From NCBI GenBank assembly GCA_963664405.1, contig OY761158.1, positions 4,064,001-4,128,000 on the forward strand: a stretch of 64,000 bases of DNA, in the 5' to 3' direction. Of this stretch, positions 1 through 64,000 are shown piece by piece (position 1 is the first letter of the stretch; every line of letters starts with the position of its first letter). The DNA comes from Thermoanaerobaculia bacterium (GTDB lineage: Bacteria; Acidobacteriota; Thermoanaerobaculia; Multivoradales; Multivoraceae). The translations under genes were made by a program, and so were the position numbers. The notes beneath the pieces are model-generated. The model saw nothing but the letters and a program-made list of their open reading frames with translations, had not been told where the DNA came from and did not search any database.

Positions 1-1
1 G

Positions 2-130
2 GTCATTGTCGGGACTTCGCTCCTGGTGGGCCTCGTCTATGGCCAGATTCGTACAGAGCTCGCCATGATGGCGGTAGGCGGGGCTCTCTTCCTCTTCGCC
101 CGCTGGCTCGCCGGTGAACAGGGCGGGTAG
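2..130 (+). CDS. 3' end of a small membrane protein (partial, runs off the window start)
   Basis: Frame 2 reads VIVGTSLLVGLVYGQIRTELAMMAVGGALFLFARWLAGEQGG*, with two hydrophobic segments and TAG at 128-130. Confidence 0.55.
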   Translation, partial: VIVGTSLLVGLVYGQIRTELAMMAVGGALFLFARWLAGEQGG

Positions 131-158
131 GTTTGGCTCCAGGTCGCCCGAGACCGCT

Positions 159-184
159 TGCAACCTTTCCTCAGCCCCCTCGTA
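159..184 (+). promoter_or_regulatory. ECF (SigW-like) promoter, probably autoregulatory
   Basis: TGCAAC-N16-CGTA about 20 nt upstream of the ECF sigma ATG; resembles the SigW consensus TGAAAC-N16-CGTA. Confidence 0.6.
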
Positions 185-203
185 CCTACCCGTGATTCGC
201 GGA

Positions 204-779
204 ATGGCGCAACTAAGAGACGAAGAGCTTGTTGCAGCCGTTCTCGAAGGGGAAGTGGAGAAGTATGAGGAGCTCGTCTCGAGGTACCAAGGTCGTGTTG
301 TCAACTACCTCTATCGCCTGTTGCGCTCGTTGGACGATGCTCACGACCTCGCCCAAGACGTATTTCTCCGGGTCTATCGCGCCCTGGACCGTTTCGACCC
401 TCAGTACAAGTTCTCTACGTGGTTGTTCAGAGTGGCGAAGAACGCGGCCATCGACTCTGTCCGCAAACGGCGAATCCGCACGGTGTCGATGGAGCGACCC
501 CAGAATGAAGAAGGCGATAGCTCCAGCTTCGACTTTCCTAGCCCTGACCCCGATCCCTATGGCGATGCCCGCAATCTCGAGCGCAGACAGGCGATCGGTT
601 CTGCGATCGAGGAGCTTCCCGCCGAATATCGGGAGCTCGTTCAATTGCGGCACTTCGCCGAGCTGTCCTACGGAGAGATCGCGGAGCTAAAAGAGATGCC
701 TCTCGGTACCGTAAAGAACAAATTGTTCCGAGGGCGTCAGATGTTGAAAGAGAAGTTGGCGGACTTCCTCACCGACTGA
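204..779 (+). CDS. ECF RNA polymerase sigma-70 factor (SigW/RpoE-like)
   Basis: Region 2 (AHDLAQDVFLRVYRALDRFD..KFSTWLFRVAKN) and region 4 (LSYGEIAE..PLGTVKNKLFRGR). ATG 204 preferred over GTG 114 because the ECF promoter lies between them. Confidence 0.93.
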   Translation: MAQLRDEELVAAVLEGEVEKYEELVSRYQGRVVNYLYRLLRSLDDAHDLAQDVFLRVYRALDRFDPQYKFSTWLFRVAKNAAIDSVRKRRIRTVSMERPQNEEGDSSSFDFPSPDPDPYGDARNLERRQAIGSAIEELPAEYRELVQLRHFAELSYGEIAELKEMPLGTVKNKLFRGRQMLKEKLADFLTD

Positions 780-792
780 GGCACTGAACAAA

Positions 793-1266
793 ATGAGCCA
801 CGACCGCAAGCTGGAATCTAGCGCTGTGACCCCAAGAGACGAGGATGTCGACAGCCTCGGTCTTCTTCTCGCTGAGCTCAGGGTGCCGGTCAGAGAGGGC
901 TTCGCGTCGCGCGTCATGTCGAGCCTTCCTGCTCCGGCTTGGAAGAAGAGTAGTCGGGCTCAGTGGTTGTGGGCGGCGGCGGCAGTACTCCTTCTCTTTT
1001 CCGGATCAGCGATCCTGCTCGGCCTCGGAGACTCCGCTCTCGGTGGAAGCGCCGCCGCCGTCGCCGAGCTTCTAGCTGCCACCTTGTCGGCCGGCGCCGG
1101 GTTCGCGGCGGCCAGTTGGAGTGGTTTGGGCCATGCGGTTGACGCTGCTCTCGACGGATCGATCTCCGCCCTGATCGGACTGGGCTTGGCTGCGGTTGGT
1201 GCGAACCTCTTGTTGCTGCGTCTGGTGCGTCGCCGCGCTCACGCCAGGAACCGGTCTGCCGAGTAA
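793..1266 (+). CDS. Putative membrane anti-sigma factor
   Basis: Directly downstream of the ECF sigma; N-terminal 'EGFASRVMSSLP' stretch followed by 2-3 transmembrane segments. Confidence 0.7.
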   Translation: MSHDRKLESSAVTPRDEDVDSLGLLLAELRVPVREGFASRVMSSLPAPAWKKSSRAQWLWAAAAVLLLFSGSAILLGLGDSALGGSAAAVAELLAATLSAGAGFAAASWSGLGHAVDAALDGSISALIGLGLAAVGANLLLLRLVRRRAHARNRSAE

Positions 1267-1334
1267 AAACCGGGACGCTGAGAGCGGGAGAGCCTAGCAG
1301 CGGTTCATCCGCTGGCGCGCGCCCTCCTGGGCTT

Positions 1335-1731
1335 GGAGCGTGTCAGAGTATTCGGCCAGAGCCGTTTCCCGGAGTGAATAGGAAGCAACGCCTGAGTGCG
1401 CCGTCCTCGGCGCCAAAAGACAACTAGGTGGGGCGCGCCTAGCGGAGGAAATGATAGCCATCATTTCTGGAGCCTGGGAGCGTGTCCGAGTATTCGTTCT
1501 GAGCCGTTTCCCGAAGCGAATAGGAAGCAAAGCCTGAGTGCGCCGTCCTCGGCGCCAAAAGAACTAGGCGGAGCAAATGATATTCATCATTTCTGGAGCC
1601 TGGGAGCGTGTCCGAGTATTCGTTCTGAGCCGTTTCCCGGAGCGAATAGGAAGCAACGCCTGAGTGCGCCGTCCTCGGCGCCAAAAGACAACTAGGCGGA
1701 GGAAATGATAGCCATCATTTCTGGAGCCTAG
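1335..1731. repeat. Three tandem copies of a ~126-142 bp composite REP-like unit
   Basis: Units start at 1335, 1477 and 1603 (GGAGCGTGTC...). Each carries the palindromes GCGCCG-TCCT-CGGCGC and AAATGAT-N4-ATCATTT. The array ends on CTAG at the stop of the convergent gene. Confidence 0.95.
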
Positions 1732-2663
1732 CTCGTCTCGAACCACCTCTGCCCGCTGCCGAACTTCGTATTCAGGGTGGCTCCGACTCCAACCAGGGTG
1801 GCGGCAGTCCACGCCCATCCCCCCAGCCAGGGAGCGAACTTGACGAGCCCCAGAACGAGCACGCCAAGGCACGGCGGCCCTAGGAGGTTCCCGCTCCGGC
1901 TGGAGTAGTGCCGCCAGATCGAATCGCCTAAGGCCATGAAGACTGCCGCCATGCCCCAGAGTTTGAGCACGAGGGCGGCTAGTACGACAAGGGCGAGCAG
2001 CGGGATCCCTACCAACACGCCGACGAAAGTGCTGAAGAAGAGGACGGTGAGGAGCAGTGCGAGCACAGCCACCAGGCCGGTCGTGAAGTTGTGCAGCGGC
2101 TCTTGCGAAACGCTCAGTGCGGTGGTTCTCGCCGCCGGTGCGGCTGCTGCCAGGATCACCAAGAGGGTCAGCACCCAGGCCGCGAGTAAGGCCAGCTTGG
2201 CGCCGATGACGGTAGGGGACCATGGCGAGAAGCCCAGCGCCGGACCCTCCGCCAACACCAGTAGCGTGCTCGGCGCCGTCGGATAGGCAACGCTGCGACC
2301 TCGGAGTGTCGCTCCTGCCGCGACTTCGATTCTGCCTCCGAGAACGAAGACGTCGCCACCAACCGTGGCCGAAGAGGTCAGGCTGACGTTCCCGCCGATC
2401 ACGACAAGGTCCCCCTCGGCGACGCCGGAAACCACGATCGACCCTCCGACTGCAGTCACCCCGGCAATGGCCCTGCCTTCGACTTTGACATTGCGGCCAA
2501 GCGCAACTACCTGACTCTCGGCGACGCTACCTTCTTCGATGAGGATCGCAGTGAGCTCGGCAGCGTCACTGGCGCCGGCCGCGACGGAGCCGATCAGGAT
2601 TAGCCACGCGACCAGGCCGACCCGCGCAGCAGCTGTCAGCAGGTGAGGCACTGTTGGAATCAT
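1728..2663 (-). CDS. Membrane protein with polymer-forming cytoskeletal (bactofilin-like) beta-helix domain
   Basis: Signal-like N-terminus, repeats such as VGGSIVVSGVAEGDLVVIGGNVSLTSSATVGGDVFVLGG, then several transmembrane helices. Confidence 0.75.
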   Translation of the reverse strand: MIPTVPHLLTAAARVGLVAWLILIGSVAAGASDAAELTAILIEEGSVAESQVVALGRNVKVEGRAIAGVTAVGGSIVVSGVAEGDLVVIGGNVSLTSSATVGGDVFVLGGRIEVAAGATLRGRSVAYPTAPSTLLVLAEGPALGFSPWSPTVIGAKLALLAAWVLTLLVILAAAAPAARTTALSVSQEPLHNFTTGLVAVLALLLTVLFFSTFVGVLVGIPLLALVVLAALVLKLWGMAAVFMALGDSIWRHYSSRSGNLLGPPCLGVLVLGLVKFAPWLGGWAWTAATLVGVGATLNTKFGSGQRWFETS

Positions 2664-2813
2664 AGCTCGGAGAAAGTGATCTTGCCTTGACCCTCACCCT
2701 GGGATGCCGTTACGCTGCCGGCCCCTGGCCCACGCGCGGGTTACGGCTGTCGGTGCCGAATCGCGACCGCCTCGACTTGGGTAGACTTTGAGGGCGGACT
2801 CAAGCTGGGGAGG

Positions 2814-4664
2814 ATGAGCCACATGTTCTGTCAGGTTTGCGGGACACTCCAGAGCGACGAGTCCGAGTACTGCGATCGCTGCAATCAGAAGCTCTTGGTT
2901 CTCTCAGGACCGGGGGCGGAAGAGATTCCCGTTGAAGAGAACCCAGAGGAGAACTTCTCTTTCGACGAGCACCTGCTCGAGCGGATCTCGATTCTCGAAG
3001 AGGTGATGAAGCGTACGGCGGAAGCCGTGCGGGAGATGCTCACCACCTTGCAGAAGCAAGAGAAGAACATTCTCATCAATCACACCGGTCTGTCTGCGCT
3101 GGCGGAGACGCTCGACACTCGCGGTGCCTTGTCTCAGGAAGTCTGGAATGATCTTTGGGAAGAGAGAGCTCAGCGACAGCTGCTGGCCTTGGAGAAGCGG
3201 GAGCGCTACGACGCATGCCGGGACCGCATCGCGGCCTTGTATCGCGGGAAGCAGCGCGAGCGATTTCTACTCCACCTCCAGCGGGCCGAGATTCGCTTCC
3301 TCGAGTTCGAGTTGGGGGAGGCCATTCAAGAGCTCGAAGCGGCCTTTACTCTCGACAAAAACAACTATGCACTCGCCCACTTTCTCGGCGAGACCCGTTT
3401 CAACGAAGGCGATGCCGAGGCAGCGCTCGGCTACTTTGTTCGAGCGCTCGAGGTCAAAGAAGACCACTATGACTGCCTGGTCTACAGCGGCGTCATCCTC
3501 TATGAGCAGGGTGATCTGGAGGCGGCCGAAGCGCTTCTCGTCCGTGGCGCGAGTATTTACCCCGATGCCTTTCTTCCGATCTTCTGCCTGGGGGTGATTC
3601 AAGCCCGTCGTGGCGAGATGCGCGAGGCCTCGGTCTTTTTAAACCGCGCACTCGAGATCGATGCCGTTCCCCAGGCCTACTACCTTCTGGGTAGCTGCCA
3701 TCAAGAGCTTGGAGAAGCCGGGCGAGCGATTCGTGCACTCAAGCAAGCGGTGAAGCTCGATCCTTCCTTCGAAGAGGCACACCATCTACTGGGCCTGGCC
3801 TATCTCGATCGCAACTGGAATCGCAAGGCGCTCGAGGCGTTCAGACAGGCTCAGCAGCTGAACCCGAAGCGAATGCGCTACCAAGACGTTGTCGTCTATC
3901 TCTCAGGAGGCTCCGAGGTACCGCTACCGTCGGTGGAGGGCGAGGCCGGCGAATGGCTTGCGCGTGCCGATCGAGGTATGGCCAAAGAGGATTGGCGGGA
4001 GGCGCTGCAGTGCTATCGACGGGCGCTTCACCTAGAGCCCGAGAATCCGACGGTGCTGATGACTCATGCTCTGGCCTGTCTGCAGATGAGCCGTCATCAA
4101 GAGAGCGCCGCAATCACTCGCAAGGTCCTCGAGATGGACCCGGGGGAGATGCTCAAGGCGACGGCCTGCGCGACTCTGATCGAGGCGCTACGAGGCGAGG
4201 GTCGGTATCGCGAAGGCAACCGGGTGGGCACGCGCCTCCTCGACGAAGGGGACTCGAATTTCGCCAAGACCATCGCCTACTATGAGATGGCCTATAACCT
4301 CGCGGAGCTCGAAGAGGACCTCGATCAGGCGCTCGACTATGCGCACCGGTCCGTCGAGTTGGCCCCAGACGAGCTCAGAGAGTTCTCACTGGCCGCGCTG
4401 GGGTGGGTTCATTACAAGCGCCGCGAGTTCGACCAGGCGATCGATTTCTTGTCGCGCTCGACCGAGATCGGGCGCTCGTCGACCACACTCACCCATCTGG
4501 GTATGGCGCTGCTCGCCTCCGGCGAGGACGACCAAGCTAAGAATGTGCTCTCCGAGGCCCGCAGCCTCGGCGAGCCGGACGTTGCGCTGCACGAGAAGAT
4601 GATGGACTTTCTGCGCGACAGTACAAGCTTCTTCGAATCGCTAGAGTACAGCCAGGGAGAGTGA
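2814..4664 (+). CDS. Tetratricopeptide-repeat protein with N-terminal zinc ribbon
   Basis: CQVC..CDRC at the N-terminus; many TPR motifs (AYYLLGSCHQELG, AHHLLGLAYLDR, LGWVHYKR). Confidence 0.85.
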   Translation: MSHMFCQVCGTLQSDESEYCDRCNQKLLVLSGPGAEEIPVEENPEENFSFDEHLLERISILEEVMKRTAEAVREMLTTLQKQEKNILINHTGLSALAETLDTRGALSQEVWNDLWEERAQRQLLALEKRERYDACRDRIAALYRGKQRERFLLHLQRAEIRFLEFELGEAIQELEAAFTLDKNNYALAHFLGETRFNEGDAEAALGYFVRALEVKEDHYDCLVYSGVILYEQGDLEAAEALLVRGASIYPDAFLPIFCLGVIQARRGEMREASVFLNRALEIDAVPQAYYLLGSCHQELGEAGRAIRALKQAVKLDPSFEEAHHLLGLAYLDRNWNRKALEAFRQAQQLNPKRMRYQDVVVYLSGGSEVPLPSVEGEAGEWLARADRGMAKEDWREALQCYRRALHLEPENPTVLMTHALACLQMSRHQESAAITRKVLEMDPGEMLKATACATLIEALRGEGRYREGNRVGTRLLDEGDSNFAKTIAYYEMAYNLAELEEDLDQALDYAHRSVELAPDELREFSLAALGWVHYKRREFDQAIDFLSRSTEIGRSSTTLTHLGMALLASGEDDQAKNVLSEARSLGEPDVALHEKMMDFLRDSTSFFESLEYSQGE

Positions 4665-6385
4665 TGCGCTGGACCCGTTACTACCTTCACACCAGTCGAG
4701 AGGTACCGAGTGACGCCGAAGTGGTGAGCCATCGGCTGATGTTGCGCAGCGGCATGCTCAAGAAGCTCGCGGCCGGCATCTACACTTACCAGCCCTTCGG
4801 CTGGCGCAGCATGAGCAAGATGATGAGCATCGTACGACGAGAGATGGACCGTGCCGGCGTTTTGGAGCTGTCGATGCCGGCGGTCCAGCCCGCCGCGTTG
4901 TGGCACGAGTCGGGTCGGTGGGATGAGTACGGCAAGGAGCTGCTGCGGATTCAGGACCGGCACGGCCGAGACTTCTGCTTCGGCCCCACTCACGAGGAGG
5001 TGGTGACCGACCTGATTCGGGGTGACGTCAAGAGCTATCGTCAACTTCCGCTCAGCTTGTACCAGATTCAGACCAAGTTCCGCGACGAGATTCGGCCACG
5101 CTTCGGGCTGATGCGAGGGCGCGAGTTCCTGATGAAGGATGCGTACTCTTTCCACACCGGCCCAGAGAGCTTGGCCGAGACCTACGCCGAGATGGGGCAG
5201 GCCTACCGTCGCATTTTCGAGGAGTGTCAGCTCGACTACACCGTGGTCGAGGCGGATACCGGGAGCATCGGGGGGTCTTCTTCTCACGAGTTCATGGTCC
5301 TGGCCGAAACCGGCGAGAGCGCGGTCGTTTCTTGTCGATCTTGTGGCTATTCCGCCAACGTCGAGAAGGCGGAGGCTGCTGCGGTCGAGGGAGTCGCAGC
5401 TCCAGAGGGCGAGCTGCCCGCGCTCGAGGAGGTGGCAACACCGGGTGCCACTTCGATCGCCGATGTCAGCGGAGTCCTGAGTTTGCCGGCGGAGCGATTG
5501 GTCAAGACCCTCATCTACGAAGCGGATGGCGAGCTCGTGGCGGCGGTAGTGCGAGGAGACCACGAGCTCAATGAGATCAAGTTGCAGAACCTGCTTGGCG
5601 CAACCCAGGTCCACCTCGCGAGCGAGGAGCGGGTGAAGGAAGCGACCGGTGCTCCCACCGGCTTCGCCGGGCCTGTCGGGCTCGCTTCGGGAGTCCGGCT
5701 CGTAGTGGATCTTGCAGCCCGCGGCCTCGCAGGATTCGGCTGCGGCGCCAACCGTGAGGACGCCCACTTCGTGTCGGTGCACTGGGGGCGCGACGCCGAG
5801 CCGTTGCAGTGGGCTGATTTGCGATTGGTGGTTGGGGGTGATGGATGCCCTCGTTGTGGCACCCCGCTCGAAGAATCCCGCGGCATCGAAGTGGGCCACA
5901 CCTTCATGCTCGGGACCAAATACTCGACCGCTCTCGGCTGCCTCTACACTGACGAGAACGGAGCCGAGCACCCCATGACCATGGGTTGTTACGGCTTGGG
6001 CATTGGGCGCACAGTTGCGGCAGCGATCGAACAGAACCACGACGAAAACGGCATCATTTGGCCGTTGCCCTTGGCGCCCTTCCAAGTGCTTCTGGTGGCG
6101 CTCAACCCCAACGATGAAGCCGTTCTCGAGGCCAGTGAGAAGCTTTATGCCGCCTTGCTCGAAGAGGGCGTCGAGGTCCTCTTCGACGATCGCGACGATC
6201 GCCCGGGGGTCAAGTTCAAGGACGCTGACCTGCTCGGGATCCCGCTACGCGTGGTCATCGGCGCTCGGGGACTGGCGAATGGCGAGCTCGAGTTTTCCCA
6301 CCGTCGTGACGGTGAGAAGCATCTGGTTGCGCCGGAGGATGTCTTAGCCCGGGTTCTCGGGGCTCTCGGCCCCCACCTCGGCTGA
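4661..6385 (+). CDS. proS: Proline--tRNA ligase with INS editing domain
   Basis: SHRLMLRSG, GPTHEEV, QIQTKFRDEIRPRFGLMRGREF, GIEVGHTF, MGCYGLG, RPGVKFKDADLLG. Confidence 0.98.
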   Translation: MMRWTRYYLHTSREVPSDAEVVSHRLMLRSGMLKKLAAGIYTYQPFGWRSMSKMMSIVRREMDRAGVLELSMPAVQPAALWHESGRWDEYGKELLRIQDRHGRDFCFGPTHEEVVTDLIRGDVKSYRQLPLSLYQIQTKFRDEIRPRFGLMRGREFLMKDAYSFHTGPESLAETYAEMGQAYRRIFEECQLDYTVVEADTGSIGGSSSHEFMVLAETGESAVVSCRSCGYSANVEKAEAAAVEGVAAPEGELPALEEVATPGATSIADVSGVLSLPAERLVKTLIYEADGELVAAVVRGDHELNEIKLQNLLGATQVHLASEERVKEATGAPTGFAGPVGLASGVRLVVDLAARGLAGFGCGANREDAHFVSVHWGRDAEPLQWADLRLVVGGDGCPRCGTPLEESRGIEVGHTFMLGTKYSTALGCLYTDENGAEHPMTMGCYGLGIGRTVAAAIEQNHDENGIIWPLPLAPFQVLLVALNPNDEAVLEASEKLYAALLEEGVEVLFDDRDDRPGVKFKDADLLGIPLRVVIGARGLANGELEFSHRRDGEKHLVAPEDVLARVLGALGPHLG

Positions 6386-7726
6386 GGACTCGGGCGGCGG
6401 CTCGACACTGAGGCGGACAACTCGGATGCGGTTGCCGTCGATCTCTCGTACCAGCAGCCCCATCGACGCCAGGCTCACCTTGTCGCCGACTTTCGCCGGG
6501 CGTCCGAGCTCGGAGAGAACGATCCCGGCGATCGTGTCTTCGTCTCGGTCGTCGAGCTCGAGGCCCAGCTCGTCTTCGAGATCTGCGATCAACATCGAGC
6601 CTGAGACTTGGTAGACGCCCTCGCCGACGGCGACCAGCTCGGGTACTTCGAAGTCGAATTCGTCCTGGATCTCGCCGACGATCTCCTCGATCACATTCTC
6701 CAGGGTGACGATTCCGCTCACACCGCCGAACTCGTCGAGCACCGCAGCCATGTGGACCTTTTCAGCTCGCATGCGGCGTAGCAGCCGGTCGGCGGTAGCG
6801 GTTTCCGGGACGAAGGAGATCGGGCGCCGAACTTCGTTCAGGGATGCGGGAGTCTGGGTGGCGCGAAACAAGTCCTTGATGTGCACCAAGCCGAGAGTGT
6901 GGTCGAGATCCTCCTCGCAGAGGGGAAAGCGGGTGTGTCCGGAGCTGCGGGCGATGTTCATGTTCTCTTCCATCGGCGCTGCGGTCGAAAGGAAGACGAC
7001 GTCCGAACGCGGAATCATCATCTGTCTGGCATTGCGATCGGAGAGCTCGAAAATGTTGTCGAGCAGCTCTCTCTTGTGCTCGGTCAACTCGCTCTGCTCA
7101 TCGGAGGCTAGGAGTCGGCGAATCTCTTCCTCGCTATGCGCCAGCTCGCCCTCGGCCAAGGGCTGAATGCCGAAGATTCGAAGAAATGCATTCGCGGCAT
7201 GGTTGAGCACCCAAATGACCGGGAAGGTTGCCTTGTAGAAGAGAAATAGCGGGGCGGCGACCCAAAGCGACGTCGCCTCCGGCTTGCGAATCGCCAAGGA
7301 CTTCGGCGCGAGCTCGCCGAGAACGATATGGAGGACTGTGATGGTCGTGAAGGCGACCGCGAGGCTCACTGTGTGAAGCAATGCCGGAGAGGCGAAAGGA
7401 AGACGTTCGAGAGCCGGTTCGAGCAGACGCGCGAATGCAGGCTCGCCAATCCAGCCGAGCGCCAGGCTGGCGAGGGTGATACCGAGCTGAGTGGCAGACA
7501 GATAGGCGTCGAGATGACTGACCATATGGCGGGCCAGGCGCCCACTGCGCTCTCCTCGGTCGGCGTGAGGCTCGATCTGGGTTGGCCGAACCTTGACGAG
7601 GGCGAACTCGGCGGCTACAAAGAAGCCGTTGAGAGCGACAAAGAGGAGGGCGAGTGGGATGGCCAAGCCGGGGCTGAGGGTGAACCCGATCACAGCCGTC
7701 CCCTCGGCGAGGAGCGGCGCGCTCAT
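6344..7726 (-). CDS. Hemolysin/CNNM-family protein (CNNM transmembrane + 2 CBS + CorC domain)
   Basis: LNGFFVAAEFALV, YLSATQLGITLASLALGWIGEP, GELAPKSLA, VLDEFGGVSGIVTLENVIEEIVGEIQDEFD. Confidence 0.93.
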   Translation of the reverse strand: MSAPLLAEGTAVIGFTLSPGLAIPLALLFVALNGFFVAAEFALVKVRPTQIEPHADRGERSGRLARHMVSHLDAYLSATQLGITLASLALGWIGEPAFARLLEPALERLPFASPALLHTVSLAVAFTTITVLHIVLGELAPKSLAIRKPEATSLWVAAPLFLFYKATFPVIWVLNHAANAFLRIFGIQPLAEGELAHSEEEIRRLLASDEQSELTEHKRELLDNIFELSDRNARQMMIPRSDVVFLSTAAPMEENMNIARSSGHTRFPLCEEDLDHTLGLVHIKDLFRATQTPASLNEVRRPISFVPETATADRLLRRMRAEKVHMAAVLDEFGGVSGIVTLENVIEEIVGEIQDEFDFEVPELVAVGEGVYQVSGSMLIADLEDELGLELDDRDEDTIAGIVLSELGRPAKVGDKVSLASMGLLVREIDGNRIRVVRLSVEPPPESSAEVGAESPENPG

Positions 7727-7837
7727 CCGTGCGTTACGTCACGGCAATACGCCGTGGCCTTCGAGGAGTCCAGGAGAGAGCGCCGATCGGCGATGGTATG
7801 GGAAGGCGGAGGTTCGTCAGACACCGAGATAGATATC

Positions 7838-8953
7838 CTAACATGAGGCTTTGCCGCGGCCGGTGGCCAAGATATAGCCGGCGATCGCTACTGGAGCTAT
7901 GACCGCCGGCAATAGCGCGGCAGCGACCGCTAGCGAGGGACCCTTGCCGACGCCTCCGACACCGTTGCTGAACTGAATGGCGAGAACAGCAACCGCAACG
8001 CCTGCAAGCTCGTAGATGCGCCGGCGGGAGTAGATGCCTCTTTCGCCGCTCTCCGGGCGCAGCCTGGACAGGGCGAGGCAGATGGCGAGAATCTGCATCG
8101 GCAGAGTGAGGAGGAGCGTATGGGTCCACAGAGTAGGGGTGGAGAGGCAGATCGTCGCGACCGCCAAGAGCGCAAGCTGGTCCGGGCGCCATGGCTTCAG
8201 CCGCGCAACGATAGTGGCGATGGCGGCAATAGCGAGCAGGACGTAGAGGCGTTGGGTGTCGAATCCCAGGTTGAAGAGAAGTCGGTGGAGCGAAACGGTA
8301 CGCTCGAAAGGAAAGTCCTCGCTCGAGAGGGATGATCCGAGTCGGAGAAACTCCGGTAGGTGCTCTCTTCCCAGAAGAAGAACAGAGGCGCTGATCGTTG
8401 CGATCGAGGCGGTGAGCAGATGTTTGTGTTCGCGACTCCGAGGCCGATGCGTCGCGATCAAGAGAATTGCCACGGGCGCCAAGGGTTTGATCCCGAGGCT
8501 GCCACCGAGAAGGCATCCCGCTGCCATGGGGTGCCGAGGCCAGACTCCGAGAGAGACGAGAACGAGGCCGCTCACCACGAGTGAGGTGTTCCCCGAGGCC
8601 AGGCCGAGATTGACGCCGGGGGTGAGGGTGAGGCCGGCGGCAAGGGCAATTCGCCAGGTTCTCTGGCCCGCCAAGGGGGCGCTTGCCAGCCACACGATGG
8701 CGACAACCCCGGCCACCGCCGCTATTCGCAGCAGCGCGACCAAGATCGGCTGTCCGAGGATGGTGAGTGCCGTCGCCCCAAGGACCGCAAACGACGGGAG
8801 GTAGAGATATCCCGAGACCTGGTAGGGGGAAGCGCCGGCGGAGACGATGCGGAACGCGTCCAGGTAGTAGGCCTCATCCACCAGCAGAGCCTTGGAAGTG
8901 AGTGCCGGCCAGTGACAGAGCGCTGTGAAGAGGGCTACTGAAAGCAGAGGCAA
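7838..8953 (-). CDS. GT87-like (GT-C) membrane glycosyltransferase
   Basis: Polytopic membrane protein with SPY..GYLYLPSFA, GN, GIKPL and WTH motifs typical of DUF2029/GT87. Start uncertain. Confidence 0.7.
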   Translation of the reverse strand: MPLLSVALFTALCHWPALTSKALLVDEAYYLDAFRIVSAGASPYQVSGYLYLPSFAVLGATALTILGQPILVALLRIAAVAGVVAIVWLASAPLAGQRTWRIALAAGLTLTPGVNLGLASGNTSLVVSGLVLVSLGVWPRHPMAAGCLLGGSLGIKPLAPVAILLIATHRPRSREHKHLLTASIATISASVLLLGREHLPEFLRLGSSLSSEDFPFERTVSLHRLLFNLGFDTQRLYVLLAIAAIATIVARLKPWRPDQLALLAVATICLSTPTLWTHTLLLTLPMQILAICLALSRLRPESGERGIYSRRRIYELAGVAVAVLAIQFSNGVGGVGKGPSLAVAAALLPAVIAPVAIAGYILATGRGKASC

Positions 8954-9035
8954 GCTGAGCGAACGCCAGCTGGCACCGCCGCTTTCTTGCCACCGAAGGC
9001 GCTCTCTGGGGCTGCTTCGATGGGCTCTTTCACGA

Positions 9036-9065
9036 TTGACACTTCCTCGGAGCCTCTGCTAGGGT
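9036..9065 (+). promoter_or_regulatory. Sigma70 promoter of the tRNA-Val/thrS unit
   Basis: Perfect TTGACA, 18-nt spacer, extended -10 TGc-TAGGGT, then GC-rich GCCGC, just upstream of the tRNA genes. Confidence 0.6.
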
Positions 9066-9096
9066 GCCGCTCTTGCGGTCTTCCGCACGAGCTTAC

Positions 9097-9174
9097 AGGC
9101 CCGTAGCTCAGCTTGGTTAGAGCGCTACGTTGACATCGTAGAGGTCAGCGGTTCAAGTCCGCTCGGGCCTACCA
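9097..9174 (+). tRNA. tRNA-Val (anticodon GAC)
   Basis: Acceptor stem AGGCCCG/CGGGCCT, anticodon arm CTACG-TTGACAT-CGTAG, T-loop GGTTCAAGTCC, 3' ACCA. Confidence 0.97.
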
Positions 9175-9233
9175 ATGAAGTAGGGTCAGGAGAAAGGGGA
9201 TTTCTCCGACTGCATGTGGCGAGATTTCAATAG

Positions 9234-9310
9234 AGGCGCTTAGCTCAGCTGGTTAGAGCGCTACCTTCACACGGTAGAGGTCAGCGGTTCGAGTCCGCTA
9301 GCGCCTACCA
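9234..9310 (+). tRNA. tRNA-Val (anticodon CAC)
   Basis: Acceptor stem AGGCGCT/AGCGCCT, anticodon arm CTACC-TTCACAC-GGTAG, T-loop GGTTCGAGTCC, 3' ACCA. Confidence 0.97.
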
Positions 9311-9353
9311 GCCGTCCACTACGGCCGGAGCTCCGGCCGAACCTGAAAAGATC

Positions 9354-11291
9354 ATGTCCGAGAGTGCAAAGCAGGTAGAGCTGGTTCTACCCGACGGCAA
9401 GGCCCTTGGTTTCCCTGAAGGGGTCACGCCTCTGGAGGTGGCGAGCGCCATCGGGCCTGGGCTCGCGCGCGCCGCGGTCGGTGCCGAGCTCGACGGGCAA
9501 GACGTCGATCTGCGCCAGCCCTTGGTCGCGGGCGGTTCTTTCCGCATCTTTACCCTGAAGAATCCGGAGGCTGGACGATTCATTCGCCACAGCGCCGAGC
9601 ACGTGATGGCCGACGCGGTGAAGCGGCTATGGCCGGACGTCGAGATCGACGTTGGTCGACAGGATCACGCCGAGAAATTTCAGTACGATTTTCGACGCGA
9701 CCAGCCGTTTACCCCCGAAGACCTCGAAGCCATCGAAGAAAAGATGGCCGAGATCCTCACCGAGGGCTCGAGCTTCGAGCGCATCGAGATCAGTCGAGAG
9801 GAGGCGGCGACTTTCTTTAGCGAGCGCAGCGAGAGCTTGAAAGTCGAGCGGCTCAAGGATATCCCGGAAGGCGACACCATCACTCTTTACCGTCACGGCG
9901 ATTTCTACGACCTTTGTCGAGGACCCCATGTCCAGGGTCTGGATCAGATTGGAGCCGTGAAACTCCTCGAGGCCTCTGGCGTCTACTGGCGAGGCGACGA
10001 AGCCAATGAGAGGTTGCAGCGTGTCTATGGCACGGCCTTCTCCACCCAAGGGGATCTCGAGGCCTACGAAGAGCAGTTGGAGCAGGCTGCGGCTCGGGAT
10101 CACCGTCGTCTGGGCCCGCAGCTCGATCTTTGGAGCTTCCACCCCAGCGCCCCCGCGAGCCCGTTCTTTCACCCGCGGGGAGCACAGATCTACAACCTGC
10201 TGGTGGACTACATTCGGGAGATCTACGATCGTGACGGCTATGGCGAGGTTCTCACCCCGCAGATTCTCGATGTCGATCTCTGGCATACCTCGGGGCACTA
10301 CGACAATTACCGCGATGTGATGTTCTTTACCGAGCTCGAAGATCGCCAGTTCGCGGTGAAACCGATGAACTGTCCTGGTGCCTGTCTGATCTACGGCACC
10401 CGCATACGCTCGTACCGCGATCTACCGATTCGCTACAGCGACTTTGGCAGACTGCATCGCGCCGAGCGCAGTGGTGTGATCACCGGCCTGACGCGGGTTC
10501 GCAGCTTCTGCCAGGACGACGCTCACATCTTCTGCACCGAAGCCGATGTAGAAGTCGAGGTGCTGGCTGTAGTTCGCACGATTCTCGAGATTTACGAGGT
10601 TTTCGGCTTCGGGGAAGTGACGATCGAGATCTCGACCCGACCGGAGAAGTCGATTGGTACGGAAGAGATGTGGGAGCGCGCCGAGGGCTCGCTCAAGGCC
10701 GCGCTGGAGCACAGCGGCATCGACTACCTGCTGAGCGAGGGAGACGGCGCTTTCTACGGTCCCAAGATCGATTTCCAGGTTAGGGATGCAGTGGGACGGT
10801 CGTGGCAGCTCGGTACTGTCCAGCTCGACTATCAGATGCCGGAGCGATTCGGGCTCGCCTACACCGACGCGGATGGTCAAGAGAAGCGCCCGGTATTGAT
10901 TCACCGAGCGATGCTCGGCTCACTCGAGCGATTCATCGGCATTCTCGTCGAGCACACCGGGGGAGCCTTGCCGGTATGGGTAGCGCCTCGCCAGGCCGTT
11001 GTGCTTCCGGTGTCGGAGAAGTTTGTCGATTACGGTGAAGAAGTCAGCCGCGAGCTTCGGGGTCTCGGACTCCGTGTCGAGGTGGATCGCCGTGATGAAA
11101 AGCTCGGATACAAGATCCGAGCAGCCCAGTTGCAAAAGGTCCCGTATATGTTGGTGGTCGGCGCAAGAGAGCAGGATGCGAGAACCGTTGCGCTACGGCT
11201 ACGCTCAGGAGAGGATCTGGGGTCGGTCGCGATCGCCGAAGTCGGCGAGAGGGTTGGCCGCATCGTTGCGAGTCGGAGCTTAGAATTGTGA
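9354..11291 (+). CDS. thrS: Threonine--tRNA ligase
   Basis: TGS domain, RHSAEHVMA, DLCRGPH, RDHRRLG, KPMNCPG, GAFYGPKID, HRAMLGSLERF. Confidence 0.98.
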   Translation: MSESAKQVELVLPDGKALGFPEGVTPLEVASAIGPGLARAAVGAELDGQDVDLRQPLVAGGSFRIFTLKNPEAGRFIRHSAEHVMADAVKRLWPDVEIDVGRQDHAEKFQYDFRRDQPFTPEDLEAIEEKMAEILTEGSSFERIEISREEAATFFSERSESLKVERLKDIPEGDTITLYRHGDFYDLCRGPHVQGLDQIGAVKLLEASGVYWRGDEANERLQRVYGTAFSTQGDLEAYEEQLEQAAARDHRRLGPQLDLWSFHPSAPASPFFHPRGAQIYNLLVDYIREIYDRDGYGEVLTPQILDVDLWHTSGHYDNYRDVMFFTELEDRQFAVKPMNCPGACLIYGTRIRSYRDLPIRYSDFGRLHRAERSGVITGLTRVRSFCQDDAHIFCTEADVEVEVLAVVRTILEIYEVFGFGEVTIEISTRPEKSIGTEEMWERAEGSLKAALEHSGIDYLLSEGDGAFYGPKIDFQVRDAVGRSWQLGTVQLDYQMPERFGLAYTDADGQEKRPVLIHRAMLGSLERFIGILVEHTGGALPVWVAPRQAVVLPVSEKFVDYGEEVSRELRGLGLRVEVDRRDEKLGYKIRAAQLQKVPYMLVVGAREQDARTVALRLRSGEDLGSVAIAEVGERVGRIVASRSLEL

Positions 11292-11350
11292 CAGCGATCA
11301 TTTCCTCAGCCTCGGTAGGCTAGGGTAGGATTGATTGAAAGGAGACTTTG

Positions 11351-11545
11351 GTGCCGAAGATCAAGACCCATCGGGGAGCCGCCAAGCGCTTCCGAAAGAC
11401 CGCTACGGGCAAGCTCCGCCGGGGGCACACCGGGGCCAGCCACATGTTCACCAAGAAGACGACGAAGAGGAAGAGGAATCTGCGCAAGCAGACACTGGTG
11501 GCAAAGGGCTTCGCTAAAGTCCTGAAGCAGTTCCTGCCTTCCTGA
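11351..11545 (+). CDS. rpmI: 50S ribosomal protein L35
   Basis: (M)[20 protein letters not shown]; GTG start after RBS GAAAGGAG. Confidence 0.97.
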
Positions 11546-11645
11546 AGGCCGGCCCGTTCACGGAGCTCGAGGGGGAGAGAGCCTGTCCTCCTCAGCCTAG
11601 AAATCAAACAGGATCCCCGCGAGGGGAGAAAACGAGGTTCTTAGA

Positions 11646-12026
11646 ATGGCACGAGTAAAGCGCGGCCCACGCCGAGCGCAGCGGCGTAAGAAGATTCTCA
11701 AGCAGGCCAAGGGTTACTACCTGGCCAAGTCCAAGGCGCACAGGGTCGCCAAACTGGCGGTCCAGAAGTCCCTTTCCTACGCCTATCGCGATCGCCGGCA
11801 AAAGAAGCGGCAGTTCCGGCGTCTGTGGATCGTACGCATCAACGCCGGCGCCCGCCTGCACGGGCTCAGTTACAACCGTCTCATCTCGGGCCTCCGGCAG
11901 GCCGGCTGTGACCTCAATCGCAAGATGCTCGCAGACCTTGCGGTGCACGACGCTGCCGCATTCGGCGAGCTTGCGACCCTAGCCCAGCAGGCCCTCGAGG
12001 CAGGAGCAGCTTCGGCGGACTCCTGA
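11646..12026 (+). CDS. rplT: 50S ribosomal protein L20
   Basis: [40 protein letters not shown]. Confidence 0.98.
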
Positions 12027-13075
12027 TGAGTGCAGCAGCGGAAGAGCTCGCGGGTCTGCTGGAGCGCTTCCGGAGTGAGGTGGAGAGCGTGCGCTCTCGT
12101 CCTGCCTGGGAAGATCTGCGGATCCAGTGGTTAGGCCGCAAGCAGGGTATCGTGCGGGACCTGGAGGGCAAGCTTCGTGAGCTCCCTGGGCCTGAGAAGC
12201 GAGACTTCGGCAAAGGTCTGCACGACCTCCGTGGCGCCGTTGAAAAGACTCTCGAAGCCCTCGACCGGCGATTCACCGCCGAGGAGCGTGCCGCCGAGTT
12301 GGAGAGCGCTGGGGTAGACGTCACCCTTCCCGGACGGCGGGCTCCGATCGGCACACTGCACCCGATTACCATTGTGTACCGCGAGATCGAGCAGATCTTT
12401 CGACAGATGGGCTACAGCGTCGCCGAAGGACCCGAGATCGAAGACGACTTCCACAACTTCGAAGCATTGAACTTTCCCCTCGATCATCCCGCCCGCGACG
12501 AGCAGGACACTCTGTTTCTCAAGGACGGCAGGCTGTTGCGTACGCATACGTCCCCGATTCAGATTCGTACCCTACTCGCACGGAAACCGCCCATCCGTAT
12601 TCTCGGCTTCGGCCGCGTATACCGAAACGACAACACGCTGCGCCACTCGCCGATGTTTCACCAGGTCGAGGCCTTGGTCGTCGATAGAGGGATTACCTTC
12701 GCCCATCTCAAGGGTGCAATCGAGGCCTTCTTCCAACGGCTCTTCGACGCGGAAACCAGTGTTCGCTTGCGGCCGAGCTACTTCCCTTTTACCGAGCCCT
12801 CGGCCGAGGTCGACATCACCTGCCCCTTCTGCCGACCGCCCGACGGGGACCAGGAGAGCTGTGGCACCTGTTCAGGCACCGGCTGGATGGAGATCATGGG
12901 CTCGGGTATGGTTGACCCCAGAGTGCTGCGCAACTGCGGCGTGGATCCTGATGAGTACAGCGGATTCGCTTTCGGTGGGGGTATCGATCGGGTGGCGATG
13001 GCCCGCTACGGGCTGCCGAATATTCGAATGCTTTTCGAGAACGACGAGCGCCTGTTGCGCCAGATCCACCGCTGA
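12026..13075 (+). CDS. pheS: Phenylalanine--tRNA ligase alpha subunit
   Basis: GTLHPIT, NFEALNFPLDHPARDEQDT, LLRTHTSP, RPSYFPFTEPSAE. Confidence 0.98.
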   Translation: MSAAAEELAGLLERFRSEVESVRSRPAWEDLRIQWLGRKQGIVRDLEGKLRELPGPEKRDFGKGLHDLRGAVEKTLEALDRRFTAEERAAELESAGVDVTLPGRRAPIGTLHPITIVYREIEQIFRQMGYSVAEGPEIEDDFHNFEALNFPLDHPARDEQDTLFLKDGRLLRTHTSPIQIRTLLARKPPIRILGFGRVYRNDNTLRHSPMFHQVEALVVDRGITFAHLKGAIEAFFQRLFDAETSVRLRPSYFPFTEPSAEVDITCPFCRPPDGDQESCGTCSGTGWMEIMGSGMVDPRVLRNCGVDPDEYSGFAFGGGIDRVAMARYGLPNIRMLFENDERLLRQIHR

Positions 13076-15084
13076 TGCAGTTCTCCCGCGATTGGCTCGC
13101 CGAGTACGTCGACCTGCCGTCACAGCTCGAGGAGCTGACGACGAGGCTCACCTTTGCCGGCTTGAGCGTCGAGTACGCCGCCCCTTCGGGCGACGATGTT
13201 CTTCTGGAGATTGAAGTAACGCCGAACCGCCCCGACTGCATGAATCACTTCGGTCTCGCCCGCGAGATCGCTGTCCTCTTCGATACCGAGCTGCGGGCAC
13301 CGCGGGTGGAATGGAATGAGCGCGCGACCGAGGTCGAAAGCGTAGCGAGTGTAGTTGTCGAAGAGCCGTCACTGTGCCCTCGCTACTCGCTGGCGGTGAT
13401 CGATGGGGTCAGCGCCTCGCTCAGCCCCGATTGGTTGCAGCTTCGCCTCGAGGCGGTGGGCGTGCGCCCGATCAACAATGTCGTCGACGTCACAAATTTT
13501 GTGCTCTGGGAGCTGGGTCAGCCCCTACATGCCTTCGATCTCGACAAGCTTCGTGGACCTATCGTGGTCCGTCGCGCTCGAAAGGGTGAGCCGCTTCACA
13601 CTATCGATGGCGCCGAGCGTGAGCTCAGCGACAGGGATCTCGTGATTGCGGACGGGGAGCAAAGCATCGCGCTTGCCGGTGTGATGGGTGGCTTGGACAC
13701 CGAGGTAGGTCCCGAATGCACGCGCGTTCTGCTCGAGAGTGCCCACTTCGACCGCACCTCGGTGCGAAAGAGCTCGAAGCGCTATGGTCTTCACACCGAT
13801 GCCAGCCATCGCTTCGAACGCGGAACCGACCCCGGCGTATGCGTCGATGCGCTCGGACGAGCGGCGGCGATGATCGCCGAGATCGCCGGTGGTCGGGTGC
13901 TCGAAGGAGCTCTCGATGTCTTGGATAGTAGCTGCCTCGAGCGAACTGAGATCGCCTTCGAGCCTGCCCGGTTAGATGCCTTTTCCGGCACACCGATCGA
14001 CCGCCGCCGTGTGAAGCGTTGGTTCGGCGGCCTCGGAATCGAGATCGAGGAGGAGACCCCCGAGGTCTGGCGAGCCCGAGTCCCGAGCTGGCGACGTTTC
14101 GATCTCCAGCTGCCCGCCGATCTCTACGAAGAGGCGATGCGTATTTTCGGCTTTGACAATATCCCCGCGGCACTTCCGCTGTCGTTGGGCTCTGACGGTC
14201 CCGAGACCGCCGAGCAGCGCCGTCGCCGGCGGGTCCAGGATCACCTCGTGGGCCAGGGGTTTGCAGAAGCCATACAGCTGGTCTTCATCACCCCCGAGGA
14301 GGACCTGACTTTCCCCGTCTTGCGTCCCGAGATCGCGGCCGCAGAGCTCCAGAACCCGCTCTCCGAGCGCTACGCCGTACTTCGCCGCTCGATGGCACCC
14401 GGTCTCGTGCAGAGTGCGCGCTCGAATCAACGTCGGGGTGTCGGAGCGGTACGCCAATTCGAGATCGGCCATGTCTTTCTGGAACACGAGGAGGAGCATC
14501 TCGGAGTTGTCATCGGGGGTCGGGCGGGGAGTCCCTGGGACGGCGGCAGGGCGACCGACTTCTTCGATTTGAAGGGCGTCTTCGAGGGCCTGTTCGAAGT
14601 TTTCTCCATACGCCTCGAAGCGAGCGCGGCCGAGCTGCCTGGGATTCTCTCGGGAACCGGCGCCGAGCTGCGCACTTCGAGTGGCGAGTGGGTCGGCTAT
14701 TTCGGCCGCGTGCTCGGGGAGGACCCCTTTCCACTCTTCGTCGGCGAGCTCTCGTGTGCGGTGTTAGATGGCGCGCTTGGCGTGGCGACAGTAGAGGTTC
14801 CTTCGCGTTTCCCTGGTGTCAGCGCCGACCTGACGCTGACCCACTCGATCTCGGTGCCTTTCGTCGAACTCGCTGAGACGGTCGATGCTGCCGCACCGCC
14901 AGACTTGGTGGAATTCCATCTCAAGGACCGCTATTTGGGCCAAGGCGTACCTGAGGGCGCCGTCAACACGACGATCTCATTCCACTACAATGCCCCTGAG
15001 CGCTCACTCTCCCAGGAGGAGATCAACCACCGGCAGACGAAATTGGCTGAGCTGCTCGAGAGCCGCCATGGTTGGCCGGGTTAG
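13075..15084 (+). CDS. pheT: Phenylalanine--tRNA ligase beta subunit (short form, apparently without the B2 OB domain)
   Basis: EVTPNRPDC, INNVVDVTNFVLWELGQPLHAFD, TDASHRFERG, C-terminal FDX-ACB (SRFPGVSADL). Confidence 0.96.
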   Translation: MQFSRDWLAEYVDLPSQLEELTTRLTFAGLSVEYAAPSGDDVLLEIEVTPNRPDCMNHFGLAREIAVLFDTELRAPRVEWNERATEVESVASVVVEEPSLCPRYSLAVIDGVSASLSPDWLQLRLEAVGVRPINNVVDVTNFVLWELGQPLHAFDLDKLRGPIVVRRARKGEPLHTIDGAERELSDRDLVIADGEQSIALAGVMGGLDTEVGPECTRVLLESAHFDRTSVRKSSKRYGLHTDASHRFERGTDPGVCVDALGRAAAMIAEIAGGRVLEGALDVLDSSCLERTEIAFEPARLDAFSGTPIDRRRVKRWFGGLGIEIEEETPEVWRARVPSWRRFDLQLPADLYEEAMRIFGFDNIPAALPLSLGSDGPETAEQRRRRRVQDHLVGQGFAEAIQLVFITPEEDLTFPVLRPEIAAAELQNPLSERYAVLRRSMAPGLVQSARSNQRRGVGAVRQFEIGHVFLEHEEEHLGVVIGGRAGSPWDGGRATDFFDLKGVFEGLFEVFSIRLEASAAELPGILSGTGAELRTSSGEWVGYFGRVLGEDPFPLFVGELSCAVLDGALGVATVEVPSRFPGVSADLTLTHSISVPFVELAETVDAAAPPDLVEFHLKDRYLGQGVPEGAVNTTISFHYNAPERSLSQEEINHRQTKLAELLESRHGWPG

Positions 15085-15094
15085 AGGAGGGAAG

Positions 15095-15325
15095 ATGTCG
15101 GACGTTCCCGACTGGTCCGGTCTCGAAAAGGCGGCGAAGGCGGTTCGTGAGCGAGCCGAGAAGCTCGCAAAAGAGAATCGTGCGCTACGACGTAGTCTCA
15201 AGAAGGCCGAAAAGGAGCTCGAGAGGGCGCGGACGGCTCGGGCTCCGGACGCCGAGCGCGCCGGCGAGGTTGAAGCGCGCCTGGAGCGCCTCGCCGGGGA
15301 AGTAGAGAGGCTCCTAGAGGCCTAG
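15095..15325 (+). CDS. Small coiled-coil protein (ZapB-like position)
   Basis: RBS GAGGAGG, 76-aa heptad-rich helix, located between pheT and zapA. Confidence 0.7.
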   Translation: MSDVPDWSGLEKAAKAVRERAEKLAKENRALRRSLKKAEKELERARTARAPDAERAGEVEARLERLAGEVERLLEA

Positions 15326-15405
15326 GAGGTCGTCCCTGGGCGACCTGCGGGTCCCGAGCCCTATGCTATAGTCGACTCCGTTTCGAGCCCCATGAGGGGC
15401 TGGAA

Positions 15406-15705
15406 ATGTTTGTGATGGCACGAAAGAGTACGACCACGGTGGAGGTAGAAATCTTCGGAGCTACCTACCACGTGAGAGGCGACAACGACGGAACGTATCT
15501 CGAAGAGCTGGCGTCCCTCGTGGACGGAAAGATGCAAGAGATAGCAGCGCATCTGGGCACCTCGGATCGGACCAAGATTGCCATTCTTGCCGCTCTGAAC
15601 ATTGCCGATGAACTGGTTCAGTCAGGATCTGATCTATCGGCAGAGAGGGAGACGGCAGTCACGAAGGTAGCGGAACTTACCGGCGAATTAAGCCAGGCCT
15701 TGTGA
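15406..15705 (+). CDS. zapA: Cell division protein ZapA
   Basis: VEVEIFGATYHV..YLEELASLVDGKMQEI..KIAILAALNIADEL. Confidence 0.93.
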   Translation: MFVMARKSTTTVEVEIFGATYHVRGDNDGTYLEELASLVDGKMQEIAAHLGTSDRTKIAILAALNIADELVQSGSDLSAERETAVTKVAELTGELSQAL

Positions 15706-15753
15706 GGTCGAACGCGGTGCTCTGAGCTCCGCCGACCACGGAAACGGTAGTTT

Positions 15754-15942
15754 GCATTCCCTGTGCGGTTGGTGATGAATCAGCCTTTTTGTAGAACCAA
15801 CATTATTACTAAGGGAGTTCTTCACCCGCGCGGTCCGTGCCAGCCCCGCTTGAACGGGGACGCTAACGACTCGTGGAGAGGACACCCACCTACTGCGCGT
15901 TCGGTTCTAACGCGGGGGTTCACACGGCCCCGCGGGGAATGC
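15754..15942 (+). ncRNA. ssrS: 6S RNA
   Basis: About 190 nt with closing stem GCATTCCCTGTG/CGCGGGGAATGC and an A-rich internal bubble (AACCAACATTATTACTAA); canonical zapA-ssrS-rny synteny. Confidence 0.85.
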
Positions 15943-16049
15943 GGCTTTTTCGCCTCGGGTTCCTGCCTCAGCTACTCGATCGTGCCCTCTACCTGACACG
16001 GTGAGCTCGTCCCGATTCTGGGACGGGCGGTCGTGAGCGAGGTGAGGGA

Positions 16050-17609
16050 GTGAATCAGATCATTGCAGGAGCGATCTTGGGCGCAGGGGTCCTCGCGCCG
16101 TTGGTGTGGCTGGTCTTCGCTCGGCGTGCAGCCGCGAGGACAGTCGTCGACGCCGACCGGCACGCCGCTCGTCGTTTGGAGGAGGCGGATCGTCAGGTGA
16201 CGGCCAAATTGCGCGAGGCGGAGCTTGCGGCCAAAGAGAAGCTGCTAGAGGCTCGCAGCGAGTTCGAGAAAGTTGCCGGCAAGCAACGTGGTGAGCTCGA
16301 CAAGCAGGAGCGCAAGATCGCGCAGAGAGACGACGACCAGTCCCGCCGGCAGAGCTCACTCGATCGGCGAGAGTCGGAGCTGCAGAAGAATGAGTCACGG
16401 GTCGCCGACGCCGAGGAGCGGGTTCGCAAACAAGATCAGGAGCTCGAGGCTCTGCTCGGGGAGGAGCAAGTGCGTCTCGAGCAGGTAGGTGGCTTGACCG
16501 CGCAGCAGGCCAAGGAAGAGTTGATGCGGGTGATGGAGAGAGATGCCCGAGTCGAAGCCGCGCACCTGGTGAAGAGGATCGAGGACGAGGCTCGGGAGCA
16601 TGGTCAGCGCGAGGCACAGCGAGTGATCGCGATGGCAATCGAACGTTCCGCAGCAGACTATGTCAACGAGACAACGGTGTCGGTCGTCAATCTGCCCTCG
16701 GACGAGATGAAGGGTCGGATCATCGGTCGCGAGGGACGCAACATTCGTGCTCTGGAGATGGCCACCGGTGTCGACCTCATCGTCGACGACACTCCCGAGG
16801 CGGTCATCCTTTCCGGTTTCGATCCCTTTCGCCGAGAGATTGCGAGGGTCTCGTTGGAGCGTCTGATCAGCGATGGTCGGATCCACCCCGCTCGCATCGA
16901 GTCGGTGGTCGAGAAGGTCAAGGACGAGTTCGAAGGAATCATTCAGGAGGAGGGAAAGAAAGTACTTCTGACTCTGGATCTCGCGAACGTTCATCCCGAG
17001 TTGGTCAGGCTCCTCGGGCGGTTGCGCTATCGCACCTCCTACGGTCAGAACGTGTTGAGGCACAGCGAAGAGGTCGCATTTCTCGCTTCGTTGATGGCGG
17101 CCGAGCTCAAGGTCAACGCTCACGTTGCGAAGCGCGCTGGGCTGTTTCACGACATCGGTAAGGCGATGGATCGCGAGATGGATGGAACGCATCTTCACAT
17201 CGGTATCGATCTCTTGCGCAAATACGGCGAGACGGAAGAGGTCATTCATGCGATGGCCTGTCATCACGGCGATTTCGACCCCGAGACTGTCGAAGCCATT
17301 CTGGTCACGGCTTCCGATGCACTTTCCGCTGCTCGTCCCGGCGCTCGCCGCGAGATCCTAGAGACCTATGTCAAGCGGTTGAAGCAGCTGGAAGAGATCG
17401 CCTCAGACTTCAAGGGGGTCCAGAAGACCTTCGCGATTCAGGCCGGGAGAGAGGTACGTATCATCGTGGACGCAGCGAAGCTGAGTGACGAGGAGTCGAT
17501 CTGGCTGGCCAGGGATGTCGCACGGCGGGTCGAGGCGGAGCTGACCTATCCGGGCCAGATCAAAGTTACTGTGATCCGCGAGAAGCGGTCCATCGAGTAC
17601 GCCAGGTGA
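16050..17609 (+). CDS. rny: Ribonuclease Y
   Basis: N-terminal transmembrane helix, coiled coil, KH domain (MKGRIIGREGRNIR), HD domain (RTSYGQNVLRHS..FHDIGKA), SAARPGARRE. Confidence 0.97.
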   Translation: MNQIIAGAILGAGVLAPLVWLVFARRAAARTVVDADRHAARRLEEADRQVTAKLREAELAAKEKLLEARSEFEKVAGKQRGELDKQERKIAQRDDDQSRRQSSLDRRESELQKNESRVADAEERVRKQDQELEALLGEEQVRLEQVGGLTAQQAKEELMRVMERDARVEAAHLVKRIEDEAREHGQREAQRVIAMAIERSAADYVNETTVSVVNLPSDEMKGRIIGREGRNIRALEMATGVDLIVDDTPEAVILSGFDPFRREIARVSLERLISDGRIHPARIESVVEKVKDEFEGIIQEEGKKVLLTLDLANVHPELVRLLGRLRYRTSYGQNVLRHSEEVAFLASLMAAELKVNAHVAKRAGLFHDIGKAMDREMDGTHLHIGIDLLRKYGETEEVIHAMACHHGDFDPETVEAILVTASDALSAARPGARREILETYVKRLKQLEEIASDFKGVQKTFAIQAGREVRIIVDAAKLSDEESIWLARDVARRVEAELTYPGQIKVTVIREKRSIEYAR

Positions 17610-18388
17610 AGCTGCTCTTCGTCGGCGATGTGGTTGGCAAGCCAGGCCGACGGGCACTCCGGCACTTTCTGCCCGAGGTCGTCGATCGTCATCTGGTGGA
17701 CTATGTCGTAGTGAATATCGAGAATGCCGCCGGCGGTTTCGGTGTCACTCCTGACATCCTCACGGAGCTCGGTGAGCTGCCGGTGGATTGCTTCACCAGC
17801 GGCAATCACATCTGGGATAACAAGGCCGGTTTAGCTCTGCTGGACGAGAGGCCGGATCTCCTACGACCCGCCAACTACCCTTCGGCGAATCCAGGGCGAG
17901 GTCTCCACGTCGGTGAGACCGCGGCCGGGGTGGCGGTGGCTACGATCAATTTGGAGGGCCAGGTCTTTATGAAGTCCCTGCCCTCTCCTTTCGAGGCGGC
18001 GGATGAGCTGCTCGCCGAGATTGGCAAGGTCAAAGTGGTTCTCGTCGACTTCCATGCCGAAGCGACGAGCGAAAAGCAGGCGATGGCCTTCTATCTCGAC
18101 GGCCGGGTGTCGGCCGTCCTCGGCACTCATACCCACGTGCCGACGGCAGACGCTCGGGTACTTCCCGGCGGCACCGCTCTCATTACCGACGTTGGAATGA
18201 CGGGTCCCTACGAGTCGATCATCGGCATGCGCGCCGAGAAGGTGTTGCGCCGTTTTCTGCTACAGACTCCGGCTCCTTTCGAAGTCGCCAAGCGAGACGT
18301 ACGTCTCGCCGCCGCCCTGGTCACTATCGACGTGACAACGGGCCACGCGATGGCCGTCGAGCATCTCTTGTTGGAGATGCCGAGCTAA
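17606..18388 (+). CDS. ymdB: YmdB/TIGR00282 metallophosphoesterase
   Basis: GDVVGKPGR, NIENAAGGFG, TSGNHIWD, DFHAEATSEK, GTHTHVPTAD; follows rny. Confidence 0.93.
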   Translation: MKLLFVGDVVGKPGRRALRHFLPEVVDRHLVDYVVVNIENAAGGFGVTPDILTELGELPVDCFTSGNHIWDNKAGLALLDERPDLLRPANYPSANPGRGLHVGETAAGVAVATINLEGQVFMKSLPSPFEAADELLAEIGKVKVVLVDFHAEATSEKQAMAFYLDGRVSAVLGTHTHVPTADARVLPGGTALITDVGMTGPYESIIGMRAEKVLRRFLLQTPAPFEVAKRDVRLAAALVTIDVTTGHAMAVEHLLLEMPS

Positions 18389-18390
18389 GT

Positions 18391-18570
18391 CGTCCTCGGC
18401 GCCAATGTGCCGCAGCCGTAGGAAATGATAGCCATCATTTCCGTAGACGCGCCGTCCTCGGCGCCAATGTGCCACAGCCGTAGGAAATGATAGCCATCAT
18501 TTCCGTAGACGCGCCGTCCTCGGCGCCAATGTGCCACAGCCGTAGGAAATGATAGCCATCATTTCCGTAG
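18391..18570. repeat. Three tandem 62-bp REP-like units
   Basis: CGTCCTCGGCGCCAATGTGCC.CAGCCGTAGGAAATGATAGCCATCATTTCCGTAG starting at 18391, 18453 and 18515; no unique spacers. Confidence 0.95.
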
Positions 18571-18604
18571 GCTGGTGTAGGGTAGGTGGCGCAGGAGATC
18601 TCTA

Positions 18605-18859
18605 GTGCCCGTTGACCCCGATCTACTCGCCATCCTGGTGTGCCCGAAGACGAAGGCCAGTCTGGAGGTCGTCGAGCTTCCAGAAGACTGTCGGCAGAAG
18701 TTGATCGAGAAGTACCGGGAGCACTTTCCGGATGAGGAGCCGGTAGTGGCGGAGGGGCTGTACTGCGCCGAATCCCAGCTCGTCTATCCGATCGTTTCCG
18801 ACATCCCGATCATGCTGATCGACGAAGCCCTGCCCGCGGCGTCGGTCAGCTTGGGCTGA
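18605..18859 (+). CDS. Trm112/YcaR-family protein
   Basis: DPDLLAILVCPKTK..GLYC..VYPIVSDIPIMLIDEA. Confidence 0.88.
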   Translation: MPVDPDLLAILVCPKTKASLEVVELPEDCRQKLIEKYREHFPDEEPVVAEGLYCAESQLVYPIVSDIPIMLIDEALPAASVSLG

Positions 18860-18885
18860 TCCCGGCGCTCACGCCGGAGGGAACG

Positions 18886-20076
18886 GTGTGGAGGCAGGAG
18901 ACCCGAGACCGTCGCCCCCGCTTGGAGGGGTTCGGACGAGGCTGTTACGCACTGCACCTCTGGTGCGTTGGTGCGATTGCGGCTTCCAATATTCTCCTCG
19001 GCCTGGCGGGGTTGGCAGCGTTGGCGTCCAGAGACGGAAAGACTGGCTTTTGGCGTCGACACTCACTCTTGCTTCAACCCTTCGCATGGTTCGTGGCTCT
19101 CTTCTGTCTATCGATCGGGTACTCGTATCTGCCGGCTGTGAGTCTTCCTGATCTCGACGATCTCTACTCGCTGCTTCCCTTGCTATTGACCCTCTTCTTC
19201 CTGCGCGGAGAGAGGGACGCCCGACGTGTGGTCAACGGGCTGGTGATCATGGGAGCCGCCCTGGCGGCGATGGGGTTGATCCAGCTCGGAGTAGGCGCCG
19301 CGGGTCTCGACCTCGAGCGCCGCCTGATCGGTCCTTTCTCGCACTACCAGACCTTTGCCGGGGTCCTGCTTCTCTGTGACATGTTGATCCTCGGGCGCGT
19401 TCTCACACGTGGAGTAAGTCGTAGCCCGTGGTCTACAGCGGCCGCCGTCATGCTGACTGCGGCGCTCCTCGCCAATCTCACCCGGGGGCCGTGGGTCGCA
19501 CTTGTCGTCACAGGCCTCGGGCTACTTGCTTTCACTTCGCCCCGCCGCTTGCTCCTGGTGCTGCCAGGCCTCGTTGTTGTCGGGTTGCTCTTGCCGACGG
19601 CGGTTCTCGACCGGGCGAAGAGCATAGTGGATCTGCAGGATGAGTCGAACTACGACCGCCTCTGTATGCTCGAGGCGGGCATCCGCATGATCTCGGAGCG
19701 ACCCCTTTTCGGTCTCGGCCCCAGTGTGGTGGAGGAGCGCTATTCTCTGTACCGGCATCCCACCGCGGTCAACGATCGGCGTCCCCATCTCCATAGTGCA
19801 TACTTGCAGCTTGCGGCGGAGCGCGGTTTGCCATCGGCGGTTCTCTTCGTTGCCATCCTCGCTTTGAGCCTGACGCAGTCATTGCGCAACTACAGGCGCG
19901 ATGGAGGCGCCAGCGGATCTCGTGCAGACCTTCATCTTGGGGCGGCGGCCGCTATAGTGGCATATACTCTGGCGGCACTTTTTGAAGACAGCTGGACCGA
20001 TACCGAGGTTCAGCGCGTCGCGCTCTTCGTCATTGCCCTCCCCTTCAGTCTCAAGCGCCCTGCGGATATCGCGTGA
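18886..20076 (+). CDS. O-antigen ligase (Wzy_C) family protein
   Basis: Polytopic; TRGPW, R..M...G..MI.ERPLFGLG, HLHSAYLQLAAERG. Start uncertain. Confidence 0.88.
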   Translation: MWRQETRDRRPRLEGFGRGCYALHLWCVGAIAASNILLGLAGLAALASRDGKTGFWRRHSLLLQPFAWFVALFCLSIGYSYLPAVSLPDLDDLYSLLPLLLTLFFLRGERDARRVVNGLVIMGAALAAMGLIQLGVGAAGLDLERRLIGPFSHYQTFAGVLLLCDMLILGRVLTRGVSRSPWSTAAAVMLTAALLANLTRGPWVALVVTGLGLLAFTSPRRLLLVLPGLVVVGLLLPTAVLDRAKSIVDLQDESNYDRLCMLEAGIRMISERPLFGLGPSVVEERYSLYRHPTAVNDRRPHLHSAYLQLAAERGLPSAVLFVAILALSLTQSLRNYRRDGGASGSRADLHLGAAAAIVAYTLAALFEDSWTDTEVQRVALFVIALPFSLKRPADIA

Positions 20077-20966
20077 GCCGTTTCTCCAGTTTCATCGCTG
20101 AACTGCGTCCCGAAGTGGACGCAGCCTTGGATCGCCTGCTACCGCCGGTGGAGGCGGAGCCTGCGCGCCTACACGATGCTATGCGCTACTGCATCTTTGC
20201 AGGGGGCAAGCGCTTTCGACCGGCAATGCTGACGCTCGGCGGCGAGATCTACCATGCTCCTCGAGAACTCTTGCTCGGGCCCGCCGCCGCCATGGAGATG
20301 ATCCACACCTTCAGTCTGGTTCACGACGACCTGCCCGCGCTCGATGACGACCGACTTCGTCGTGGTAAGCAGACTGTGCACTTGCGTTTCGACGAGGCCA
20401 CGGCGATTCTGGCCGGCGACGCTCTTTTGAACCAAGCCATTTACTGCCTGTCTCGCGAGCCCGCTGATGCCGATGCCGCCGTGCGCTGTCGTGGGATCGA
20501 GATGGCGGCAGAGGCAGTTGGCAGCTTCGGCATGATCGGGGGCCAGGCGGCGGATATGGAAGCAGAGCGGGAGTGGCCTGCTGATCCGGTCTCGGCGCTC
20601 GAAACGGTTCATCGCCGCAAGACGGGCCAGCTCCTAGTGCTCAGTCTGTGTCTCGGAGGCCTCTACGCAGGCGCCGGCGAGCCGGAGCTGGCATTGCTCA
20701 GAGAGTTGGGGAAACGTATCGGCGTTCTTTTTCAGATTGGCGATGACATTCTCGACGTAGAAGGAGAGAGCGCGGAGCTCGGTAAGACCGCAGGCAAGGA
20801 TCAAGCTGCCGGAAAGTTGACCTACCCGGCACTTTTCGGCCTCGAAGAGAGCCGGCGCAGGCTCTCGCTGCAGGCCGAGGAGACTCTAGCTCTGATCGAG
20901 TCATTTCCTAGCCGCCAAGAGGTCCTCCTGGATCTGGTGCGCTACCTTTTAGAGCGCGATCACTGA
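20073..20966 (+). CDS. ispA: Farnesyl/geranylgeranyl diphosphate synthase
   Basis: GGKRFRP, HDDLPALDDDRLRRG, FQIGDDILD, GKTAGKD..KLTYP. Confidence 0.95.
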   Translation: MSRFSSFIAELRPEVDAALDRLLPPVEAEPARLHDAMRYCIFAGGKRFRPAMLTLGGEIYHAPRELLLGPAAAMEMIHTFSLVHDDLPALDDDRLRRGKQTVHLRFDEATAILAGDALLNQAIYCLSREPADADAAVRCRGIEMAAEAVGSFGMIGGQAADMEAEREWPADPVSALETVHRRKTGQLLVLSLCLGGLYAGAGEPELALLRELGKRIGVLFQIGDDILDVEGESAELGKTAGKDQAAGKLTYPALFGLEESRRRLSLQAEETLALIESFPSRQEVLLDLVRYLLERDH

Positions 20967-20980
20967 ACGGAAGATCGTCG

Positions 20981-21733
20981 ATGAAGGCTTGTTCCAAATC
21001 GGTACGTCTGGACCAGCTGCTGGTCGACCGAGCCGAGTACAGCTCACGTGAGAAAGCGAAGAGAGCAGTGATGGCGGGGTGTGTCGAGGTCGGCGGCCGT
21101 CTTGTCGACAAGCCGGGAACCGGAGTGCCTGTAGGGGCGGATGTTCGTGTATTGAGGCGTAGCGAGCCTTTCGTGTCTAGGGCCGGGCGAAAGCTCGATG
21201 CGGCGCTGGATCGTTTTTGTCTGGATCCTACCGACGCGATTTGTATCGACATTGGGGCGAGTACCGGAGGCTTCACGGACTGCCTGCTCCAGCGCGGTGC
21301 CAAGCGAGTCTACGCCGTCGATGTCGGGCGTGGGCAGCTGGATTTCGCTCTCTACAAAGACTCTCGTGTGGTGGTCATGGATCGAGTGAATGCACGCTAT
21401 CTCGACGCCGACGCCTTTCCCGAAGAGCCGCGGCTGATCACGGTCGATGTCTCTTTCATCTCGCTTCTCAAGGTGGTGCCTGCGCTTCTTCCTCTTCTTG
21501 CGCCGGGGGCAGATCTCGTCACCTTGATCAAGCCTCAGTTCGAAGCTCCGCGAGGAGCACTAGCCAAAGGTGGCATCCTTCGGGATGAGGCGCTCCGGGA
21601 GCAGGTGGTCGACGAGCGCAGCCGGCAGATTGCCGAGCTCGGGTTGGACCTGCTCGGTCTCATGGAGTCGCCGGTGGCGGGCCGCGGAGGCAACAGGGAA
21701 GCCCTCGCACACTTCCGACGAGGAGCACTATGA
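20981..21733 (+). CDS. tlyA: TlyA-family rRNA methyltransferase
   Basis: S4 domain, FVSRAGRKL, DIGASTGGFTDCLLQRGA, DVSFISL, LIKPQFE. Confidence 0.95.
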   Translation: MKACSKSVRLDQLLVDRAEYSSREKAKRAVMAGCVEVGGRLVDKPGTGVPVGADVRVLRRSEPFVSRAGRKLDAALDRFCLDPTDAICIDIGASTGGFTDCLLQRGAKRVYAVDVGRGQLDFALYKDSRVVVMDRVNARYLDADAFPEEPRLITVDVSFISLLKVVPALLPLLAPGADLVTLIKPQFEAPRGALAKGGILRDEALREQVVDERSRQIAELGLDLLGLMESPVAGRGGNREALAHFRRGAL

Positions 21734-22593
21734 GCCAAGAGTCGCCAATCGAGCGAGTGGCGATTGCCACCAAAGCCGGAAGTCGCGAGGCGATGCGGGT
21801 TGCGGAGGAGCTCTGCGAGTGGCTCGGCCGTCGGGGTCTCGAAGTCGCACTCGACGAGCGAAGCCATCGCGCCCTCGAGCGAGAGAGCGCGGGCGTTTAC
21901 GACCCGGAGCGCGAGTACGATCTTGTACTGGTCCTGGGTGGTGATGGCACCTTGATGTCCGTGGCTCGTGCCCAGACCAAGGGCGTCCCGATCTTAGGAG
22001 TGAACCTTGGAAGTCTTGGCTTCCTGACCGAGATCAACCGAGGAGAGCTCTACCCGTGCATGGTGGAGATCCTGGCTGGCCGTTTCGAGACCGAGTCTCG
22101 ATCTCTGCTCGACATTGAGCTGGAGAGAGCGGGGGGTGGCTCTCTTCGCTATCGGGCGCTCAACGATGTAGTCGTGACCAAGAGCGCACTGGCCCGCATC
22201 CTCGACATCCGGGTCGAGGTGGACCAGCGACTCCTCGCACGCTATCGCTCGGATGGGCTGATTCTGTCGACACCGACCGGATCCACCGCCTACAACTTGT
22301 CGGCTGGAGGACCTATCGTGTTTCCCTCTCTTCCGGTGATCGTGGTGACACCGATCTGCCCCCACACTCTGAATCACCGGCCGCTGGTGATTCCTGAGAC
22401 GAGCCAGGTCGAAGTGAAGCTGGAAACCCAGGACGAGGAGGTTCATCTGACCATCGATGGGCAGGAAGGCACGACCCTGGGGCCCTCAGATCGGGTTCGC
22501 GTTCAGTCGAGCGAGTTCCACGCCAGACTTATCCGCATCAGCGGTCGCACTTTCTACGACGGACTGCGCAGCAAGCTACGCTGGGGAAGCTAG
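21730..22593 (+). CDS. nadK: NAD kinase
   Basis: LGGDGT, GVNLGSLGFL, ALND, DGLILSTPTGSTAYNLSAGGP. Confidence 0.96.
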   Translation: MSQESPIERVAIATKAGSREAMRVAEELCEWLGRRGLEVALDERSHRALERESAGVYDPEREYDLVLVLGGDGTLMSVARAQTKGVPILGVNLGSLGFLTEINRGELYPCMVEILAGRFETESRSLLDIELERAGGGSLRYRALNDVVVTKSALARILDIRVEVDQRLLARYRSDGLILSTPTGSTAYNLSAGGPIVFPSLPVIVVTPICPHTLNHRPLVIPETSQVEVKLETQDEEVHLTIDGQEGTTLGPSDRVRVQSSEFHARLIRISGRTFYDGLRSKLRWGS

Positions 22594-22618
22594 TGCCATG
22601 TCGGAGACACGACACTAG
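22590..22618. repeat. 29-bp CTAGTG...CACTAG mini-palindrome on the nadK stop codon
   Basis: CTAGTGCCATGTC-GGA-GACACGACACTAG, 11 of 13 positions paired; termini match those of the 167-168 bp elements. Confidence 0.55.
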
Positions 22619-22733
22619 GACCCCGACAACAAAGAAAGTGAAGAGGCCCGGGCCCAGGACCTGGCAGCGGACCTCTTTTTCGGTCGTCAAGGTAGACGAC
22701 CACTGAAACACCAGAAAGGAACAGGCAACGAAT

Positions 22734-24461
22734 ATGAGTCATCTGATCGATCCCCACGGTGGGGAACTGACCGAACTGTTGGCACCACCGGCGAGACAGG
22801 AGGAGCTGAACGAGCTCTCCCGTGATTGGCCTTCATGGGACCTCACCCCTCGTCAAGTGTGCGACCTAGAACTTCTGATGGTCGGAGGTTTCGCTCCGCT
22901 CACCGGATTCATGACTCGGGAGGAGTCGGAGTCGGTATGCGCTTCGATGCGGCTCCCCGATGGCACCCTCTGGCCGATCCCGATCACTTTGGATCTGACC
23001 GAGGAGGCGGCCGAGGGCCTCGAGATTGGGGGTCAGCTTGCCCTGCGCGATGAGGAGGGGGTGATGCTCGCGGTACTGCACATCGAAGAGATGTGGCACC
23101 ACGATCGCGAGGCTGAGGCGCTCGCCGTGTACGGCACGGAGGACCAGGTACACCCCGGAGTTGCTCACCTCTTCCAGCGCACGAACAACGTCGCCGTGGG
23201 CGGTCGGATAGAGGGCGTGCAGCTGGCTTCACATTACGACTTTCCCGCGCTTCGGCGGACGCCCGCTCAACTTCGTCGTGATTTCGCGACTCTCGGCTGG
23301 CGCCGAGTAGTGGCCTTCCAGACTCGGAATCCGATGCACCGCGCCCACTATGAGCTGACTCTGCGAGCGGCGAAGGAGATCGAGGCCAGTCTTCTGATCC
23401 ATCCGGCGGTAGGCATGACCAAGCCTGGGGACCTGGACCACTACACCCGAGTTCGTTGCTACCAGGAGATTCTTCGCTACTACCCGCGCCAGACTGCGCA
23501 CCTGTCGCTGCTTCCCCTTGCGATGCGGATGGCGGGGCCGCGCGAAGCGCTGTGGCACGCGATCATTCGCAAGAACTATGGTTGCACCCACTTCATCATC
23601 GGTCGAGACCATGCCGGTCCTGGAGACGACTCCGCCGGCAAGCCCTTCTACGGGCCTTATGATGCCCAAGACCTTGTTCGGCTCCATCAAGACGAGCTCG
23701 GGATCGAGATGGTGCCCTTCAGAATGATGGTCTTCGTGGAGGAGCAGGACCAATACGTCCCCATCGACGAAGTGGCCGAGGGAACACGAACTCTCAACAT
23801 CTCCGGCACAGACTTGCGCAAACGCCTGGCGGGCGGTCGCGAGATTCCCAGCTGGTTCACCTTTCCGGAGGTGGTCACAGAGCTACGCCGCACCCATCCG
23901 CCGCGCCACAAGCAGGGGTTCACAGTGTTCTTTACCGGGCTGTCGGGGGCCGGCAAGTCTACGGTGGCTCAAGCGCTGCTTGTGAAGCTGTTGGAAATGG
24001 GTGGCAGACCCGTGACCCTCCTCGACGGCGACGTCGTGCGCAAGAACCTGTCCTCGGAGTTGGGCTTTTCCAAGGAGCACAGAGACATCAATATCCGCCG
24101 CATCGGTTTCGTGGCTTCCGAGATCACGAAGAATGGCGGCATCGCCATCTGTGCTCCGATTGCCCCTTACGAGAAAGTCCGGCAAGAGGTCAAGGAAATG
24201 ATCGTGCCCGCCGGCGGTTTTATTCTGGTCCACGTCTCCACGCCCCTGGATGTGTGCGAGTCTCGGGATCGCAAGGGGCTCTACGCCAAAGCGAGGGCGG
24301 GACTGATCGAGTCTTTCACTGGCATCTCCGATCCTTATGAGGAGCCTACGGATGCAGAGGTTGTTCTGGATACGAGTGACCTGAGTCCGGAGGAGGCCGC
24401 GCAGCAGATCGTGCTTCATATCGAGAAAGATGGCTATATCGGAGGAGGGGACGAGTCGTAG
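22734..24461 (+). CDS. sat: Bifunctional sulfate adenylyltransferase / adenylyl-sulfate kinase
   Basis: AFQTRNPMHRAH, HFIIGRDHAGPG, then an APS kinase domain (FTGLSGAGKST, LLDGDVVR, RDRKGLYAKAR). Confidence 0.96.
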   Translation: MSHLIDPHGGELTELLAPPARQEELNELSRDWPSWDLTPRQVCDLELLMVGGFAPLTGFMTREESESVCASMRLPDGTLWPIPITLDLTEEAAEGLEIGGQLALRDEEGVMLAVLHIEEMWHHDREAEALAVYGTEDQVHPGVAHLFQRTNNVAVGGRIEGVQLASHYDFPALRRTPAQLRRDFATLGWRRVVAFQTRNPMHRAHYELTLRAAKEIEASLLIHPAVGMTKPGDLDHYTRVRCYQEILRYYPRQTAHLSLLPLAMRMAGPREALWHAIIRKNYGCTHFIIGRDHAGPGDDSAGKPFYGPYDAQDLVRLHQDELGIEMVPFRMMVFVEEQDQYVPIDEVAEGTRTLNISGTDLRKRLAGGREIPSWFTFPEVVTELRRTHPPRHKQGFTVFFTGLSGAGKSTVAQALLVKLLEMGGRPVTLLDGDVVRKNLSSELGFSKEHRDINIRRIGFVASEITKNGGIAICAPIAPYEKVRQEVKEMIVPAGGFILVHVSTPLDVCESRDRKGLYAKARAGLIESFTGISDPYEEPTDAEVVLDTSDLSPEEAAQQIVLHIEKDGYIGGGDES

Positions 24462-24521
24462 GTGAGTGGGTCGACTGGGCAGAGGGAACAGGCCTGAGGC
24501 GGGAGCCTGCGAAGTAGCGCG

Positions 24522-24872
24522 ATGGGCAAGAGAGATTTGGCGCTGGGGTTGTGGTGCTTCCTGGTTGCGGTGGCTCTGCTGATCCCGGGCGACGTGGCCT
24601 CTGCGGACTGGCTGGCTGACGGCGCGAGGTTGGACAAGATCGCGCACTTTGTGCTCTTCCTGGTTCTCGGCATCTTTGCGTTTCGAGCACTTACCGGCCG
24701 TTTCGAGCATGCGCTTCTTCTCGCGGTGGCGCTGAGCGTCGTTTACGGTGCCCTCCTCGAGGTCGCGCAGGGAGCGCTAGGGACTCGTAGCGCTGAGCTC
24801 GGAGATCTTGCGGCCGATGCTCTCGGTAGTGTGTGCTCTGTCTTCTTGGGGCATGCTCCGCGAAGATCATGA
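24522..24872 (+). CDS. VanZ-family membrane protein
   Basis: DKIAHF..YGALLEVAQ..RSAELGDLAADALG. Confidence 0.88.
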   Translation: MGKRDLALGLWCFLVAVALLIPGDVASADWLADGARLDKIAHFVLFLVLGIFAFRALTGRFEHALLLAVALSVVYGALLEVAQGALGTRSAELGDLAADALGSVCSVFLGHAPRRS

Positions 24873-26638
24873 AGGAGAAGAAACCCGTTGTGGGCCTCGC
24901 TGAGAGACTTGGACTCGCTGTGGTTTGGGCTCTTGTCTGGGTCCCTCCACTGGTCGTACTTCCAACCGCTCAAGATCCCTTCCGCCTGCCCAAGCTTTTC
25001 GCCGTCGAGCTTCTGGCCCTGCTCTCGCTGGTGCTTCTCTGCCTGCCGCTGCTCTCTCGTAGGTCGCTTTCGGTCCGCCGGTTAATGGCGGTGCCGACCT
25101 TCCTGCCCGCGCTGCTCCTGCTGATATCCGCCACCGTCAGTGGCCTTGGGGCCTACCACCCCGCGCATTGGAGGAGTGCCCTGTTCAGTTTCGGTCTCGG
25201 TCTGACCTGTCTGGTCTGGTGGGGCGTTCAGATTCCAAGATCTTCCCTACGGCGTCTGCTGTCCGCCACCGTGGGCCCGGCCCTCGTGCTCTCCACCCTC
25301 GCTGTGGCTCAATGGCATGGCCTCTATCAGCCCTTTGGCTTTCTCGAAGGTGAGGGGCGGGGCAGGTATGGACTCACTTCATTGGCGGGGAATGTGGGTG
25401 ATCTAGCCTCCTTTTTGGTCCTCCCTCTGGTCATCTGCCAGGCGCAGCTATGGCGTCGGCGGGGAGCGCGGCATAGAGCTCCCTGGCTAAGCGCCGTTCT
25501 CATTTTGAGCTACGCCCTCATCCTCACTCAAACCATGTCCGCCCTCATCGCTGTCGCGGTCGGCAGCTTGGTCTTCTGGTGGCTGGCTCTCGAGCGCCAG
25601 CGCTGGCGCATCGTTCTCCTGCTCCTGATCGGTGTGATTTTGGTGTTGGGGGTTCGCCCCTTGCGCCAGCGCGTTCAGCGCAAGCTCTCTGAGCTCGAGC
25701 GAGGGCAGATATCGGTTGTCTTGAGTGGCCGGACCGAAGCCTGGATGGCGTCGCTGGCCATGGTCGGAGAGAGCCCAGGACTTGGCGTCGGCCACGGCGG
25801 TTTCAGACCGCATTTCGGTGCGGCGAAGCTACGCCTGATCGAGAGCGGGAAAACGTTCCGTTCCGTCGGCGATACCGCGTCCTTTGCCAATGCCCACAAT
25901 GAGTACCTCGAGCTGCTGGCGGAGTGGGGGTTGGTGGGGGCGGTGGGCTTCGTAGTGGCAATGGTGCTTCTGTGTCTACGACTTCGAGAACGGGCCGCTA
26001 AGTCCGAGCGGCTGGACAAGGCGCTTGCCTTCGGCGGGCTCTCGGCCGTTGCCGTGCTCAGTCTTGCCGCTTTTCCGTTACGTCTCGGACCCTCGGGGTA
26101 TCTGGTGGTGCTCTTTGTCGCCTGGATCTTCTCCACAGAGCAGGGGAGGGAGCCAGCAGAAGGATCCGCGCGCATACGCTCCTGGCAGCTGGGTGTGCCT
26201 CTGATCGCTCTCCTCCTGATCGCCCTCGGTGCTCACTTTGGTAGTGCGGGCGACCGGCTCGAGGCTGCGCGCATCTTGCGTACCACGAGCTTGGTTGCGC
26301 AACGTTCAGCACAGCAGGGAGGCCAGGTCCCGGCGATCCTGCGCGCGAATCTTCGACCGCTTCGGCGAGCTCGCGAGCTCGACACCTTGGAAGTTGGCGT
26401 GCCGATGGCTCTCGGGAGTCATTACCTGCTTCTGGGTAATGCCGCCGCCGCCATCGAGTGGTACGAGAAGGCGATTGATCTGGAGCCGCGGCCCAATCTC
26501 TACTTCAATCTTGCGAGGGCCCTTCTGATGGCGGAACGGAGCTCGGAGGCCTTCGAGCACTTGGATTCGGCGGTCAGGCTCGACCCGGCCCTCCGCGAAC
26601 CGTCACGAGCCCTGGGTTGGACACCCGAGCGCATCTAG
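24869..26638 (+). CDS. O-antigen ligase/O-oligosaccharyltransferase-like protein with C-terminal TPR
   Basis: DPFRLPK, SLAGN, GLGVGHGGF, ANAHNEYLELLAEWG, TPR tail; ATG overlaps the vanZ stop (ATGA). Confidence 0.85.
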   Translation: MKEKKPVVGLAERLGLAVVWALVWVPPLVVLPTAQDPFRLPKLFAVELLALLSLVLLCLPLLSRRSLSVRRLMAVPTFLPALLLLISATVSGLGAYHPAHWRSALFSFGLGLTCLVWWGVQIPRSSLRRLLSATVGPALVLSTLAVAQWHGLYQPFGFLEGEGRGRYGLTSLAGNVGDLASFLVLPLVICQAQLWRRRGARHRAPWLSAVLILSYALILTQTMSALIAVAVGSLVFWWLALERQRWRIVLLLLIGVILVLGVRPLRQRVQRKLSELERGQISVVLSGRTEAWMASLAMVGESPGLGVGHGGFRPHFGAAKLRLIESGKTFRSVGDTASFANAHNEYLELLAEWGLVGAVGFVVAMVLLCLRLRERAAKSERLDKALAFGGLSAVAVLSLAAFPLRLGPSGYLVVLFVAWIFSTEQGREPAEGSARIRSWQLGVPLIALLLIALGAHFGSAGDRLEAARILRTTSLVAQRSAQQGGQVPAILRANLRPLRRARELDTLEVGVPMALGSHYLLLGNAAAAIEWYEKAIDLEPRPNLYFNLARALLMAERSSEAFEHLDSAVRLDPALREPSRALGWTPERI

Positions 26639-26693
26639 GCCGGGCGCCTAGGGCACTTGATTCGTGCGTCCCGAATGGAGCCATGAGAGAAGG

Positions 26694-26910
26694 CTAGGCT
26701 CCAGAAATGATGGCTATCATTTCCCGCCTAGTTGTCTCTTGGCGCCGAGGACGGCGCACTTGGGCGTAGCTTCCTATTCGCTCACGGAAACGGCTCAGGA
26801 CGAATACTCGGACACGCTCCTAGCCCCGGAAAGCGGGCCTCCGGCCCGTTCTCCGGCCCATCCCCCCCTAAGAACTACTCGCGTGTCCGAATACTCGGAC
26901 ACGCTCCTAG
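26694..26910. repeat. Inverted copy of the ~130-bp composite REP-like unit plus a further palindrome
   Basis: 26694-26823 is the reverse complement of the 1335-1731 unit, with CTAG at both ends. 26881-26904 is GCGTGTCCGA-ATAC-TCGGACACGC, followed by CTAG at the stop of the next gene. Confidence 0.92.
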
Positions 26911-28307
26911 ATGCCGCTGGAGGTCAGCACGCTCCTGATCGTGCGCAGGAGGATGTAGAAATCGAGCCAGATGCTCCAGTTGGCGATGTAGGCGAGGTCG
27001 TAGCGGACCTTGGTCTGCGGGGTCGAGAGATAGTCGCCGTGCACTTGTGCTAGGCCGGTGACTCCCGGCGTGACGCCGAAGCGTTTGGCGTAGCCGGGTA
27101 CCGAGTTCTCGAACTCGTCGGCGAAGCCTGGGCGCTCCGGCCTTGGCCCGACCAGACTCATCGTCCCTGCCAATACATTGAAGAGTTGAGGTATCTCGTC
27201 GATCCGGTAGCGGCGAAAGATGCGGCCGATGGGGGTCACACGGGGATCGTCCGGAAGAGCCATTGCCTCCCCGGTCCCCTGCTCGGCCCCAGTGCGCATG
27301 GTTCGAAGCTTGTGGATCGTGAAAGGAGCACGACTCCTACCCAGTCGAGTCTGCTGGTAGAAGATCGGGCGACCCGAAGTGATCAGCGCGGTCGCTGCGG
27401 CGAGAAGCAGAACCGGGCCGAGGAGGGCCAGGAGTCCGGTTGCGCAAACGAGGTCCATGCCTCTCTTCAGAGGCCGATTGATTCTCCACTCTGCTTCTCG
27501 CGCAACCTCGATCAGCGGGTTATCCCCGACCCAGTAGTATCGCGTTCCCGCGAGCAGGCTCTCGAAGGCACCAGGGAGGAGCCAGACGTTGCCTTTGGCC
27601 GGCGCGATGCGAGCCACTCGGTCGATGAGTCGGGTCTGCCATGGGTAGCTCTCACTGGCCAGGATGACGTCATCGATGATCCCGTCTGCGATCAGGCCGG
27701 GCGCGTCTTCCGTAGTTCCGAGTACGGGCTCGAGCTCCGACTCACCAGTCCCCTCGGACGAACCGGGTGCCCGGATGAACCCAGCTAGCTCGAGGCCGTG
27801 GTGATGATGGCTGCGAAGACTTTCCGCCATCGCCAGCGCTGTGCTTCCGCCGCCCACGATAGCGACGCGTCGGACCCGCGGTGGGTGGAGGCGGCGAAAG
27901 AGCAGGCGCCACGCAAAGAGAAGGGCGCAATTCAAGGGCACGAAGAGGACCAGGATGGAGCGGGGAAAAACCGCTTCGCGCAAGAAGTAGTAGCCCATCA
28001 GCATCAGCCCCTGGAGGCAGACGGCGGCGACCAGACGCTGGAGTAGCTCGATGCGGGCTGAAACACGGGGAGGTTCGTAAAGCGCGAAGAAGTAGAGAGC
28101 CACGACCTGCGTAGCGAGCACGAGAGTCCAGTTGTCGAGGAAGAAGCCCAGCCGATCCCCCGGAAGAAGGTGATCGGTCAGTGGGATCGGGATGTAGAGC
28201 CGGATCAGAAAGGCGAGGAGGAAAGCGCAAGGCCCGACAACGAGATCGCCGGCGACTCGTAGTCGTCTCCAACCGCGCGGGAAGAAGCCCTCTTGCGTCA
28301 TCGGCAC
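26907..28307 (-). CDS. Polyprenyl-phosphate glycosylphosphotransferase (WcaJ/WbaP-like sugar transferase)
   Basis: Four transmembrane helices + CoA-binding-like domain + KRGMDL, FTIHKLRTM, DDPRVTPIG, DEIPQLFNVLAGTMSLVGPRPE. Confidence 0.95.
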   Translation of the reverse strand: MPMTQEGFFPRGWRRLRVAGDLVVGPCAFLLAFLIRLYIPIPLTDHLLPGDRLGFFLDNWTLVLATQVVALYFFALYEPPRVSARIELLQRLVAAVCLQGLMLMGYYFLREAVFPRSILVLFVPLNCALLFAWRLLFRRLHPPRVRRVAIVGGGSTALAMAESLRSHHHHGLELAGFIRAPGSSEGTGESELEPVLGTTEDAPGLIADGIIDDVILASESYPWQTRLIDRVARIAPAKGNVWLLPGAFESLLAGTRYYWVGDNPLIEVAREAEWRINRPLKRGMDLVCATGLLALLGPVLLLAAATALITSGRPIFYQQTRLGRSRAPFTIHKLRTMRTGAEQGTGEAMALPDDPRVTPIGRIFRRYRIDEIPQLFNVLAGTMSLVGPRPERPGFADEFENSVPGYAKRFGVTPGVTGLAQVHGDYLSTPQTKVRYDLAYIANWSIWLDFYILLRTIRSVLTSSGI

Positions 28308-28474
28308 CTAGTGTCCTGTATCAGTAGTTCCTCACACAACTCGCTGGCCCTTTTGCGCGCTGCCGTCGTTTCTCCTCCTCGCAATATTGCTCAATATACC
28401 TTCGTCGTAGCGCCTTGGCAGCACCCAAAATGACTGCGCGATTTATGCAACGAACCACTGATACAGGACACTAG
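28308..28474. mobile_element. 167-bp MITE/ERIC-like fold-back element (arm type B)
   Basis: Terminal inverted repeats CTAGTGTCCTGTATCAGTAGTTC / GAACCACTGATACAGGACACTAG (22 of 23); non-coding; core shared with the elements at 33433, 50248 and 62867. Confidence 0.85.
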
Positions 28475-28588
28475 CGTGGTTGGACTATAATTGCGGACCA
28501 ATCTGAGGCGGTGGGTGACGTCTCTCGCCAAAGGGTGTCGCTGCGTTCTCGAGTCGGTGCCCGCCGCTGCAGACCCTCAAGGCATGTC

Positions 28589-29542
28589 ATGAAAGTCATC
28601 GAGCGCTTGGCCGCAGCGAGCCGTCCACTGATCTCGTACGAGATCATTCCACCGGTGCGTGGCGGGACGCTGGGTAAGCTGCTGTCGCTGATCGAAGATC
28701 TGGTGAAGTACGAGCCGCCTTTCATCGATATCACGAGCCATGCTGCGGAGGTCAGCTACGACCAGTCGCAGGGCGCGATCCAGCGCCGGGTGAAGCGGAA
28801 GCGGCCGGGAACTCTCGGCGTCTGTGCCCTGATCCAGAACAAATATCACATCGATGCGGTCCCTCATATTCTGTGCAACGGTTTTACGCGCGAAGAGACG
28901 GAAGATGCGCTCATCGAGCTCAAGTACCTTGGCATAGAGAACGTCCTCGCGGTACGAGGCGACGATCACGGTTATCAGAAGCCGTTGCTGAACGGGCGGA
29001 CGGCCAACCGTTACGCGATCGACCTGGTTAACCAGATCGTCGATATGAACGCGGGACGCTATGTCGAGAGCAACCTCGTTGATGCCGAGCCCTCTGATTT
29101 CTGCGTTGGCATATCGGGGTATCCGGAGAAGCACTTCGAGTCGCCGAACCTCGAGAGTGACGTTGCTTGGACGAAGAAGAAGGTAGATGCCGGTGCTCAC
29201 TACATCGTCAGCCAGATGTTTTTCGAAAACCGTCACTTTTTCGAATATCTCGACGCATGTCGTGGCCTGGGGGTCGATGTGCCGATTATTCCCGGGCTCA
29301 AGATTGTGACCTCCCAGGCGCACGTCAGCTCGCTGCCCAAGACCTTTCATGTCGATCTTCCCCCTGCTCTCAGCGACGCGGTCAGCGCGGCAGAAGACAA
29401 CCGGGAGGTGCGTGAGATCGGAGTCGAGTGGGCCTTCCGGCAGGCGGAGGGTCTACTGAACCACGGCGTACCTTCGATCCACTTCTACATCCTTCAAAGC
29501 TCCGCGGCAATAAAACAGCTGATGGAGCGGTTGTCGATCTAG
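28589..29542 (+). CDS. metF: 5,10-methylenetetrahydrofolate reductase
   Basis: SYEIIPP, KRPGTLG, ENVLAVRGD, GYPEKH, KKKVDAGA..SQMFF; upstream of metH. Confidence 0.93.
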   Translation: MKVIERLAAASRPLISYEIIPPVRGGTLGKLLSLIEDLVKYEPPFIDITSHAAEVSYDQSQGAIQRRVKRKRPGTLGVCALIQNKYHIDAVPHILCNGFTREETEDALIELKYLGIENVLAVRGDDHGYQKPLLNGRTANRYAIDLVNQIVDMNAGRYVESNLVDAEPSDFCVGISGYPEKHFESPNLESDVAWTKKKVDAGAHYIVSQMFFENRHFFEYLDACRGLGVDVPIIPGLKIVTSQAHVSSLPKTFHVDLPPALSDAVSAAEDNREVREIGVEWAFRQAEGLLNHGVPSIHFYILQSSAAIKQLMERLSI

Positions 29543-29792
29543 CCTACGGGAATGATTGGTATCATTCCCTCCGGCTAGAGAACATGGCGCCGAGGACGGC
29601 GCATTTTCGGGAGTTCGGGAGAAGATTAGGGATCACGTCCTCCGGGTAGAGAACATCGCGCCCCTACGGGAATGATGTGTATCACTCGCTTTGGGTAGAG
29701 AACATGGCGCCGAGGACGGCACTTTCTTGGGAGTTCGGGAGAGATTAGAGATCACGTCCTCCGGGTAGAGAATGTGGCACCGAGGACGGCGT
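29543..29792. repeat. Two degenerate ~120-bp REP-like units
   Basis: CCTACGGGAATGAT.. at 29543 and 29663; GGCGCCGAGGACGGC-type palindrome three times; GGGAGTTCGGGAGA..GATCACGTCCTCCGGGTAGAGAA twice. Confidence 0.85.
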
Positions 29793-29877
29793 GTGAGAAT
29801 CCCTTAGTCACCCCTGCATCTGTCGCCTCACTTCCTCGACAACCTCGACCGGCGACGGCGAGGTAGGTAGAATAGCC

Positions 29878-32800
29878 TTGAAAGAGAGCTCCAAGTTCAG
29901 CTGCGAGATCACCAGCACCCCTCCTCACCCGGACACTGAAGAGCGTAGCGCCGCGCTGGAGTCGGCGTTCGACGAGCGCATTCTGGTGATGGACGGTGCC
30001 ACGGGTACCGCGCTCCAGGATGTCTCGCTCGGCGCCGAGGACTTTGGAGGAGCAGACCTGGAGGGCTGCAATGAGAATCTCAATGCGACTCGTCCAGACG
30101 TAGTTCTGGACGTCCATGCGCGCTATTTGAGCGCAGGCGCCGATATCGTCGAGACCAACACCTTCGGCGGCACGCCGCTCGTGCTCGATGAGTATGGGCT
30201 GGCCGACGATGCATTCGAGCTCAACCGCGTTGCATCACAGCTCGCTCGGCAGGCCTGTGTGGAGTGGGACGAGCCGGGTCGACTCCGCTTTGTGTGTGGC
30301 TCGATGGGGCCGACGACCAAGGCCATCTCGGTCACCGGAGGGGTGACCTTCGAAGAGCTTCGGGAGAACTACCGGGTTCAAGCTCTTGGGTTGATGGCCG
30401 GAGGCGCCGACTATCTCTTGCTCGAGACCTGTCAGGACACTCGCAATGTGAAGGCGGGTCTGCTCGCGATCGGCGATGCTTTCGGGGCCAGCGGGTGGAG
30501 ACTTCCGGTGGCGGTATCGGTGACGATCGAGACGATGGGCACGATGCTCGCGGGTCAGGACGCCGAGGCCCTCGCCGTTTCCCTGCTGCACGAGGATCTG
30601 CTCTATCTCGGGCTCAACTGTGCCACCGGACCCGAGCTCATGGGCGACCATCTCCGCACTTTCGCGAATCTTGCTCGAACGAGGGTCGGCTGCGTTCCGA
30701 ACGCGGGACTTCCCGACGAAGATGGCCTCTATCACGAAGGGCCAGCGGAGTTTCGTAAGGTATTCAGCCGCTTTCTCGAGGCGGGCTGGCTCAATCTGGT
30801 CGGCGGCTGCTGCGGCACGACCTCCGACCATGTGCAGATGCTAGTGGAGCTGGTGCAGGACTTTGCGCCGAGGCGTTTCGTGGAGCATCAGCGAGCCCTG
30901 ATCTCGGGTCTCGAAGCCGTCGAGCTCACCGAGGAGAACCGTCCGCTCCTGATTGGCGAGCGCACCAATGTTCTGGGTAGCCGCAAGTTTCGGGAGCTGA
31001 TTGCGGCGGGCGCCTTCGAATCTGCCGCAGAAGTCGGTCGCGCTCAGGTGCGGGGCGGAGCGCAGGTCATCGATGTCTGCCTTCAGGATCCTGATCGAGA
31101 CGAGATCGTCGACGTCGACGCTTTCTTCGAAAAGGTCACTCGACTCGTCCGAGTGCCGCTGATGATCGATTCGACGGATGACGCGGTGATGGAGCGAGCG
31201 CTGGAGTGGTGCCAGGGCAAGGCAGTCCTCAATTCGATAAACCTCGAGGATGGGCTCGAGCGCTTCGAGAAGGTCGTGCCGCTGGCACGTCGTTACGGCG
31301 CTGCGATGGTGGTCGGTCTCATCGATGAAGAAGGAATGGCCGTCACCACCGAGAGGAAGCTCGAGGTGGCTCGGCGGAGCCTGCAGATTCTGAGCGGCGA
31401 CATGGGTGTTCCACCGGAGGACATCTGGTGGGATGCGCTTGTTTTCCCCTGCGGCACCGGAGATAAGACCTACATCGGCTCGGCGGCCCGCACTATCGAG
31501 GCGGTGCGCCAGATCCGTAGCGAGATGCCGGAGACTCGGAGCATTCTGGGGGTCAGTAACGTCAGCTTCGGCCTGCCTACCGCAGGTCGTGAGGTACTGA
31601 ACTCGGTCTTTCTCTATCATTGCACCCAGGCGGGACTCGATGCTGCGATCGTCAACACGCAGAAGTTGGCGCGCTATGCCGAGATTCCCGCCGAAGAGCG
31701 TGCCTTGTCCGAGCGGCTCCTCTATCTCGAGCATGGCGACGTGGCAGGGAGCACCGAGGCGGTGGACGCGTTCGCCGCTCACTTTCGCGGACGCAAGAGC
31801 ACGGCCGTCGGCAAGCCGAGGGCGGAGCTGCCACTCGAAGAGCGACTGTCGCGCGCCATCGTCGAAGGCTCGAAGGAGGGTTTGCAAGAAGATCTGGATG
31901 GTGCTCTTGCCGACTCACGCTGGCCCGAGCCGCTTGACATCATCAACGGACCGCTGATGGTGGGGATGGCGGAGGTTGGGCGCCTTTTCAACGACAACGA
32001 GCTCATCGTCGCGGAAGTGCTGCAGAGCGCCGAGGTGATGAAGGCCGCGGTCTCGCACCTCGAGCCCCATATGGAATCGGCGGAGAGCGCCGTCCGCGGC
32101 AAAGTCCTGCTTGCCACCGTGAAGGGGGATGTGCACGACATCGGCAAGAACCTGGTTGACATCATCCTCTCGAACAACGGCTTCAAAGTGATCAACCTCG
32201 GCATCAGAGTGCCGAGCGAGCAGCTCATTCAAGCTATCCGCGAGCATCAGCCCGACGTGGTCGGCCTATCCGGGCTGTTGGTCAAGAGCGCCCAGCAGAT
32301 GGTCTCGACGGCGGCTGACCTCAAAGCGGTGGGTATCGAGACGGATCTGTTGGTCGGGGGCGCAGCGCTCACACGGCGCTTCACTCACAAGAAGATCGCT
32401 GCGAGCTACGGAGGACTCTGCACCTACGCCAAGGACGCGATGACCGGTCTGAGTTTCGTCGAGTCGCTCACCGACGGCAACCGTCGTGGAAAGCTCGAGG
32501 CGGAAGTCGCCGAGCTGGTGGCTCGCGATCGGGAAGTGCAGGATGTGGGAAGTGCTCGGGCGGCGACGACTTCGACAGCTCCTTCTGAGGTTCGGCGTGA
32601 CCTCGAGTCTCCGCCTCCCCCCGACCTCGATCGGCACACACTCGAGCTCGATCTCGACGAGGTTTGGGCACTTCTTAACCCCCAGATGCTTTACGGGAAG
32701 CACCTCGGTCTCAAAGGCTCGGTGCGGAAACTGGCGGAGGCAGGCGATGCGAAATACCTCAAGCTGGAGAGGGTGGTTCGAGAAGTAGAGGAGGAGGCGC

Positions 32801-33375
32801 GGCCGCTGCTCAGCGCGCGTGCGTTGTGGCGCTTCTATTCCGCACGTTCGGAGCAGAACCGGGTGTCATTGCTCGAGCCGGGTAGCGACAAGGTCGTTGC
32901 CAGCTGGGACTTCCCTCGCCAGGCCGGGGGGCAGCGGCTCTGCCTGGCGGACTTCGTGCTTCCCGAGGATCATGTAGCCCTCTTCGTTACCAGCGTCGGG
33001 TCCGAAGTGCGTCGGCTCTCGCTGGAGTGGAAAGAGCAGGGTCAATACCTGAAGAGCCATGTTTTGGCTGTGCTCTCTCTAGAGACCGCGGAGGCAGCCG
33101 CCGAGTGGCTACACCGCAATTTGAGAGCGTCGTGGGGCTTCGCCGATGCTCCAGATCTCGAGCAACAGGACGTCTTCGCGGGCCGCTACCATGGCAAGCG
33201 TTACAGCTTCGGCTATCCCGCTTGCCCGGATCTCGAGGGGCAGCGCCAGCTCTTCGCTCTGCTGGGTCCGGAAAAGATTGGGGTGATTCTCACCGAGGGC
33301 GACATGATGGATCCTGAGGCCTCAGTGTCGGCCATCGTCCTCCACCATCCCGAAGCCCGTTACTTCGGCGTGTAG
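29878..33375 (+). CDS. metH: Cobalamin-dependent methionine synthase
   Basis: DGATGT, GLNCATGP, GGCCGTT, GERTNVLGS pterin domain, KGDVHDIGKN B12 motif, RYSFGYPACPDL. Start uncertain. Confidence 0.97.
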   Translation: MKESSKFSCEITSTPPHPDTEERSAALESAFDERILVMDGATGTALQDVSLGAEDFGGADLEGCNENLNATRPDVVLDVHARYLSAGADIVETNTFGGTPLVLDEYGLADDAFELNRVASQLARQACVEWDEPGRLRFVCGSMGPTTKAISVTGGVTFEELRENYRVQALGLMAGGADYLLLETCQDTRNVKAGLLAIGDAFGASGWRLPVAVSVTIETMGTMLAGQDAEALAVSLLHEDLLYLGLNCATGPELMGDHLRTFANLARTRVGCVPNAGLPDEDGLYHEGPAEFRKVFSRFLEAGWLNLVGGCCGTTSDHVQMLVELVQDFAPRRFVEHQRALISGLEAVELTEENRPLLIGERTNVLGSRKFRELIAAGAFESAAEVGRAQVRGGAQVIDVCLQDPDRDEIVDVDAFFEKVTRLVRVPLMIDSTDDAVMERALEWCQGKAVLNSINLEDGLERFEKVVPLARRYGAAMVVGLIDEEGMAVTTERKLEVARRSLQILSGDMGVPPEDIWWDALVFPCGTGDKTYIGSAARTIEAVRQIRSEMPETRSILGVSNVSFGLPTAGREVLNSVFLYHCTQAGLDAAIVNTQKLARYAEIPAEERALSERLLYLEHGDVAGSTEAVDAFAAHFRGRKSTAVGKPRAELPLEERLSRAIVEGSKEGLQEDLDGALADSRWPEPLDIINGPLMVGMAEVGRLFNDNELIVAEVLQSAEVMKAAVSHLEPHMESAESAVRGKVLLATVKGDVHDIGKNLVDIILSNNGFKVINLGIRVPSEQLIQAIREHQPDVVGLSGLLVKSAQQMVSTAADLKAVGIETDLLVGGAALTRRFTHKKIAASYGGLCTYAKDAMTGLSFVESLTDGNRRGKLEAEVAELVARDREVQDVGSARAATTSTAPSEVRRDLESPPPPDLDRHTLELDLDEVWALLNPQMLYGKHLGLKGSVRKLAEAGDAKYLKLERVVREVEEEARPLLSARALWRFYSARSEQNRVSLLEPGSDKVVASWDFPRQAGGQRLCLADFVLPEDHVALFVTSVGSEVRRLSLEWKEQGQYLKSHVLAVLSLETAEAAAEWLHRNLRASWGFADAPDLEQQDVFAGRYHGKRYSFGYPACPDLEGQRQLFALLGPEKIGVILTEGDMMDPEASVSAIVLHHPEARYFGV

Positions 33376-33432
33376 TCTGGTGGTTCGCCGAGATCCGTGA
33401 GCTGGGGAGCGGATCGGACGCGAGAGCTTCAA

Positions 33433-33600
33433 CTAGTGGACCGTAACACCCAAACGATTAGCGCCTGAGCGGCCCTCGCGGCCGATCTCCGCGTTACGCT
33501 TCCTCGACATAGTCCCCGCTATGCCTGCGTCAGCGCGCCTTGATCTCGACCACGAATGACTCACTCAGCCACTAAACGTTCGAGTGTTACGGTCCACTAG
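33433..33600. mobile_element. 168-bp MITE/ERIC-like fold-back element (arm type A, copy 1)
   Basis: Perfect 17-bp inverted repeat CTAGTGGACCGTAACAC / GTGTTACGGTCCACTAG, extending imperfectly to about 29 bp; near-identical copy at 50248-50415. Confidence 0.92.
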
Positions 33601-35525
33601 CTGTCGACTTCGACTGCTGGCTCATGCCTGGCGAGCTCGTCTTCGAGACTCGCCCACTCCGAGAAAAGCCGATCTAGCTTCTCGGTCGACTGCTTCTGCT
33701 CGGTTTCGAGTCGGTGGACCTCGGTGCGCGGAGTGGACTCGAAGTAGCTGGGATCGCAGAAAGTCTCGTTGATCTCGTGGATGCGCTCTTCAGTCTCCTC
33801 GATCGCCGCGGTCAGCTCCTCTTGGCGACGCCCCAGGTCCTTAGCCGAGCTTGCCCGCGGCGTATTGCCTTTGCGCGCGAGTCGCTCGGCGCGCTTCTCA
33901 CGACGGCGCTGGGCCAGAGCTGTCTCGGCATCCAGATGATCGTCGCCGCAGCGCTCCAGGTACTCGTCGTAGCCTCCCTGGAAATCGTTCAGTCCCTCGG
34001 GTGTGATCTCGACGATTCGAGTCGCCAGCCGAGAGACGAACCATCGGTCATGAGAGACGAAGATGAGGGTGCCTGGGTAGGCTTCGAGACCCTTGGCTAG
34101 AGCGTCGATAGCTTCGAGGTCGAGGTGGTTCGTGGGCTCGTCGAGGAGCATCAGATTCGGCTTCGCGACGATCATTCCGCAGAAAATCAGCCGGGCTGCC
34201 TCTCCGCCGGAGAGGCTACCGATCCTTTTCTCGGCTTCGTCGCCGGAGAAGAGGACGGCTCCGAGGTGGCCGCGGACGAAGCCGATGGGCTCGCCCGGGC
34301 AGACATCCCACAACCATGCTTCGACCGTCTGACGCGGCGTCTCGAGCTGCTCTCGATGATCCTGGGCGAAGTATCCGGGGTGGGTCTCGTAGCCCCACTC
34401 GACACTACCTGAATCCGCCTCGACGTTGGCGGTCACAACCTTGAGCAGGGTCGATTTGCCGATCCCGTTGGGACCAATGATCGCGACGCGGTCGCCGCGT
34501 CTCACTTCGAGGTTGACGTCACTGAGGACCGGACGACCGTCATAGGCCTTGCCGAGGCCGCGGACGCGTAAGACCTCTTTGCCGCTCGGTCGCACCTGGT
34601 CGAAGCGAAAGGCTGGATAACGCCGCGAGCTCTTTGGCAGCTTCTTGATGTCGATCCGGTCGATGAGCTTGAGCTTGCTCTGAGCCTGGCGCGCCTTGGT
34701 CGCTTTTGCGCGAAATCGGTCGACGAAGGCCCTGTGGTCCGCGATCTGCTTCTCTTGTTTGGCGATCTCGGCTTCGCGGCGCTCCTGGTTCTCGACCTTC
34801 TGGCGCACGAAGGCGCTGTAGTTCCCGCGGTAGAGAAGAATGGTCTCGTAGTCGACATCAGCGATCGACGTGCAGACGTTGTCGAGAAAGCGGTGATCAT
34901 GGGAAACCACGACGGCGCAGCCGGAAAAGGAGCTCAAGAACTTCTCGAGCCATCGGATGGAAAGGATGTCGAGGTGATTCGTGGGCTCATCGAGGAGGAG
35001 AACGTCGGGCTCTGATGCCAGCACCTGCGCGAGGAGAACGCGCAGCTTGAAGCCTCCCGAGAGGGTGGAGAGAGGTTCGTGGTGGCGCTCGCTCTCGATC
35101 CCCAGACCTTCGAGAATCTCTCCCGATCGCGCTTCGAGTGCGTAGCCGTCGTGGTTGAGGATGATTTCCTCGAGCTCGGAATAGCGCTCGGCGTCGAAGC
35201 TGGTGTCTGCTCGCTCGAGGATCTTCTCCTTCTCGTCCATCGCCCGCCAGAGGGTCTGGTTGCCCATCATCACGACATGAATGATGGAGACTTCCTCGTA
35301 CTGAAAGTGATCTTGATTGAGCACTCCAAGGCGCGCTTTCTTCGGAATCGAAAGGGTCCCGTCGCTGGCACTCTCTTCGCCCGAGAGGATCTTCAGAAAG
35401 GTCGACTTGCCCGATCCGTTCGCCCCCACCAATCCGAAGCGTTCTCCTGGATTGAGTTGGAGAGAGACTCCTGAGAAGAGAGTCTGATGGCCGTATGACT
35501 TGCCCAGGCCGGACGTAGCGATCAT
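33597..35525 (-). CDS. ABC-F family ATP-binding protein
   Basis: Two ABC cassettes (GANGSGKST, LSGG, LDEPTNHLD; GPNGIGKST, LSGGE), no transmembrane segments, C-terminal coiled coil. ATG 35525 preferred. Confidence 0.95.
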   Translation of the reverse strand: MIATSGLGKSYGHQTLFSGVSLQLNPGERFGLVGANGSGKSTFLKILSGEESASDGTLSIPKKARLGVLNQDHFQYEEVSIIHVVMMGNQTLWRAMDEKEKILERADTSFDAERYSELEEIILNHDGYALEARSGEILEGLGIESERHHEPLSTLSGGFKLRVLLAQVLASEPDVLLLDEPTNHLDILSIRWLEKFLSSFSGCAVVVSHDHRFLDNVCTSIADVDYETILLYRGNYSAFVRQKVENQERREAEIAKQEKQIADHRAFVDRFRAKATKARQAQSKLKLIDRIDIKKLPKSSRRYPAFRFDQVRPSGKEVLRVRGLGKAYDGRPVLSDVNLEVRRGDRVAIIGPNGIGKSTLLKVVTANVEADSGSVEWGYETHPGYFAQDHREQLETPRQTVEAWLWDVCPGEPIGFVRGHLGAVLFSGDEAEKRIGSLSGGEAARLIFCGMIVAKPNLMLLDEPTNHLDLEAIDALAKGLEAYPGTLIFVSHDRWFVSRLATRIVEITPEGLNDFQGGYDEYLERCGDDHLDAETALAQRRREKRAERLARKGNTPRASSAKDLGRRQEELTAAIEETEERIHEINETFCDPSYFESTPRTEVHRLETEQKQSTEKLDRLFSEWASLEDELARHEPAVEVDS

Positions 35526-35576
35526 GGGCCCGAGGATATCAGCGAAGGCTGGTTGCGGCCGGCACAGCTTAGAATC

Positions 35577-37976
35577 ATGAGCATGGGCAAATCCGCGCCT
35601 AAGACCAAGCGGCGCCGCCGACCAGGACGGCGCAAAAAGCGAGGAAGATCTCGTTCCAGGTTTTCCGGGCGCAGGCTCGCCCTGGTCTGCTCGTCTCTCT
35701 TCGTTGTCGCCGGATTGATCTGGATTCTCTGGCCCTATTATCGTCTGGCAGGCCACTTCGAATCCGGCTCTGGCGCTGAGGTGTCGAGGGTCTACGGTCG
35801 CGCCCCGGTTCTGGCGCGCGACGCGCTGGCCCCAGGCGGAGATCTCTCTGCGCTGCTGCTGCGGCTCGGTTACAGGCCTGGCGCAGATTCTCGGCCGCTG
35901 CCTGGAGCCTTCCGCACCTTGAAGGATGGCGTGGAGGTTCATCTACGCTCCATCCCCTCCGCTGGCGGTTGGATCAGACCGCGCCTTGTCGAGGTGACGC
36001 TGTCGGGCCAACGAGTGCGGCGGCTCGTCGTTGATGGGGAGGAGAGCGCCAGCGTCTTCCTGGATCCACCGTTGCTCGCGGGGTTCTATGACGACGCCTT
36101 CGAAGACCGAAGTGCAGTGGCCCTCTCGGCTATGCCCCAGCAGCTTCTCCGTGCTGTGTTGGCGGCTGAGGATTCGACTTTCTTCGACCACCCCGGAATC
36201 TCTCTTGTCGGCGTCGTGCGTGCAGCTGTGACCAATCTACGACGCGGCGGAGTCAGTCAAGGCGGCAGCACGATTACTCAGCAGCTGGTGAAGAATCTTT
36301 ATCTGTCGTCTGAACGAACCTGGACGCGCAAGCTTCGCGAAGGCTTTCTCGCACTGCTGGTAGAGATGCGTCATCAGAAGCCGGCAATTCTCGAGGCCTA
36401 TCTGAACGGTATCTACTGGGGTCGCAGCGGCCGCGTCAACCTGATCGGAGTGGGCTCCGCCGCACAGGCCTACTTCGGGCGCGCCGCCGTCGAGCTCGAT
36501 CTGGCCGAGGCTGCGCTCCTGGCCGGAATGATCCGCTCGCCAGGCAGCCTGGACCCTCGGAGGAACCCGGAGGCGGCGCGCTCTCGTCGTGACGAGGTTC
36601 TGCGGAATATGAGGGATCTCGACTGGGTGAGTGACCAAGATCTCGCCGATGCACTTGCCGCTCCGCTTGTCGTTCGACCGGTAGATCCAGGACTTCGTTA
36701 TCGGGGATACTTCGTGGACGCGGTGGCCCATGAGGCCAAGGATAGCTTCGGTGTCGATGTCAGGTCCGGGGGGCACGTGCTGGTGACCACGCTGGCGCCG
36801 GGCGCGCAGGTTGCTGCCGAAGAAGCCGTAGCCGACGGCCTTGCCCGGCTCGAGGAGGGTGGTGCCGATGGAGGACTGCAGGGGATCCTGCTCTCGGTGG
36901 AGCCTGAGACGGGGGCCGTTCTCGCCTATGTCGGCGGTCGGGACTACTCTGTGTCCCAATTTGATCGCATCCGTCAAGGTCGGCGCCAGCCCGGGAGTGC
37001 CTTCAAGCCCGTCATCTTTGCCGCAGCCTTCTTGAGCGGTATCGCAACCCCCGCGACCCTGATCGAGGACGCTCCGATATCCCTCTCCTCCGGTGGCGAG
37101 AATTGGCGTCCGCAGAACTCGGATCGGAGATTTCGTGGTTGGGTCACGGCTCGCCAGGTTCTCGAGCAGAGCATCAACGTCCCCACGGTTCGACTCGGGG
37201 AGGATCTGGGCTGGGATCAGGTAGTAGCTATGGCTCGGGCTCTGGGCATTGCCAGCAGGCTCGAGCCACTGCCCTCACTCGCTCTTGGAGCGTTCGAGGT
37301 GACGCCGGCGGAGCTCGCGACCGTCTTTGCCACCTTCGCTCAGGGTGGCCAGAGACCCCAGGTCCACCTGGTTGAAGGCGTTCTCGGCCAGGATGGCGTT
37401 GCAATAGACAGACGTCGCCCGCTGACCACTTCGAGGATCCTTCCGCCGGAGATCGCCTACCTCGTCAACTACCAGCTGCAGGGCGTTCTGGAGCGGGGTA
37501 CCGGCCGATCTGCCCGATCACTCGCGATCTCCGAGCCGTTGGCCGGCAAGACCGGCACTACAAATGGGGGCCGAGACAACTGGTTTTCAGGTTACTCCCC
37601 CGACCGCGCTACCCTGGTTTGGGTCGGCTACGACGACAACAGCCCGAGCTCTCTATCCGGTGCCCGTGCGGCGCTCCCTATCTGGGCTCGTTTCACCGAC
37701 GAGACGCGCCCGCCGGGCGGGTATAGCGAGTTCCGCGCACCCCCCGGAATCCGCTTCGTCAGCGTCGACCCGCAAAGCGGCGGCCGGATCACAGATCTGT
37801 GCACCGAGGGCCTGTCAGAGGCTTTCCCGGCCGACGCTGTGCCCACTGAGAGCTGCTATCTCCACGGCGGTTCAAGCAAGCAAGCGAGCCCTCACACGGC
37901 GGAGGAGCCAGAGCCTCGGCGTCAACGCAGGTCTTGGTGGAAGAGGATCTTCTCGCCCAGGAGACGATCCGAGTAG
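35577..37976 (+). CDS. mrcB: Class A penicillin-binding protein (PBP1B-like)
   Basis: Basic tail + transmembrane helix + UB2H-like region, transglycosylase (AAED..FF.HPG, GGSTITQQLVKN), transpeptidase (GSAFKP, SIN, GKTGT). Confidence 0.9.
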   Translation: MSMGKSAPKTKRRRRPGRRKKRGRSRSRFSGRRLALVCSSLFVVAGLIWILWPYYRLAGHFESGSGAEVSRVYGRAPVLARDALAPGGDLSALLLRLGYRPGADSRPLPGAFRTLKDGVEVHLRSIPSAGGWIRPRLVEVTLSGQRVRRLVVDGEESASVFLDPPLLAGFYDDAFEDRSAVALSAMPQQLLRAVLAAEDSTFFDHPGISLVGVVRAAVTNLRRGGVSQGGSTITQQLVKNLYLSSERTWTRKLREGFLALLVEMRHQKPAILEAYLNGIYWGRSGRVNLIGVGSAAQAYFGRAAVELDLAEAALLAGMIRSPGSLDPRRNPEAARSRRDEVLRNMRDLDWVSDQDLADALAAPLVVRPVDPGLRYRGYFVDAVAHEAKDSFGVDVRSGGHVLVTTLAPGAQVAAEEAVADGLARLEEGGADGGLQGILLSVEPETGAVLAYVGGRDYSVSQFDRIRQGRRQPGSAFKPVIFAAAFLSGIATPATLIEDAPISLSSGGENWRPQNSDRRFRGWVTARQVLEQSINVPTVRLGEDLGWDQVVAMARALGIASRLEPLPSLALGAFEVTPAELATVFATFAQGGQRPQVHLVEGVLGQDGVAIDRRRPLTTSRILPPEIAYLVNYQLQGVLERGTGRSARSLAISEPLAGKTGTTNGGRDNWFSGYSPDRATLVWVGYDDNSPSSLSGARAALPIWARFTDETRPPGGYSEFRAPPGIRFVSVDPQSGGRITDLCTEGLSEAFPADAVPTESCYLHGGSSKQASPHTAEEPEPRRQRRSWWKRIFSPRRRSE

Positions 37977-38044
37977 CTGGTGCGAGCGCTGCGGGTGGGG
38001 CGCCTTGCCAGTGCTCCTTTGGCCCCGGTAGGATGCTCTGGTCG

Positions 38045-39235
38045 ATGTTCGATTCTTCGAGTTTCAGAGTCCGTTACAAGGCGCCGGTCGAGGAGCGGTG
38101 GCTGATTGCGCTTGGACCTGCGCTTATAGCACTCCTACTCGCGGTCACCGCTTGGAGTCGCTTCGTGGCTCCGCTACCGATGTCGGGTTACCTCAGCCCG
38201 GCGTTTTTGAATCTGCTCTTTCCAATCTCGTTGCTAGCGCTACTTGCGGTGCTCGTCGAGCTAGGTTTCGGGGCAGATGAAGGCTACCCTTGGCGCAGAA
38301 GTCTGGCGGCTAGTGGTGCAGGTGTGTTGGGAGGGACACTGCTCGTCGGCGCTTGGGGCAAGATGCTGGATCCCCTCGCTTTTCAGGGGACGATCGAGAG
38401 TGAGGGCCTGGCTACCTTTCTACCTGCCTCTGTCGTCGCTCTCACCGCACTGGGTCTGGAGCTGGGTCTGGGCAGCGCACTCCTGCTCGGTGTACGGAGA
38501 ATCTGGTGTCTGATCTTGACCGGAGCTCTCGTTGTCTTCTTTCTCTTCCTGACCGGACGAGCCTACTGGAGCTACCTGTCCGGAGTAGAAGACGTGGACG
38601 CATCATGCGGCTGCTTTGGAAATCTGCTGGATCGGACTCCCGATCAGGCATTTTGGCAAGATTTCATGTTGCTCGTGCCCGGGTTGTTGTTGGCGATGTT
38701 GGCGGTCGTTGTTCGGCAGTCTATGGTGCTGCGGCTGGTCTTTGTCGCCGTCCTCACTACCGCGGGCGTTACGCTGGCCTTCTTTGCGCCGGATCTTCCG
38801 CTGGATGGGCTGGCGACTCGACTGCGCCCCGGTGTCGAGATCGAAACTTTGTGCTCGGGAAGCGGCGCCGAGAGGCTGTGCCTACCGACTCTGATCCCGG
38901 AGCTTGCCGAAGGCCGCCATTTAGTGGTGATTGCGGATCTCGACGACGCCGCCTTCGGTGCCGAGGTGGAAAATCTGAACGACTATCATCTCGAGGGTGC
39001 CGGTCCCCGACTCTGGGTCCTGTCGGCTGCCACACCCGAGCAAAGCCAGTCTTTCTTTTGGCGGCACGGACCTTCTTTCGAGATCAGAGAGGCCCCTCCG
39101 GGCCTACTTCGTCCGCTCTACCGTAGTCTTCCAAGGTCGTTCATAGTGGCCATGGGCAAAGTCGAGCAGACCTTCAACGGAGTCCCGCCAGGGATCTTAT
39201 CCGGCGCCGCAGACGCGGAACCGTCTGCCCCCTGA
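38045..39235 (+). CDS. MauE/DoxX-family redox-associated membrane protein
   Basis: AWGK..DP..F, SCGCFG signature, multiple transmembrane helices, soluble C-terminal domain. Start uncertain. Confidence 0.75.
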   Translation: MFDSSSFRVRYKAPVEERWLIALGPALIALLLAVTAWSRFVAPLPMSGYLSPAFLNLLFPISLLALLAVLVELGFGADEGYPWRRSLAASGAGVLGGTLLVGAWGKMLDPLAFQGTIESEGLATFLPASVVALTALGLELGLGSALLLGVRRIWCLILTGALVVFFLFLTGRAYWSYLSGVEDVDASCGCFGNLLDRTPDQAFWQDFMLLVPGLLLAMLAVVVRQSMVLRLVFVAVLTTAGVTLAFFAPDLPLDGLATRLRPGVEIETLCSGSGAERLCLPTLIPELAEGRHLVVIADLDDAAFGAEVENLNDYHLEGAGPRLWVLSAATPEQSQSFFWRHGPSFEIREAPPGLLRPLYRSLPRSFIVAMGKVEQTFNGVPPGILSGAADAEPSAP

Positions 39236-39250
39236 AGACAGGAGTTTTCG

Positions 39251-40090
39251 ATGTACAACCGAAGAAGAGCCATGCACCCGAACGCGCCTGGGCGTCCTGA
39301 GCTCCGGCCGAACAAACTCCTAGCCATGCTGCTCCTTTCCTCGATTCTCTTACCGGCCACCGTGGCCGGTCAGCTCATGGGTGGCTTTAGCCCCAGCGAG
39401 GACTACGTCGTCGAAGTCGACGGGGCGGTTTCGACGAAGGCGAAGGTGTACTGGTCCCAGTCTGCCCGCTCTTTCCTACTGGTGACGAACGATCTTTCGA
39501 GTCCAGTCCTGGTGCAGCCGGCAAATCGGCTGGTCAGGGGCGTTCCGCTCATGAAGCTCGCGGCCAAGTCGGATGGCTCGATCGATATCCTGGCGGGTGC
39601 TGCGCTCACTCCGAAGGCGACTCTCGCGGTCGATGCGGCGGGTGCGAGCTTCGAAGCTGACGGTCACAAGATACGGATCGCTCAGAAGCCGCCCCTTCTT
39701 GGCTGGCAGGATGCCGACAGCATTGTCGCGTACAGCTCGATGTACGCCACACGCGCCGCGGCCTACGCGCCTCAGCCGCGGGTGGTCGAAGACCTTCTCA
39801 AGCAAACCGAGGAAGTCAAGCTCACGGTGTTTTTCGGCTCCTGGTGCGCGTTCTGTCAACAGAAGGTGCCGATGGCGATGAAGCTGGCCAGCGAGCTGGA
39901 AGGATCGAAGGTCAAGGTCAATTTTTACGGCCTCGATCGCAGCTTCGGTAGCGATGTCGAAGCGAAGAAGCACAACATCAAGTCGGTGCCGACCGGCATC
40001 GTGACTGTTGATGGCAAGGAAGTGGGTCGGATCAATGCCGATGGGTGGAAGAGCGTTGAGGCGACGCTCAACCGGCTGCTGAACCCCTGA
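39251..40090 (+). CDS. Exported thioredoxin-domain protein
   Basis: Signal peptide, then VFFGSWCAFC and SVPT..DGKEVGRI thioredoxin fold at the C-terminus. Confidence 0.82.
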   Translation: MYNRRRAMHPNAPGRPELRPNKLLAMLLLSSILLPATVAGQLMGGFSPSEDYVVEVDGAVSTKAKVYWSQSARSFLLVTNDLSSPVLVQPANRLVRGVPLMKLAAKSDGSIDILAGAALTPKATLAVDAAGASFEADGHKIRIAQKPPLLGWQDADSIVAYSSMYATRAAAYAPQPRVVEDLLKQTEEVKLTVFFGSWCAFCQQKVPMAMKLASELEGSKVKVNFYGLDRSFGSDVEAKKHNIKSVPTGIVTVDGKEVGRINADGWKSVEATLNRLLNP

Positions 40091-41342
40091 GTCTCGCGGA
40101 CAGGGTCCGAACCAGGTCGACCCCGCCGTTGGCCCAGCTCGCCGGAGGAGACTGTAACTTTCCCGGCAGGCAGAAGTGCGAGGCTCCCAGCCGCTCGAGG
40201 CGCGGTCTGAGCTTTTGTGCAGCAGCCCCTAGAAGCACAGCGCCTTGTAGCGATCCGCGCAGCAGCTTCAGCCGCTCAGGGACGATCTCCAGGGTATCGA
40301 CTGGATGAATTCGGATCGTACGCAGACCGGGCGAGGCTAGAAACTGCGGTCTTGGATCGACGATCACGGTGCCTTGGGCAAGAGGTAGCTCGATGAGATC
40401 GAGGCCTTGGAAGTGTGCCTCTTCCCGCGCCAATCGCGCACGAACGAGATCGCTGGATGAGACCGTGCCCGGTGGCAAGTCCACCGCTGCATCGGCGAGT
40501 GCCTGACCCATGGCTTCTGCGAGCGCGCCGATGTTGGTCTGGGCGAAGATCACTTGCAGAGAGAGACAGCCTCTCTGGTCGAAGAGGGCGGTGTCGCGTG
40601 CCAGAGCGCGGGCGGTTCGAGGTAAGTCGTCCGGGTCGGCGTCGCTCAACACGGCGAGGCTTGCGCCTGGGCCGAAGGGGAGGAGCTTTGGGGCCGAGCG
40701 ATCTTGGAGAGCAGAGAGGGTGTCGGCACCGCCGTAAGCCAGGACGTGGTCGACCGCCTCGCAGAGGGGATCTTCGAGGTCTCGCCGGCCCCCTGGCCAG
40801 GTCAGGGCGGCGCTGGCCGCGGCGACTGAAGGCTCGCGGCGCTCCAGGGCGTCGAGAAAGGCGGGAGTGAAGAAGGGTTCGGCCGTCGCCAGCTTGAAGA
40901 TCACGGGCTGACGGAGAGCCAAGCAGGCGAGCAGGGATTGCAGAGCCAGGCCAGGGATATTGGCGGCGAGGATGACGAAGCAGGCGAGCGGCTCTCTACA
41001 CTTCGCTGCGCGGTCGATCACGATCTTGCTCTCCCGTGCTGAGAAGCCCTCGAGCAGCGCGCCGAGACTTTCATTCAAGCACCTCTGAGAGAGGCCGCTA
41101 GCGGGCCCGAGGCGATCGTCGAGCCGGCGACGCTCGGGCGAACGTGGGTCCGCGAAAGCGGAGATCGTGTCGTTCCAGGCGCCGAGGAGCTGTTCGGTGC
41201 CGACGCTTCGCAGAGAGCTGGCGCCGTTGCCTGCGAGCTGGCTCTGGATCTGAAGCAGTGCGGCGGGATCCAGAGGGCACGGGTACATCAACGAGCTGCC
41301 GCGCACAGCCCGTGGTAGCCAACTCGCCCGCGCTTCGCTCAC
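40068..41342 (-). CDS. Acyl-CoA reductase, LuxC-like
   Basis: ILAANIPG, VLAYGGADT, LPFGPGAS, catalytic-Cys motif LFDQRGCLSLQ, PGKLQSPP..W..GG. Confidence 0.85.
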   Translation of the reverse strand: MSEARASWLPRAVRGSSLMYPCPLDPAALLQIQSQLAGNGASSLRSVGTEQLLGAWNDTISAFADPRSPERRRLDDRLGPASGLSQRCLNESLGALLEGFSARESKIVIDRAAKCREPLACFVILAANIPGLALQSLLACLALRQPVIFKLATAEPFFTPAFLDALERREPSVAAASAALTWPGGRRDLEDPLCEAVDHVLAYGGADTLSALQDRSAPKLLPFGPGASLAVLSDADPDDLPRTARALARDTALFDQRGCLSLQVIFAQTNIGALAEAMGQALADAAVDLPPGTVSSSDLVRARLAREEAHFQGLDLIELPLAQGTVIVDPRPQFLASPGLRTIRIHPVDTLEIVPERLKLLRGSLQGAVLLGAAAQKLRPRLERLGASHFCLPGKLQSPPASWANGGVDLVRTLSARLRGSAAG

Positions 41343-42403
41343 GGGGCCTGCCGGAGCGGGCCCTGCGCTAGATCTTCAGCGGTGAGCGAGCAGCCTCTGA
41401 GCTCAGCCCCGGTGGCGCGGCCGGTAAGGCGGAAGCCACCTTGCTCTTTGCGCGCGATGTCCTCAGTGAGGAGGTGGAGTGCCGAGCCGATGTTGGCGAG
41501 ATCGAATAGCGCCAGCAGTCCATCGCCGCCTTCGCTCACCTCGTCCAAGGTTGCGGGGTCGAGGATGCGGGCTTTCATCCAAGGTGGGCATACGAATAGC
41601 CCTTCCGCCCCGCCGAGCAGGGTTCTGGTGTATGCCTGGCTGGTGAGCTCGGTCATGCCGTACTCTTCGACCACGTTGGCAACGCTCAGGCCGAGGCGCT
41701 GCTCTACCCGGTCATGGAGATGTGCGCGGTCGAGTTCCTGCGTTCGGGTCTTGAATCCACCGGTCTCGAAAATGGCACTTCCGGGCGGCAGCCTGAACGA
41801 TAGGCCGAGGCGATCGAGAACCTCGAGACATTGGTGCAGGCTGAGGGCGGTGGCGAGGATGAAGCAGGGAGTGCCGGCTCGTTGCCGTGCCCCGAGCCAC
41901 GACCTCAGAGTGGCGGGCTCGATACCGCGAGGACCCACTGCGTTCACACTCGCCTCGGCGCCGAAGGTCTCGAGCACGTGGTCGACCATGAACGAGAGGC
42001 TGGACTCGGGTGCCAGCTCTGCTTTCGGGATCAGGGAGAGCATCGGAGGTCGATCGCCTCGGGGCAGGCAGAAGGCGGGGAAGGAAGAGTCGATGACGGT
42101 TCTGTAGAGCTCGAGGAACGGGTGATGATGCGCGCTCCTTCGATCGCCTTGGGTCGTTCCACTGCTGTCGAAGACAGCTTGTGGAGGGGCTGCAAAGAGG
42201 TCCACCGACTTGAAGATCGAAGCGGGGACCGCCGGGATCTCGGTCCAGGACGCGACGCTGGCAGGTACCGAGCCGCGACGCTCACAGAAACGACGAATCG
42301 GCTCGACGCGGGAGAACTGAAAAGCAAAGGCCTCGAGCGCGACTTCCTCGAAGTGCTCCTCTCGGGGCGACCTGATGAATCGCTCTACGCCTTCGGGGAG
42401 CAT
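41339..42403 (-). CDS. Acyl-protein synthetase, LuxE-like
   Basis: FDSSGTT, ETGGFK, EEYGMTELTSQAY, DLANIGS, GR..GAELRGCS. Confidence 0.88.
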   Translation of the reverse strand: MLPEGVERFIRSPREEHFEEVALEAFAFQFSRVEPIRRFCERRGSVPASVASWTEIPAVPASIFKSVDLFAAPPQAVFDSSGTTQGDRRSAHHHPFLELYRTVIDSSFPAFCLPRGDRPPMLSLIPKAELAPESSLSFMVDHVLETFGAEASVNAVGPRGIEPATLRSWLGARQRAGTPCFILATALSLHQCLEVLDRLGLSFRLPPGSAIFETGGFKTRTQELDRAHLHDRVEQRLGLSVANVVEEYGMTELTSQAYTRTLLGGAEGLFVCPPWMKARILDPATLDEVSEGGDGLLALFDLANIGSALHLLTEDIARKEQGGFRLTGRATGAELRGCSLTAEDLAQGPLRQAP

Positions 42404-42478
42404 GCTTCGATTCTGTCATGAGGTGGGCCGACGAGGCTGATGATCTGGTAGAGTGTCGGCCTACCAAGCGAGGTTCTG

Positions 42479-42853
42479 ATGCCTGCGGAAATCCCCTACG
42501 AACTGAAGGTCGAGGTCGACAAAGCACCGCGCCCGAAGGATCCGAAGCAGCTGGCGGTGATCGATCAGATCGGTTGTACCGGCTGTGAGGCTTGCATCGC
42601 GTTCTGTCCCGTCGATTGCATCGAGATCGTCCCTGGTCCTGAGCACCCTGACTTCATGAAGCTGGTCGAAATAGACCTTGCGAGGTGCATCGGCTGCCAG
42701 CTTTGTGCCCGCTACTGTCCCTGGGAAACGATCGACATGTGGGGCTACGAAGAAGGCCTTGCTCTGGCCCCTGGAAAGACCGTGCGATCCCTCCTTTACG
42801 ACTACGATCCACTGGAGATGCACGAGGCCGCCGAGGCCCGCGCACAAGGGTGA
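42479..42853 (+). CDS. 2[4Fe-4S] dicluster ferredoxin
   Basis: CTGCEACIAFCP and CIGCQLCARYCP. Confidence 0.92.
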   Translation: MPAEIPYELKVEVDKAPRPKDPKQLAVIDQIGCTGCEACIAFCPVDCIEIVPGPEHPDFMKLVEIDLARCIGCQLCARYCPWETIDMWGYEEGLALAPGKTVRSLLYDYDPLEMHEAAEARAQG

Positions 42854-43038
42854 GCGCGGCGGGTCCCGGTTCCGACCCCCAACTCGAGAATGCTCTGAAG
42901 GGGGTGCTCGAGGTCATCTACAAGGACCATCCGCTGAAGGCGAATCAGATTCTCGTTCTCTCGGCGGAGCTGCAGCGGATCGGGGTACATCGGCTCGTCG
43001 AAGAGCACCTCGAGAAGTTCAAGCGACGGATGGAGTAG
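42850..43038 (+). CDS. Small hypothetical protein (62 aa)
   Basis: GTGA overlap with the ferredoxin stop; helical LENALKGVLEVIYKDHPLKANQILVLSAELQRIG. Confidence 0.65.
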   Translation: MSAAGPGSDPQLENALKGVLEVIYKDHPLKANQILVLSAELQRIGVHRLVEEHLEKFKRRME

Positions 43039-43250
43039 CCCGTCAGGCGGCTCTCTTAGGGAGCGTCTCGAACAGTTGGTTCGCGAGCTGACCGAGGCGC
43101 AACTGGAGATGGAGAAGGCCCTGGTCGAAACCACTCTGCGTTCACGAGAGCTGCTCGGTCCGGTACAGGAGCGTCGCTATTTGCGTTTCCTGGATTCGTG
43201 GGTGAATGCCCAGAGACCACCCCGCCCAGAGGGCCCCAGACACGGCACTA
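43034..43250 (+). pseudogene. Possible C-terminal remnant of a Spy/CpxP-like (periplasmic heavy-metal sensor) gene
   Basis: LEQLVRELTEAQLEMEKALVETTLRSRELLGPVQERRY resembles the family C-terminus (LTxxQ-like). No signal peptide or good start; the frame runs into the convergent helicase. Confidence 0.35.
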
Positions 43251-45677
43251 GCCCTTTTCTTCGGAGCTCGAGCTCTCACTCGCGAAGAAAGACCGGGCGA
43301 TGGCCGCGGGATCGCCGACCAGTCCCTGAGGCCCCTCCTCGGGGATCCATTCGGCTGGGAGATGGCGCAGATAGGGTTGCTGAAGAAAGCGCTGATCCAT
43401 GAGCGCTATGACTCCGCGATCCAGGTCTGAACGAATGAGCCTGCCTGCCGCCTGGACCACACGCGTTACTCCGGGTACGACGTATGCGTATTCGAAGCCG
43501 CGCCCGAAGCGCTCCTCATAGTGGCGTTGGAGGAGCCGCTGCTCGAGACTGACGGCGGGAAGACAGGGGCTGATGATGACGACCGCTTTCAGCATCTCGC
43601 CAGGGTAGTCGACTCCCTCGGCAAAGACCCCTCCTGCGACCGAAAGGAGGAGAACTCTGCCGAAGAGCGAGCTCTTGAGCTGGTCGAGTATGGCCTCCCT
43701 CTGCTCGGCAGAGTCGCTTCGCTTTTGCACGATGACGTCGTGACCCACGCCCGGAAGAATCTGGGCGACCCGCTCGAGAAAACCGTAGCTCGGAAACAGC
43801 GCCAGACAGTTTCCTGGCACCTCGCGTACGAAATCGGCCAGGCGCTCGGCGATGCGCGGATAGTTCTGCTCGCGTTGGCGCCAAGTCGTCGCGACACTCG
43901 TGTCGATGACGATCCGGCGGTTCTCCCTGGGGAAGGGTCCAGGCACCGAGAGGGTCGAGGCGCGCTCCGGATCGAAGCCGAGGAGCTCGCGGTAGAACTC
44001 CTCCGGCGAGAGTGTTGCCGACAGCGCGATGGTGGCGTGAGCTCGGTTGATGACGGCTCCGAGAAAACGGCTGGCGTCGGAACAGACTATTTTCAGGCTT
44101 GCATCCCCCGCGCTGCGCTTCACCAGCACCGTGAAGGAGGAGTCGGCGGCGGCCGCGGCGTTGAGAAAGCGAACGAAGGCGAAGTAGAGAGAGACGAAGG
44201 GCTCCTCCGTGCTAAAGCTTCGCGTCTCTCGGCGATGCTCGAGGTAGGCAACAAAGGCTTGGTCGAGAGCCGGCCGCAGAGCCCACAGGTCGTCCTCCGG
44301 CAGCTGGATCTCGGCTCCCTCGTCGCGCTCTCCGGCAGGTAGCCACTCCGCCTCCTCGTCGCTGATGAGCTTCGCCAACTGGCCGGCCAGGTCGCGTATC
44401 TGCGCCGCCAGGTCGCCAACCTGGAGCCTCCACTCCTCCAGCACGTCGAGGACCAGCTGTCGGCTGAGCTCGGGGCTGTAGTAGCCGCGACCCCGATCTA
44501 CCAGATTGTGGGCTTCGTCGATGACCAGGATGATGTCGCTGAGGTCGTTTGCAGCCCTAAACTCGTTGAGCGCGACGTAGGGGTCGAAGACATAGTTGTA
44601 GTCGCAGACGATCGCTTGTACTTCACGGACGAGCTCTAAACTGACTTCGAAGGGGCAGATCTCACAGCCTGAAGCGGCATCGAAAACCACGTCGGGCCGG
44701 AGATCCGGGTGCTCGGCGACCAGGCGCTGGACGACGCCGCTCGAGTGCAGCTTGAGAAAGTAGTCGCGGGCGTAGCCGCAGTACTCCTCGTGGCACAAGA
44801 GCTCGTGGTTCGCGCACATTCGAGCCTTCGCTCGCAATTGAAGGGAGCTGAAGGCCGCCTCTGGGTTCAACAGCTCGAGCACTTTGCCAGCCATCTCTTG
44901 CTGTAGGTTCTTGGCGGTGAGCAGGAAGACCCTCTTGTCGTGGAGCTGAGCGAATCGCAGCACCGGATAGAGCACGGCCGCGGTCTTGCCGAGACCGGTG
45001 GGGGCCTCGACGAAGAGATGCTCGGCATCGTGGAGCGCCTGGTCGACGCGCGCGATGATGTCCTCTTGGCCGAGCCTCTTTTCGGCGTACGGAAAGTCCA
45101 TTCGGGCGGCGGCGGTGTGACGTTCTTGGCGTGAGCGTCTTCGCTTCTCGCGGTCGGCGATAAGACGGCCGAGGCGTCGATGGACCGCGACCTCGACGTT
45201 GCGCGACTTCGCCTCGAGACGGAAGCGCTCGATCTGGTTGCTGCCGATCTCGATCAGCACCAGCTCGGCGAGGACGGGCTCGTTCTCGGTTTGTTCGAGC
45301 ATCCAGACGTAGATCGCAGCCTGTCTCTCGTAGGCCTCCCGAAGCGCTGGCGCGAGAACCCCTGAGCGTCGAACCGACTTGATCTCTTCGACGATGAGGC
45401 CGCCGGCCTCATCGCGGCGCAGACCGTCGGCGCGTCCGTTGAGACGCACCTCCCACCCCTTGAAGGTGAGCTCGAGATCGAGCCAAACCTCGCTACGGTA
45501 GGTATCGTCTTCAGCAAGCGCACGGTTCTGATAGGCAGAGTGGATGGCCTGGCCGAGCCACATGCGCTCGAAACCGCCGCGGTTCGAGAAGCCGAGGCTC
45601 CCTCGCTGCTCTCGCTCGAGAAGGTCGGCGACGGAAAGGCGGAGGCTCCTCGCGTCGTCGTCAAAGCGGACGCTCAC
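43248..45677 (-). CDS. DinG/XPD (Rad3)-family Fe-S helicase with N-terminal PD-(D/E)XK nuclease
   Basis: GRADGL..VEEIKS..QAAIY nuclease motifs; EAPTGLGKT, four Cys (C-x6-C-x4-C..CPFE), IDEAHNL, FAEGVDYPG, QAAGRLIRS. GTG 45677 preferred. Confidence 0.92.
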   Translation of the reverse strand: MSVRFDDDARSLRLSVADLLEREQRGSLGFSNRGGFERMWLGQAIHSAYQNRALAEDDTYRSEVWLDLELTFKGWEVRLNGRADGLRRDEAGGLIVEEIKSVRRSGVLAPALREAYERQAAIYVWMLEQTENEPVLAELVLIEIGSNQIERFRLEAKSRNVEVAVHRRLGRLIADREKRRRSRQERHTAAARMDFPYAEKRLGQEDIIARVDQALHDAEHLFVEAPTGLGKTAAVLYPVLRFAQLHDKRVFLLTAKNLQQEMAGKVLELLNPEAAFSSLQLRAKARMCANHELLCHEEYCGYARDYFLKLHSSGVVQRLVAEHPDLRPDVVFDAASGCEICPFEVSLELVREVQAIVCDYNYVFDPYVALNEFRAANDLSDIILVIDEAHNLVDRGRGYYSPELSRQLVLDVLEEWRLQVGDLAAQIRDLAGQLAKLISDEEAEWLPAGERDEGAEIQLPEDDLWALRPALDQAFVAYLEHRRETRSFSTEEPFVSLYFAFVRFLNAAAAADSSFTVLVKRSAGDASLKIVCSDASRFLGAVINRAHATIALSATLSPEEFYRELLGFDPERASTLSVPGPFPRENRRIVIDTSVATTWRQREQNYPRIAERLADFVREVPGNCLALFPSYGFLERVAQILPGVGHDVIVQKRSDSAEQREAILDQLKSSLFGRVLLLSVAGGVFAEGVDYPGEMLKAVVIISPCLPAVSLEQRLLQRHYEERFGRGFEYAYVVPGVTRVVQAAGRLIRSDLDRGVIALMDQRFLQQPYLRHLPAEWIPEEGPQGLVGDPAAIARSFFASESSSSEEKG

Positions 45678-45747
45678 CGGCGCAGTATAGGGGCTGCTGT
45701 ATAGGGGCTGCTTGCCTTTCTCGGAGGGGTTGGCTAGCCTGGTGGCA

Positions 45748-46773
45748 ATGCCATTCGAAACAAGAGGGCCAGCGGGAGGTCCTAAAATCGAGCTTCCCGA
45801 TTTCTCCCGCCTCACCAAGAACCTGGGCTCGCTGCGATGGATCGTGGTCGTGGTGGTTATCGTCCTGGTGTTGATGACCAGTTTCTACACCGTCGAGCCT
45901 GAGGAGGTCGCCGTCGTTTTGCGCCTCGGCAAATTGGTCCGTGAGGAGTCCCCTGGCTTGCACTTCAAGCTTCCTTTCAATATCGAGCGCCAGATCAAGG
46001 TGCCGATCCAGCGCCAACTCAAGGCGGAGTTCGGATTTCGCACCGTGCGTGCGGCGGTCGACAGTGAGTTCACCACGCGGGGTCTGGGCGTCGAGTCGAG
46101 CATGCTCACCGGCGACCTCAATGCTGCCGTGGTCGAGTGGGTGGTCCAGTACCGCATCGCCGAGGCAGAGAAGTACTTGTTCCGAGTTCGCGAGGTCGAA
46201 GATACCTTCCGCGACATGAGCGAGGCGTCGATGCGAGCTGTCGTGGGCGACCGCACGGTCAACGAGGTCATCACCGTCGGCCGTCAGGAGATCGAAGATC
46301 AGGTCAAAATCGTGCTGCAAGACCTCTGTGACGAGTACCAGACTGGAATCCGGGTCGACCGCGTCGTGCTCCAGAGTGTCAACCCTCCCGATCCGGTCAA
46401 GGCCTCTTTCAACGAGGTCAATCAGGCCGAGCAGGAGAAGGAGAGGCTTATCAACGAAGCTCAAGCGCAGGCGAATCAGATCATCCCGAGAGCGCGAGGT
46501 GAGGCCCAGCGAACCGTTCAGGAGGCCGAGGGCTACGCTCTCGACAGGGTCAACCGGGCGGAGGGTGATGCAAATCGATTCCGTGCCTTCTTCGAGGAAT
46601 ACCGAAAGGCGCCAGAGGTGACGCGGCAGCGTCTCTATCTCGAGACCCTCGGCGAAGTGCTGCCCAAGGCGGGCCGTAAACTAGTGATCGATGATTCGAT
46701 AGACGGGCTCTTGCCCCTACTCAATCTCGACGGCGCGGGCCTATCGGCGGCCCTGCAGGGAGAAGATCGATGA
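45748..46773 (+). CDS. hflK: FtsH protease modulator HflK
   Basis: Transmembrane helix + SPFH domain, MLTGDLN, LQSVNPPDPV, IIPRARGEA, KAPEVTRQRLYLET. Confidence 0.95.
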   Translation: MPFETRGPAGGPKIELPDFSRLTKNLGSLRWIVVVVVIVLVLMTSFYTVEPEEVAVVLRLGKLVREESPGLHFKLPFNIERQIKVPIQRQLKAEFGFRTVRAAVDSEFTTRGLGVESSMLTGDLNAAVVEWVVQYRIAEAEKYLFRVREVEDTFRDMSEASMRAVVGDRTVNEVITVGRQEIEDQVKIVLQDLCDEYQTGIRVDRVVLQSVNPPDPVKASFNEVNQAEQEKERLINEAQAQANQIIPRARGEAQRTVQEAEGYALDRVNRAEGDANRFRAFFEEYRKAPEVTRQRLYLETLGEVLPKAGRKLVIDDSIDGLLPLLNLDGAGLSAALQGEDR

Positions 46774-47705
46774 AGCGCGGAATTCTCATAGGCATCGTCC
46801 TCGGTGCTCTTCTTCTCAGTCAAGCGTTGTACGTCGTCAACGAATGGGAGCAGGTGATCCTCACCCAGTTTGGTCGTCCGATTGGCGATCCGGTGGACAC
46901 GCCTGGCCTCAAGTTTCGGATCCCGTTCATTCAGGATGTGCATCGCTTCGACCGGCGCTTTCTAGAGTGGTCGGGCGAGCCTGAAGAGCTTCCTACCAGC
47001 GACAAGGTGTTCATCTGGGTCGACGTCTATGCACGCTGGCGCATTAGCGATCCTCTCAGGTTTCTCGAAAACCTGCGTGGGGAGGAGGATCGGGCTCAGA
47101 CGGTGCTCGACGACATTCTCGATGGTGAGACTCGCAACGCGGTGGCCAAGCACAGACTTCTCGAAGTGATTCGCTCTACCAACCGAGAGGCCGCGATCGA
47201 CCCCACCCAGACCGATATCCAGGTTTCGCTCGAAGCGATCGAGTTGGGCAGAGGCGCCATCAGTCGCGAGATACTCCTGGAAGCCCAGGGCAAGACTTCC
47301 GAGCTCGGCATCGAGATCCTCGATGTGCAGTTTCGCCGCATCAATTATGGTGAGTCGGTGCGTCCGGACGTATACAACCGGATGATCTCCGAGCGGCGGC
47401 GGATCGCCGATCGCTTCCGCTCCGAGGGGCAGGGGGAGCAGGCCAACATTCTCGGCGAGATGGATCGCGACCTCAAGCTCATCCAGTCCGAGGCCTATCG
47501 CGAGGCGCAGACGATCATCGGCGATGCCGATGCCGAGGCTACCGGGATCTTCGCCGATGCCTACGACCAGTCCGCCGACTCTCGCAGCTTCTACGAGTTC
47601 CTCAAGACGATGGAGACTTTTCGGGCCACGGTGGCGAAAGATACGACGTTGATTCTCTCGACCGAAGGCGACTTCTATCGCTTTCTCAAGGGCAGCACGC
47701 CCTAG
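46770..47705 (+). CDS. hflC: FtsH protease modulator HflC
   Basis: QVILTQFG..PGLKFRIPFIQ, RMISERRRIADRFRSEG; coupled to hflK. Confidence 0.95.
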   Translation: MKRGILIGIVLGALLLSQALYVVNEWEQVILTQFGRPIGDPVDTPGLKFRIPFIQDVHRFDRRFLEWSGEPEELPTSDKVFIWVDVYARWRISDPLRFLENLRGEEDRAQTVLDDILDGETRNAVAKHRLLEVIRSTNREAAIDPTQTDIQVSLEAIELGRGAISREILLEAQGKTSELGIEILDVQFRRINYGESVRPDVYNRMISERRRIADRFRSEGQGEQANILGEMDRDLKLIQSEAYREAQTIIGDADAEATGIFADAYDQSADSRSFYEFLKTMETFRATVAKDTTLILSTEGDFYRFLKGSTP

Positions 47706-47719
47706 AGACACAGGCTCCA

Positions 47720-48943
47720 TTGGATCGTTTCGTCGGGGTTCTCGGCCTTTTCGTACTGCTGGGCATAGCCTGGTGCCTGTCTACCAACCGCAGTCGCGTG
47801 AACTGGCGGTTGGTGGTCTTCGGCACCCTTTTACAGCTGTTCTTCGCCGTCCTCATTCTCAGAACAGCGATGGGACGGAGCGTCTTCGACGCCGCCGGCC
47901 GAATCGTGACTGCCTTTCTGGACTTTACGGACGAGGGCTCAGCTTTCATCTTCGGGGAGGGGTTTCGCGAGCACTTCATGGCCTTCAAGGTGCTCCCGAC
48001 AATTATCTTCTTCTCCAGTTTCATCACCGTCCTCTACTACCTGGGAGTGCTGCAGGTCCTCGTTCGGGGCTTCGCCTGGGTGATGATGAGGCTACTGCGG
48101 ACCTCGGGTGCGGAGTCACTCTCCGCCTCCGCGAACATCTTTGTCGGCCAGACCGAGGCGCCGCTCTTGATCCGTCCTTACGTCGCTCAGATGACCCAGT
48201 CCGAGCTGATGGCGGTCATGACCGGCGGCTTCGCGACGATTGCGGGCGGAGTTCTGGTGGCCTATGTGGAGCTGCTGCGCGAGAGCTTCCCCGACATCGC
48301 CGGCCACTTGTTGGCGGCGAGTGTGATGTCCGCGCCGGCGGCACTGGTGATGGCCAAGCTGATGATACCGGAGACTGAGGAGAGCCTCACCGCCGGGGAA
48401 GTGAGAGTGGAAGTGGAGCGGCCGTGGGCCAATGTGATCGACGCTGCCGCCGACGGAGCCGGCGCGGGACTGAAGCTCGCGCTGAATGTTGCCGCCATGC
48501 TCCTCGCGTTTCTCGGGCTGTTGGCCCTCATCAACGCGATGCTGGGCTGGGCGGGCGGACTTGTGGGCTTTCCACAGCTGACCTTGGACTGGATCCTCGG
48601 CGTCCTCTTCAGTCCGCTGGCGTGGGTGATGGGAGTACCGTGGTCGGAGGCTCGGGACGTCGGCGCCCTTCTCGGCCTCAAGACCGGGGCGAACGAGTTC
48701 GTCGCCTACACTCGAATGGGAGAGATGTTGGCCGAAGGTGGCCTCTCTGAGCGCTCGCAGGTCATTTCCGCGTACGCGCTCTGCGGTTTCGCCAACTTTT
48801 CATCGATTGCGATCCAGATCGGCGGCATCGGTGGCATCGCGCCTGAGCGAAGGTCGGATATTGCCAAATTGGGAATGAGAGCGATGGTTGCTGGGTCACT
48901 GGCGTGCTTCCAGACCGCCACCATCGCCGGCCTCCTGCTCTAA
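47720..48943 (+). CDS. nupC: NupC/CNT-family nucleoside transporter
   Basis: VLPTIIFFSS, ANIFVGQTEAPL, MTGGFATIAG, NEFVAY, LCGFANFSSIAIQIGG. Confidence 0.93.
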   Translation: MDRFVGVLGLFVLLGIAWCLSTNRSRVNWRLVVFGTLLQLFFAVLILRTAMGRSVFDAAGRIVTAFLDFTDEGSAFIFGEGFREHFMAFKVLPTIIFFSSFITVLYYLGVLQVLVRGFAWVMMRLLRTSGAESLSASANIFVGQTEAPLLIRPYVAQMTQSELMAVMTGGFATIAGGVLVAYVELLRESFPDIAGHLLAASVMSAPAALVMAKLMIPETEESLTAGEVRVEVERPWANVIDAAADGAGAGLKLALNVAAMLLAFLGLLALINAMLGWAGGLVGFPQLTLDWILGVLFSPLAWVMGVPWSEARDVGALLGLKTGANEFVAYTRMGEMLAEGGLSERSQVISAYALCGFANFSSIAIQIGGIGGIAPERRSDIAKLGMRAMVAGSLACFQTATIAGLLL

Positions 48944-48954
48944 GGCTCAGAGCG

Positions 48955-50184
48955 ATGAGGCAAGCCCCCTCAGGCATATCCTTCAGTGATCTGGTCAAGA
49001 GCGCGGAACGACTGGTCGACACCATACCTCATAGGGATGACCTCTCCCGGCTGGTGTTGGAGCTGAGTGCGGCGATCACCAACGAGCTCGGCGCGCGGCT
49101 GGGGGTCACCGGTGGCCGAGTTTATGAGCGGGTCGAGGGAGGAGGCGCTTACGGGCTGGTTGACTCTTTCGGTCGCGCGAGCTCGCCCGAAGACCCACCC
49201 CTGCTCTTGCGTGACTATCCGCCGGTCGAGACCTGCTGCCTCGAAGGCGTCGTGTACATGGAATCCGACGACCCGAGTCTCGACCGTGAGCTGGAGAATG
49301 CTCTTGGTGTTGGGCGTTTCGCGGCTATCGAGGTCGATGGCGAAGAGTTTCTGCTCGCCTTCGATCTGGACGAAGAGCAGGATCGTGAAGGTTCGCTGCT
49401 CTCTTTGGGCATTCTTCGTTACGCCATCAACCAGAAGATCCGTCGCGAGCGCATGGACGACGTGCTGCGTCAGGCGAGAGATATCCAGTCGTCGATTCTG
49501 CCGCGCCGCGTACCTGCCTACGGGAGCTTCGACGTGGCCGGGCGAAACGACCCGCTCGAAACGGTAGGAGGGGACTTCTACGACTTCATTCCCATCTCCG
49601 ACAAGATTCTGGGTGTGGCGATCGCCGACGTCTGCGGGCATGGACTTCCGGCCGCCTTGCAGGTGCGTGACATCTACGTCGGCATGCGTATGGGTCTGGG
49701 GCGCGACTACAAAATCGTACGCACGGTCGAACGGCTCAACGGGATCATTCACCAGAGCATTCTCACCTCTCGTTTCGTGTCCATGTTCTATGGCGAGCTC
49801 GAGCTGAACGGTAACTTCCTCTATGTCAACGCGGGTCATCCACCGCCCTTTCATCTCAGCGCCGCCGGTGAGGTGAGCTTTCTGGAGTCCGGTGGCGTGG
49901 TGCTTGGCCCGGTCCCCGACGCCACCTATGAACGAGGGTTTGTCGCCCTCTCTCCAGGGGACCTGCTGGTGCTCTACACCGACGGCATCGTCGAGGCCGT
50001 CGGTGCCGCCGAGGAAGAGTACGGTGTCGACAGGATCGTTAGTGTTGCTCGGCGTCATCGACTCGGATCTTCCCAGGAGATCGTCGACAGTGTCTTTAGC
50101 GATGTCGAGAGTTTCAGTACCGACGATCAAGCGTCGGACGATCGCACGGTCGTGGTCGTGCGTTATCCGGAACTGAGCTCGTAA
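48955..50184 (+). CDS. SpoIIE/RsbU-family PP2C phosphatase with GAF-like input domain
   Basis: VGGDFYDF, IADVCGHG, YVNAGHPPP, LYTDGIVEA, DDRTVVV. Confidence 0.92.
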   Translation: MRQAPSGISFSDLVKSAERLVDTIPHRDDLSRLVLELSAAITNELGARLGVTGGRVYERVEGGGAYGLVDSFGRASSPEDPPLLLRDYPPVETCCLEGVVYMESDDPSLDRELENALGVGRFAAIEVDGEEFLLAFDLDEEQDREGSLLSLGILRYAINQKIRRERMDDVLRQARDIQSSILPRRVPAYGSFDVAGRNDPLETVGGDFYDFIPISDKILGVAIADVCGHGLPAALQVRDIYVGMRMGLGRDYKIVRTVERLNGIIHQSILTSRFVSMFYGELELNGNFLYVNAGHPPPFHLSAAGEVSFLESGGVVLGPVPDATYERGFVALSPGDLLVLYTDGIVEAVGAAEEEYGVDRIVSVARRHRLGSSQEIVDSVFSDVESFSTDDQASDDRTVVVVRYPELSS

Positions 50185-50247
50185 GAGGAGAGTCTCCCCG
50201 CGCGAGGGAGCTGTTCCGCCGCGAGAGCTCGCTGCGGTCAACTAGGA

Positions 50248-50415
50248 CTAGTGGACCGTAACACCCAAACGTTTAGCGCCTGAGCGGCCCTCGCGGCCGA
50301 TCTCTGCGTTACGCTTCCTCGACATAGTCCCCGCTATGCCTGCGTCAGCGCGCCTTGATCTCGACCCCGAATGACTCACTCAGCCACTAAACGTTCGAGT
50401 GTTACGGTCCACTAG
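50248..50415. mobile_element. 168-bp MITE/ERIC-like fold-back element (arm type A, copy 2)
   Basis: Same inverted repeats and length as 33433-33600; three substitutions seen between the copies. Confidence 0.92.
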
Positions 50416-50440
50416 GAGTCCGCGCGGCAGGACTCCGGAT

Positions 50441-50505
50441 GCGCCGTCCTCGGCGCCATGAGCAACTAGGCGGAGCAAATGATACTCATCATTTGTAGAG
50501 CCTAG
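50441..50505. repeat. Single short REP-like unit
   Basis: GCGCCGTCCTCGGCGCC..CAACTAGGCGGAGCAAATGATACTCATCATTTGTAGAGCCTAG; ends on the stop of the next gene. Confidence 0.88.
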
Positions 50506-51194
50506 CCCTTGCGAGCGCTGACTACCAGCTCCTGTCGCAGCTTGACGACAGTATCGGCATCGTAGATCCCCGAGCGCAGCTGAACGAGTGGGTAGATATC
50601 CGTTCGGCGCCCGACGATGACGCCGGGATGCAGAACGCAGTTACATCCCGTATTGACTCCGTCGCCGAGGATGGCTCCAAGCTTGCGCCGACCGGTGGCG
50701 AGCGGGCCGCCGGCGGTCTTGATCGTGACCTCGCCACCATCGTGCCGGAAGTTCGAGAGGACGGTGCCGGCACCAAGGTTGACAGAGGCGCCGAGGATGG
50801 AGTCGCCGACGTAATTGAGGTGGGGCGCTTTGGCACCCGGAAGCAGAATCGAGCGCTTGATCTCGGTATTCGCGCCGATCGTGCAGCCGTCGCCGATCCA
50901 CACACCGGCGCGGAGGTAGGCGCCAGTGCGTATGTCGACGTCTTCTCCGATGAACAGAGGCCCCTCGAGCATGGCTCCAGGGGCGACTCGCGTACCTCGT
51001 CCGATCACGATCCGATCACCGACGAGGTGGGCGTCGGGAGTGAGGCCTACTTCGATTCGCTCGGAAGGCAGGTCGGCGAGGAGAGAGTCGAGGGGTGCTT
51101 CGAGGAGCGCCCAGGGCGCCTCGGGGTCCCACGCCGCGGCGAAGGGTGGAGGGAGCTCGTGGAAGAGATCGGGCAGGGCGAGGCCTGGGCTCAA
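50502..51194 (-). CDS. Hexapeptide-repeat (left-handed beta-helix) protein, GlmU C-terminal acetyltransferase-like
   Basis: GAYLRAGVWIG, EIKRS, PHLNYVGDSILG..VNLGAGT..SN, RKLGAILGD. Confidence 0.85.
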   Translation of the reverse strand: MSPGLALPDLFHELPPPFAAAWDPEAPWALLEAPLDSLLADLPSERIEVGLTPDAHLVGDRIVIGRGTRVAPGAMLEGPLFIGEDVDIRTGAYLRAGVWIGDGCTIGANTEIKRSILLPGAKAPHLNYVGDSILGASVNLGAGTVLSNFRHDGGEVTIKTAGGPLATGRRKLGAILGDGVNTGCNCVLHPGVIVGRRTDIYPLVQLRSGIYDADTVVKLRQELVVSARKG

Positions 51195-52321
51195 GAGTTC
51201 CCCTGATCGAGCTCGATATGGCCGTTCAGGAGAAGCTTTCGAAACACCAGCTGAGCCTCGAGCGGCGGTAGCGGGCTGATCTTGAGGATCGACTCGATGT
51301 CATAGCTGCCGTCGATCCGCGACAGAACGAAACCCTCTTCGGGAGACAGTCTGAGATGCTCGACCTCCTCGGGTGTGACTGTAACTTTCGGCACGGCGCG
51401 CAGCAGTAGCCCCTCTTCTTTCATCAGGGCCCGCATCCTCTCTTCGGCTTCTCGGATCGCGGTCTCGGTATCTTCTCCGTTGGGATCCAGGCTACGGGCG
51501 GCTCTGAGGTGCCGGAGAGCGCGTGGAAGGTCGGCGCGCTTGATGCAGGCGTTGGCGATGTCGAGCAGGGTCTCCGCCTCGACCGTCGTCAGAGCCTCAC
51601 TCGACGGTTGGATCTCCTCGATCCTGGGCTGCACGATCTTCACCACGCCCTGTTGGAACTTCTCGAAGATGGTCCGGCAGACGAAGAACTCAGAGGAGTG
51701 GGTCTCGACGCAGATCTCTTCTACGGACCGATCGTCGTTGACCATCTCGAGCACGTGCTGCTCGCCGGTGGTGAGGTTCTCGTCGCTTAGGTCGCCGACA
51801 GAGACGACGACGCACTTGATCGAGGGGATGGTGTTGCGGATGCGCCTCCACTCGTCGAGTCTCTCCATGCCCTGCATCACCACCGCCGGCACTTCCAGTG
51901 TCATCGGCACCATCGCGTCGGAGTTGAACTCCTCGTCGAGGAAGCGAAACTCGCCGAGGCTCCAAGAGAACATGTCGAAGATGCTCTCCTGGGCCTTGCG
52001 CCGCAACAGCTCCTGGAGCTCCTCCTCGGAGATTACCCCCTCTGTAACGAGGATCTTGCCAAGGAACATCCCCGTGTCTTGTTGCTGAGTCATCGCCTCT
52101 GCGAGCTTGCTCTCTGCAAGATAGCCTTGACTTACCAGAAAGTGGCCGAGCTGCTCTGTGGGGTTGTCGGACCCGGTTGCGATAATGCGACCCTTGCGGA
52201 AGTAGATCTGCTTTTGGATGTGATCCTGGCTGATTCTCAACATGCCGGTCTTGCCGGACTGAGAGACCCACTGCAGAAGCTCGGCGAGCTCCATGGTTTG
52301 AAGGTTTCCGGAAATGCTCAT
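51191..52321 (-). CDS. DUF4388 (PatA-N-like) domain protein
   Basis: ISGNLQTMELAELLQW..KTGMLRI..IYFRKGRI, LG.FLV, FSWSLGEFRF, C-terminal LSPEEGFVLSRIDG. Confidence 0.85.
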   Translation of the reverse strand: MSISGNLQTMELAELLQWVSQSGKTGMLRISQDHIQKQIYFRKGRIIATGSDNPTEQLGHFLVSQGYLAESKLAEAMTQQQDTGMFLGKILVTEGVISEEELQELLRRKAQESIFDMFSWSLGEFRFLDEEFNSDAMVPMTLEVPAVVMQGMERLDEWRRIRNTIPSIKCVVVSVGDLSDENLTTGEQHVLEMVNDDRSVEEICVETHSSEFFVCRTIFEKFQQGVVKIVQPRIEEIQPSSEALTTVEAETLLDIANACIKRADLPRALRHLRAARSLDPNGEDTETAIREAEERMRALMKEEGLLLRAVPKVTVTPEEVEHLRLSPEEGFVLSRIDGSYDIESILKISPLPPLEAQLVFRKLLLNGHIELDQGNS

Positions 52322-52379
52322 AAGTGAAGAGAGGGGAGAGAGTCGGCCATTATAGCCGCGACCGGCTCCGGAGTGGCGC

Positions 52380-53354
52380 TCAGAAGAACACCGGAGAGGA
52401 GGTGTCCTCTCGGTGGATGCTATCGACGAAGCGGATGAGCCGTCGTTCCGACGACATCAAGAGAGTGTGGGTGCGGTAGCCCCCTCCGAAGAAGCGAACG
52501 CCCTGCAATAGCTCGCCGGGGGTGACCCCGGTGCAGCTGAACAGTATCTCTTCCCCTGGCGCGAGATCCTCTGTCTCGTAGAGGCGGTCGAGATCGCTGA
52601 TGCCGACCTCCTCGAGGCGCTTGAGATGCTTGTCGGAGAGCGCCACCAGTCGACCTTGTATCTCGCCTCCGAGGCAGCGCATCGCTGCGGCCGTCAGCAC
52701 GCCCTCGGGTGCTCCTCCGGTGCCCATCACTGCATGGACGCCGGTGCCACGCACTGCCGCCGAGATGCCGGCGGATAGGTCGCCGTCAGAGATGAGGCGG
52801 ATGCGTGCGCCCGCCACCCGGATGTCGTGAATGAGTTGGTGGTGTCGTTCTCTTTCCAGAACGACGATGGTGAGATCGGTGACCTCCCGCTCGAAGGCCT
52901 GGGCGATGCTGCGGAGATTCTCGGCAACCGGCGCATCGATATGAACCTTGCCGCGCGCCGTCGGCCCGACGACGATCTTCTGCATGTAGATATCGGGGGC
53001 GTGAAGAAGGCCTCCTCTCTCGGAAGCCGCAAGCACGGCGACCGCGCCGGGAGAACCGGTGGCGCAGAGGTTGGTTCCCTCCAAGGGGTCGACCGCGATA
53101 TCTACCTGAGGAGAGCCGTCCCTTCCCTTACCGAGCTCTTCGCCTACGAAGAGCATCGGGGCCTCGTCCCTTTCGCCTTCTCCGATGACCACTCGGCCGT
53201 CGAAGTCGATTTCGCCGAGACGGATGCGCATGGCTTCGACGGCGACGGCGTCCGCCCGGTGCCGATCGCCGAGACCCATGGTCTGGGCGCAGGCGTGAGC
53301 AGCCTTCTCGGTAACGTCGACGAGGTCTTGCTCGAAGAGTCGCTCCAAGCTCAT
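52380..53354 (-). CDS. glpX: Class II fructose-1,6-bisphosphatase
   Basis: [31 protein letters not shown]; ATG 53354 overlaps the upstream stop. Confidence 0.96.
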
Positions 53355-54580
53355 CCAGATACTGCCTTGATCGAAGCCTCTCGTGCGGCAGAGCTTGACA
53401 TTGGGGGCTGAAAGGCGGGAATGCCTGTGATCTCCTGACCGATTACGAGTCCGTGGATATCGTGTGTGCCTTCGTAGGTGTAGACTGATTCGATGTTCAA
53501 CATGTGTCGGATCACCGGGTAGTCGTCGACGATACCGTTGGCGCCGAGGATCTCGCGGGCCAATTTGGCCGACTCGCGGGCAACCCATACGTTGTTGCGC
53601 TTGGCGAGGGAAATGTGTGGAGGCGTGATCTTGCCCCGGTCTTTCAATTGAGCCAGTTGGTAGGCGAGTAACTGACCCTTGGTGATCTCGCTGATCATCC
53701 ACGTCAGTTTCTCTTGAACGAGTTGGTGACAGGCGATGGGCTGCCCGCCGAACTGGACGCGTTCTTTGGCGTACTCGAGAGCGGTATGGTAGCTCTCCAT
53801 CGCAGAGCCGATCCCTCCCCAGGCGATCCCGTAACGTGCATGAGAGAGAGTGTCGAGCGCGCTCTTCAGGCCTCTGCCGCCCGGCAGTACGTTTTCGGCT
53901 GGGATGCGACAGTCGAGAAACCCGAGCTCGGAGGTCACCGACGTCCGCAACGAGAATTTCCCGTGCTGGTCCGAAGTGGTGAAGCCAGGCGTTCCCTTTT
54001 CCACCAAGAATGCCTGGATTCCTTCATCGGTGCGCGCCCAGACAATGGCCACGTCAGCCAGAGAACCGTTGGTGATCCACTGTTTTGCGCCATTGAGAAC
54101 CCAGCTGTCCCCGTCTCGTCGCGCCCTGGTTCGCATCGCCGCCGGGTTGGATCCGAAGTCAGGCTCGGTCAGGCCGAAGCAGCCGATCGCTTTGCCCGAG
54201 GCCAGTGCCGGGATCCAGCGATCCTTCTGCTCCTGGGTGCCCAGGGTGTAGATGGGGTACATGACGAGCGAGCTCTGGACCGAAACCATGCTTCGAATGC
54301 CCGAGTCGCCTCGCTCGAGCTCTTGCATGACCAAACCATAAGCCACTCCGCCTAGTCCGGGCAGGTCGTAGTCGTCGATCCAGGCCCCGAAGAGGCCGAG
54401 ATCAGCGATCTCGGGAACGAGCTCGAGCGGAGCCCGTGCGTCGCGGTGACACTCTTCGATGATGGGTTTGACTCGATCTTCGACAAATGCACGAACCGTG
54501 TCGCGGATGAGACGCTCTTCGTCGGTGAGAAGGGCATCGAAGTCCATGAAGTCGACACCTGTAAATCGGGTCACGATCAA
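53351..54580 (-). CDS. gcdH: Acyl-CoA dehydrogenase, glutaryl-CoA dehydrogenase-like
   Basis: [57 protein letters not shown]. Confidence 0.85.
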
Positions 54581-54769
54581 CCTCCTGTGCGGGTTGTCCG
54601 ATGTTTAGAACAACGATGAAAAGAGCCGATCTCCGGTCTGGGAGGGGGCTTCGCGTACAATCGCCACACCCTGCGCGGCGGGCGGGATGATAGCACGGGC
54701 CTTCGCGGCATTCGCCCCTTTCCTCGGCCCATCGGAGATGCTGTTGTCTCGAGGAAAGGCTGAGACGGT

Positions 54770-55606
54770 ATGGAGTGGTTGAGGCTCGTAGGTCCGCTGG
54801 CGCTCTCTCTTATCGCCGTCCTTTTCGTCGAGGCGCGGATGGAGAAGCGCGGTCTGGTGCCGCCGCGATTTCGCGGGCGAGCCCAGGGTATTCCCGACAT
54901 CGATTCGATCGCTCGGCGGGGTCTTGCTTCCGTTGGCCTTCTTTTGACTTTCTGGGTGGCGATCTTTGCTTCGCTTTCTACCCTTGGGGCTGGCGTGCCG
55001 GTCGATCTCGACGATCTCGAGATCCCGCAGCTCTTCGCTCTCCACGGCCTGCTTGCGCTGATGCTTGCCGGTTGGTATGGATTGGGGTTTCTGCCCCATC
55101 GTGGCGAGGCTACGACCTGGCAGGCACAGTTCGGCCTGCGCGCCCGCAGTGTTCCCTTCGAGCTGGCGATCGGTGCCGCTGCCGGATTTGGGGTGTGGCT
55201 GGTTGCGATCGCGGTCCTGGTCGTCCTGTCTGCTCTGATAGCAGCCTTTGGCGGGGCGGAGGCCCTACCTGATGAACCTTCGGGGATGGTGCTTTGGATC
55301 GTCGGACTACCGCTGCCGGTCCGCATAATGCTGGCTCTGTCTGCGGGGGTTTTTGAAGAGATCTTTTTTCGAGGCTTTTTGCAACCTCGAGTTGGTGTGG
55401 GGCTCTCGACCGCGCTCTTTGTGCTCGCTCACACGAGTTACGAGCAGCCCTTCATGTTGATTGGCGTCGGCGTGCTGTCCCTTCTCTTCGCGCAGCTCGT
55501 GCGCTTGCGACAGAGCATCTGGGCCGCGATTGCAGCGCATGCGATCTTTGACCTCGTTCAGTTGATCTTCGTCATTCCTCTGGCGCAGAGGATGCTCGAG
55601 TCCTAG
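54770..55606 (+). CDS. CPBP (Abi/CAAX) intramembrane glutamic protease
   Basis: EEIFFRG, FVLAH and AHAIFD motifs in a polytopic protein. Confidence 0.9.
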   Translation: MEWLRLVGPLALSLIAVLFVEARMEKRGLVPPRFRGRAQGIPDIDSIARRGLASVGLLLTFWVAIFASLSTLGAGVPVDLDDLEIPQLFALHGLLALMLAGWYGLGFLPHRGEATTWQAQFGLRARSVPFELAIGAAAGFGVWLVAIAVLVVLSALIAAFGGAEALPDEPSGMVLWIVGLPLPVRIMLALSAGVFEEIFFRGFLQPRVGVGLSTALFVLAHTSYEQPFMLIGVGVLSLLFAQLVRLRQSIWAAIAAHAIFDLVQLIFVIPLAQRMLES

Positions 55607-55680
55607 GAGCGGCTGCGGGTAGGTAGGCTATTTGACGCTCGTTTCTATCTGTTAGACTTCGGTTCCGAGAAAGGCGGGTC

Positions 55681-56142
55681 GTGGCGAGCCCCGATAGCCA
55701 GTTTCATCTAACTCTCGTCAGCAAATTCGAGAACATCGAGCTCGTCCAGGTTGTGGTCGACGAGTCGTTGAGCCGTCTGGCCTGTGATGAGGACACTCGC
55801 TATTGGGTGGGCATTGCGGTTCGCGAGGCGGTTGCGAATGCGATCAAGCACGGCAACCGGCAGGATGAGAGCAAGAAGGTCGATGTCGACCTTCTCGTCG
55901 AGGAGGATGACTTGGTGATTTGTGTGGCTGACGAGGGAGGGGGCTTCGATCCGGATCAGGTAGCTGATCCCCTGGCTGCCGAGAACCTTCTAAAACCCGA
56001 CGGCCGCGGTATCTTCTACATGGGGAAGTTCATGGATGAAATTCGGTACAGTTTCAAGACGGATGGAGGAACCGAGGTAACTCTACGAAAGCGAATTGCT
56101 TTCGAGGGCTCGGAGGAGAGGCACGAGGGACAACAGTCATGA
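55681..56142 (+). CDS. Anti-sigma factor / Ser kinase, RsbW-like
   Basis: REAVANAIKHGN, DEGGGFD, GRGIFYM..FMD. Confidence 0.92.
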   Translation: MASPDSQFHLTLVSKFENIELVQVVVDESLSRLACDEDTRYWVGIAVREAVANAIKHGNRQDESKKVDVDLLVEEDDLVICVADEGGGFDPDQVADPLAAENLLKPDGRGIFYMGKFMDEIRYSFKTDGGTEVTLRKRIAFEGSEERHEGQQS

Positions 56143-56474
56143 AGATCAAAATTCGGCAGAAGCAGGGGATCACAATTCTTCAGCCCAAGGGCAAGATCAC
56201 GATCGGTTCGGGAGACATCGCCCTCCGCGACTCGGTCATCGAGGCGCTGGAGTCTGGGGCACGCGACCTTCTCATCAATCTGACGGACGTTTCCACCATC
56301 GACTCCTCCGGGATCGGTGAGCTGGTCGCCGCCTACACTACTGTGACCAACAGAGGAGGGAAGCTCAAGCTCGTCGGGCTACCTCCGAAGGTGAGCGACA
56401 TTCTCTAGATCACCCAGTTGGTCACGGTGTTCGAGGTCATGGACACCGAAGACGAGGCGCTCGCCACCTTCTGA
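56139..56474 (+). pseudogene. STAS anti-sigma-factor antagonist (RsbV-like) interrupted by an in-frame TAG at 56406-56408
   Basis: TIDSSGIGELV motif; after the TAG the frame continues ITQLVTVFEVMDTEDEALATF* (TGA 56472-56474), the expected family C-terminus. Confidence 0.8.
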
Positions 56475-57580
56475 GCCGACCTCAGCGCGCGATCTTCGTT
56501 CTCGGCTTGGCGCTCCTGGCGAGCGCCGCGGCGCCGCCTCGCCGGGAACAAGATCTGGTGTCTCTGCGCCGAGAGATTTCCGAGCTCGAGACGCGTCTGA
56601 GAGATGCTCGGATGCGGAGCCGTAGCCTGTCGGGTCGTCTTCGCGAGACCGAGCTCGATCTCCAGCTACAAGAGAGCCGCGTGCGAGAAGCGAGTCTGGG
56701 CTTCGAGCTCTCTCTCAGTCGGATCGACGAAAGTGAGAGATCGGTCGAGGATCTCGAATCCCGCCTTCAGGGCTTGCGCGTTTCGCTGCGTAATCATGTC
56801 CTGGTGCTGAGCGGCCTCGGGCGTCAGCGCTACCTTCGCCTGCTTCTCGCCTTGCGTCCCGAAGGCGACGTCGTGGCCGGGGTTCGCCAGCTGCGCTACC
56901 TCGCGCGTCGTGACGCCATGGCGGTCGAGAGGTTCGAGGCCTTGGAGCGCCGAGTCTCCCGCCAACGCGCCGCCCTTGCGGTGGAGCAGGCGAGGCTGAA
57001 GTCCTGGCTCCAGCAGGAAGAGGAGCGTCGTGCGTCTTTGGAGGTGGTGCGAAGCCGGCACCAGAGCCTTGCCCGCGAGGCAAACTCGGTGCGTAGACGA
57101 CTGGAGAGCCGATCGGCCTCGTTGGTCGAGCGGGAGGCGCGTTTGGGGAGAATGATCGAGCTGGTGGCGCAGCAAGACACGGCGACTTTGGACTCGGCTC
57201 CGATACAGGATTTCAAAGGAGTGTTGGATTGGCCGCTCGAAGGCCGGGTGGTCACCGATTTCGGCCCTCGTCTTGACCCGCGGTATCGCACCCAGGTCCC
57301 CCACAACGGGATCGCGATAGCCGCCGCCAAGCAGCTGGTCGTGGTCCCGGTGTACCCGGGCGAAGTTCTCTTTGCCGCTCCCTTTCAGGGCTATGGATTG
57401 ACCGTCGTGATCCAGCACGCCGGGGATGTCCTGACCCTCTATGCGGGCGTCGACAGCTTGGAAGTGGCGAAGGGCGATGTGGTATCTTTGGGTGATGTTC
57501 TGGGAGCCGCAGCCGGAGAAATCTACTTCGAGCTACGCGAGAGGAATCGCGCGGTTGATCCCCTTGACTGGCTCAGATGA
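56471..57580 (+). CDS. envC: EnvC-like murein hydrolase activator (coiled coil + M23 domain)
   Basis: Long coiled coil, LDWPLEG..FG, HNGIAIAA, YGLTVVIQH. Start is either CTG 56471 (gives a full signal peptide) or TTG 56507. Confidence 0.8.
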   Translation: MSRPQRAIFVLGLALLASAAAPPRREQDLVSLRREISELETRLRDARMRSRSLSGRLRETELDLQLQESRVREASLGFELSLSRIDESERSVEDLESRLQGLRVSLRNHVLVLSGLGRQRYLRLLLALRPEGDVVAGVRQLRYLARRDAMAVERFEALERRVSRQRAALAVEQARLKSWLQQEEERRASLEVVRSRHQSLAREANSVRRRLESRSASLVEREARLGRMIELVAQQDTATLDSAPIQDFKGVLDWPLEGRVVTDFGPRLDPRYRTQVPHNGIAIAAAKQLVVVPVYPGEVLFAAPFQGYGLTVVIQHAGDVLTLYAGVDSLEVAKGDVVSLGDVLGAAAGEIYFELRERNRAVDPLDWLR

Positions 57581-57592
57581 CGAGGGTCGAGC

Positions 57593-58765
57593 ATGAGTCA
57601 TAGTCGGCTGGTCTTCGTGGCGGTCTCGGGCGTCTTGGTGCTGTCGATTCTTTCGGGCACCCTCTTTGGTGCGTCGGCGCTCGACGGCGAGGCTGAGGAA
57701 GGATCGATCTACAAGTATCTCTCTGTTTTCACGGAGGTGTTGCGGTTGGTTCGTCAGGCCTATGTCGACGAGACCGATGTGCGCACGCTCATGCACGGAG
57801 CCTTCGAGGGAGCTCCGGACGCGCTCGATCCGTTTTCGATGTACGTCCCCGAGGAAGGAATCGAGTCCTTCGTTGCGGCCCGAGAGGTGGGCTCGCGCCG
57901 GAGCGGTATTCGTATTGTGAAGGAGCGAGGGGTGGCTTATGTCGTTGCGGTCCAGGACGAGGGACCGGCGGCGGAGATCGGTATTCAGCGTGGCGACATC
58001 GTTGCGGAGATGGATGGCCTTTCGACTCGCGGACTCCCGCTGTGGCGGATTGAAGAGCAATTGGCGGCGGAGGTCGGCACCGAGATCGAGCTGGAGATTC
58101 TTCGCGCGGGGGAAACTCGAGACCTGGTCCTCGAGCTCTCCGATTTCAGCCCACCGCTGGCTTCGCTGGAGCAGGTCGAAGGTACGCCGCTGCTGCGCAT
58201 CGCCAGCTTCGCGCCCGAGGCTGTTGCCAAGATACGGGGCCTGCTCGAGGGTGTAGTTGGGTCCAAGATGCTCATCGACGTTCGTGGTGTCGCGTGGGGA
58301 GATACGGAGTCGGCTTACGATGTTGCGAAGCTCTTCGCCTCAGGCGAGCTCGGGTCCCTGGTCAATCGGCACGGTCGCCTTCAGACCTTCAAGGCCGACG
58401 GCGCGGCAACCTGGCTCGGAAGCCTTGTGCTTCTGGTGGATCGTGGTGCTCAGGGCCCGGCCGAAGTTTTCGCTAAAGTGCTCCAGCAGAGCTCCGGTGC
58501 CAAGTTGGTCGGCCAGCCTACTTTCGGTCATGCAGGCCGCTCGCGGGTGGTGGAGCTGAACGCCGGCGGCTCTCTGGTGATCACTGAAGCGTTCTATACC
58601 GGTCCCGATGGAGAGCCGCTCAACGAAGCGGTGGAGCCCGATCTAATGGTCGGAAACCGCTCGCGAAGCTTCAAGGAGCTAGACGAGTCGCTCGAGGACC
58701 TCACCCTCCAGCGCGGTCTCGAGCTGCTCCTCTCCGATCAGTCCGAAGTGAAGAAAGCGGCCTGA
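57593..58765 (+). CDS. S41/CtpA-family PDZ protease homologue, catalytic residues apparently substituted
   Basis: AYVD, LDPFSMY, PDZ (GPAAEIGIQRGD), LVDRGAQGPAEVFA, LVGQPTFGHAG. Confidence 0.85.
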   Translation: MSHSRLVFVAVSGVLVLSILSGTLFGASALDGEAEEGSIYKYLSVFTEVLRLVRQAYVDETDVRTLMHGAFEGAPDALDPFSMYVPEEGIESFVAAREVGSRRSGIRIVKERGVAYVVAVQDEGPAAEIGIQRGDIVAEMDGLSTRGLPLWRIEEQLAAEVGTEIELEILRAGETRDLVLELSDFSPPLASLEQVEGTPLLRIASFAPEAVAKIRGLLEGVVGSKMLIDVRGVAWGDTESAYDVAKLFASGELGSLVNRHGRLQTFKADGAATWLGSLVLLVDRGAQGPAEVFAKVLQQSSGAKLVGQPTFGHAGRSRVVELNAGGSLVITEAFYTGPDGEPLNEAVEPDLMVGNRSRSFKELDESLEDLTLQRGLELLLSDQSEVKKAA

Positions 58766-58832
58766 GCGCCGTCTTCCTTTTCGCGGTGGCCAGTGCGGCC
58801 GGCGGGGGCACTCCGCCCCCCCCCCCCGAGTC

Positions 58833-61367
58833 TCAGTTGTGGCGCAGGCTTTCGATGGGGCGTCGTTGTAGGGCTCCCCAGCTGGCTCCGACACCGGCGA
58901 TCGTGCTGAGGGCGACACTCCAGGCGACCGCTCGAGCGTAGGCGGCAGGGGCGAAGGTCCATTGCAGCTCCATGCCGCGGGTCAGCGCGATCCAGGCTAC
59001 GACTCCGCCACCGGCGGCTCCGATGAGCCCGGCGACAAGGCCGAGAAGGGCGTACTCGGTGGCGAAGAGAGCCATGACTCCTCGTCGTTGCATGCCCAGG
59101 GTCTTGAGCAGAGCCACTTCGCGACCGCGTCGGCTCGACTCGACAGCGACAGTCGCGGCGAGGATGACTAAGCCGCAGATCAGCGTGAAGCCGCCGAGGA
59201 AGGAGATCCCCCAACCGAGCCGCTCGAGGAGTGCGACGATCTTTTCTAAAATCTCTCGCACATTGACCACGGTGATGTTGGGAAAGGCGCTGACGATCAG
59301 GTCCTGGGTCTGCTGCTCACTGCCCCGGGGGAGCTGAGCTGTGGCGAGCCTGAGCTGGGGCGCCTCTTCGAGGGCGCCAGGCTCGGCGATGAGGAAGAAG
59401 TTGATCGCGAAGCTCTCCCACTCGACCGAGCGCAGGCTGGTGACCGTAAAGCTCATCGGCAAGCCTTGGATGTCGAGCTCCAACTCGCTGCCGAGCTCAA
59501 CGCCTAGATCTTGCGCGAACTCTTCTTCGACACTGATCTCGAGGCGCTCTGGATCTCCCCACAGGCTGCCTGAGATGAGGGTATTGCCCTCTGGAAGCGT
59601 GTCCAAGTAGGTGAGACGCTGCTCTCGGGTCATCGCCCACTTCCTGCCGCCGCGGCCGCTCTCTTCGACCAGCTCTGTCGTGCTCCGACCGTCGATGGCG
59701 CGGAGACGGGCCATGACCATCGGCACCGATTGGACCTGATCGGCGCCCTGGCTTTCGAGTAGCTCTTGTAGAGGAGCCCATTGGCCCGGTTGCACGTCGA
59801 TGAAGAAGACGGAGGGCGCATTCTCGGGCAGCTCGGATTGAATTTGCTCCCGAAGTTGTGACTGCACCTGAGAGGTGGCGAAGACGACGAGGAGCCCGAG
59901 TCCCAACGCGACGATGGCGCCTAGGGTTGCCGCTCCTGGCCGCGCGAGCGACGCCAGGCCGTGTCGGAGCCACACCCGACCTAGCTCACGGGGAAGCCGA
60001 CGGACCCCGGCAGTGAGCGCGCTGGCGGCGATAGCCAGGGCGACCGCAGTGGCGAGTAGGCCGCCGGTGAATTGCGCACCGAGGACGGCAGAACCGGCCT
60101 GCGCACTCGCCAAGAGGCCAACGCCGAGAATCAGTGTCACACCGGTGGCTAGGGCCATAGAGCGAGTCCCCGAAAGCGGCTCGGCGTCCTGGCGGAGGAC
60201 ACGAGCTGGAGGGACTCGCAGAACCCGAGTCAGAGGGGGGAGGCTGAAGAGCGCAGTAACGCCGAGGCCCAAGGCCATTCCACGTACCATCACGATGGGC
60301 TGCCAGGAGTGGAGTAACTCGCTTGGAACGAGGTCGCGCAGGAAGAGCGGTAGGATCGTGAGCAGGGCCATGCCTGCGAGGCAGCCGGCGGCGCTGCCGA
60401 CGCCGCCGAGGAGAAAGGCCTGTCCGAGGTAGAGACAGAATGCCTCACGGGGTCTGACGCCTAGGCACTTGAGCACCGCAATGGCGTCCATCCGGCTCGC
60501 TACCCAGGTGCGGACCGCCTGGCCGACGCCTACGCCGCCGATCAGAAGTGACAAGAGCGCGATCAGACCCAGATAGTGCTCGAGCCGGGCCAGCCCGCGC
60601 CTGAGAGCCGGCTGGGCCTCCTCGTAGGTCTCGACGCGGAAGCCTTGGTCGCGCGGCGCAACGGACTCCAGCGCTGCCGCCAGGGAGTGGAGGCGCGAGA
60701 GGGGAGTGGCTGCGGGCAGTTGGATCAGAAGACGGTGTTCCACCCGACTCCCCGTGCTCTCCAGAGGCGTGAGGGCCAGCCCTTCCTCCGAGAGGAAGAT
60801 CCGGGGACCGAGTGTGAAGGCTCCGCCAATACGATCGGGCTCGTTCAGAACCGTGCCCTTGACCTCGAAAGAGTGGCCGCCGATGAGCAGCCTGTCTCCG
60901 ACGTCGATGTCGAGTCTAGCGAGCAGGTCTGGAGCCACCACGACTCCGTCCGGCACTAGCAGGCTCGCCAGGGAGCGACTTGGCTCGATCTCTAGATCTC
61001 CATAGAAGGGGTAGGCCTCATCCACTACTTTGAGCTCGACGAGCTGGCTTCTCGCGATACCCGTGGAGCGAGCGGCCGCAACGATCGTGACCATCTCGCG
61101 CACCCGCGAATGAGCGCTGCCGGGAGCCTGGTCGATCAAGAGGTCCAAGGCCTCTCGGGGGATTGGCTGTCCACCCCTGATCGAAAGATCTGCGGCTAGG
61201 AGGTCCTTGGCTTCTCCCCGGATGCCGCTGTCCAGACCGCGGGAGAGACCTGCGACCACGACCACCGCCGCGACTCCGATAGCCAGGCAGACTACGAAGA
61301 AGAGGAGCTGGTGGAGGGCACCGCGCAGCTCCCGCACGGTATAGCGGAGGAGGAAGCCGGAAGTCAC
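58833..61367 (-). CDS. YbbP-like ABC permease (double FtsX)
   Basis: CLAIGVAAV, LLAADL, YPFYG, IAVLKCLG, LPENAPSVFFIDVQ, REVALLKTLG. Confidence 0.92.
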   Translation of the reverse strand: MTSGFLLRYTVRELRGALHQLLFFVVCLAIGVAAVVVVAGLSRGLDSGIRGEAKDLLAADLSIRGGQPIPREALDLLIDQAPGSAHSRVREMVTIVAAARSTGIARSQLVELKVVDEAYPFYGDLEIEPSRSLASLLVPDGVVVAPDLLARLDIDVGDRLLIGGHSFEVKGTVLNEPDRIGGAFTLGPRIFLSEEGLALTPLESTGSRVEHRLLIQLPAATPLSRLHSLAAALESVAPRDQGFRVETYEEAQPALRRGLARLEHYLGLIALLSLLIGGVGVGQAVRTWVASRMDAIAVLKCLGVRPREAFCLYLGQAFLLGGVGSAAGCLAGMALLTILPLFLRDLVPSELLHSWQPIVMVRGMALGLGVTALFSLPPLTRVLRVPPARVLRQDAEPLSGTRSMALATGVTLILGVGLLASAQAGSAVLGAQFTGGLLATAVALAIAASALTAGVRRLPRELGRVWLRHGLASLARPGAATLGAIVALGLGLLVVFATSQVQSQLREQIQSELPENAPSVFFIDVQPGQWAPLQELLESQGADQVQSVPMVMARLRAIDGRSTTELVEESGRGGRKWAMTREQRLTYLDTLPEGNTLISGSLWGDPERLEISVEEEFAQDLGVELGSELELDIQGLPMSFTVTSLRSVEWESFAINFFLIAEPGALEEAPQLRLATAQLPRGSEQQTQDLIVSAFPNITVVNVREILEKIVALLERLGWGISFLGGFTLICGLVILAATVAVESSRRGREVALLKTLGMQRRGVMALFATEYALLGLVAGLIGAAGGGVVAWIALTRGMELQWTFAPAAYARAVAWSVALSTIAGVGASWGALQRRPIESLRHN

Positions 61368-61386
61368 TTGGGCACTCGCTCGGTTC

Positions 61387-62073
61387 CTAGCCGACCCGAT
61401 CCTTCGGCACGACCCGACCGTCAGACAGGTGGATGAGTCGCCGGGCGAGCGCGGCCGCCGCGGGGTCGTGGGTGACCATGACCAGGGTGGTTGCGTCGAG
61501 CCGGTGGAGACTCGACAGCATGTTGAGAACCGCCCTGCCGGTCTTGGAGTCGAGATTTCCTGTGGGCTCGTCGGCGAGGAGGAGAGCGGGCTTGGCGGCG
61601 AAGGCCCTTGCTACGGCGACCCGTTGCTGCTCGCCGCCGGACAACTGGCTGGGGTAGTGGTGACCGCGCTCGGCGAGCCCAACCCGATCCAGAAGCTCGT
61701 CTGCACTCTCCAAAGCACCAGCCTCGCCCTTGAGCTCGAGGGGTAGAAGAATGTTCTCTTTGGCGGTGAGGTGCTGAAGGAGCTGGAAGGCTTGAAAGAC
61801 AAATCCGACCTCTTGCCGACGCCATAGCGCCAGCTCGTCTTCGCTCTTGTCCTGGATCTCGTAGCCATTGAAGATCACTTTGCCGCGAGTGGGGCGGTCG
61901 AGGCCGGCCATCAGCGCGAGCAGAGTCGACTTGCCACTGCCCGAGGGGCCAAGAATGGCCACGAATTCGCCGCTCTCGATCGCTAAATCGATTTCATCCA
62001 ACACTACTAGGGGGCGACCGCCTGAGCTCAGGATTTTGGTCAGCTTGCGGACTTCGAGGCAGGGCACCGGCAT
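61387..62073 (-). CDS. YbbA-like ABC ATP-binding protein
   Basis: GPSGSGKST, HYPSQLSGGEQQRVA, ADEPTGNLD. Confidence 0.93.
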   Translation of the reverse strand: MPVPCLEVRKLTKILSSGGRPLVVLDEIDLAIESGEFVAILGPSGSGKSTLLALMAGLDRPTRGKVIFNGYEIQDKSEDELALWRRQEVGFVFQAFQLLQHLTAKENILLPLELKGEAGALESADELLDRVGLAERGHHYPSQLSGGEQQRVAVARAFAAKPALLLADEPTGNLDSKTGRAVLNMLSSLHRLDATTLVMVTHDPAAAALARRLIHLSDGRVVPKDRVG

Positions 62074-62165
62074 TGGTTGGTACGGCTTGGGCCGCTAGAG
62101 AGGGCTTAGGTGAGCGGAGCCAAAGCTTAGCATTGCCCGCTTCGCGCTCCGCTACACTGCCTGGC

Positions 62166-62843
62166 GTGTGCGTGTGCCTCCGTTTCCGTGCCGCAATGCT
62201 TCTTCTCGCGCTGGCGAGTGTCCGGGTTGTCTTTGCATCTCCCCAGGTCGTCGAGCTTGCGGAGGAGCCTTCGCCGGTTCGGTTGGTCTTCCTTGGCGAC
62301 AGTTTGACGGCGGGTTACGGCGTAGGGGAGCTCGAGGCCTTTCCGCACCTCCTCGAGCGGGCCTTGAGTGAGCGAGGGCATGAAGTGCAGGTCGTCAATG
62401 CCGGCGTCAGTGGTGACACCACCGCCGGCGGCCTGAGTCGACTCGCCTGGTCGCTTCGCCAGGAGCCCGACATTTTGGTGGTCGAACTGGGTGGAAATGA
62501 TGGTCTCCGTGGTCTTCCACTCGAAATGACGGAGAACAACCTACGCCAGATCGTCTCAGCGGCCGAGGAGGCGGGGAGTCGGATTCTCTTGCTTGGCATG
62601 TTGATGCCCCCGAACTACGGCCCTGACTACACGCAGGGCTTTGCCGCAATCTTCCCGCGCCTATCGGAAGAGCTCGGTGTCGCTCTCGTACCCTTCCTTC
62701 TCGAGGGTGTGGGGGGGCAGCCCGAGTTGAACCAGCCCGACGGAATCCATCCCACCGCCGCCGGCCATCTTATTCTCGCGAACAATGTGTACCCCTACCT
62801 CGAACGCATGATCCTCGACCTCGGGCCCCCTTCGCAACGCTGA
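62166..62843 (+). CDS. tesA: Arylesterase / acyl-CoA thioesterase I (SGNH/GDSL)
   Basis: GDSLTAGYG, NAGVSGDTT, ELGGNDGLRG, DGIHP; divergent from ybbA as in the known locus. Start uncertain. Confidence 0.9.
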   Translation: MCVCLRFRAAMLLLALASVRVVFASPQVVELAEEPSPVRLVFLGDSLTAGYGVGELEAFPHLLERALSERGHEVQVVNAGVSGDTTAGGLSRLAWSLRQEPDILVVELGGNDGLRGLPLEMTENNLRQIVSAAEEAGSRILLLGMLMPPNYGPDYTQGFAAIFPRLSEELGVALVPFLLEGVGGQPELNQPDGIHPTAAGHLILANNVYPYLERMILDLGPPSQR

Positions 62844-62866
62844 CCCGACCTAGAACACGAAGCCTA

Positions 62867-63032
62867 AAAGACCAGCGTTTCCAAGGTTCGTGCTGCATAG
62901 CCCGAGCTCATTCTGTTCGCTGGCCAGGCGCGCCGACGCAGGCATATTGGGCAATATGTCGAGGAGGCGAAACGCCGGCAGCGGGCAGAAGGGGCCGAGA
63001 TATGTGCGCGAACTTTGGAAACGCTGGTCTAG
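62867..63032. mobile_element. ~166-bp MITE/ERIC-like fold-back element (arm type C, opposite orientation)
   Basis: Inverted repeat AGACCAGCGTTTCCAAGGTTCGTGC / GCGCGAACTTTGGAAACGCTGGTCT(AG). Its core closely matches the reverse complement of the type A core. Left CTAG is degenerate (CTAAAAG). Confidence 0.85.
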
Positions 63033-63859
63033 TGTCCCGCACGGGGCACTATCGACGCTTTTTCTTCTTCTCTCTTGGCTTGCTCCCAGAGGCTCTCGAG
63101 GGCTTCCGAAGAGACCTCTGTGAGTCGCTGACCGCTTTCTTCGAGGCGTTTTTCGATATGGCTGAATCGAGTACGGAATCTGAGGTTGGTGCGGGCCAAG
63201 GCGGCTTCTGGATCGACATCCAGGTGCCTGGCGAGATTGGAGACGGTGAAGAGAAGGTCGCCGATCTCGTCCGCGACGCGACTCTTGTCCTCTTCGGTCA
63301 TGGCCTCCTGGAGCTCTCCCAGTTCTTCGACCACTTTGGCCATCACCTGTTCCGACGTTGACCAGTCGAAACCGACACCGCCGACCTTTTGGCCCATCCG
63401 GTAAGCAGCGAGAAGGCTCGGCAGCGAGTCGGTCATCCCCTCCAGCACAGAGGAGCCGGGGGCTCTCGTTTCGAGCTTCCTTCGCTCCCACGCACGCGCT
63501 ACCGAGGCAGAGTCCGCGGCAACCTCGTCACCGAAAACATGGGGGTGCCGCTCGATCATTTTGCGGTGAACTTCCGTTATGGACTCTGCCAATCCCGCTC
63601 GCCCCTGCTCTTCGCTCAACCTGCCCAGAAAGGCGAGCTGGAACAAGAGATCTCCCATCTCCCCACGAAGACCTGCCCAATCTCTTCGATCGAGGGCGGC
63701 TGCTACCTCGTGGGCCTCTTCGAGGAGGTAGGCGCGAAGGTCGTCGAATCCCTGCTCACGGTCCCATGGGCAGCCATCAGGAGCTCTTAGCTGCTTCACG
63801 AGGTCGTCGAGGATCTCAAGACTCAGATCTGGGCGATCGCTCACGTTCACCTCCACCAA
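63029..63859 (-). CDS. mazG: Nucleoside triphosphate pyrophosphohydrolase MazG
   Basis: LRAPDGCPWDREQ, EEAHEV, EMGDLL, RHPHVFG, GFDW, EIGDLLF. Confidence 0.96.
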   Translation of the reverse strand: MVEVNVSDRPDLSLEILDDLVKQLRAPDGCPWDREQGFDDLRAYLLEEAHEVAAALDRRDWAGLRGEMGDLLFQLAFLGRLSEEQGRAGLAESITEVHRKMIERHPHVFGDEVAADSASVARAWERRKLETRAPGSSVLEGMTDSLPSLLAAYRMGQKVGGVGFDWSTSEQVMAKVVEELGELQEAMTEEDKSRVADEIGDLLFTVSNLARHLDVDPEAALARTNLRFRTRFSHIEKRLEESGQRLTEVSSEALESLWEQAKREEEKASIVPRAGH

Positions 63860-64000
63860 ATCGGGAGCCCTAGCCTAATTTCCGGGGCCGAGAAGAGGTC
63901 CCCCGAGCCGGCAATCGCATACATCTTCAGCCGGGCTCGCCGAAGAAGAAATTGCCGTTGTTGCCGCACCCGTTTTCGCCTTGCTACGATAACCTAGGAT

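Follow-up and report, generated by a model that had tools for sequence, protein, structure and literature searches.

The usual view of miniature transposons (MITEs) is that they arise passively by deletion and that nothing constrains the sequence of their interior. The hairpin-forming families Correia/NEMIS, RUP, ERIC and Chunjie are described as small, non-coding, multicopy and intergenic, with terminal inverted repeats and short target repeats, as often adjoining stop codons and as able to form a long hairpin (PMC10969869, PMC3733652); a review gives Chunjie a length of 178-235 bp, and it is compared with the present family by description only. Other described systems resemble the present one in their target site. 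IS630/Tc1-mariner elements and MITEs insert at TA with TA duplication, as reported for an IS630-family element in PMC2170065, and a title cited in that paper has an IS630-associated composite transposon preferring TA within 5'-CTAG-3'. In the IS5 family, 11 of the 12 IS427-group entries counted in Table 2 of PMC3281130 have 2-bp repeats, the 100-nt IS5-type MITEPsy1 has a CTAG or YTAA duplication, and ISPsy19 has 3-nt repeats and a terminal repeat beginning with GAG (PMC3189936). REP/REPIN repeats with RAYT, and TIRtrons with TIRYT, are palindromic intergenic repeats with a conserved tetranucleotide at the foot, believed to move as ssDNA hairpins and described as forming repeat families in Acidobacteria and Planctomycetes (PMC3733652).

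Here we describe fold-back elements in a window of 64 kb, the whole stretch of Thermoanaerobaculia DNA that was analysed. They share the general traits of the hairpin families listed above but differ from hairpin MITEs in retaining, across about a dozen phylum-level labels and alongside different terminal repeats, a central hairpin (about 55-60 nt) whose G·A loop is fixed, and in having covarying arms and a strand-specific fold. As part of the best explanation that we can offer, which we put forward tentatively, the four window sequences would be copies belonging to three subfamilies of a single non-autonomous fold-back element of MITE type.

Fold-back elements of the window

The features of the window are listed below.

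28308-28474, minus strand: element B, a 167-bp fold-back rod with ends CTAGTG...CACTAG
28368-28414, minus strand: core hairpin of B, match to the core pattern
33433-33600, minus strand: element A1, 168 bp, covariance-model score 150.9 bits
33493-33539, minus strand: core hairpin of A1, match to the core pattern
50248-50415, minus strand: element A2, 168 bp, covariance-model score 152.6 bits
50308-50354, minus strand: core hairpin of A2, match to the core pattern
62864-63032 (rod 62869-63030), plus strand: element C, covariance-model score 136.7 bits
62927-62973, plus strand: core hairpin of C, match to the core pattern
22590-22618, no strand assigned: intergenic mini-palindrome of 29 bp with CTAGTG...CACTAG ends, without the core
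63029-63052, no strand assigned: mini-palindrome of 24 bp with the terminal motif, adjoining C and using the same CTAG

An earlier note on this DNA had reported four intergenic elements of about 167 bp, and its coordinates were borne out, as were the core strings of A, B and C, which read exactly as written there. All four elements are intergenic, with Pfam-supported adjacent genes, and three of the four copies lie in convergent gene settings. Element B, whose core variant carries GACGAAGG, is flanked by divergent sugar-transferase (-) and metF-like MTHFR (+) genes and scores 140.8 bits with the covariance model on the minus strand versus 40.5 bits on the plus strand; its core hairpin consists of a basal helix, a tandem G·A internal loop and a covarying apical stem-loop. 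Element A1 sits between convergent metH (+) and ABC-F (-) genes, and its terminal CTAG (33597-33600) contains the ABC-F stop codon. Element A2, 97% identical to A1, lies between SpoIIE-type phosphatase (+) and hexapeptide transferase (-) genes. Element C is flanked by convergent GDSL lipase (+) and MazG (-) genes, the MazG stop codon being contained in its right CTAG (63029-63032). The terminal motif CTAGTGnnCnGT is common to A and B. Each element forms a rod, as had been claimed, but the claim that the rods end in CTAG holds only in part, since the left end of C is degenerate and reads CTA, then three extra A, then G; an element at locus L051 elsewhere, 88.6% identical to C, has its left CTAG intact.

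The rods fold better than shuffled sequences. Folding as DNA gave energies of -50.2, -44.2 and -57.2 kcal/mol (z -8.5, -7.8 and -7.8), with none of 200 shuffles folding as well, and element A folded as RNA gave -109.8 kcal/mol (z -13.3). A 20-nt core motif matched four times in the window versus 0.23 matches expected, a number reached by none of 100 shuffles. The covariance model, run with filters off and with the four window copies in its training set, returned exactly these four as strong window matches at 137-153 bits, the next best match scoring 24 bits.

Architecture, covariation and strand specificity

The element comprises five parts, from the outermost to the central: termini, outer arms, mid-arm loop, middle helix and central hairpin. 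About 12 terminal bases are conserved and arranged as an inverted repeat. They are followed by outer arms that diverge in sequence yet remain complementary, by a small conserved purine-purine loop in mid-arm and by a compensated middle helix. The conserved central hairpin contains a tandem G·A internal loop, in which GACGMA faces GAGGA, as well as a bulge of 3 nt and an apical stem that covaries, in keeping with the earlier observation of a variable but paired apical stem beside a retained loop. The rod measures 160-177 bp, mostly about 165-170 bp, and its length is constant across phyla. Conservation amounts to 0.83-0.89 bits per column in the terminal 12 columns, compared with 0.28 for the outer arms, 0.16 for the flanking DNA and 1.41 bits per column for the core, the last value being partly forced by the scan pattern; the core is conserved in sequence beyond pairing alone.

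The earlier picture changes in two respects. The elements had been described as the reverse of a MITE, whereas the termini are conserved like the core and only the outer arms drift. They had also been said to carry three unrelated sets of arms, but pairwise alignments of the A/B, A/C and B/C arms beat shuffles (z 2.5-6.6, with the observed score reached by 0-6 of 500 shuffles), and the arms are diverged homologues.

A check of covariation, which the earlier note had suggested together with a covariance-model search, gave compensatory changes in 43 of the 48 pairs. Paired cells reached 91.7% versus 61.2% in shuffles, a value attained by none of 500, and sliding the pairing partners dropped them to 35-43%; the covariation score was 0.757 versus 0.200.

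Selection has kept the fold on a single strand. There are 289 G·T pairs and 62 A·C pairs, with G·T in excess in 72 of 79 sequences, and the consensus energy is -77.1 on the element strand versus -40.7 on the reverse strand. The element strand folds more stably in all 79 elements (79/79), with a mean gain of 18.3 kcal/mol, and the window copies score only 28-40 bits with the covariance model on the opposite strand. A strand-specific fold implies that some single-stranded form matters. The orientation of the elements showed no preference for the sense of the neighbouring gene (8 sense versus 15 antisense in tandem settings) or with respect to local GC skew, a weak proxy (36 versus 39), so no support is gained for read-through transcription or for lagging-strand exposure.

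Distribution of the core and comparison with known families

A scan of GTDB species genomes with the exact core pattern gave at least 102 loci. By record label, Acidobacteriota (including Thermoanaerobaculia) account for 47 of 102 among the matches listed. The other loci among the matches listed cover about a dozen other phylum-level labels, including Myxococcota or 'delta' groups, Desulfuromonadales, Thermodesulfobacteriota, Gemmatimonadota, Planctomycetota, Omnitrophota, Actinomycetota, Binatia, Elusimicrobia, Peribacteria and Gammaproteobacteria. Applied to 100 of these loci, the covariance model found a full-length rod (at least 94 bits), mostly CTAG-ended, in 74; 11 of the remainder were cut by the end of the locus DNA and 15 had the central part only or a low score. 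The model also found copies that lack the exact pattern, at 1297-1468 of L051 (119 bits) and at 1139-1239 and 1215-1386 of L034. The view of the elements as a dispersed, mobile-looking, non-coding family defined by structure, with a conserved core and compensated arms, is supported.

The core is not tied to one kind of element. At some loci it lies within double elements of about 290 bp that have other terminal repeats and one core per strand: those of Omnitrophota, Elusimicrobia and Planctomycetia carry CTGAG... repeats flanked by TA, their second core being inverted, and those at L073 and L034 have CTAG ends. The occurrence of the same core with quite different terminal repeats argues that it is not the end-recognition site. 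In the Peribacteria copy, which has 37% G+C overall, the arms are A+T-rich and the core is kept.

The family is large and apparently uncatalogued, and places miniature mobile elements, always with this compact structured core, in many bacterial phyla. At Rfam 15 gathering thresholds the window contains matches to 6S RNA and two tRNAs only, and nothing relevant came up when element C, the 79-nt core of A1 and ten loci were scanned by E-value. Searches of plasmids and phages for the element, and of papers for sequence strings, gave no match. A link to ERIC/IRU had been raised as a possibility and gained no support from a blastn search (word size 11, E≤1) with element A as query, which gave no match in 5,426 complete E. 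coli genomes; E. coli genomes carry ERIC copies. The ends do not support membership of REP/REPIN, which are described as units of 20-40 bp with GTAG or CGTC tags on a palindrome (PMC3733652), unlike the present rods of about 167 bp with CTAG or variant ends and a long conserved core.

A family of 'predicted short RNA elements' annotated in Geobacter in 2009 (Gmet_R1005, PMC2700814) is a possible earlier sighting of the present one. It too is intergenic and multicopy, and the legend of Additional file 4 places it also in other Geobacter species and Desulfotalea. The stem arms of the central palindrome given in that legend recur, with a 3-nt loop, in the apical stem of L074, one of 102 loci among the matches listed, and the palindrome could be accommodated where the core loop is split into its two halves. 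The description of the family in PMC2700814 includes no fold-back, CTAG ends or cross-phylum spread.

Ends, mobility and possible modes of movement

The elements show several traits of MITEs: they are shorter than about 300 bp, occur in four copies in 64 kb and at least 102 loci elsewhere, lie in unrelated contexts and have conserved terminal inverted repeats. As a scan of 176 ORFs showed, they are flanked by housekeeping genes that are unrelated. At L040 an element lies between orthologous CorC and ProRS genes, and the corresponding window site is without it; this element-free site is too diverged to read as an empty site. The family disrupts metagenome assemblies, many contigs stopping within a copy.

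Element ends are located in CT(N)AG. CTAG had been proposed as a preferred end or target, and 33 of 79 elements have it at both ends, a further 24 of 79 at a single end. Single-base deviations from CTAG fall at the outer positions in five cases and in TA in 12, and at the inner G or C in none of the 17. Subfamilies with terminal repeats starting GGG... or GAGC... are flanked by TTA, TAA or TCA direct repeats, and abutting elements have one common CTAG at window positions 50412-50415 (A2 and an adjoining repeat from another family) and 63029-63032, and at L034 and L086. The sequences lean only slightly towards a duplication of TA or TNA rather than a CT(N)AG repeat of 4-5 bp.

The reading that we prefer, with somewhat less than even confidence, is that of a MITE superfamily with a CT(N)AG target, moved by a transposase in trans and provided with a portable core that acts single-stranded. 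On insertion, a staggered cut at CT(N)AG would duplicate TA or TNA and thereby rebuild CTAG at each end, so that neighbouring TAG stop codons would survive. A DDE transposase supplied in trans would recognise the terminal repeats; by target and by a 2-3 bp duplication, the best-fitting candidates would be the IS5 family (IS427-/IS1031-like groups) and the IS630 family. Rather than serving in end recognition, the core would be a portable cis module, acting single-stranded as a transcript or as ssDNA arising during mobilisation, and would be required for proliferation of the family, probably through a binding partner that is itself conserved among phyla.

Neither the window nor the DNA of the loci, about 2 kb each, yielded an autonomous partner. 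The absence of a mobiliser from the window was confirmed, with a transposase domain in none of its 44 proteins. Two of the 176 flanking ORFs carry transposase domains, at L002 (IS91/ISCR-like) and L024 (IS1182/IS5-like, below curated cut-offs), and neither of these genes shares the terminal repeats of the elements. The terminal repeat of L043 matches the end adjoining the L024 gene at 14 of 17 positions, counted by eye, the single lead of this kind. The terminal repeats of the elements bear a loose resemblance to those of known insertion sequences. For the IS5 family, the putative duplication lengths fit and the present ends begin with G (GAG in one subfamily), but the terminal-repeat resemblance is loose, no autonomous copy was seen in the window or locus DNA, and the passage on MITEPsy1 in PMC3189936 mentions no conserved core. 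TA within CTAG accords with IS630, the 3-nt T-N-A repeats of some present subfamilies do not, and neither an IS630-type gene nor a matching terminal repeat was found in the window or flanking ORFs.

The preservation of the hairpin on just one strand is not accounted for by double-stranded cut-and-paste alone. Movement as an ssDNA hairpin, cut on one strand at CT(N)AG at the rod foot by a structure-reading enzyme such as an HUH tyrosine transposase of the IS200/IS605, RAYT or TIRYT kind, predicts just such a strand asymmetry. The core and fold would then be the recognition signal, consistent with a core kept across phyla while the arms keep pairing alone, and double elements would provide a core on either strand; the left CTAG would be the target and the right one the element's own, so that no true duplication would arise. 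Tyrosine transposases of Acidobacteria are described as flanked by long, partly self-complementary terminal repeats, some of them in repeat families (PMC3733652). We nevertheless consider this mode of movement unlikely, given the conserved inverted repeats of the terminal 12 bases, the TTA/TAA/TCA repeats that match within a copy like duplications, the association of one core with unrelated ends and two layouts, the unbiased orientation to GC skew and the CTAG ends in place of GTAG or CGTC tags. In addition, a Y1 transposase domain was found in none of the 176 flanking ORFs (E≤1e-6) and in none of the 44 window proteins. An HUH tyrosine transposase gene, usually present in one copy only, could be located in another part of the genome.

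RNA offers two further routes. The rod might be kept mainly for a host role as RNA, its transposon-like ends being a means of spread only: it could serve as a 3'-end stabiliser, as an insulator between convergent genes or as a protein-binding small RNA whose purine-rich loop with a GGAGG stretch binds a conserved factor. The convergent settings (15 of 45 classifiable settings across loci, beside those of the window), the strand-specific fold with its many G·U-type pairs, the core conserved beyond its pairing and the annotation of the possibly identical Geobacter family (PMC2700814) all fit this proposal. It seems improbable to us, as read-through would yield the wrong strand in most tandem settings, no U-tract follows window copies A1, A2 and B, no Rfam family matches, and terminal repeats, CTAG ends, contig-breaking copy numbers and insertion polymorphism are left unexplained. 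A SINE-like spread, in which the rod transcript would recruit a reverse transcriptase through its core and insert at a nuclease-made CT(N)AG cut, would likewise accord with selection of the fold on one strand, with a length constant at about 165-170 bp and with a core that behaves as a conserved recognition module. However, DNA transposons typically show conserved inverted repeats at their termini and short target repeats, reverse transcriptase was found in neither the window nor the 176 flanking ORFs, and bacteria are not known to have such a system of RNA-copy spread; we regard it as very improbable.

Returning to the MITE reading, its small internal hairpin is shared by about a dozen phylum-level labels, retains its sequence in a copy of 37% G+C overall with A+T-rich arms, occurs with varied terminal repeats and belongs to a fold preserved on a single strand. 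These four unusual properties point to an unrecognised requirement of the life cycle, either a single-stranded stage or a bound partner, and this requirement would concern a very common class of bacterial repeats. A stronger form, in which proliferation of a cross-phylum superfamily depends on the single-stranded rod (RNA or DNA) and its G·A-rich core is read by a dedicated enzyme or a universally conserved partner, is in our view doubtful. If true, it would mean structure-guided mobilisation or hitch-hiking, distinct from ordinary terminal-repeat recognition, with the core as a previously undescribed structured nucleic-acid motif of wide occurrence. With its abundant covariation, the structured motif is ready for experiment. 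As the element appears to rebuild TAG stop codons at insertion sites, its annotation would also make gene prediction more accurate in Acidobacteriota and further phyla with few cultured members. Within the window, the mini-palindrome at 22590-22618 scores 16.7 bits (E 0.05) with the covariance model and may be an internally deleted copy of the element.

Four fold-back elements in a housekeeping region

By reading and folding the sequence, we located all four elements at the positions proposed in the earlier note, and the core strings quoted there were recovered as written. The elements are as follows.

28308-28474, strand opposite to C: element B
33433-33600, strand opposite to C: element A1
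50248-50415, strand opposite to C: element A2
~62869-63032, other strand than A1, A2 and B: element C

Each element folds into a near-perfect rod. The DNA folds reach -50.2, -44.2 and -57.2 kcal/mol (z -8.5, -7.8 and -7.8), values equalled by 0 of 200 shuffles, and element A folded as RNA reaches -109.8 kcal/mol (z -13.3). The 20-nt motif of the core, the small conserved central hairpin, occurs four times in the window against 0.23 expected. A covariance model trained on 79 elements and run on the window with filters off scored the four copies, which were part of its training set, at 137-153 bits and everything else at 24 bits or less. The arms of types A, B and C had been described as unrelated, a view that we could not sustain, as the A/B, A/C and B/C arm alignments all exceed shuffles (z 2.5-6.6). 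The terminal motif CTAGTGnnCnGT is common to A and B.

The window is a housekeeping region encoding aminoacyl-tRNA synthetases, L20, RNase Y, metH, 6S RNA and two tRNAs. Element B has divergent neighbours and A1, A2 and C have convergent ones; the terminal CTAG of A1 contains the stop codon of an ABC-F gene and that of C the stop codon of MazG. A transposase domain was found in 0 of the 44 proteins scanned, in agreement with the earlier statement that the window encodes no mobiliser. CTAG is scarce in this DNA (91 sites versus 159 expected from dinucleotide shuffles), and repeat ends account for a visible share of the sites. The RNA of the 6S gene (15755-15942, + strand; RF00013, 80.1 bits) is likewise a rod, and by the model it has no relationship to the elements. 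The two tRNA genes (9097-9171 and 9234-9307, + strand) lie 136 bp apart and are 89% identical over 61 nt.

Spread of the core and its layouts

An exact core pattern scanned over GTDB species genomes gave at least 102 loci (L001-L102, ~2 kb each). Taxon shares among the listed loci, tallied by hand from taxon labels, are not representative: 47 of 102 belong to Acidobacteriota, including Thermoanaerobaculia, and 22 to Myxococcota, 'delta', Desulfuromonadales or Thermodesulfobacteriota. The matches listed also include nine Gemmatimonadota, six Planctomycetota, four Omnitrophota, three Actinomycetota, two Binatia, one each from a Bdellovibrio-like bacterium, Peribacteria, Gammaproteobacteria and Elusimicrobia, and five without a label. 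As several core loci lie on Mb-scale contigs, while one belongs to a complete genome and another to an isolate, the spread is not explicable by mis-binning.

The model search took in 100 loci, leaving out L101 and L102. Among the matches listed, 74 of these 100 carry a full-length rod scoring 94 bits or more, 11 are truncated where the available DNA stops, and 15 show the central part alone or a low score. Copies without the exact pattern were picked up by the model as well (L051 1297-1468, L034 1139-1239 and 1215-1386, L086 11-90). L051 holds a second C-type copy, inverted and ~190 bp from the first. The Peribacteria copy (L061 939-1115) has 37% G+C overall, with A+T-rich arms around an unchanged G+C-rich core.

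The core also occurs in a second layout. At loci from Omnitrophota, Elusimicrobia and Planctomycetia it lies within a ~290-bp intergenic element whose terminal repeats start with CTGAG and are flanked by TA. Here the core hairpin is followed by a short CCC...GGG linker and then by a second hairpin, a diverged inverted core to which the model assigns 27-40 bits on the other strand, so that the double form has one core per strand. The double layout with CTAG ends was found on a Gammaproteobacteria contig (L073) and on an Acidobacteriota contig (L034 1105-1383), where the ~280-bp double element directly adjoins a single one. The same core thus stands under different ends and in different layouts, and is therefore a module common to these elements.

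Core anatomy and strand-specific fold

In a set of 40 elements with pairwise identities below 80%, the information per column was 0.16 bits in the flanks and 0.28 in the outer arms, 0.54-0.61 around a small mid-arm loop and the middle helix, 0.83-0.89 at the termini, and 1.41 in the core. Part of this last value is imposed by the scan pattern, which specifies some of the core positions; positions outside the pattern, the C and A preceding it and the G following it, are also invariant. In the core, a basal helix bearing a 3-nt bulge is joined to an internal loop, GACGMA opposite GAGGA, and to an apical stem of 6-8 bp whose sequence varies freely. The internal loop is able to form G·A pairs in tandem on either side of a C-G pair. 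The idea that this loop resembles the loop-E arm of 5S rRNA was dropped, as a scan with the 79-nt core brought up no 5S match at E<=10.

The fold is maintained by compensatory change. RNAalifold predicted 48 pairs, 43 of them with compensatory changes. Paired cells amounted to 91.7%; shuffling the columns left 61.2% (0 of 500 as high) and sliding the partners 35-43%. The covariation score was 0.757 against 0.200. Relatedness inflates these figures, but the slide control retains it. The fold is also specific to the element strand, the one carrying the purine-rich loop. Over the 79 elements, one invariant G·T pair excluded, this strand has 289 G·T versus 62 A·C pairs, with G·T exceeding A·C in 72 sequences, the reverse in one and equality in six. 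The reverse-complement alignment has 180 G·T versus 115 A·C pairs and a consensus energy of -40.7 kcal/mol, compared with -77.1 kcal/mol for the element strand, which is the better fold in 79/79 sequences by a mean of 18.3 kcal/mol. On the opposite strand the window copies score 28-40 bits with the model, against 137-153 on the element strand. Such a bias is not expected of an element that exists only as duplex, and we conclude that a single-stranded form of defined polarity, RNA or DNA, is under selection.

Ends, proposed insertion and mode of movement

Of the 79 elements, 33 have CTAG at both ends and 24 at a single end. The left end of element C is degenerate; in its 88.6% identical relative at L051 the corresponding CTAG is intact. 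The first base inside the TA is G and the last is C, so that insertion at the TA of CTAG would restore CTAG and a TAG stop on both sides. In subfamilies whose terminal repeats differ, TTA, TAA or TCA flanks the element at each end, as part of CTTAG, CTAAG or CTCAG. Single-base deviations at the ends number five in the outer C/G, 12 in the TA and none in the inner G/C, a count that gives duplication of TA or TNA only a modest edge over a repeat of 4-5 bp. A single CTAG is common to A2 and the adjoining repeat (50412-50415) and to C and a mini-palindrome (63029-63032), and joins abutting elements in L034 and in L086 (single plus double element); this sharing fits repeated insertion into CTAG. 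The flanking genes of L040 and L067, both labelled Acidobacteriota, are ~70% identical to window genes, so the window probably belongs to this phylum. At L040 convergent CorC-like and ProRS genes have an element (934-1110) precisely between their TAG stops, and the orthologous site in the window (6220-6525) has neither element nor CTAG; as an empty/filled pair, the site is too diverged for an exact empty-site reading. An excess of stop codons in terminal TAG was rejected as an unclean signal in high-G+C DNA (57 of 115 ends, but 28 and 49 in shifted-frame controls).

From the observed ends, dispersal, covariation, strand bias and modularity, we tentatively read the elements as a MITE superfamily, that is, miniature non-autonomous transposons, targeting CT(N)AG (CTAG or the 5-nt CTNAG). 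The transposase family, the length of the duplication and the role of the core we infer: a DDE transposase would move the elements in trans through their terminal repeats, and the portable core would work in single-stranded form and be required for the family to proliferate. The main rival, which we consider unlikely, is transposition as a single-stranded hairpin by an enzyme that reads structure; it gives the best account of the strand bias but the worst of the conserved inverted ends and varied layouts. That the elements are RNAs serving the host seems improbable, and movement through an RNA copy more improbable by far. No sense bias to genes was found among the listed loci, with eight sense and 15 antisense cases in tandem settings alongside 15 convergent and seven divergent ones, counts that use crude ORF calls in high-G+C DNA; at 18 listed loci a predicted ORF, probably spurious, covers the core, and 34 have no gene call on one side. 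Local GC skew gave no replication bias of the element strand (36 positive versus 39 negative loci).

Among the 176 ORFs flanking the listed loci, two encode transposase domains, one IS91/ISCR-like (L002) and one IS1182/IS5-like but below cut-offs (L024); one is a XerC/D-like recombinase and the others are unrelated housekeeping genes. The L024 transposase was rejected as mobiliser, having no terminal repeat in common with the neighbouring element. The DNA beside its gene (480-572) resembles by eye the terminal repeat of L043 (58-80 / 228-250) at 14 of 17 bases, an apparent similarity that is a lead only.

Several described elements have comparable targets. An IS630-family element is reported to duplicate TA (PMC2170065, which also cites a title on an IS630-associated composite transposon preferring the TA in 5'-CTAG-3'), 11 of 12 elements counted in the IS427 group have 2-bp repeats (Table 2 of PMC3281130), and an IS5-type MITE duplicates CTAG, with 3-nt repeats in an IS5-family element (PMC3189936). 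REP and 'TIRtron' repeats with tyrosine transposases, the HUH type, occur in Acidobacteria among others, and their tags are GTAG or CGTC, whereas the core-bearing elements end in CTAG (PMC3733652). For Geobacter metallireducens, PMC2700814 mentions 24 'predicted short RNA elements' located between genes; their central palindrome could occupy the place of the apical stem in the core, and L074 has identical stem arms. Going by the palindrome printed in the legend, it is possible that they belong to the core-bearing family; a literature search on their names returned PMC2700814 alone.

Rfam 15 gave no matching family at gathering thresholds or in three E-value scans. The suggested kinship with ERIC/IRU elements found no support, as blastn of element A against 5,426 complete E. 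coli genomes gave no match at E<=1. In a plasmid collection, element A had one irrelevant 34-nt match and the L097 element none; element A had no match in phages, and core and terminal strings as printed sequence in papers retrieved primers and unrelated matches only.

The window also holds a second repeat family of short CTAG-delimited modules (1294-1731, 18391-18576, 26689-26838, 29541-29791 and 50412-50506), including a GGAAATGAT...ATCATTTCC hairpin and a GCGCC-GTCCTC-GGCGCC hairpin in tandem and inverted copies; at 50412 it starts with a hairpin like the terminal repeat of the L034 double element. That it is a disguised copy of the element was rejected, with 24 bits from the model and units folding no better than shuffles in three of five folds. 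Two mini-palindromes, at 22590-22618 (29 bp) and 63029-63052 (24 bp), have CTAGTG-type ends and no core. Their pattern has three matches in the window against 0.14 expected and none in the 102 loci listed, and they may be internally deleted copies of the element.
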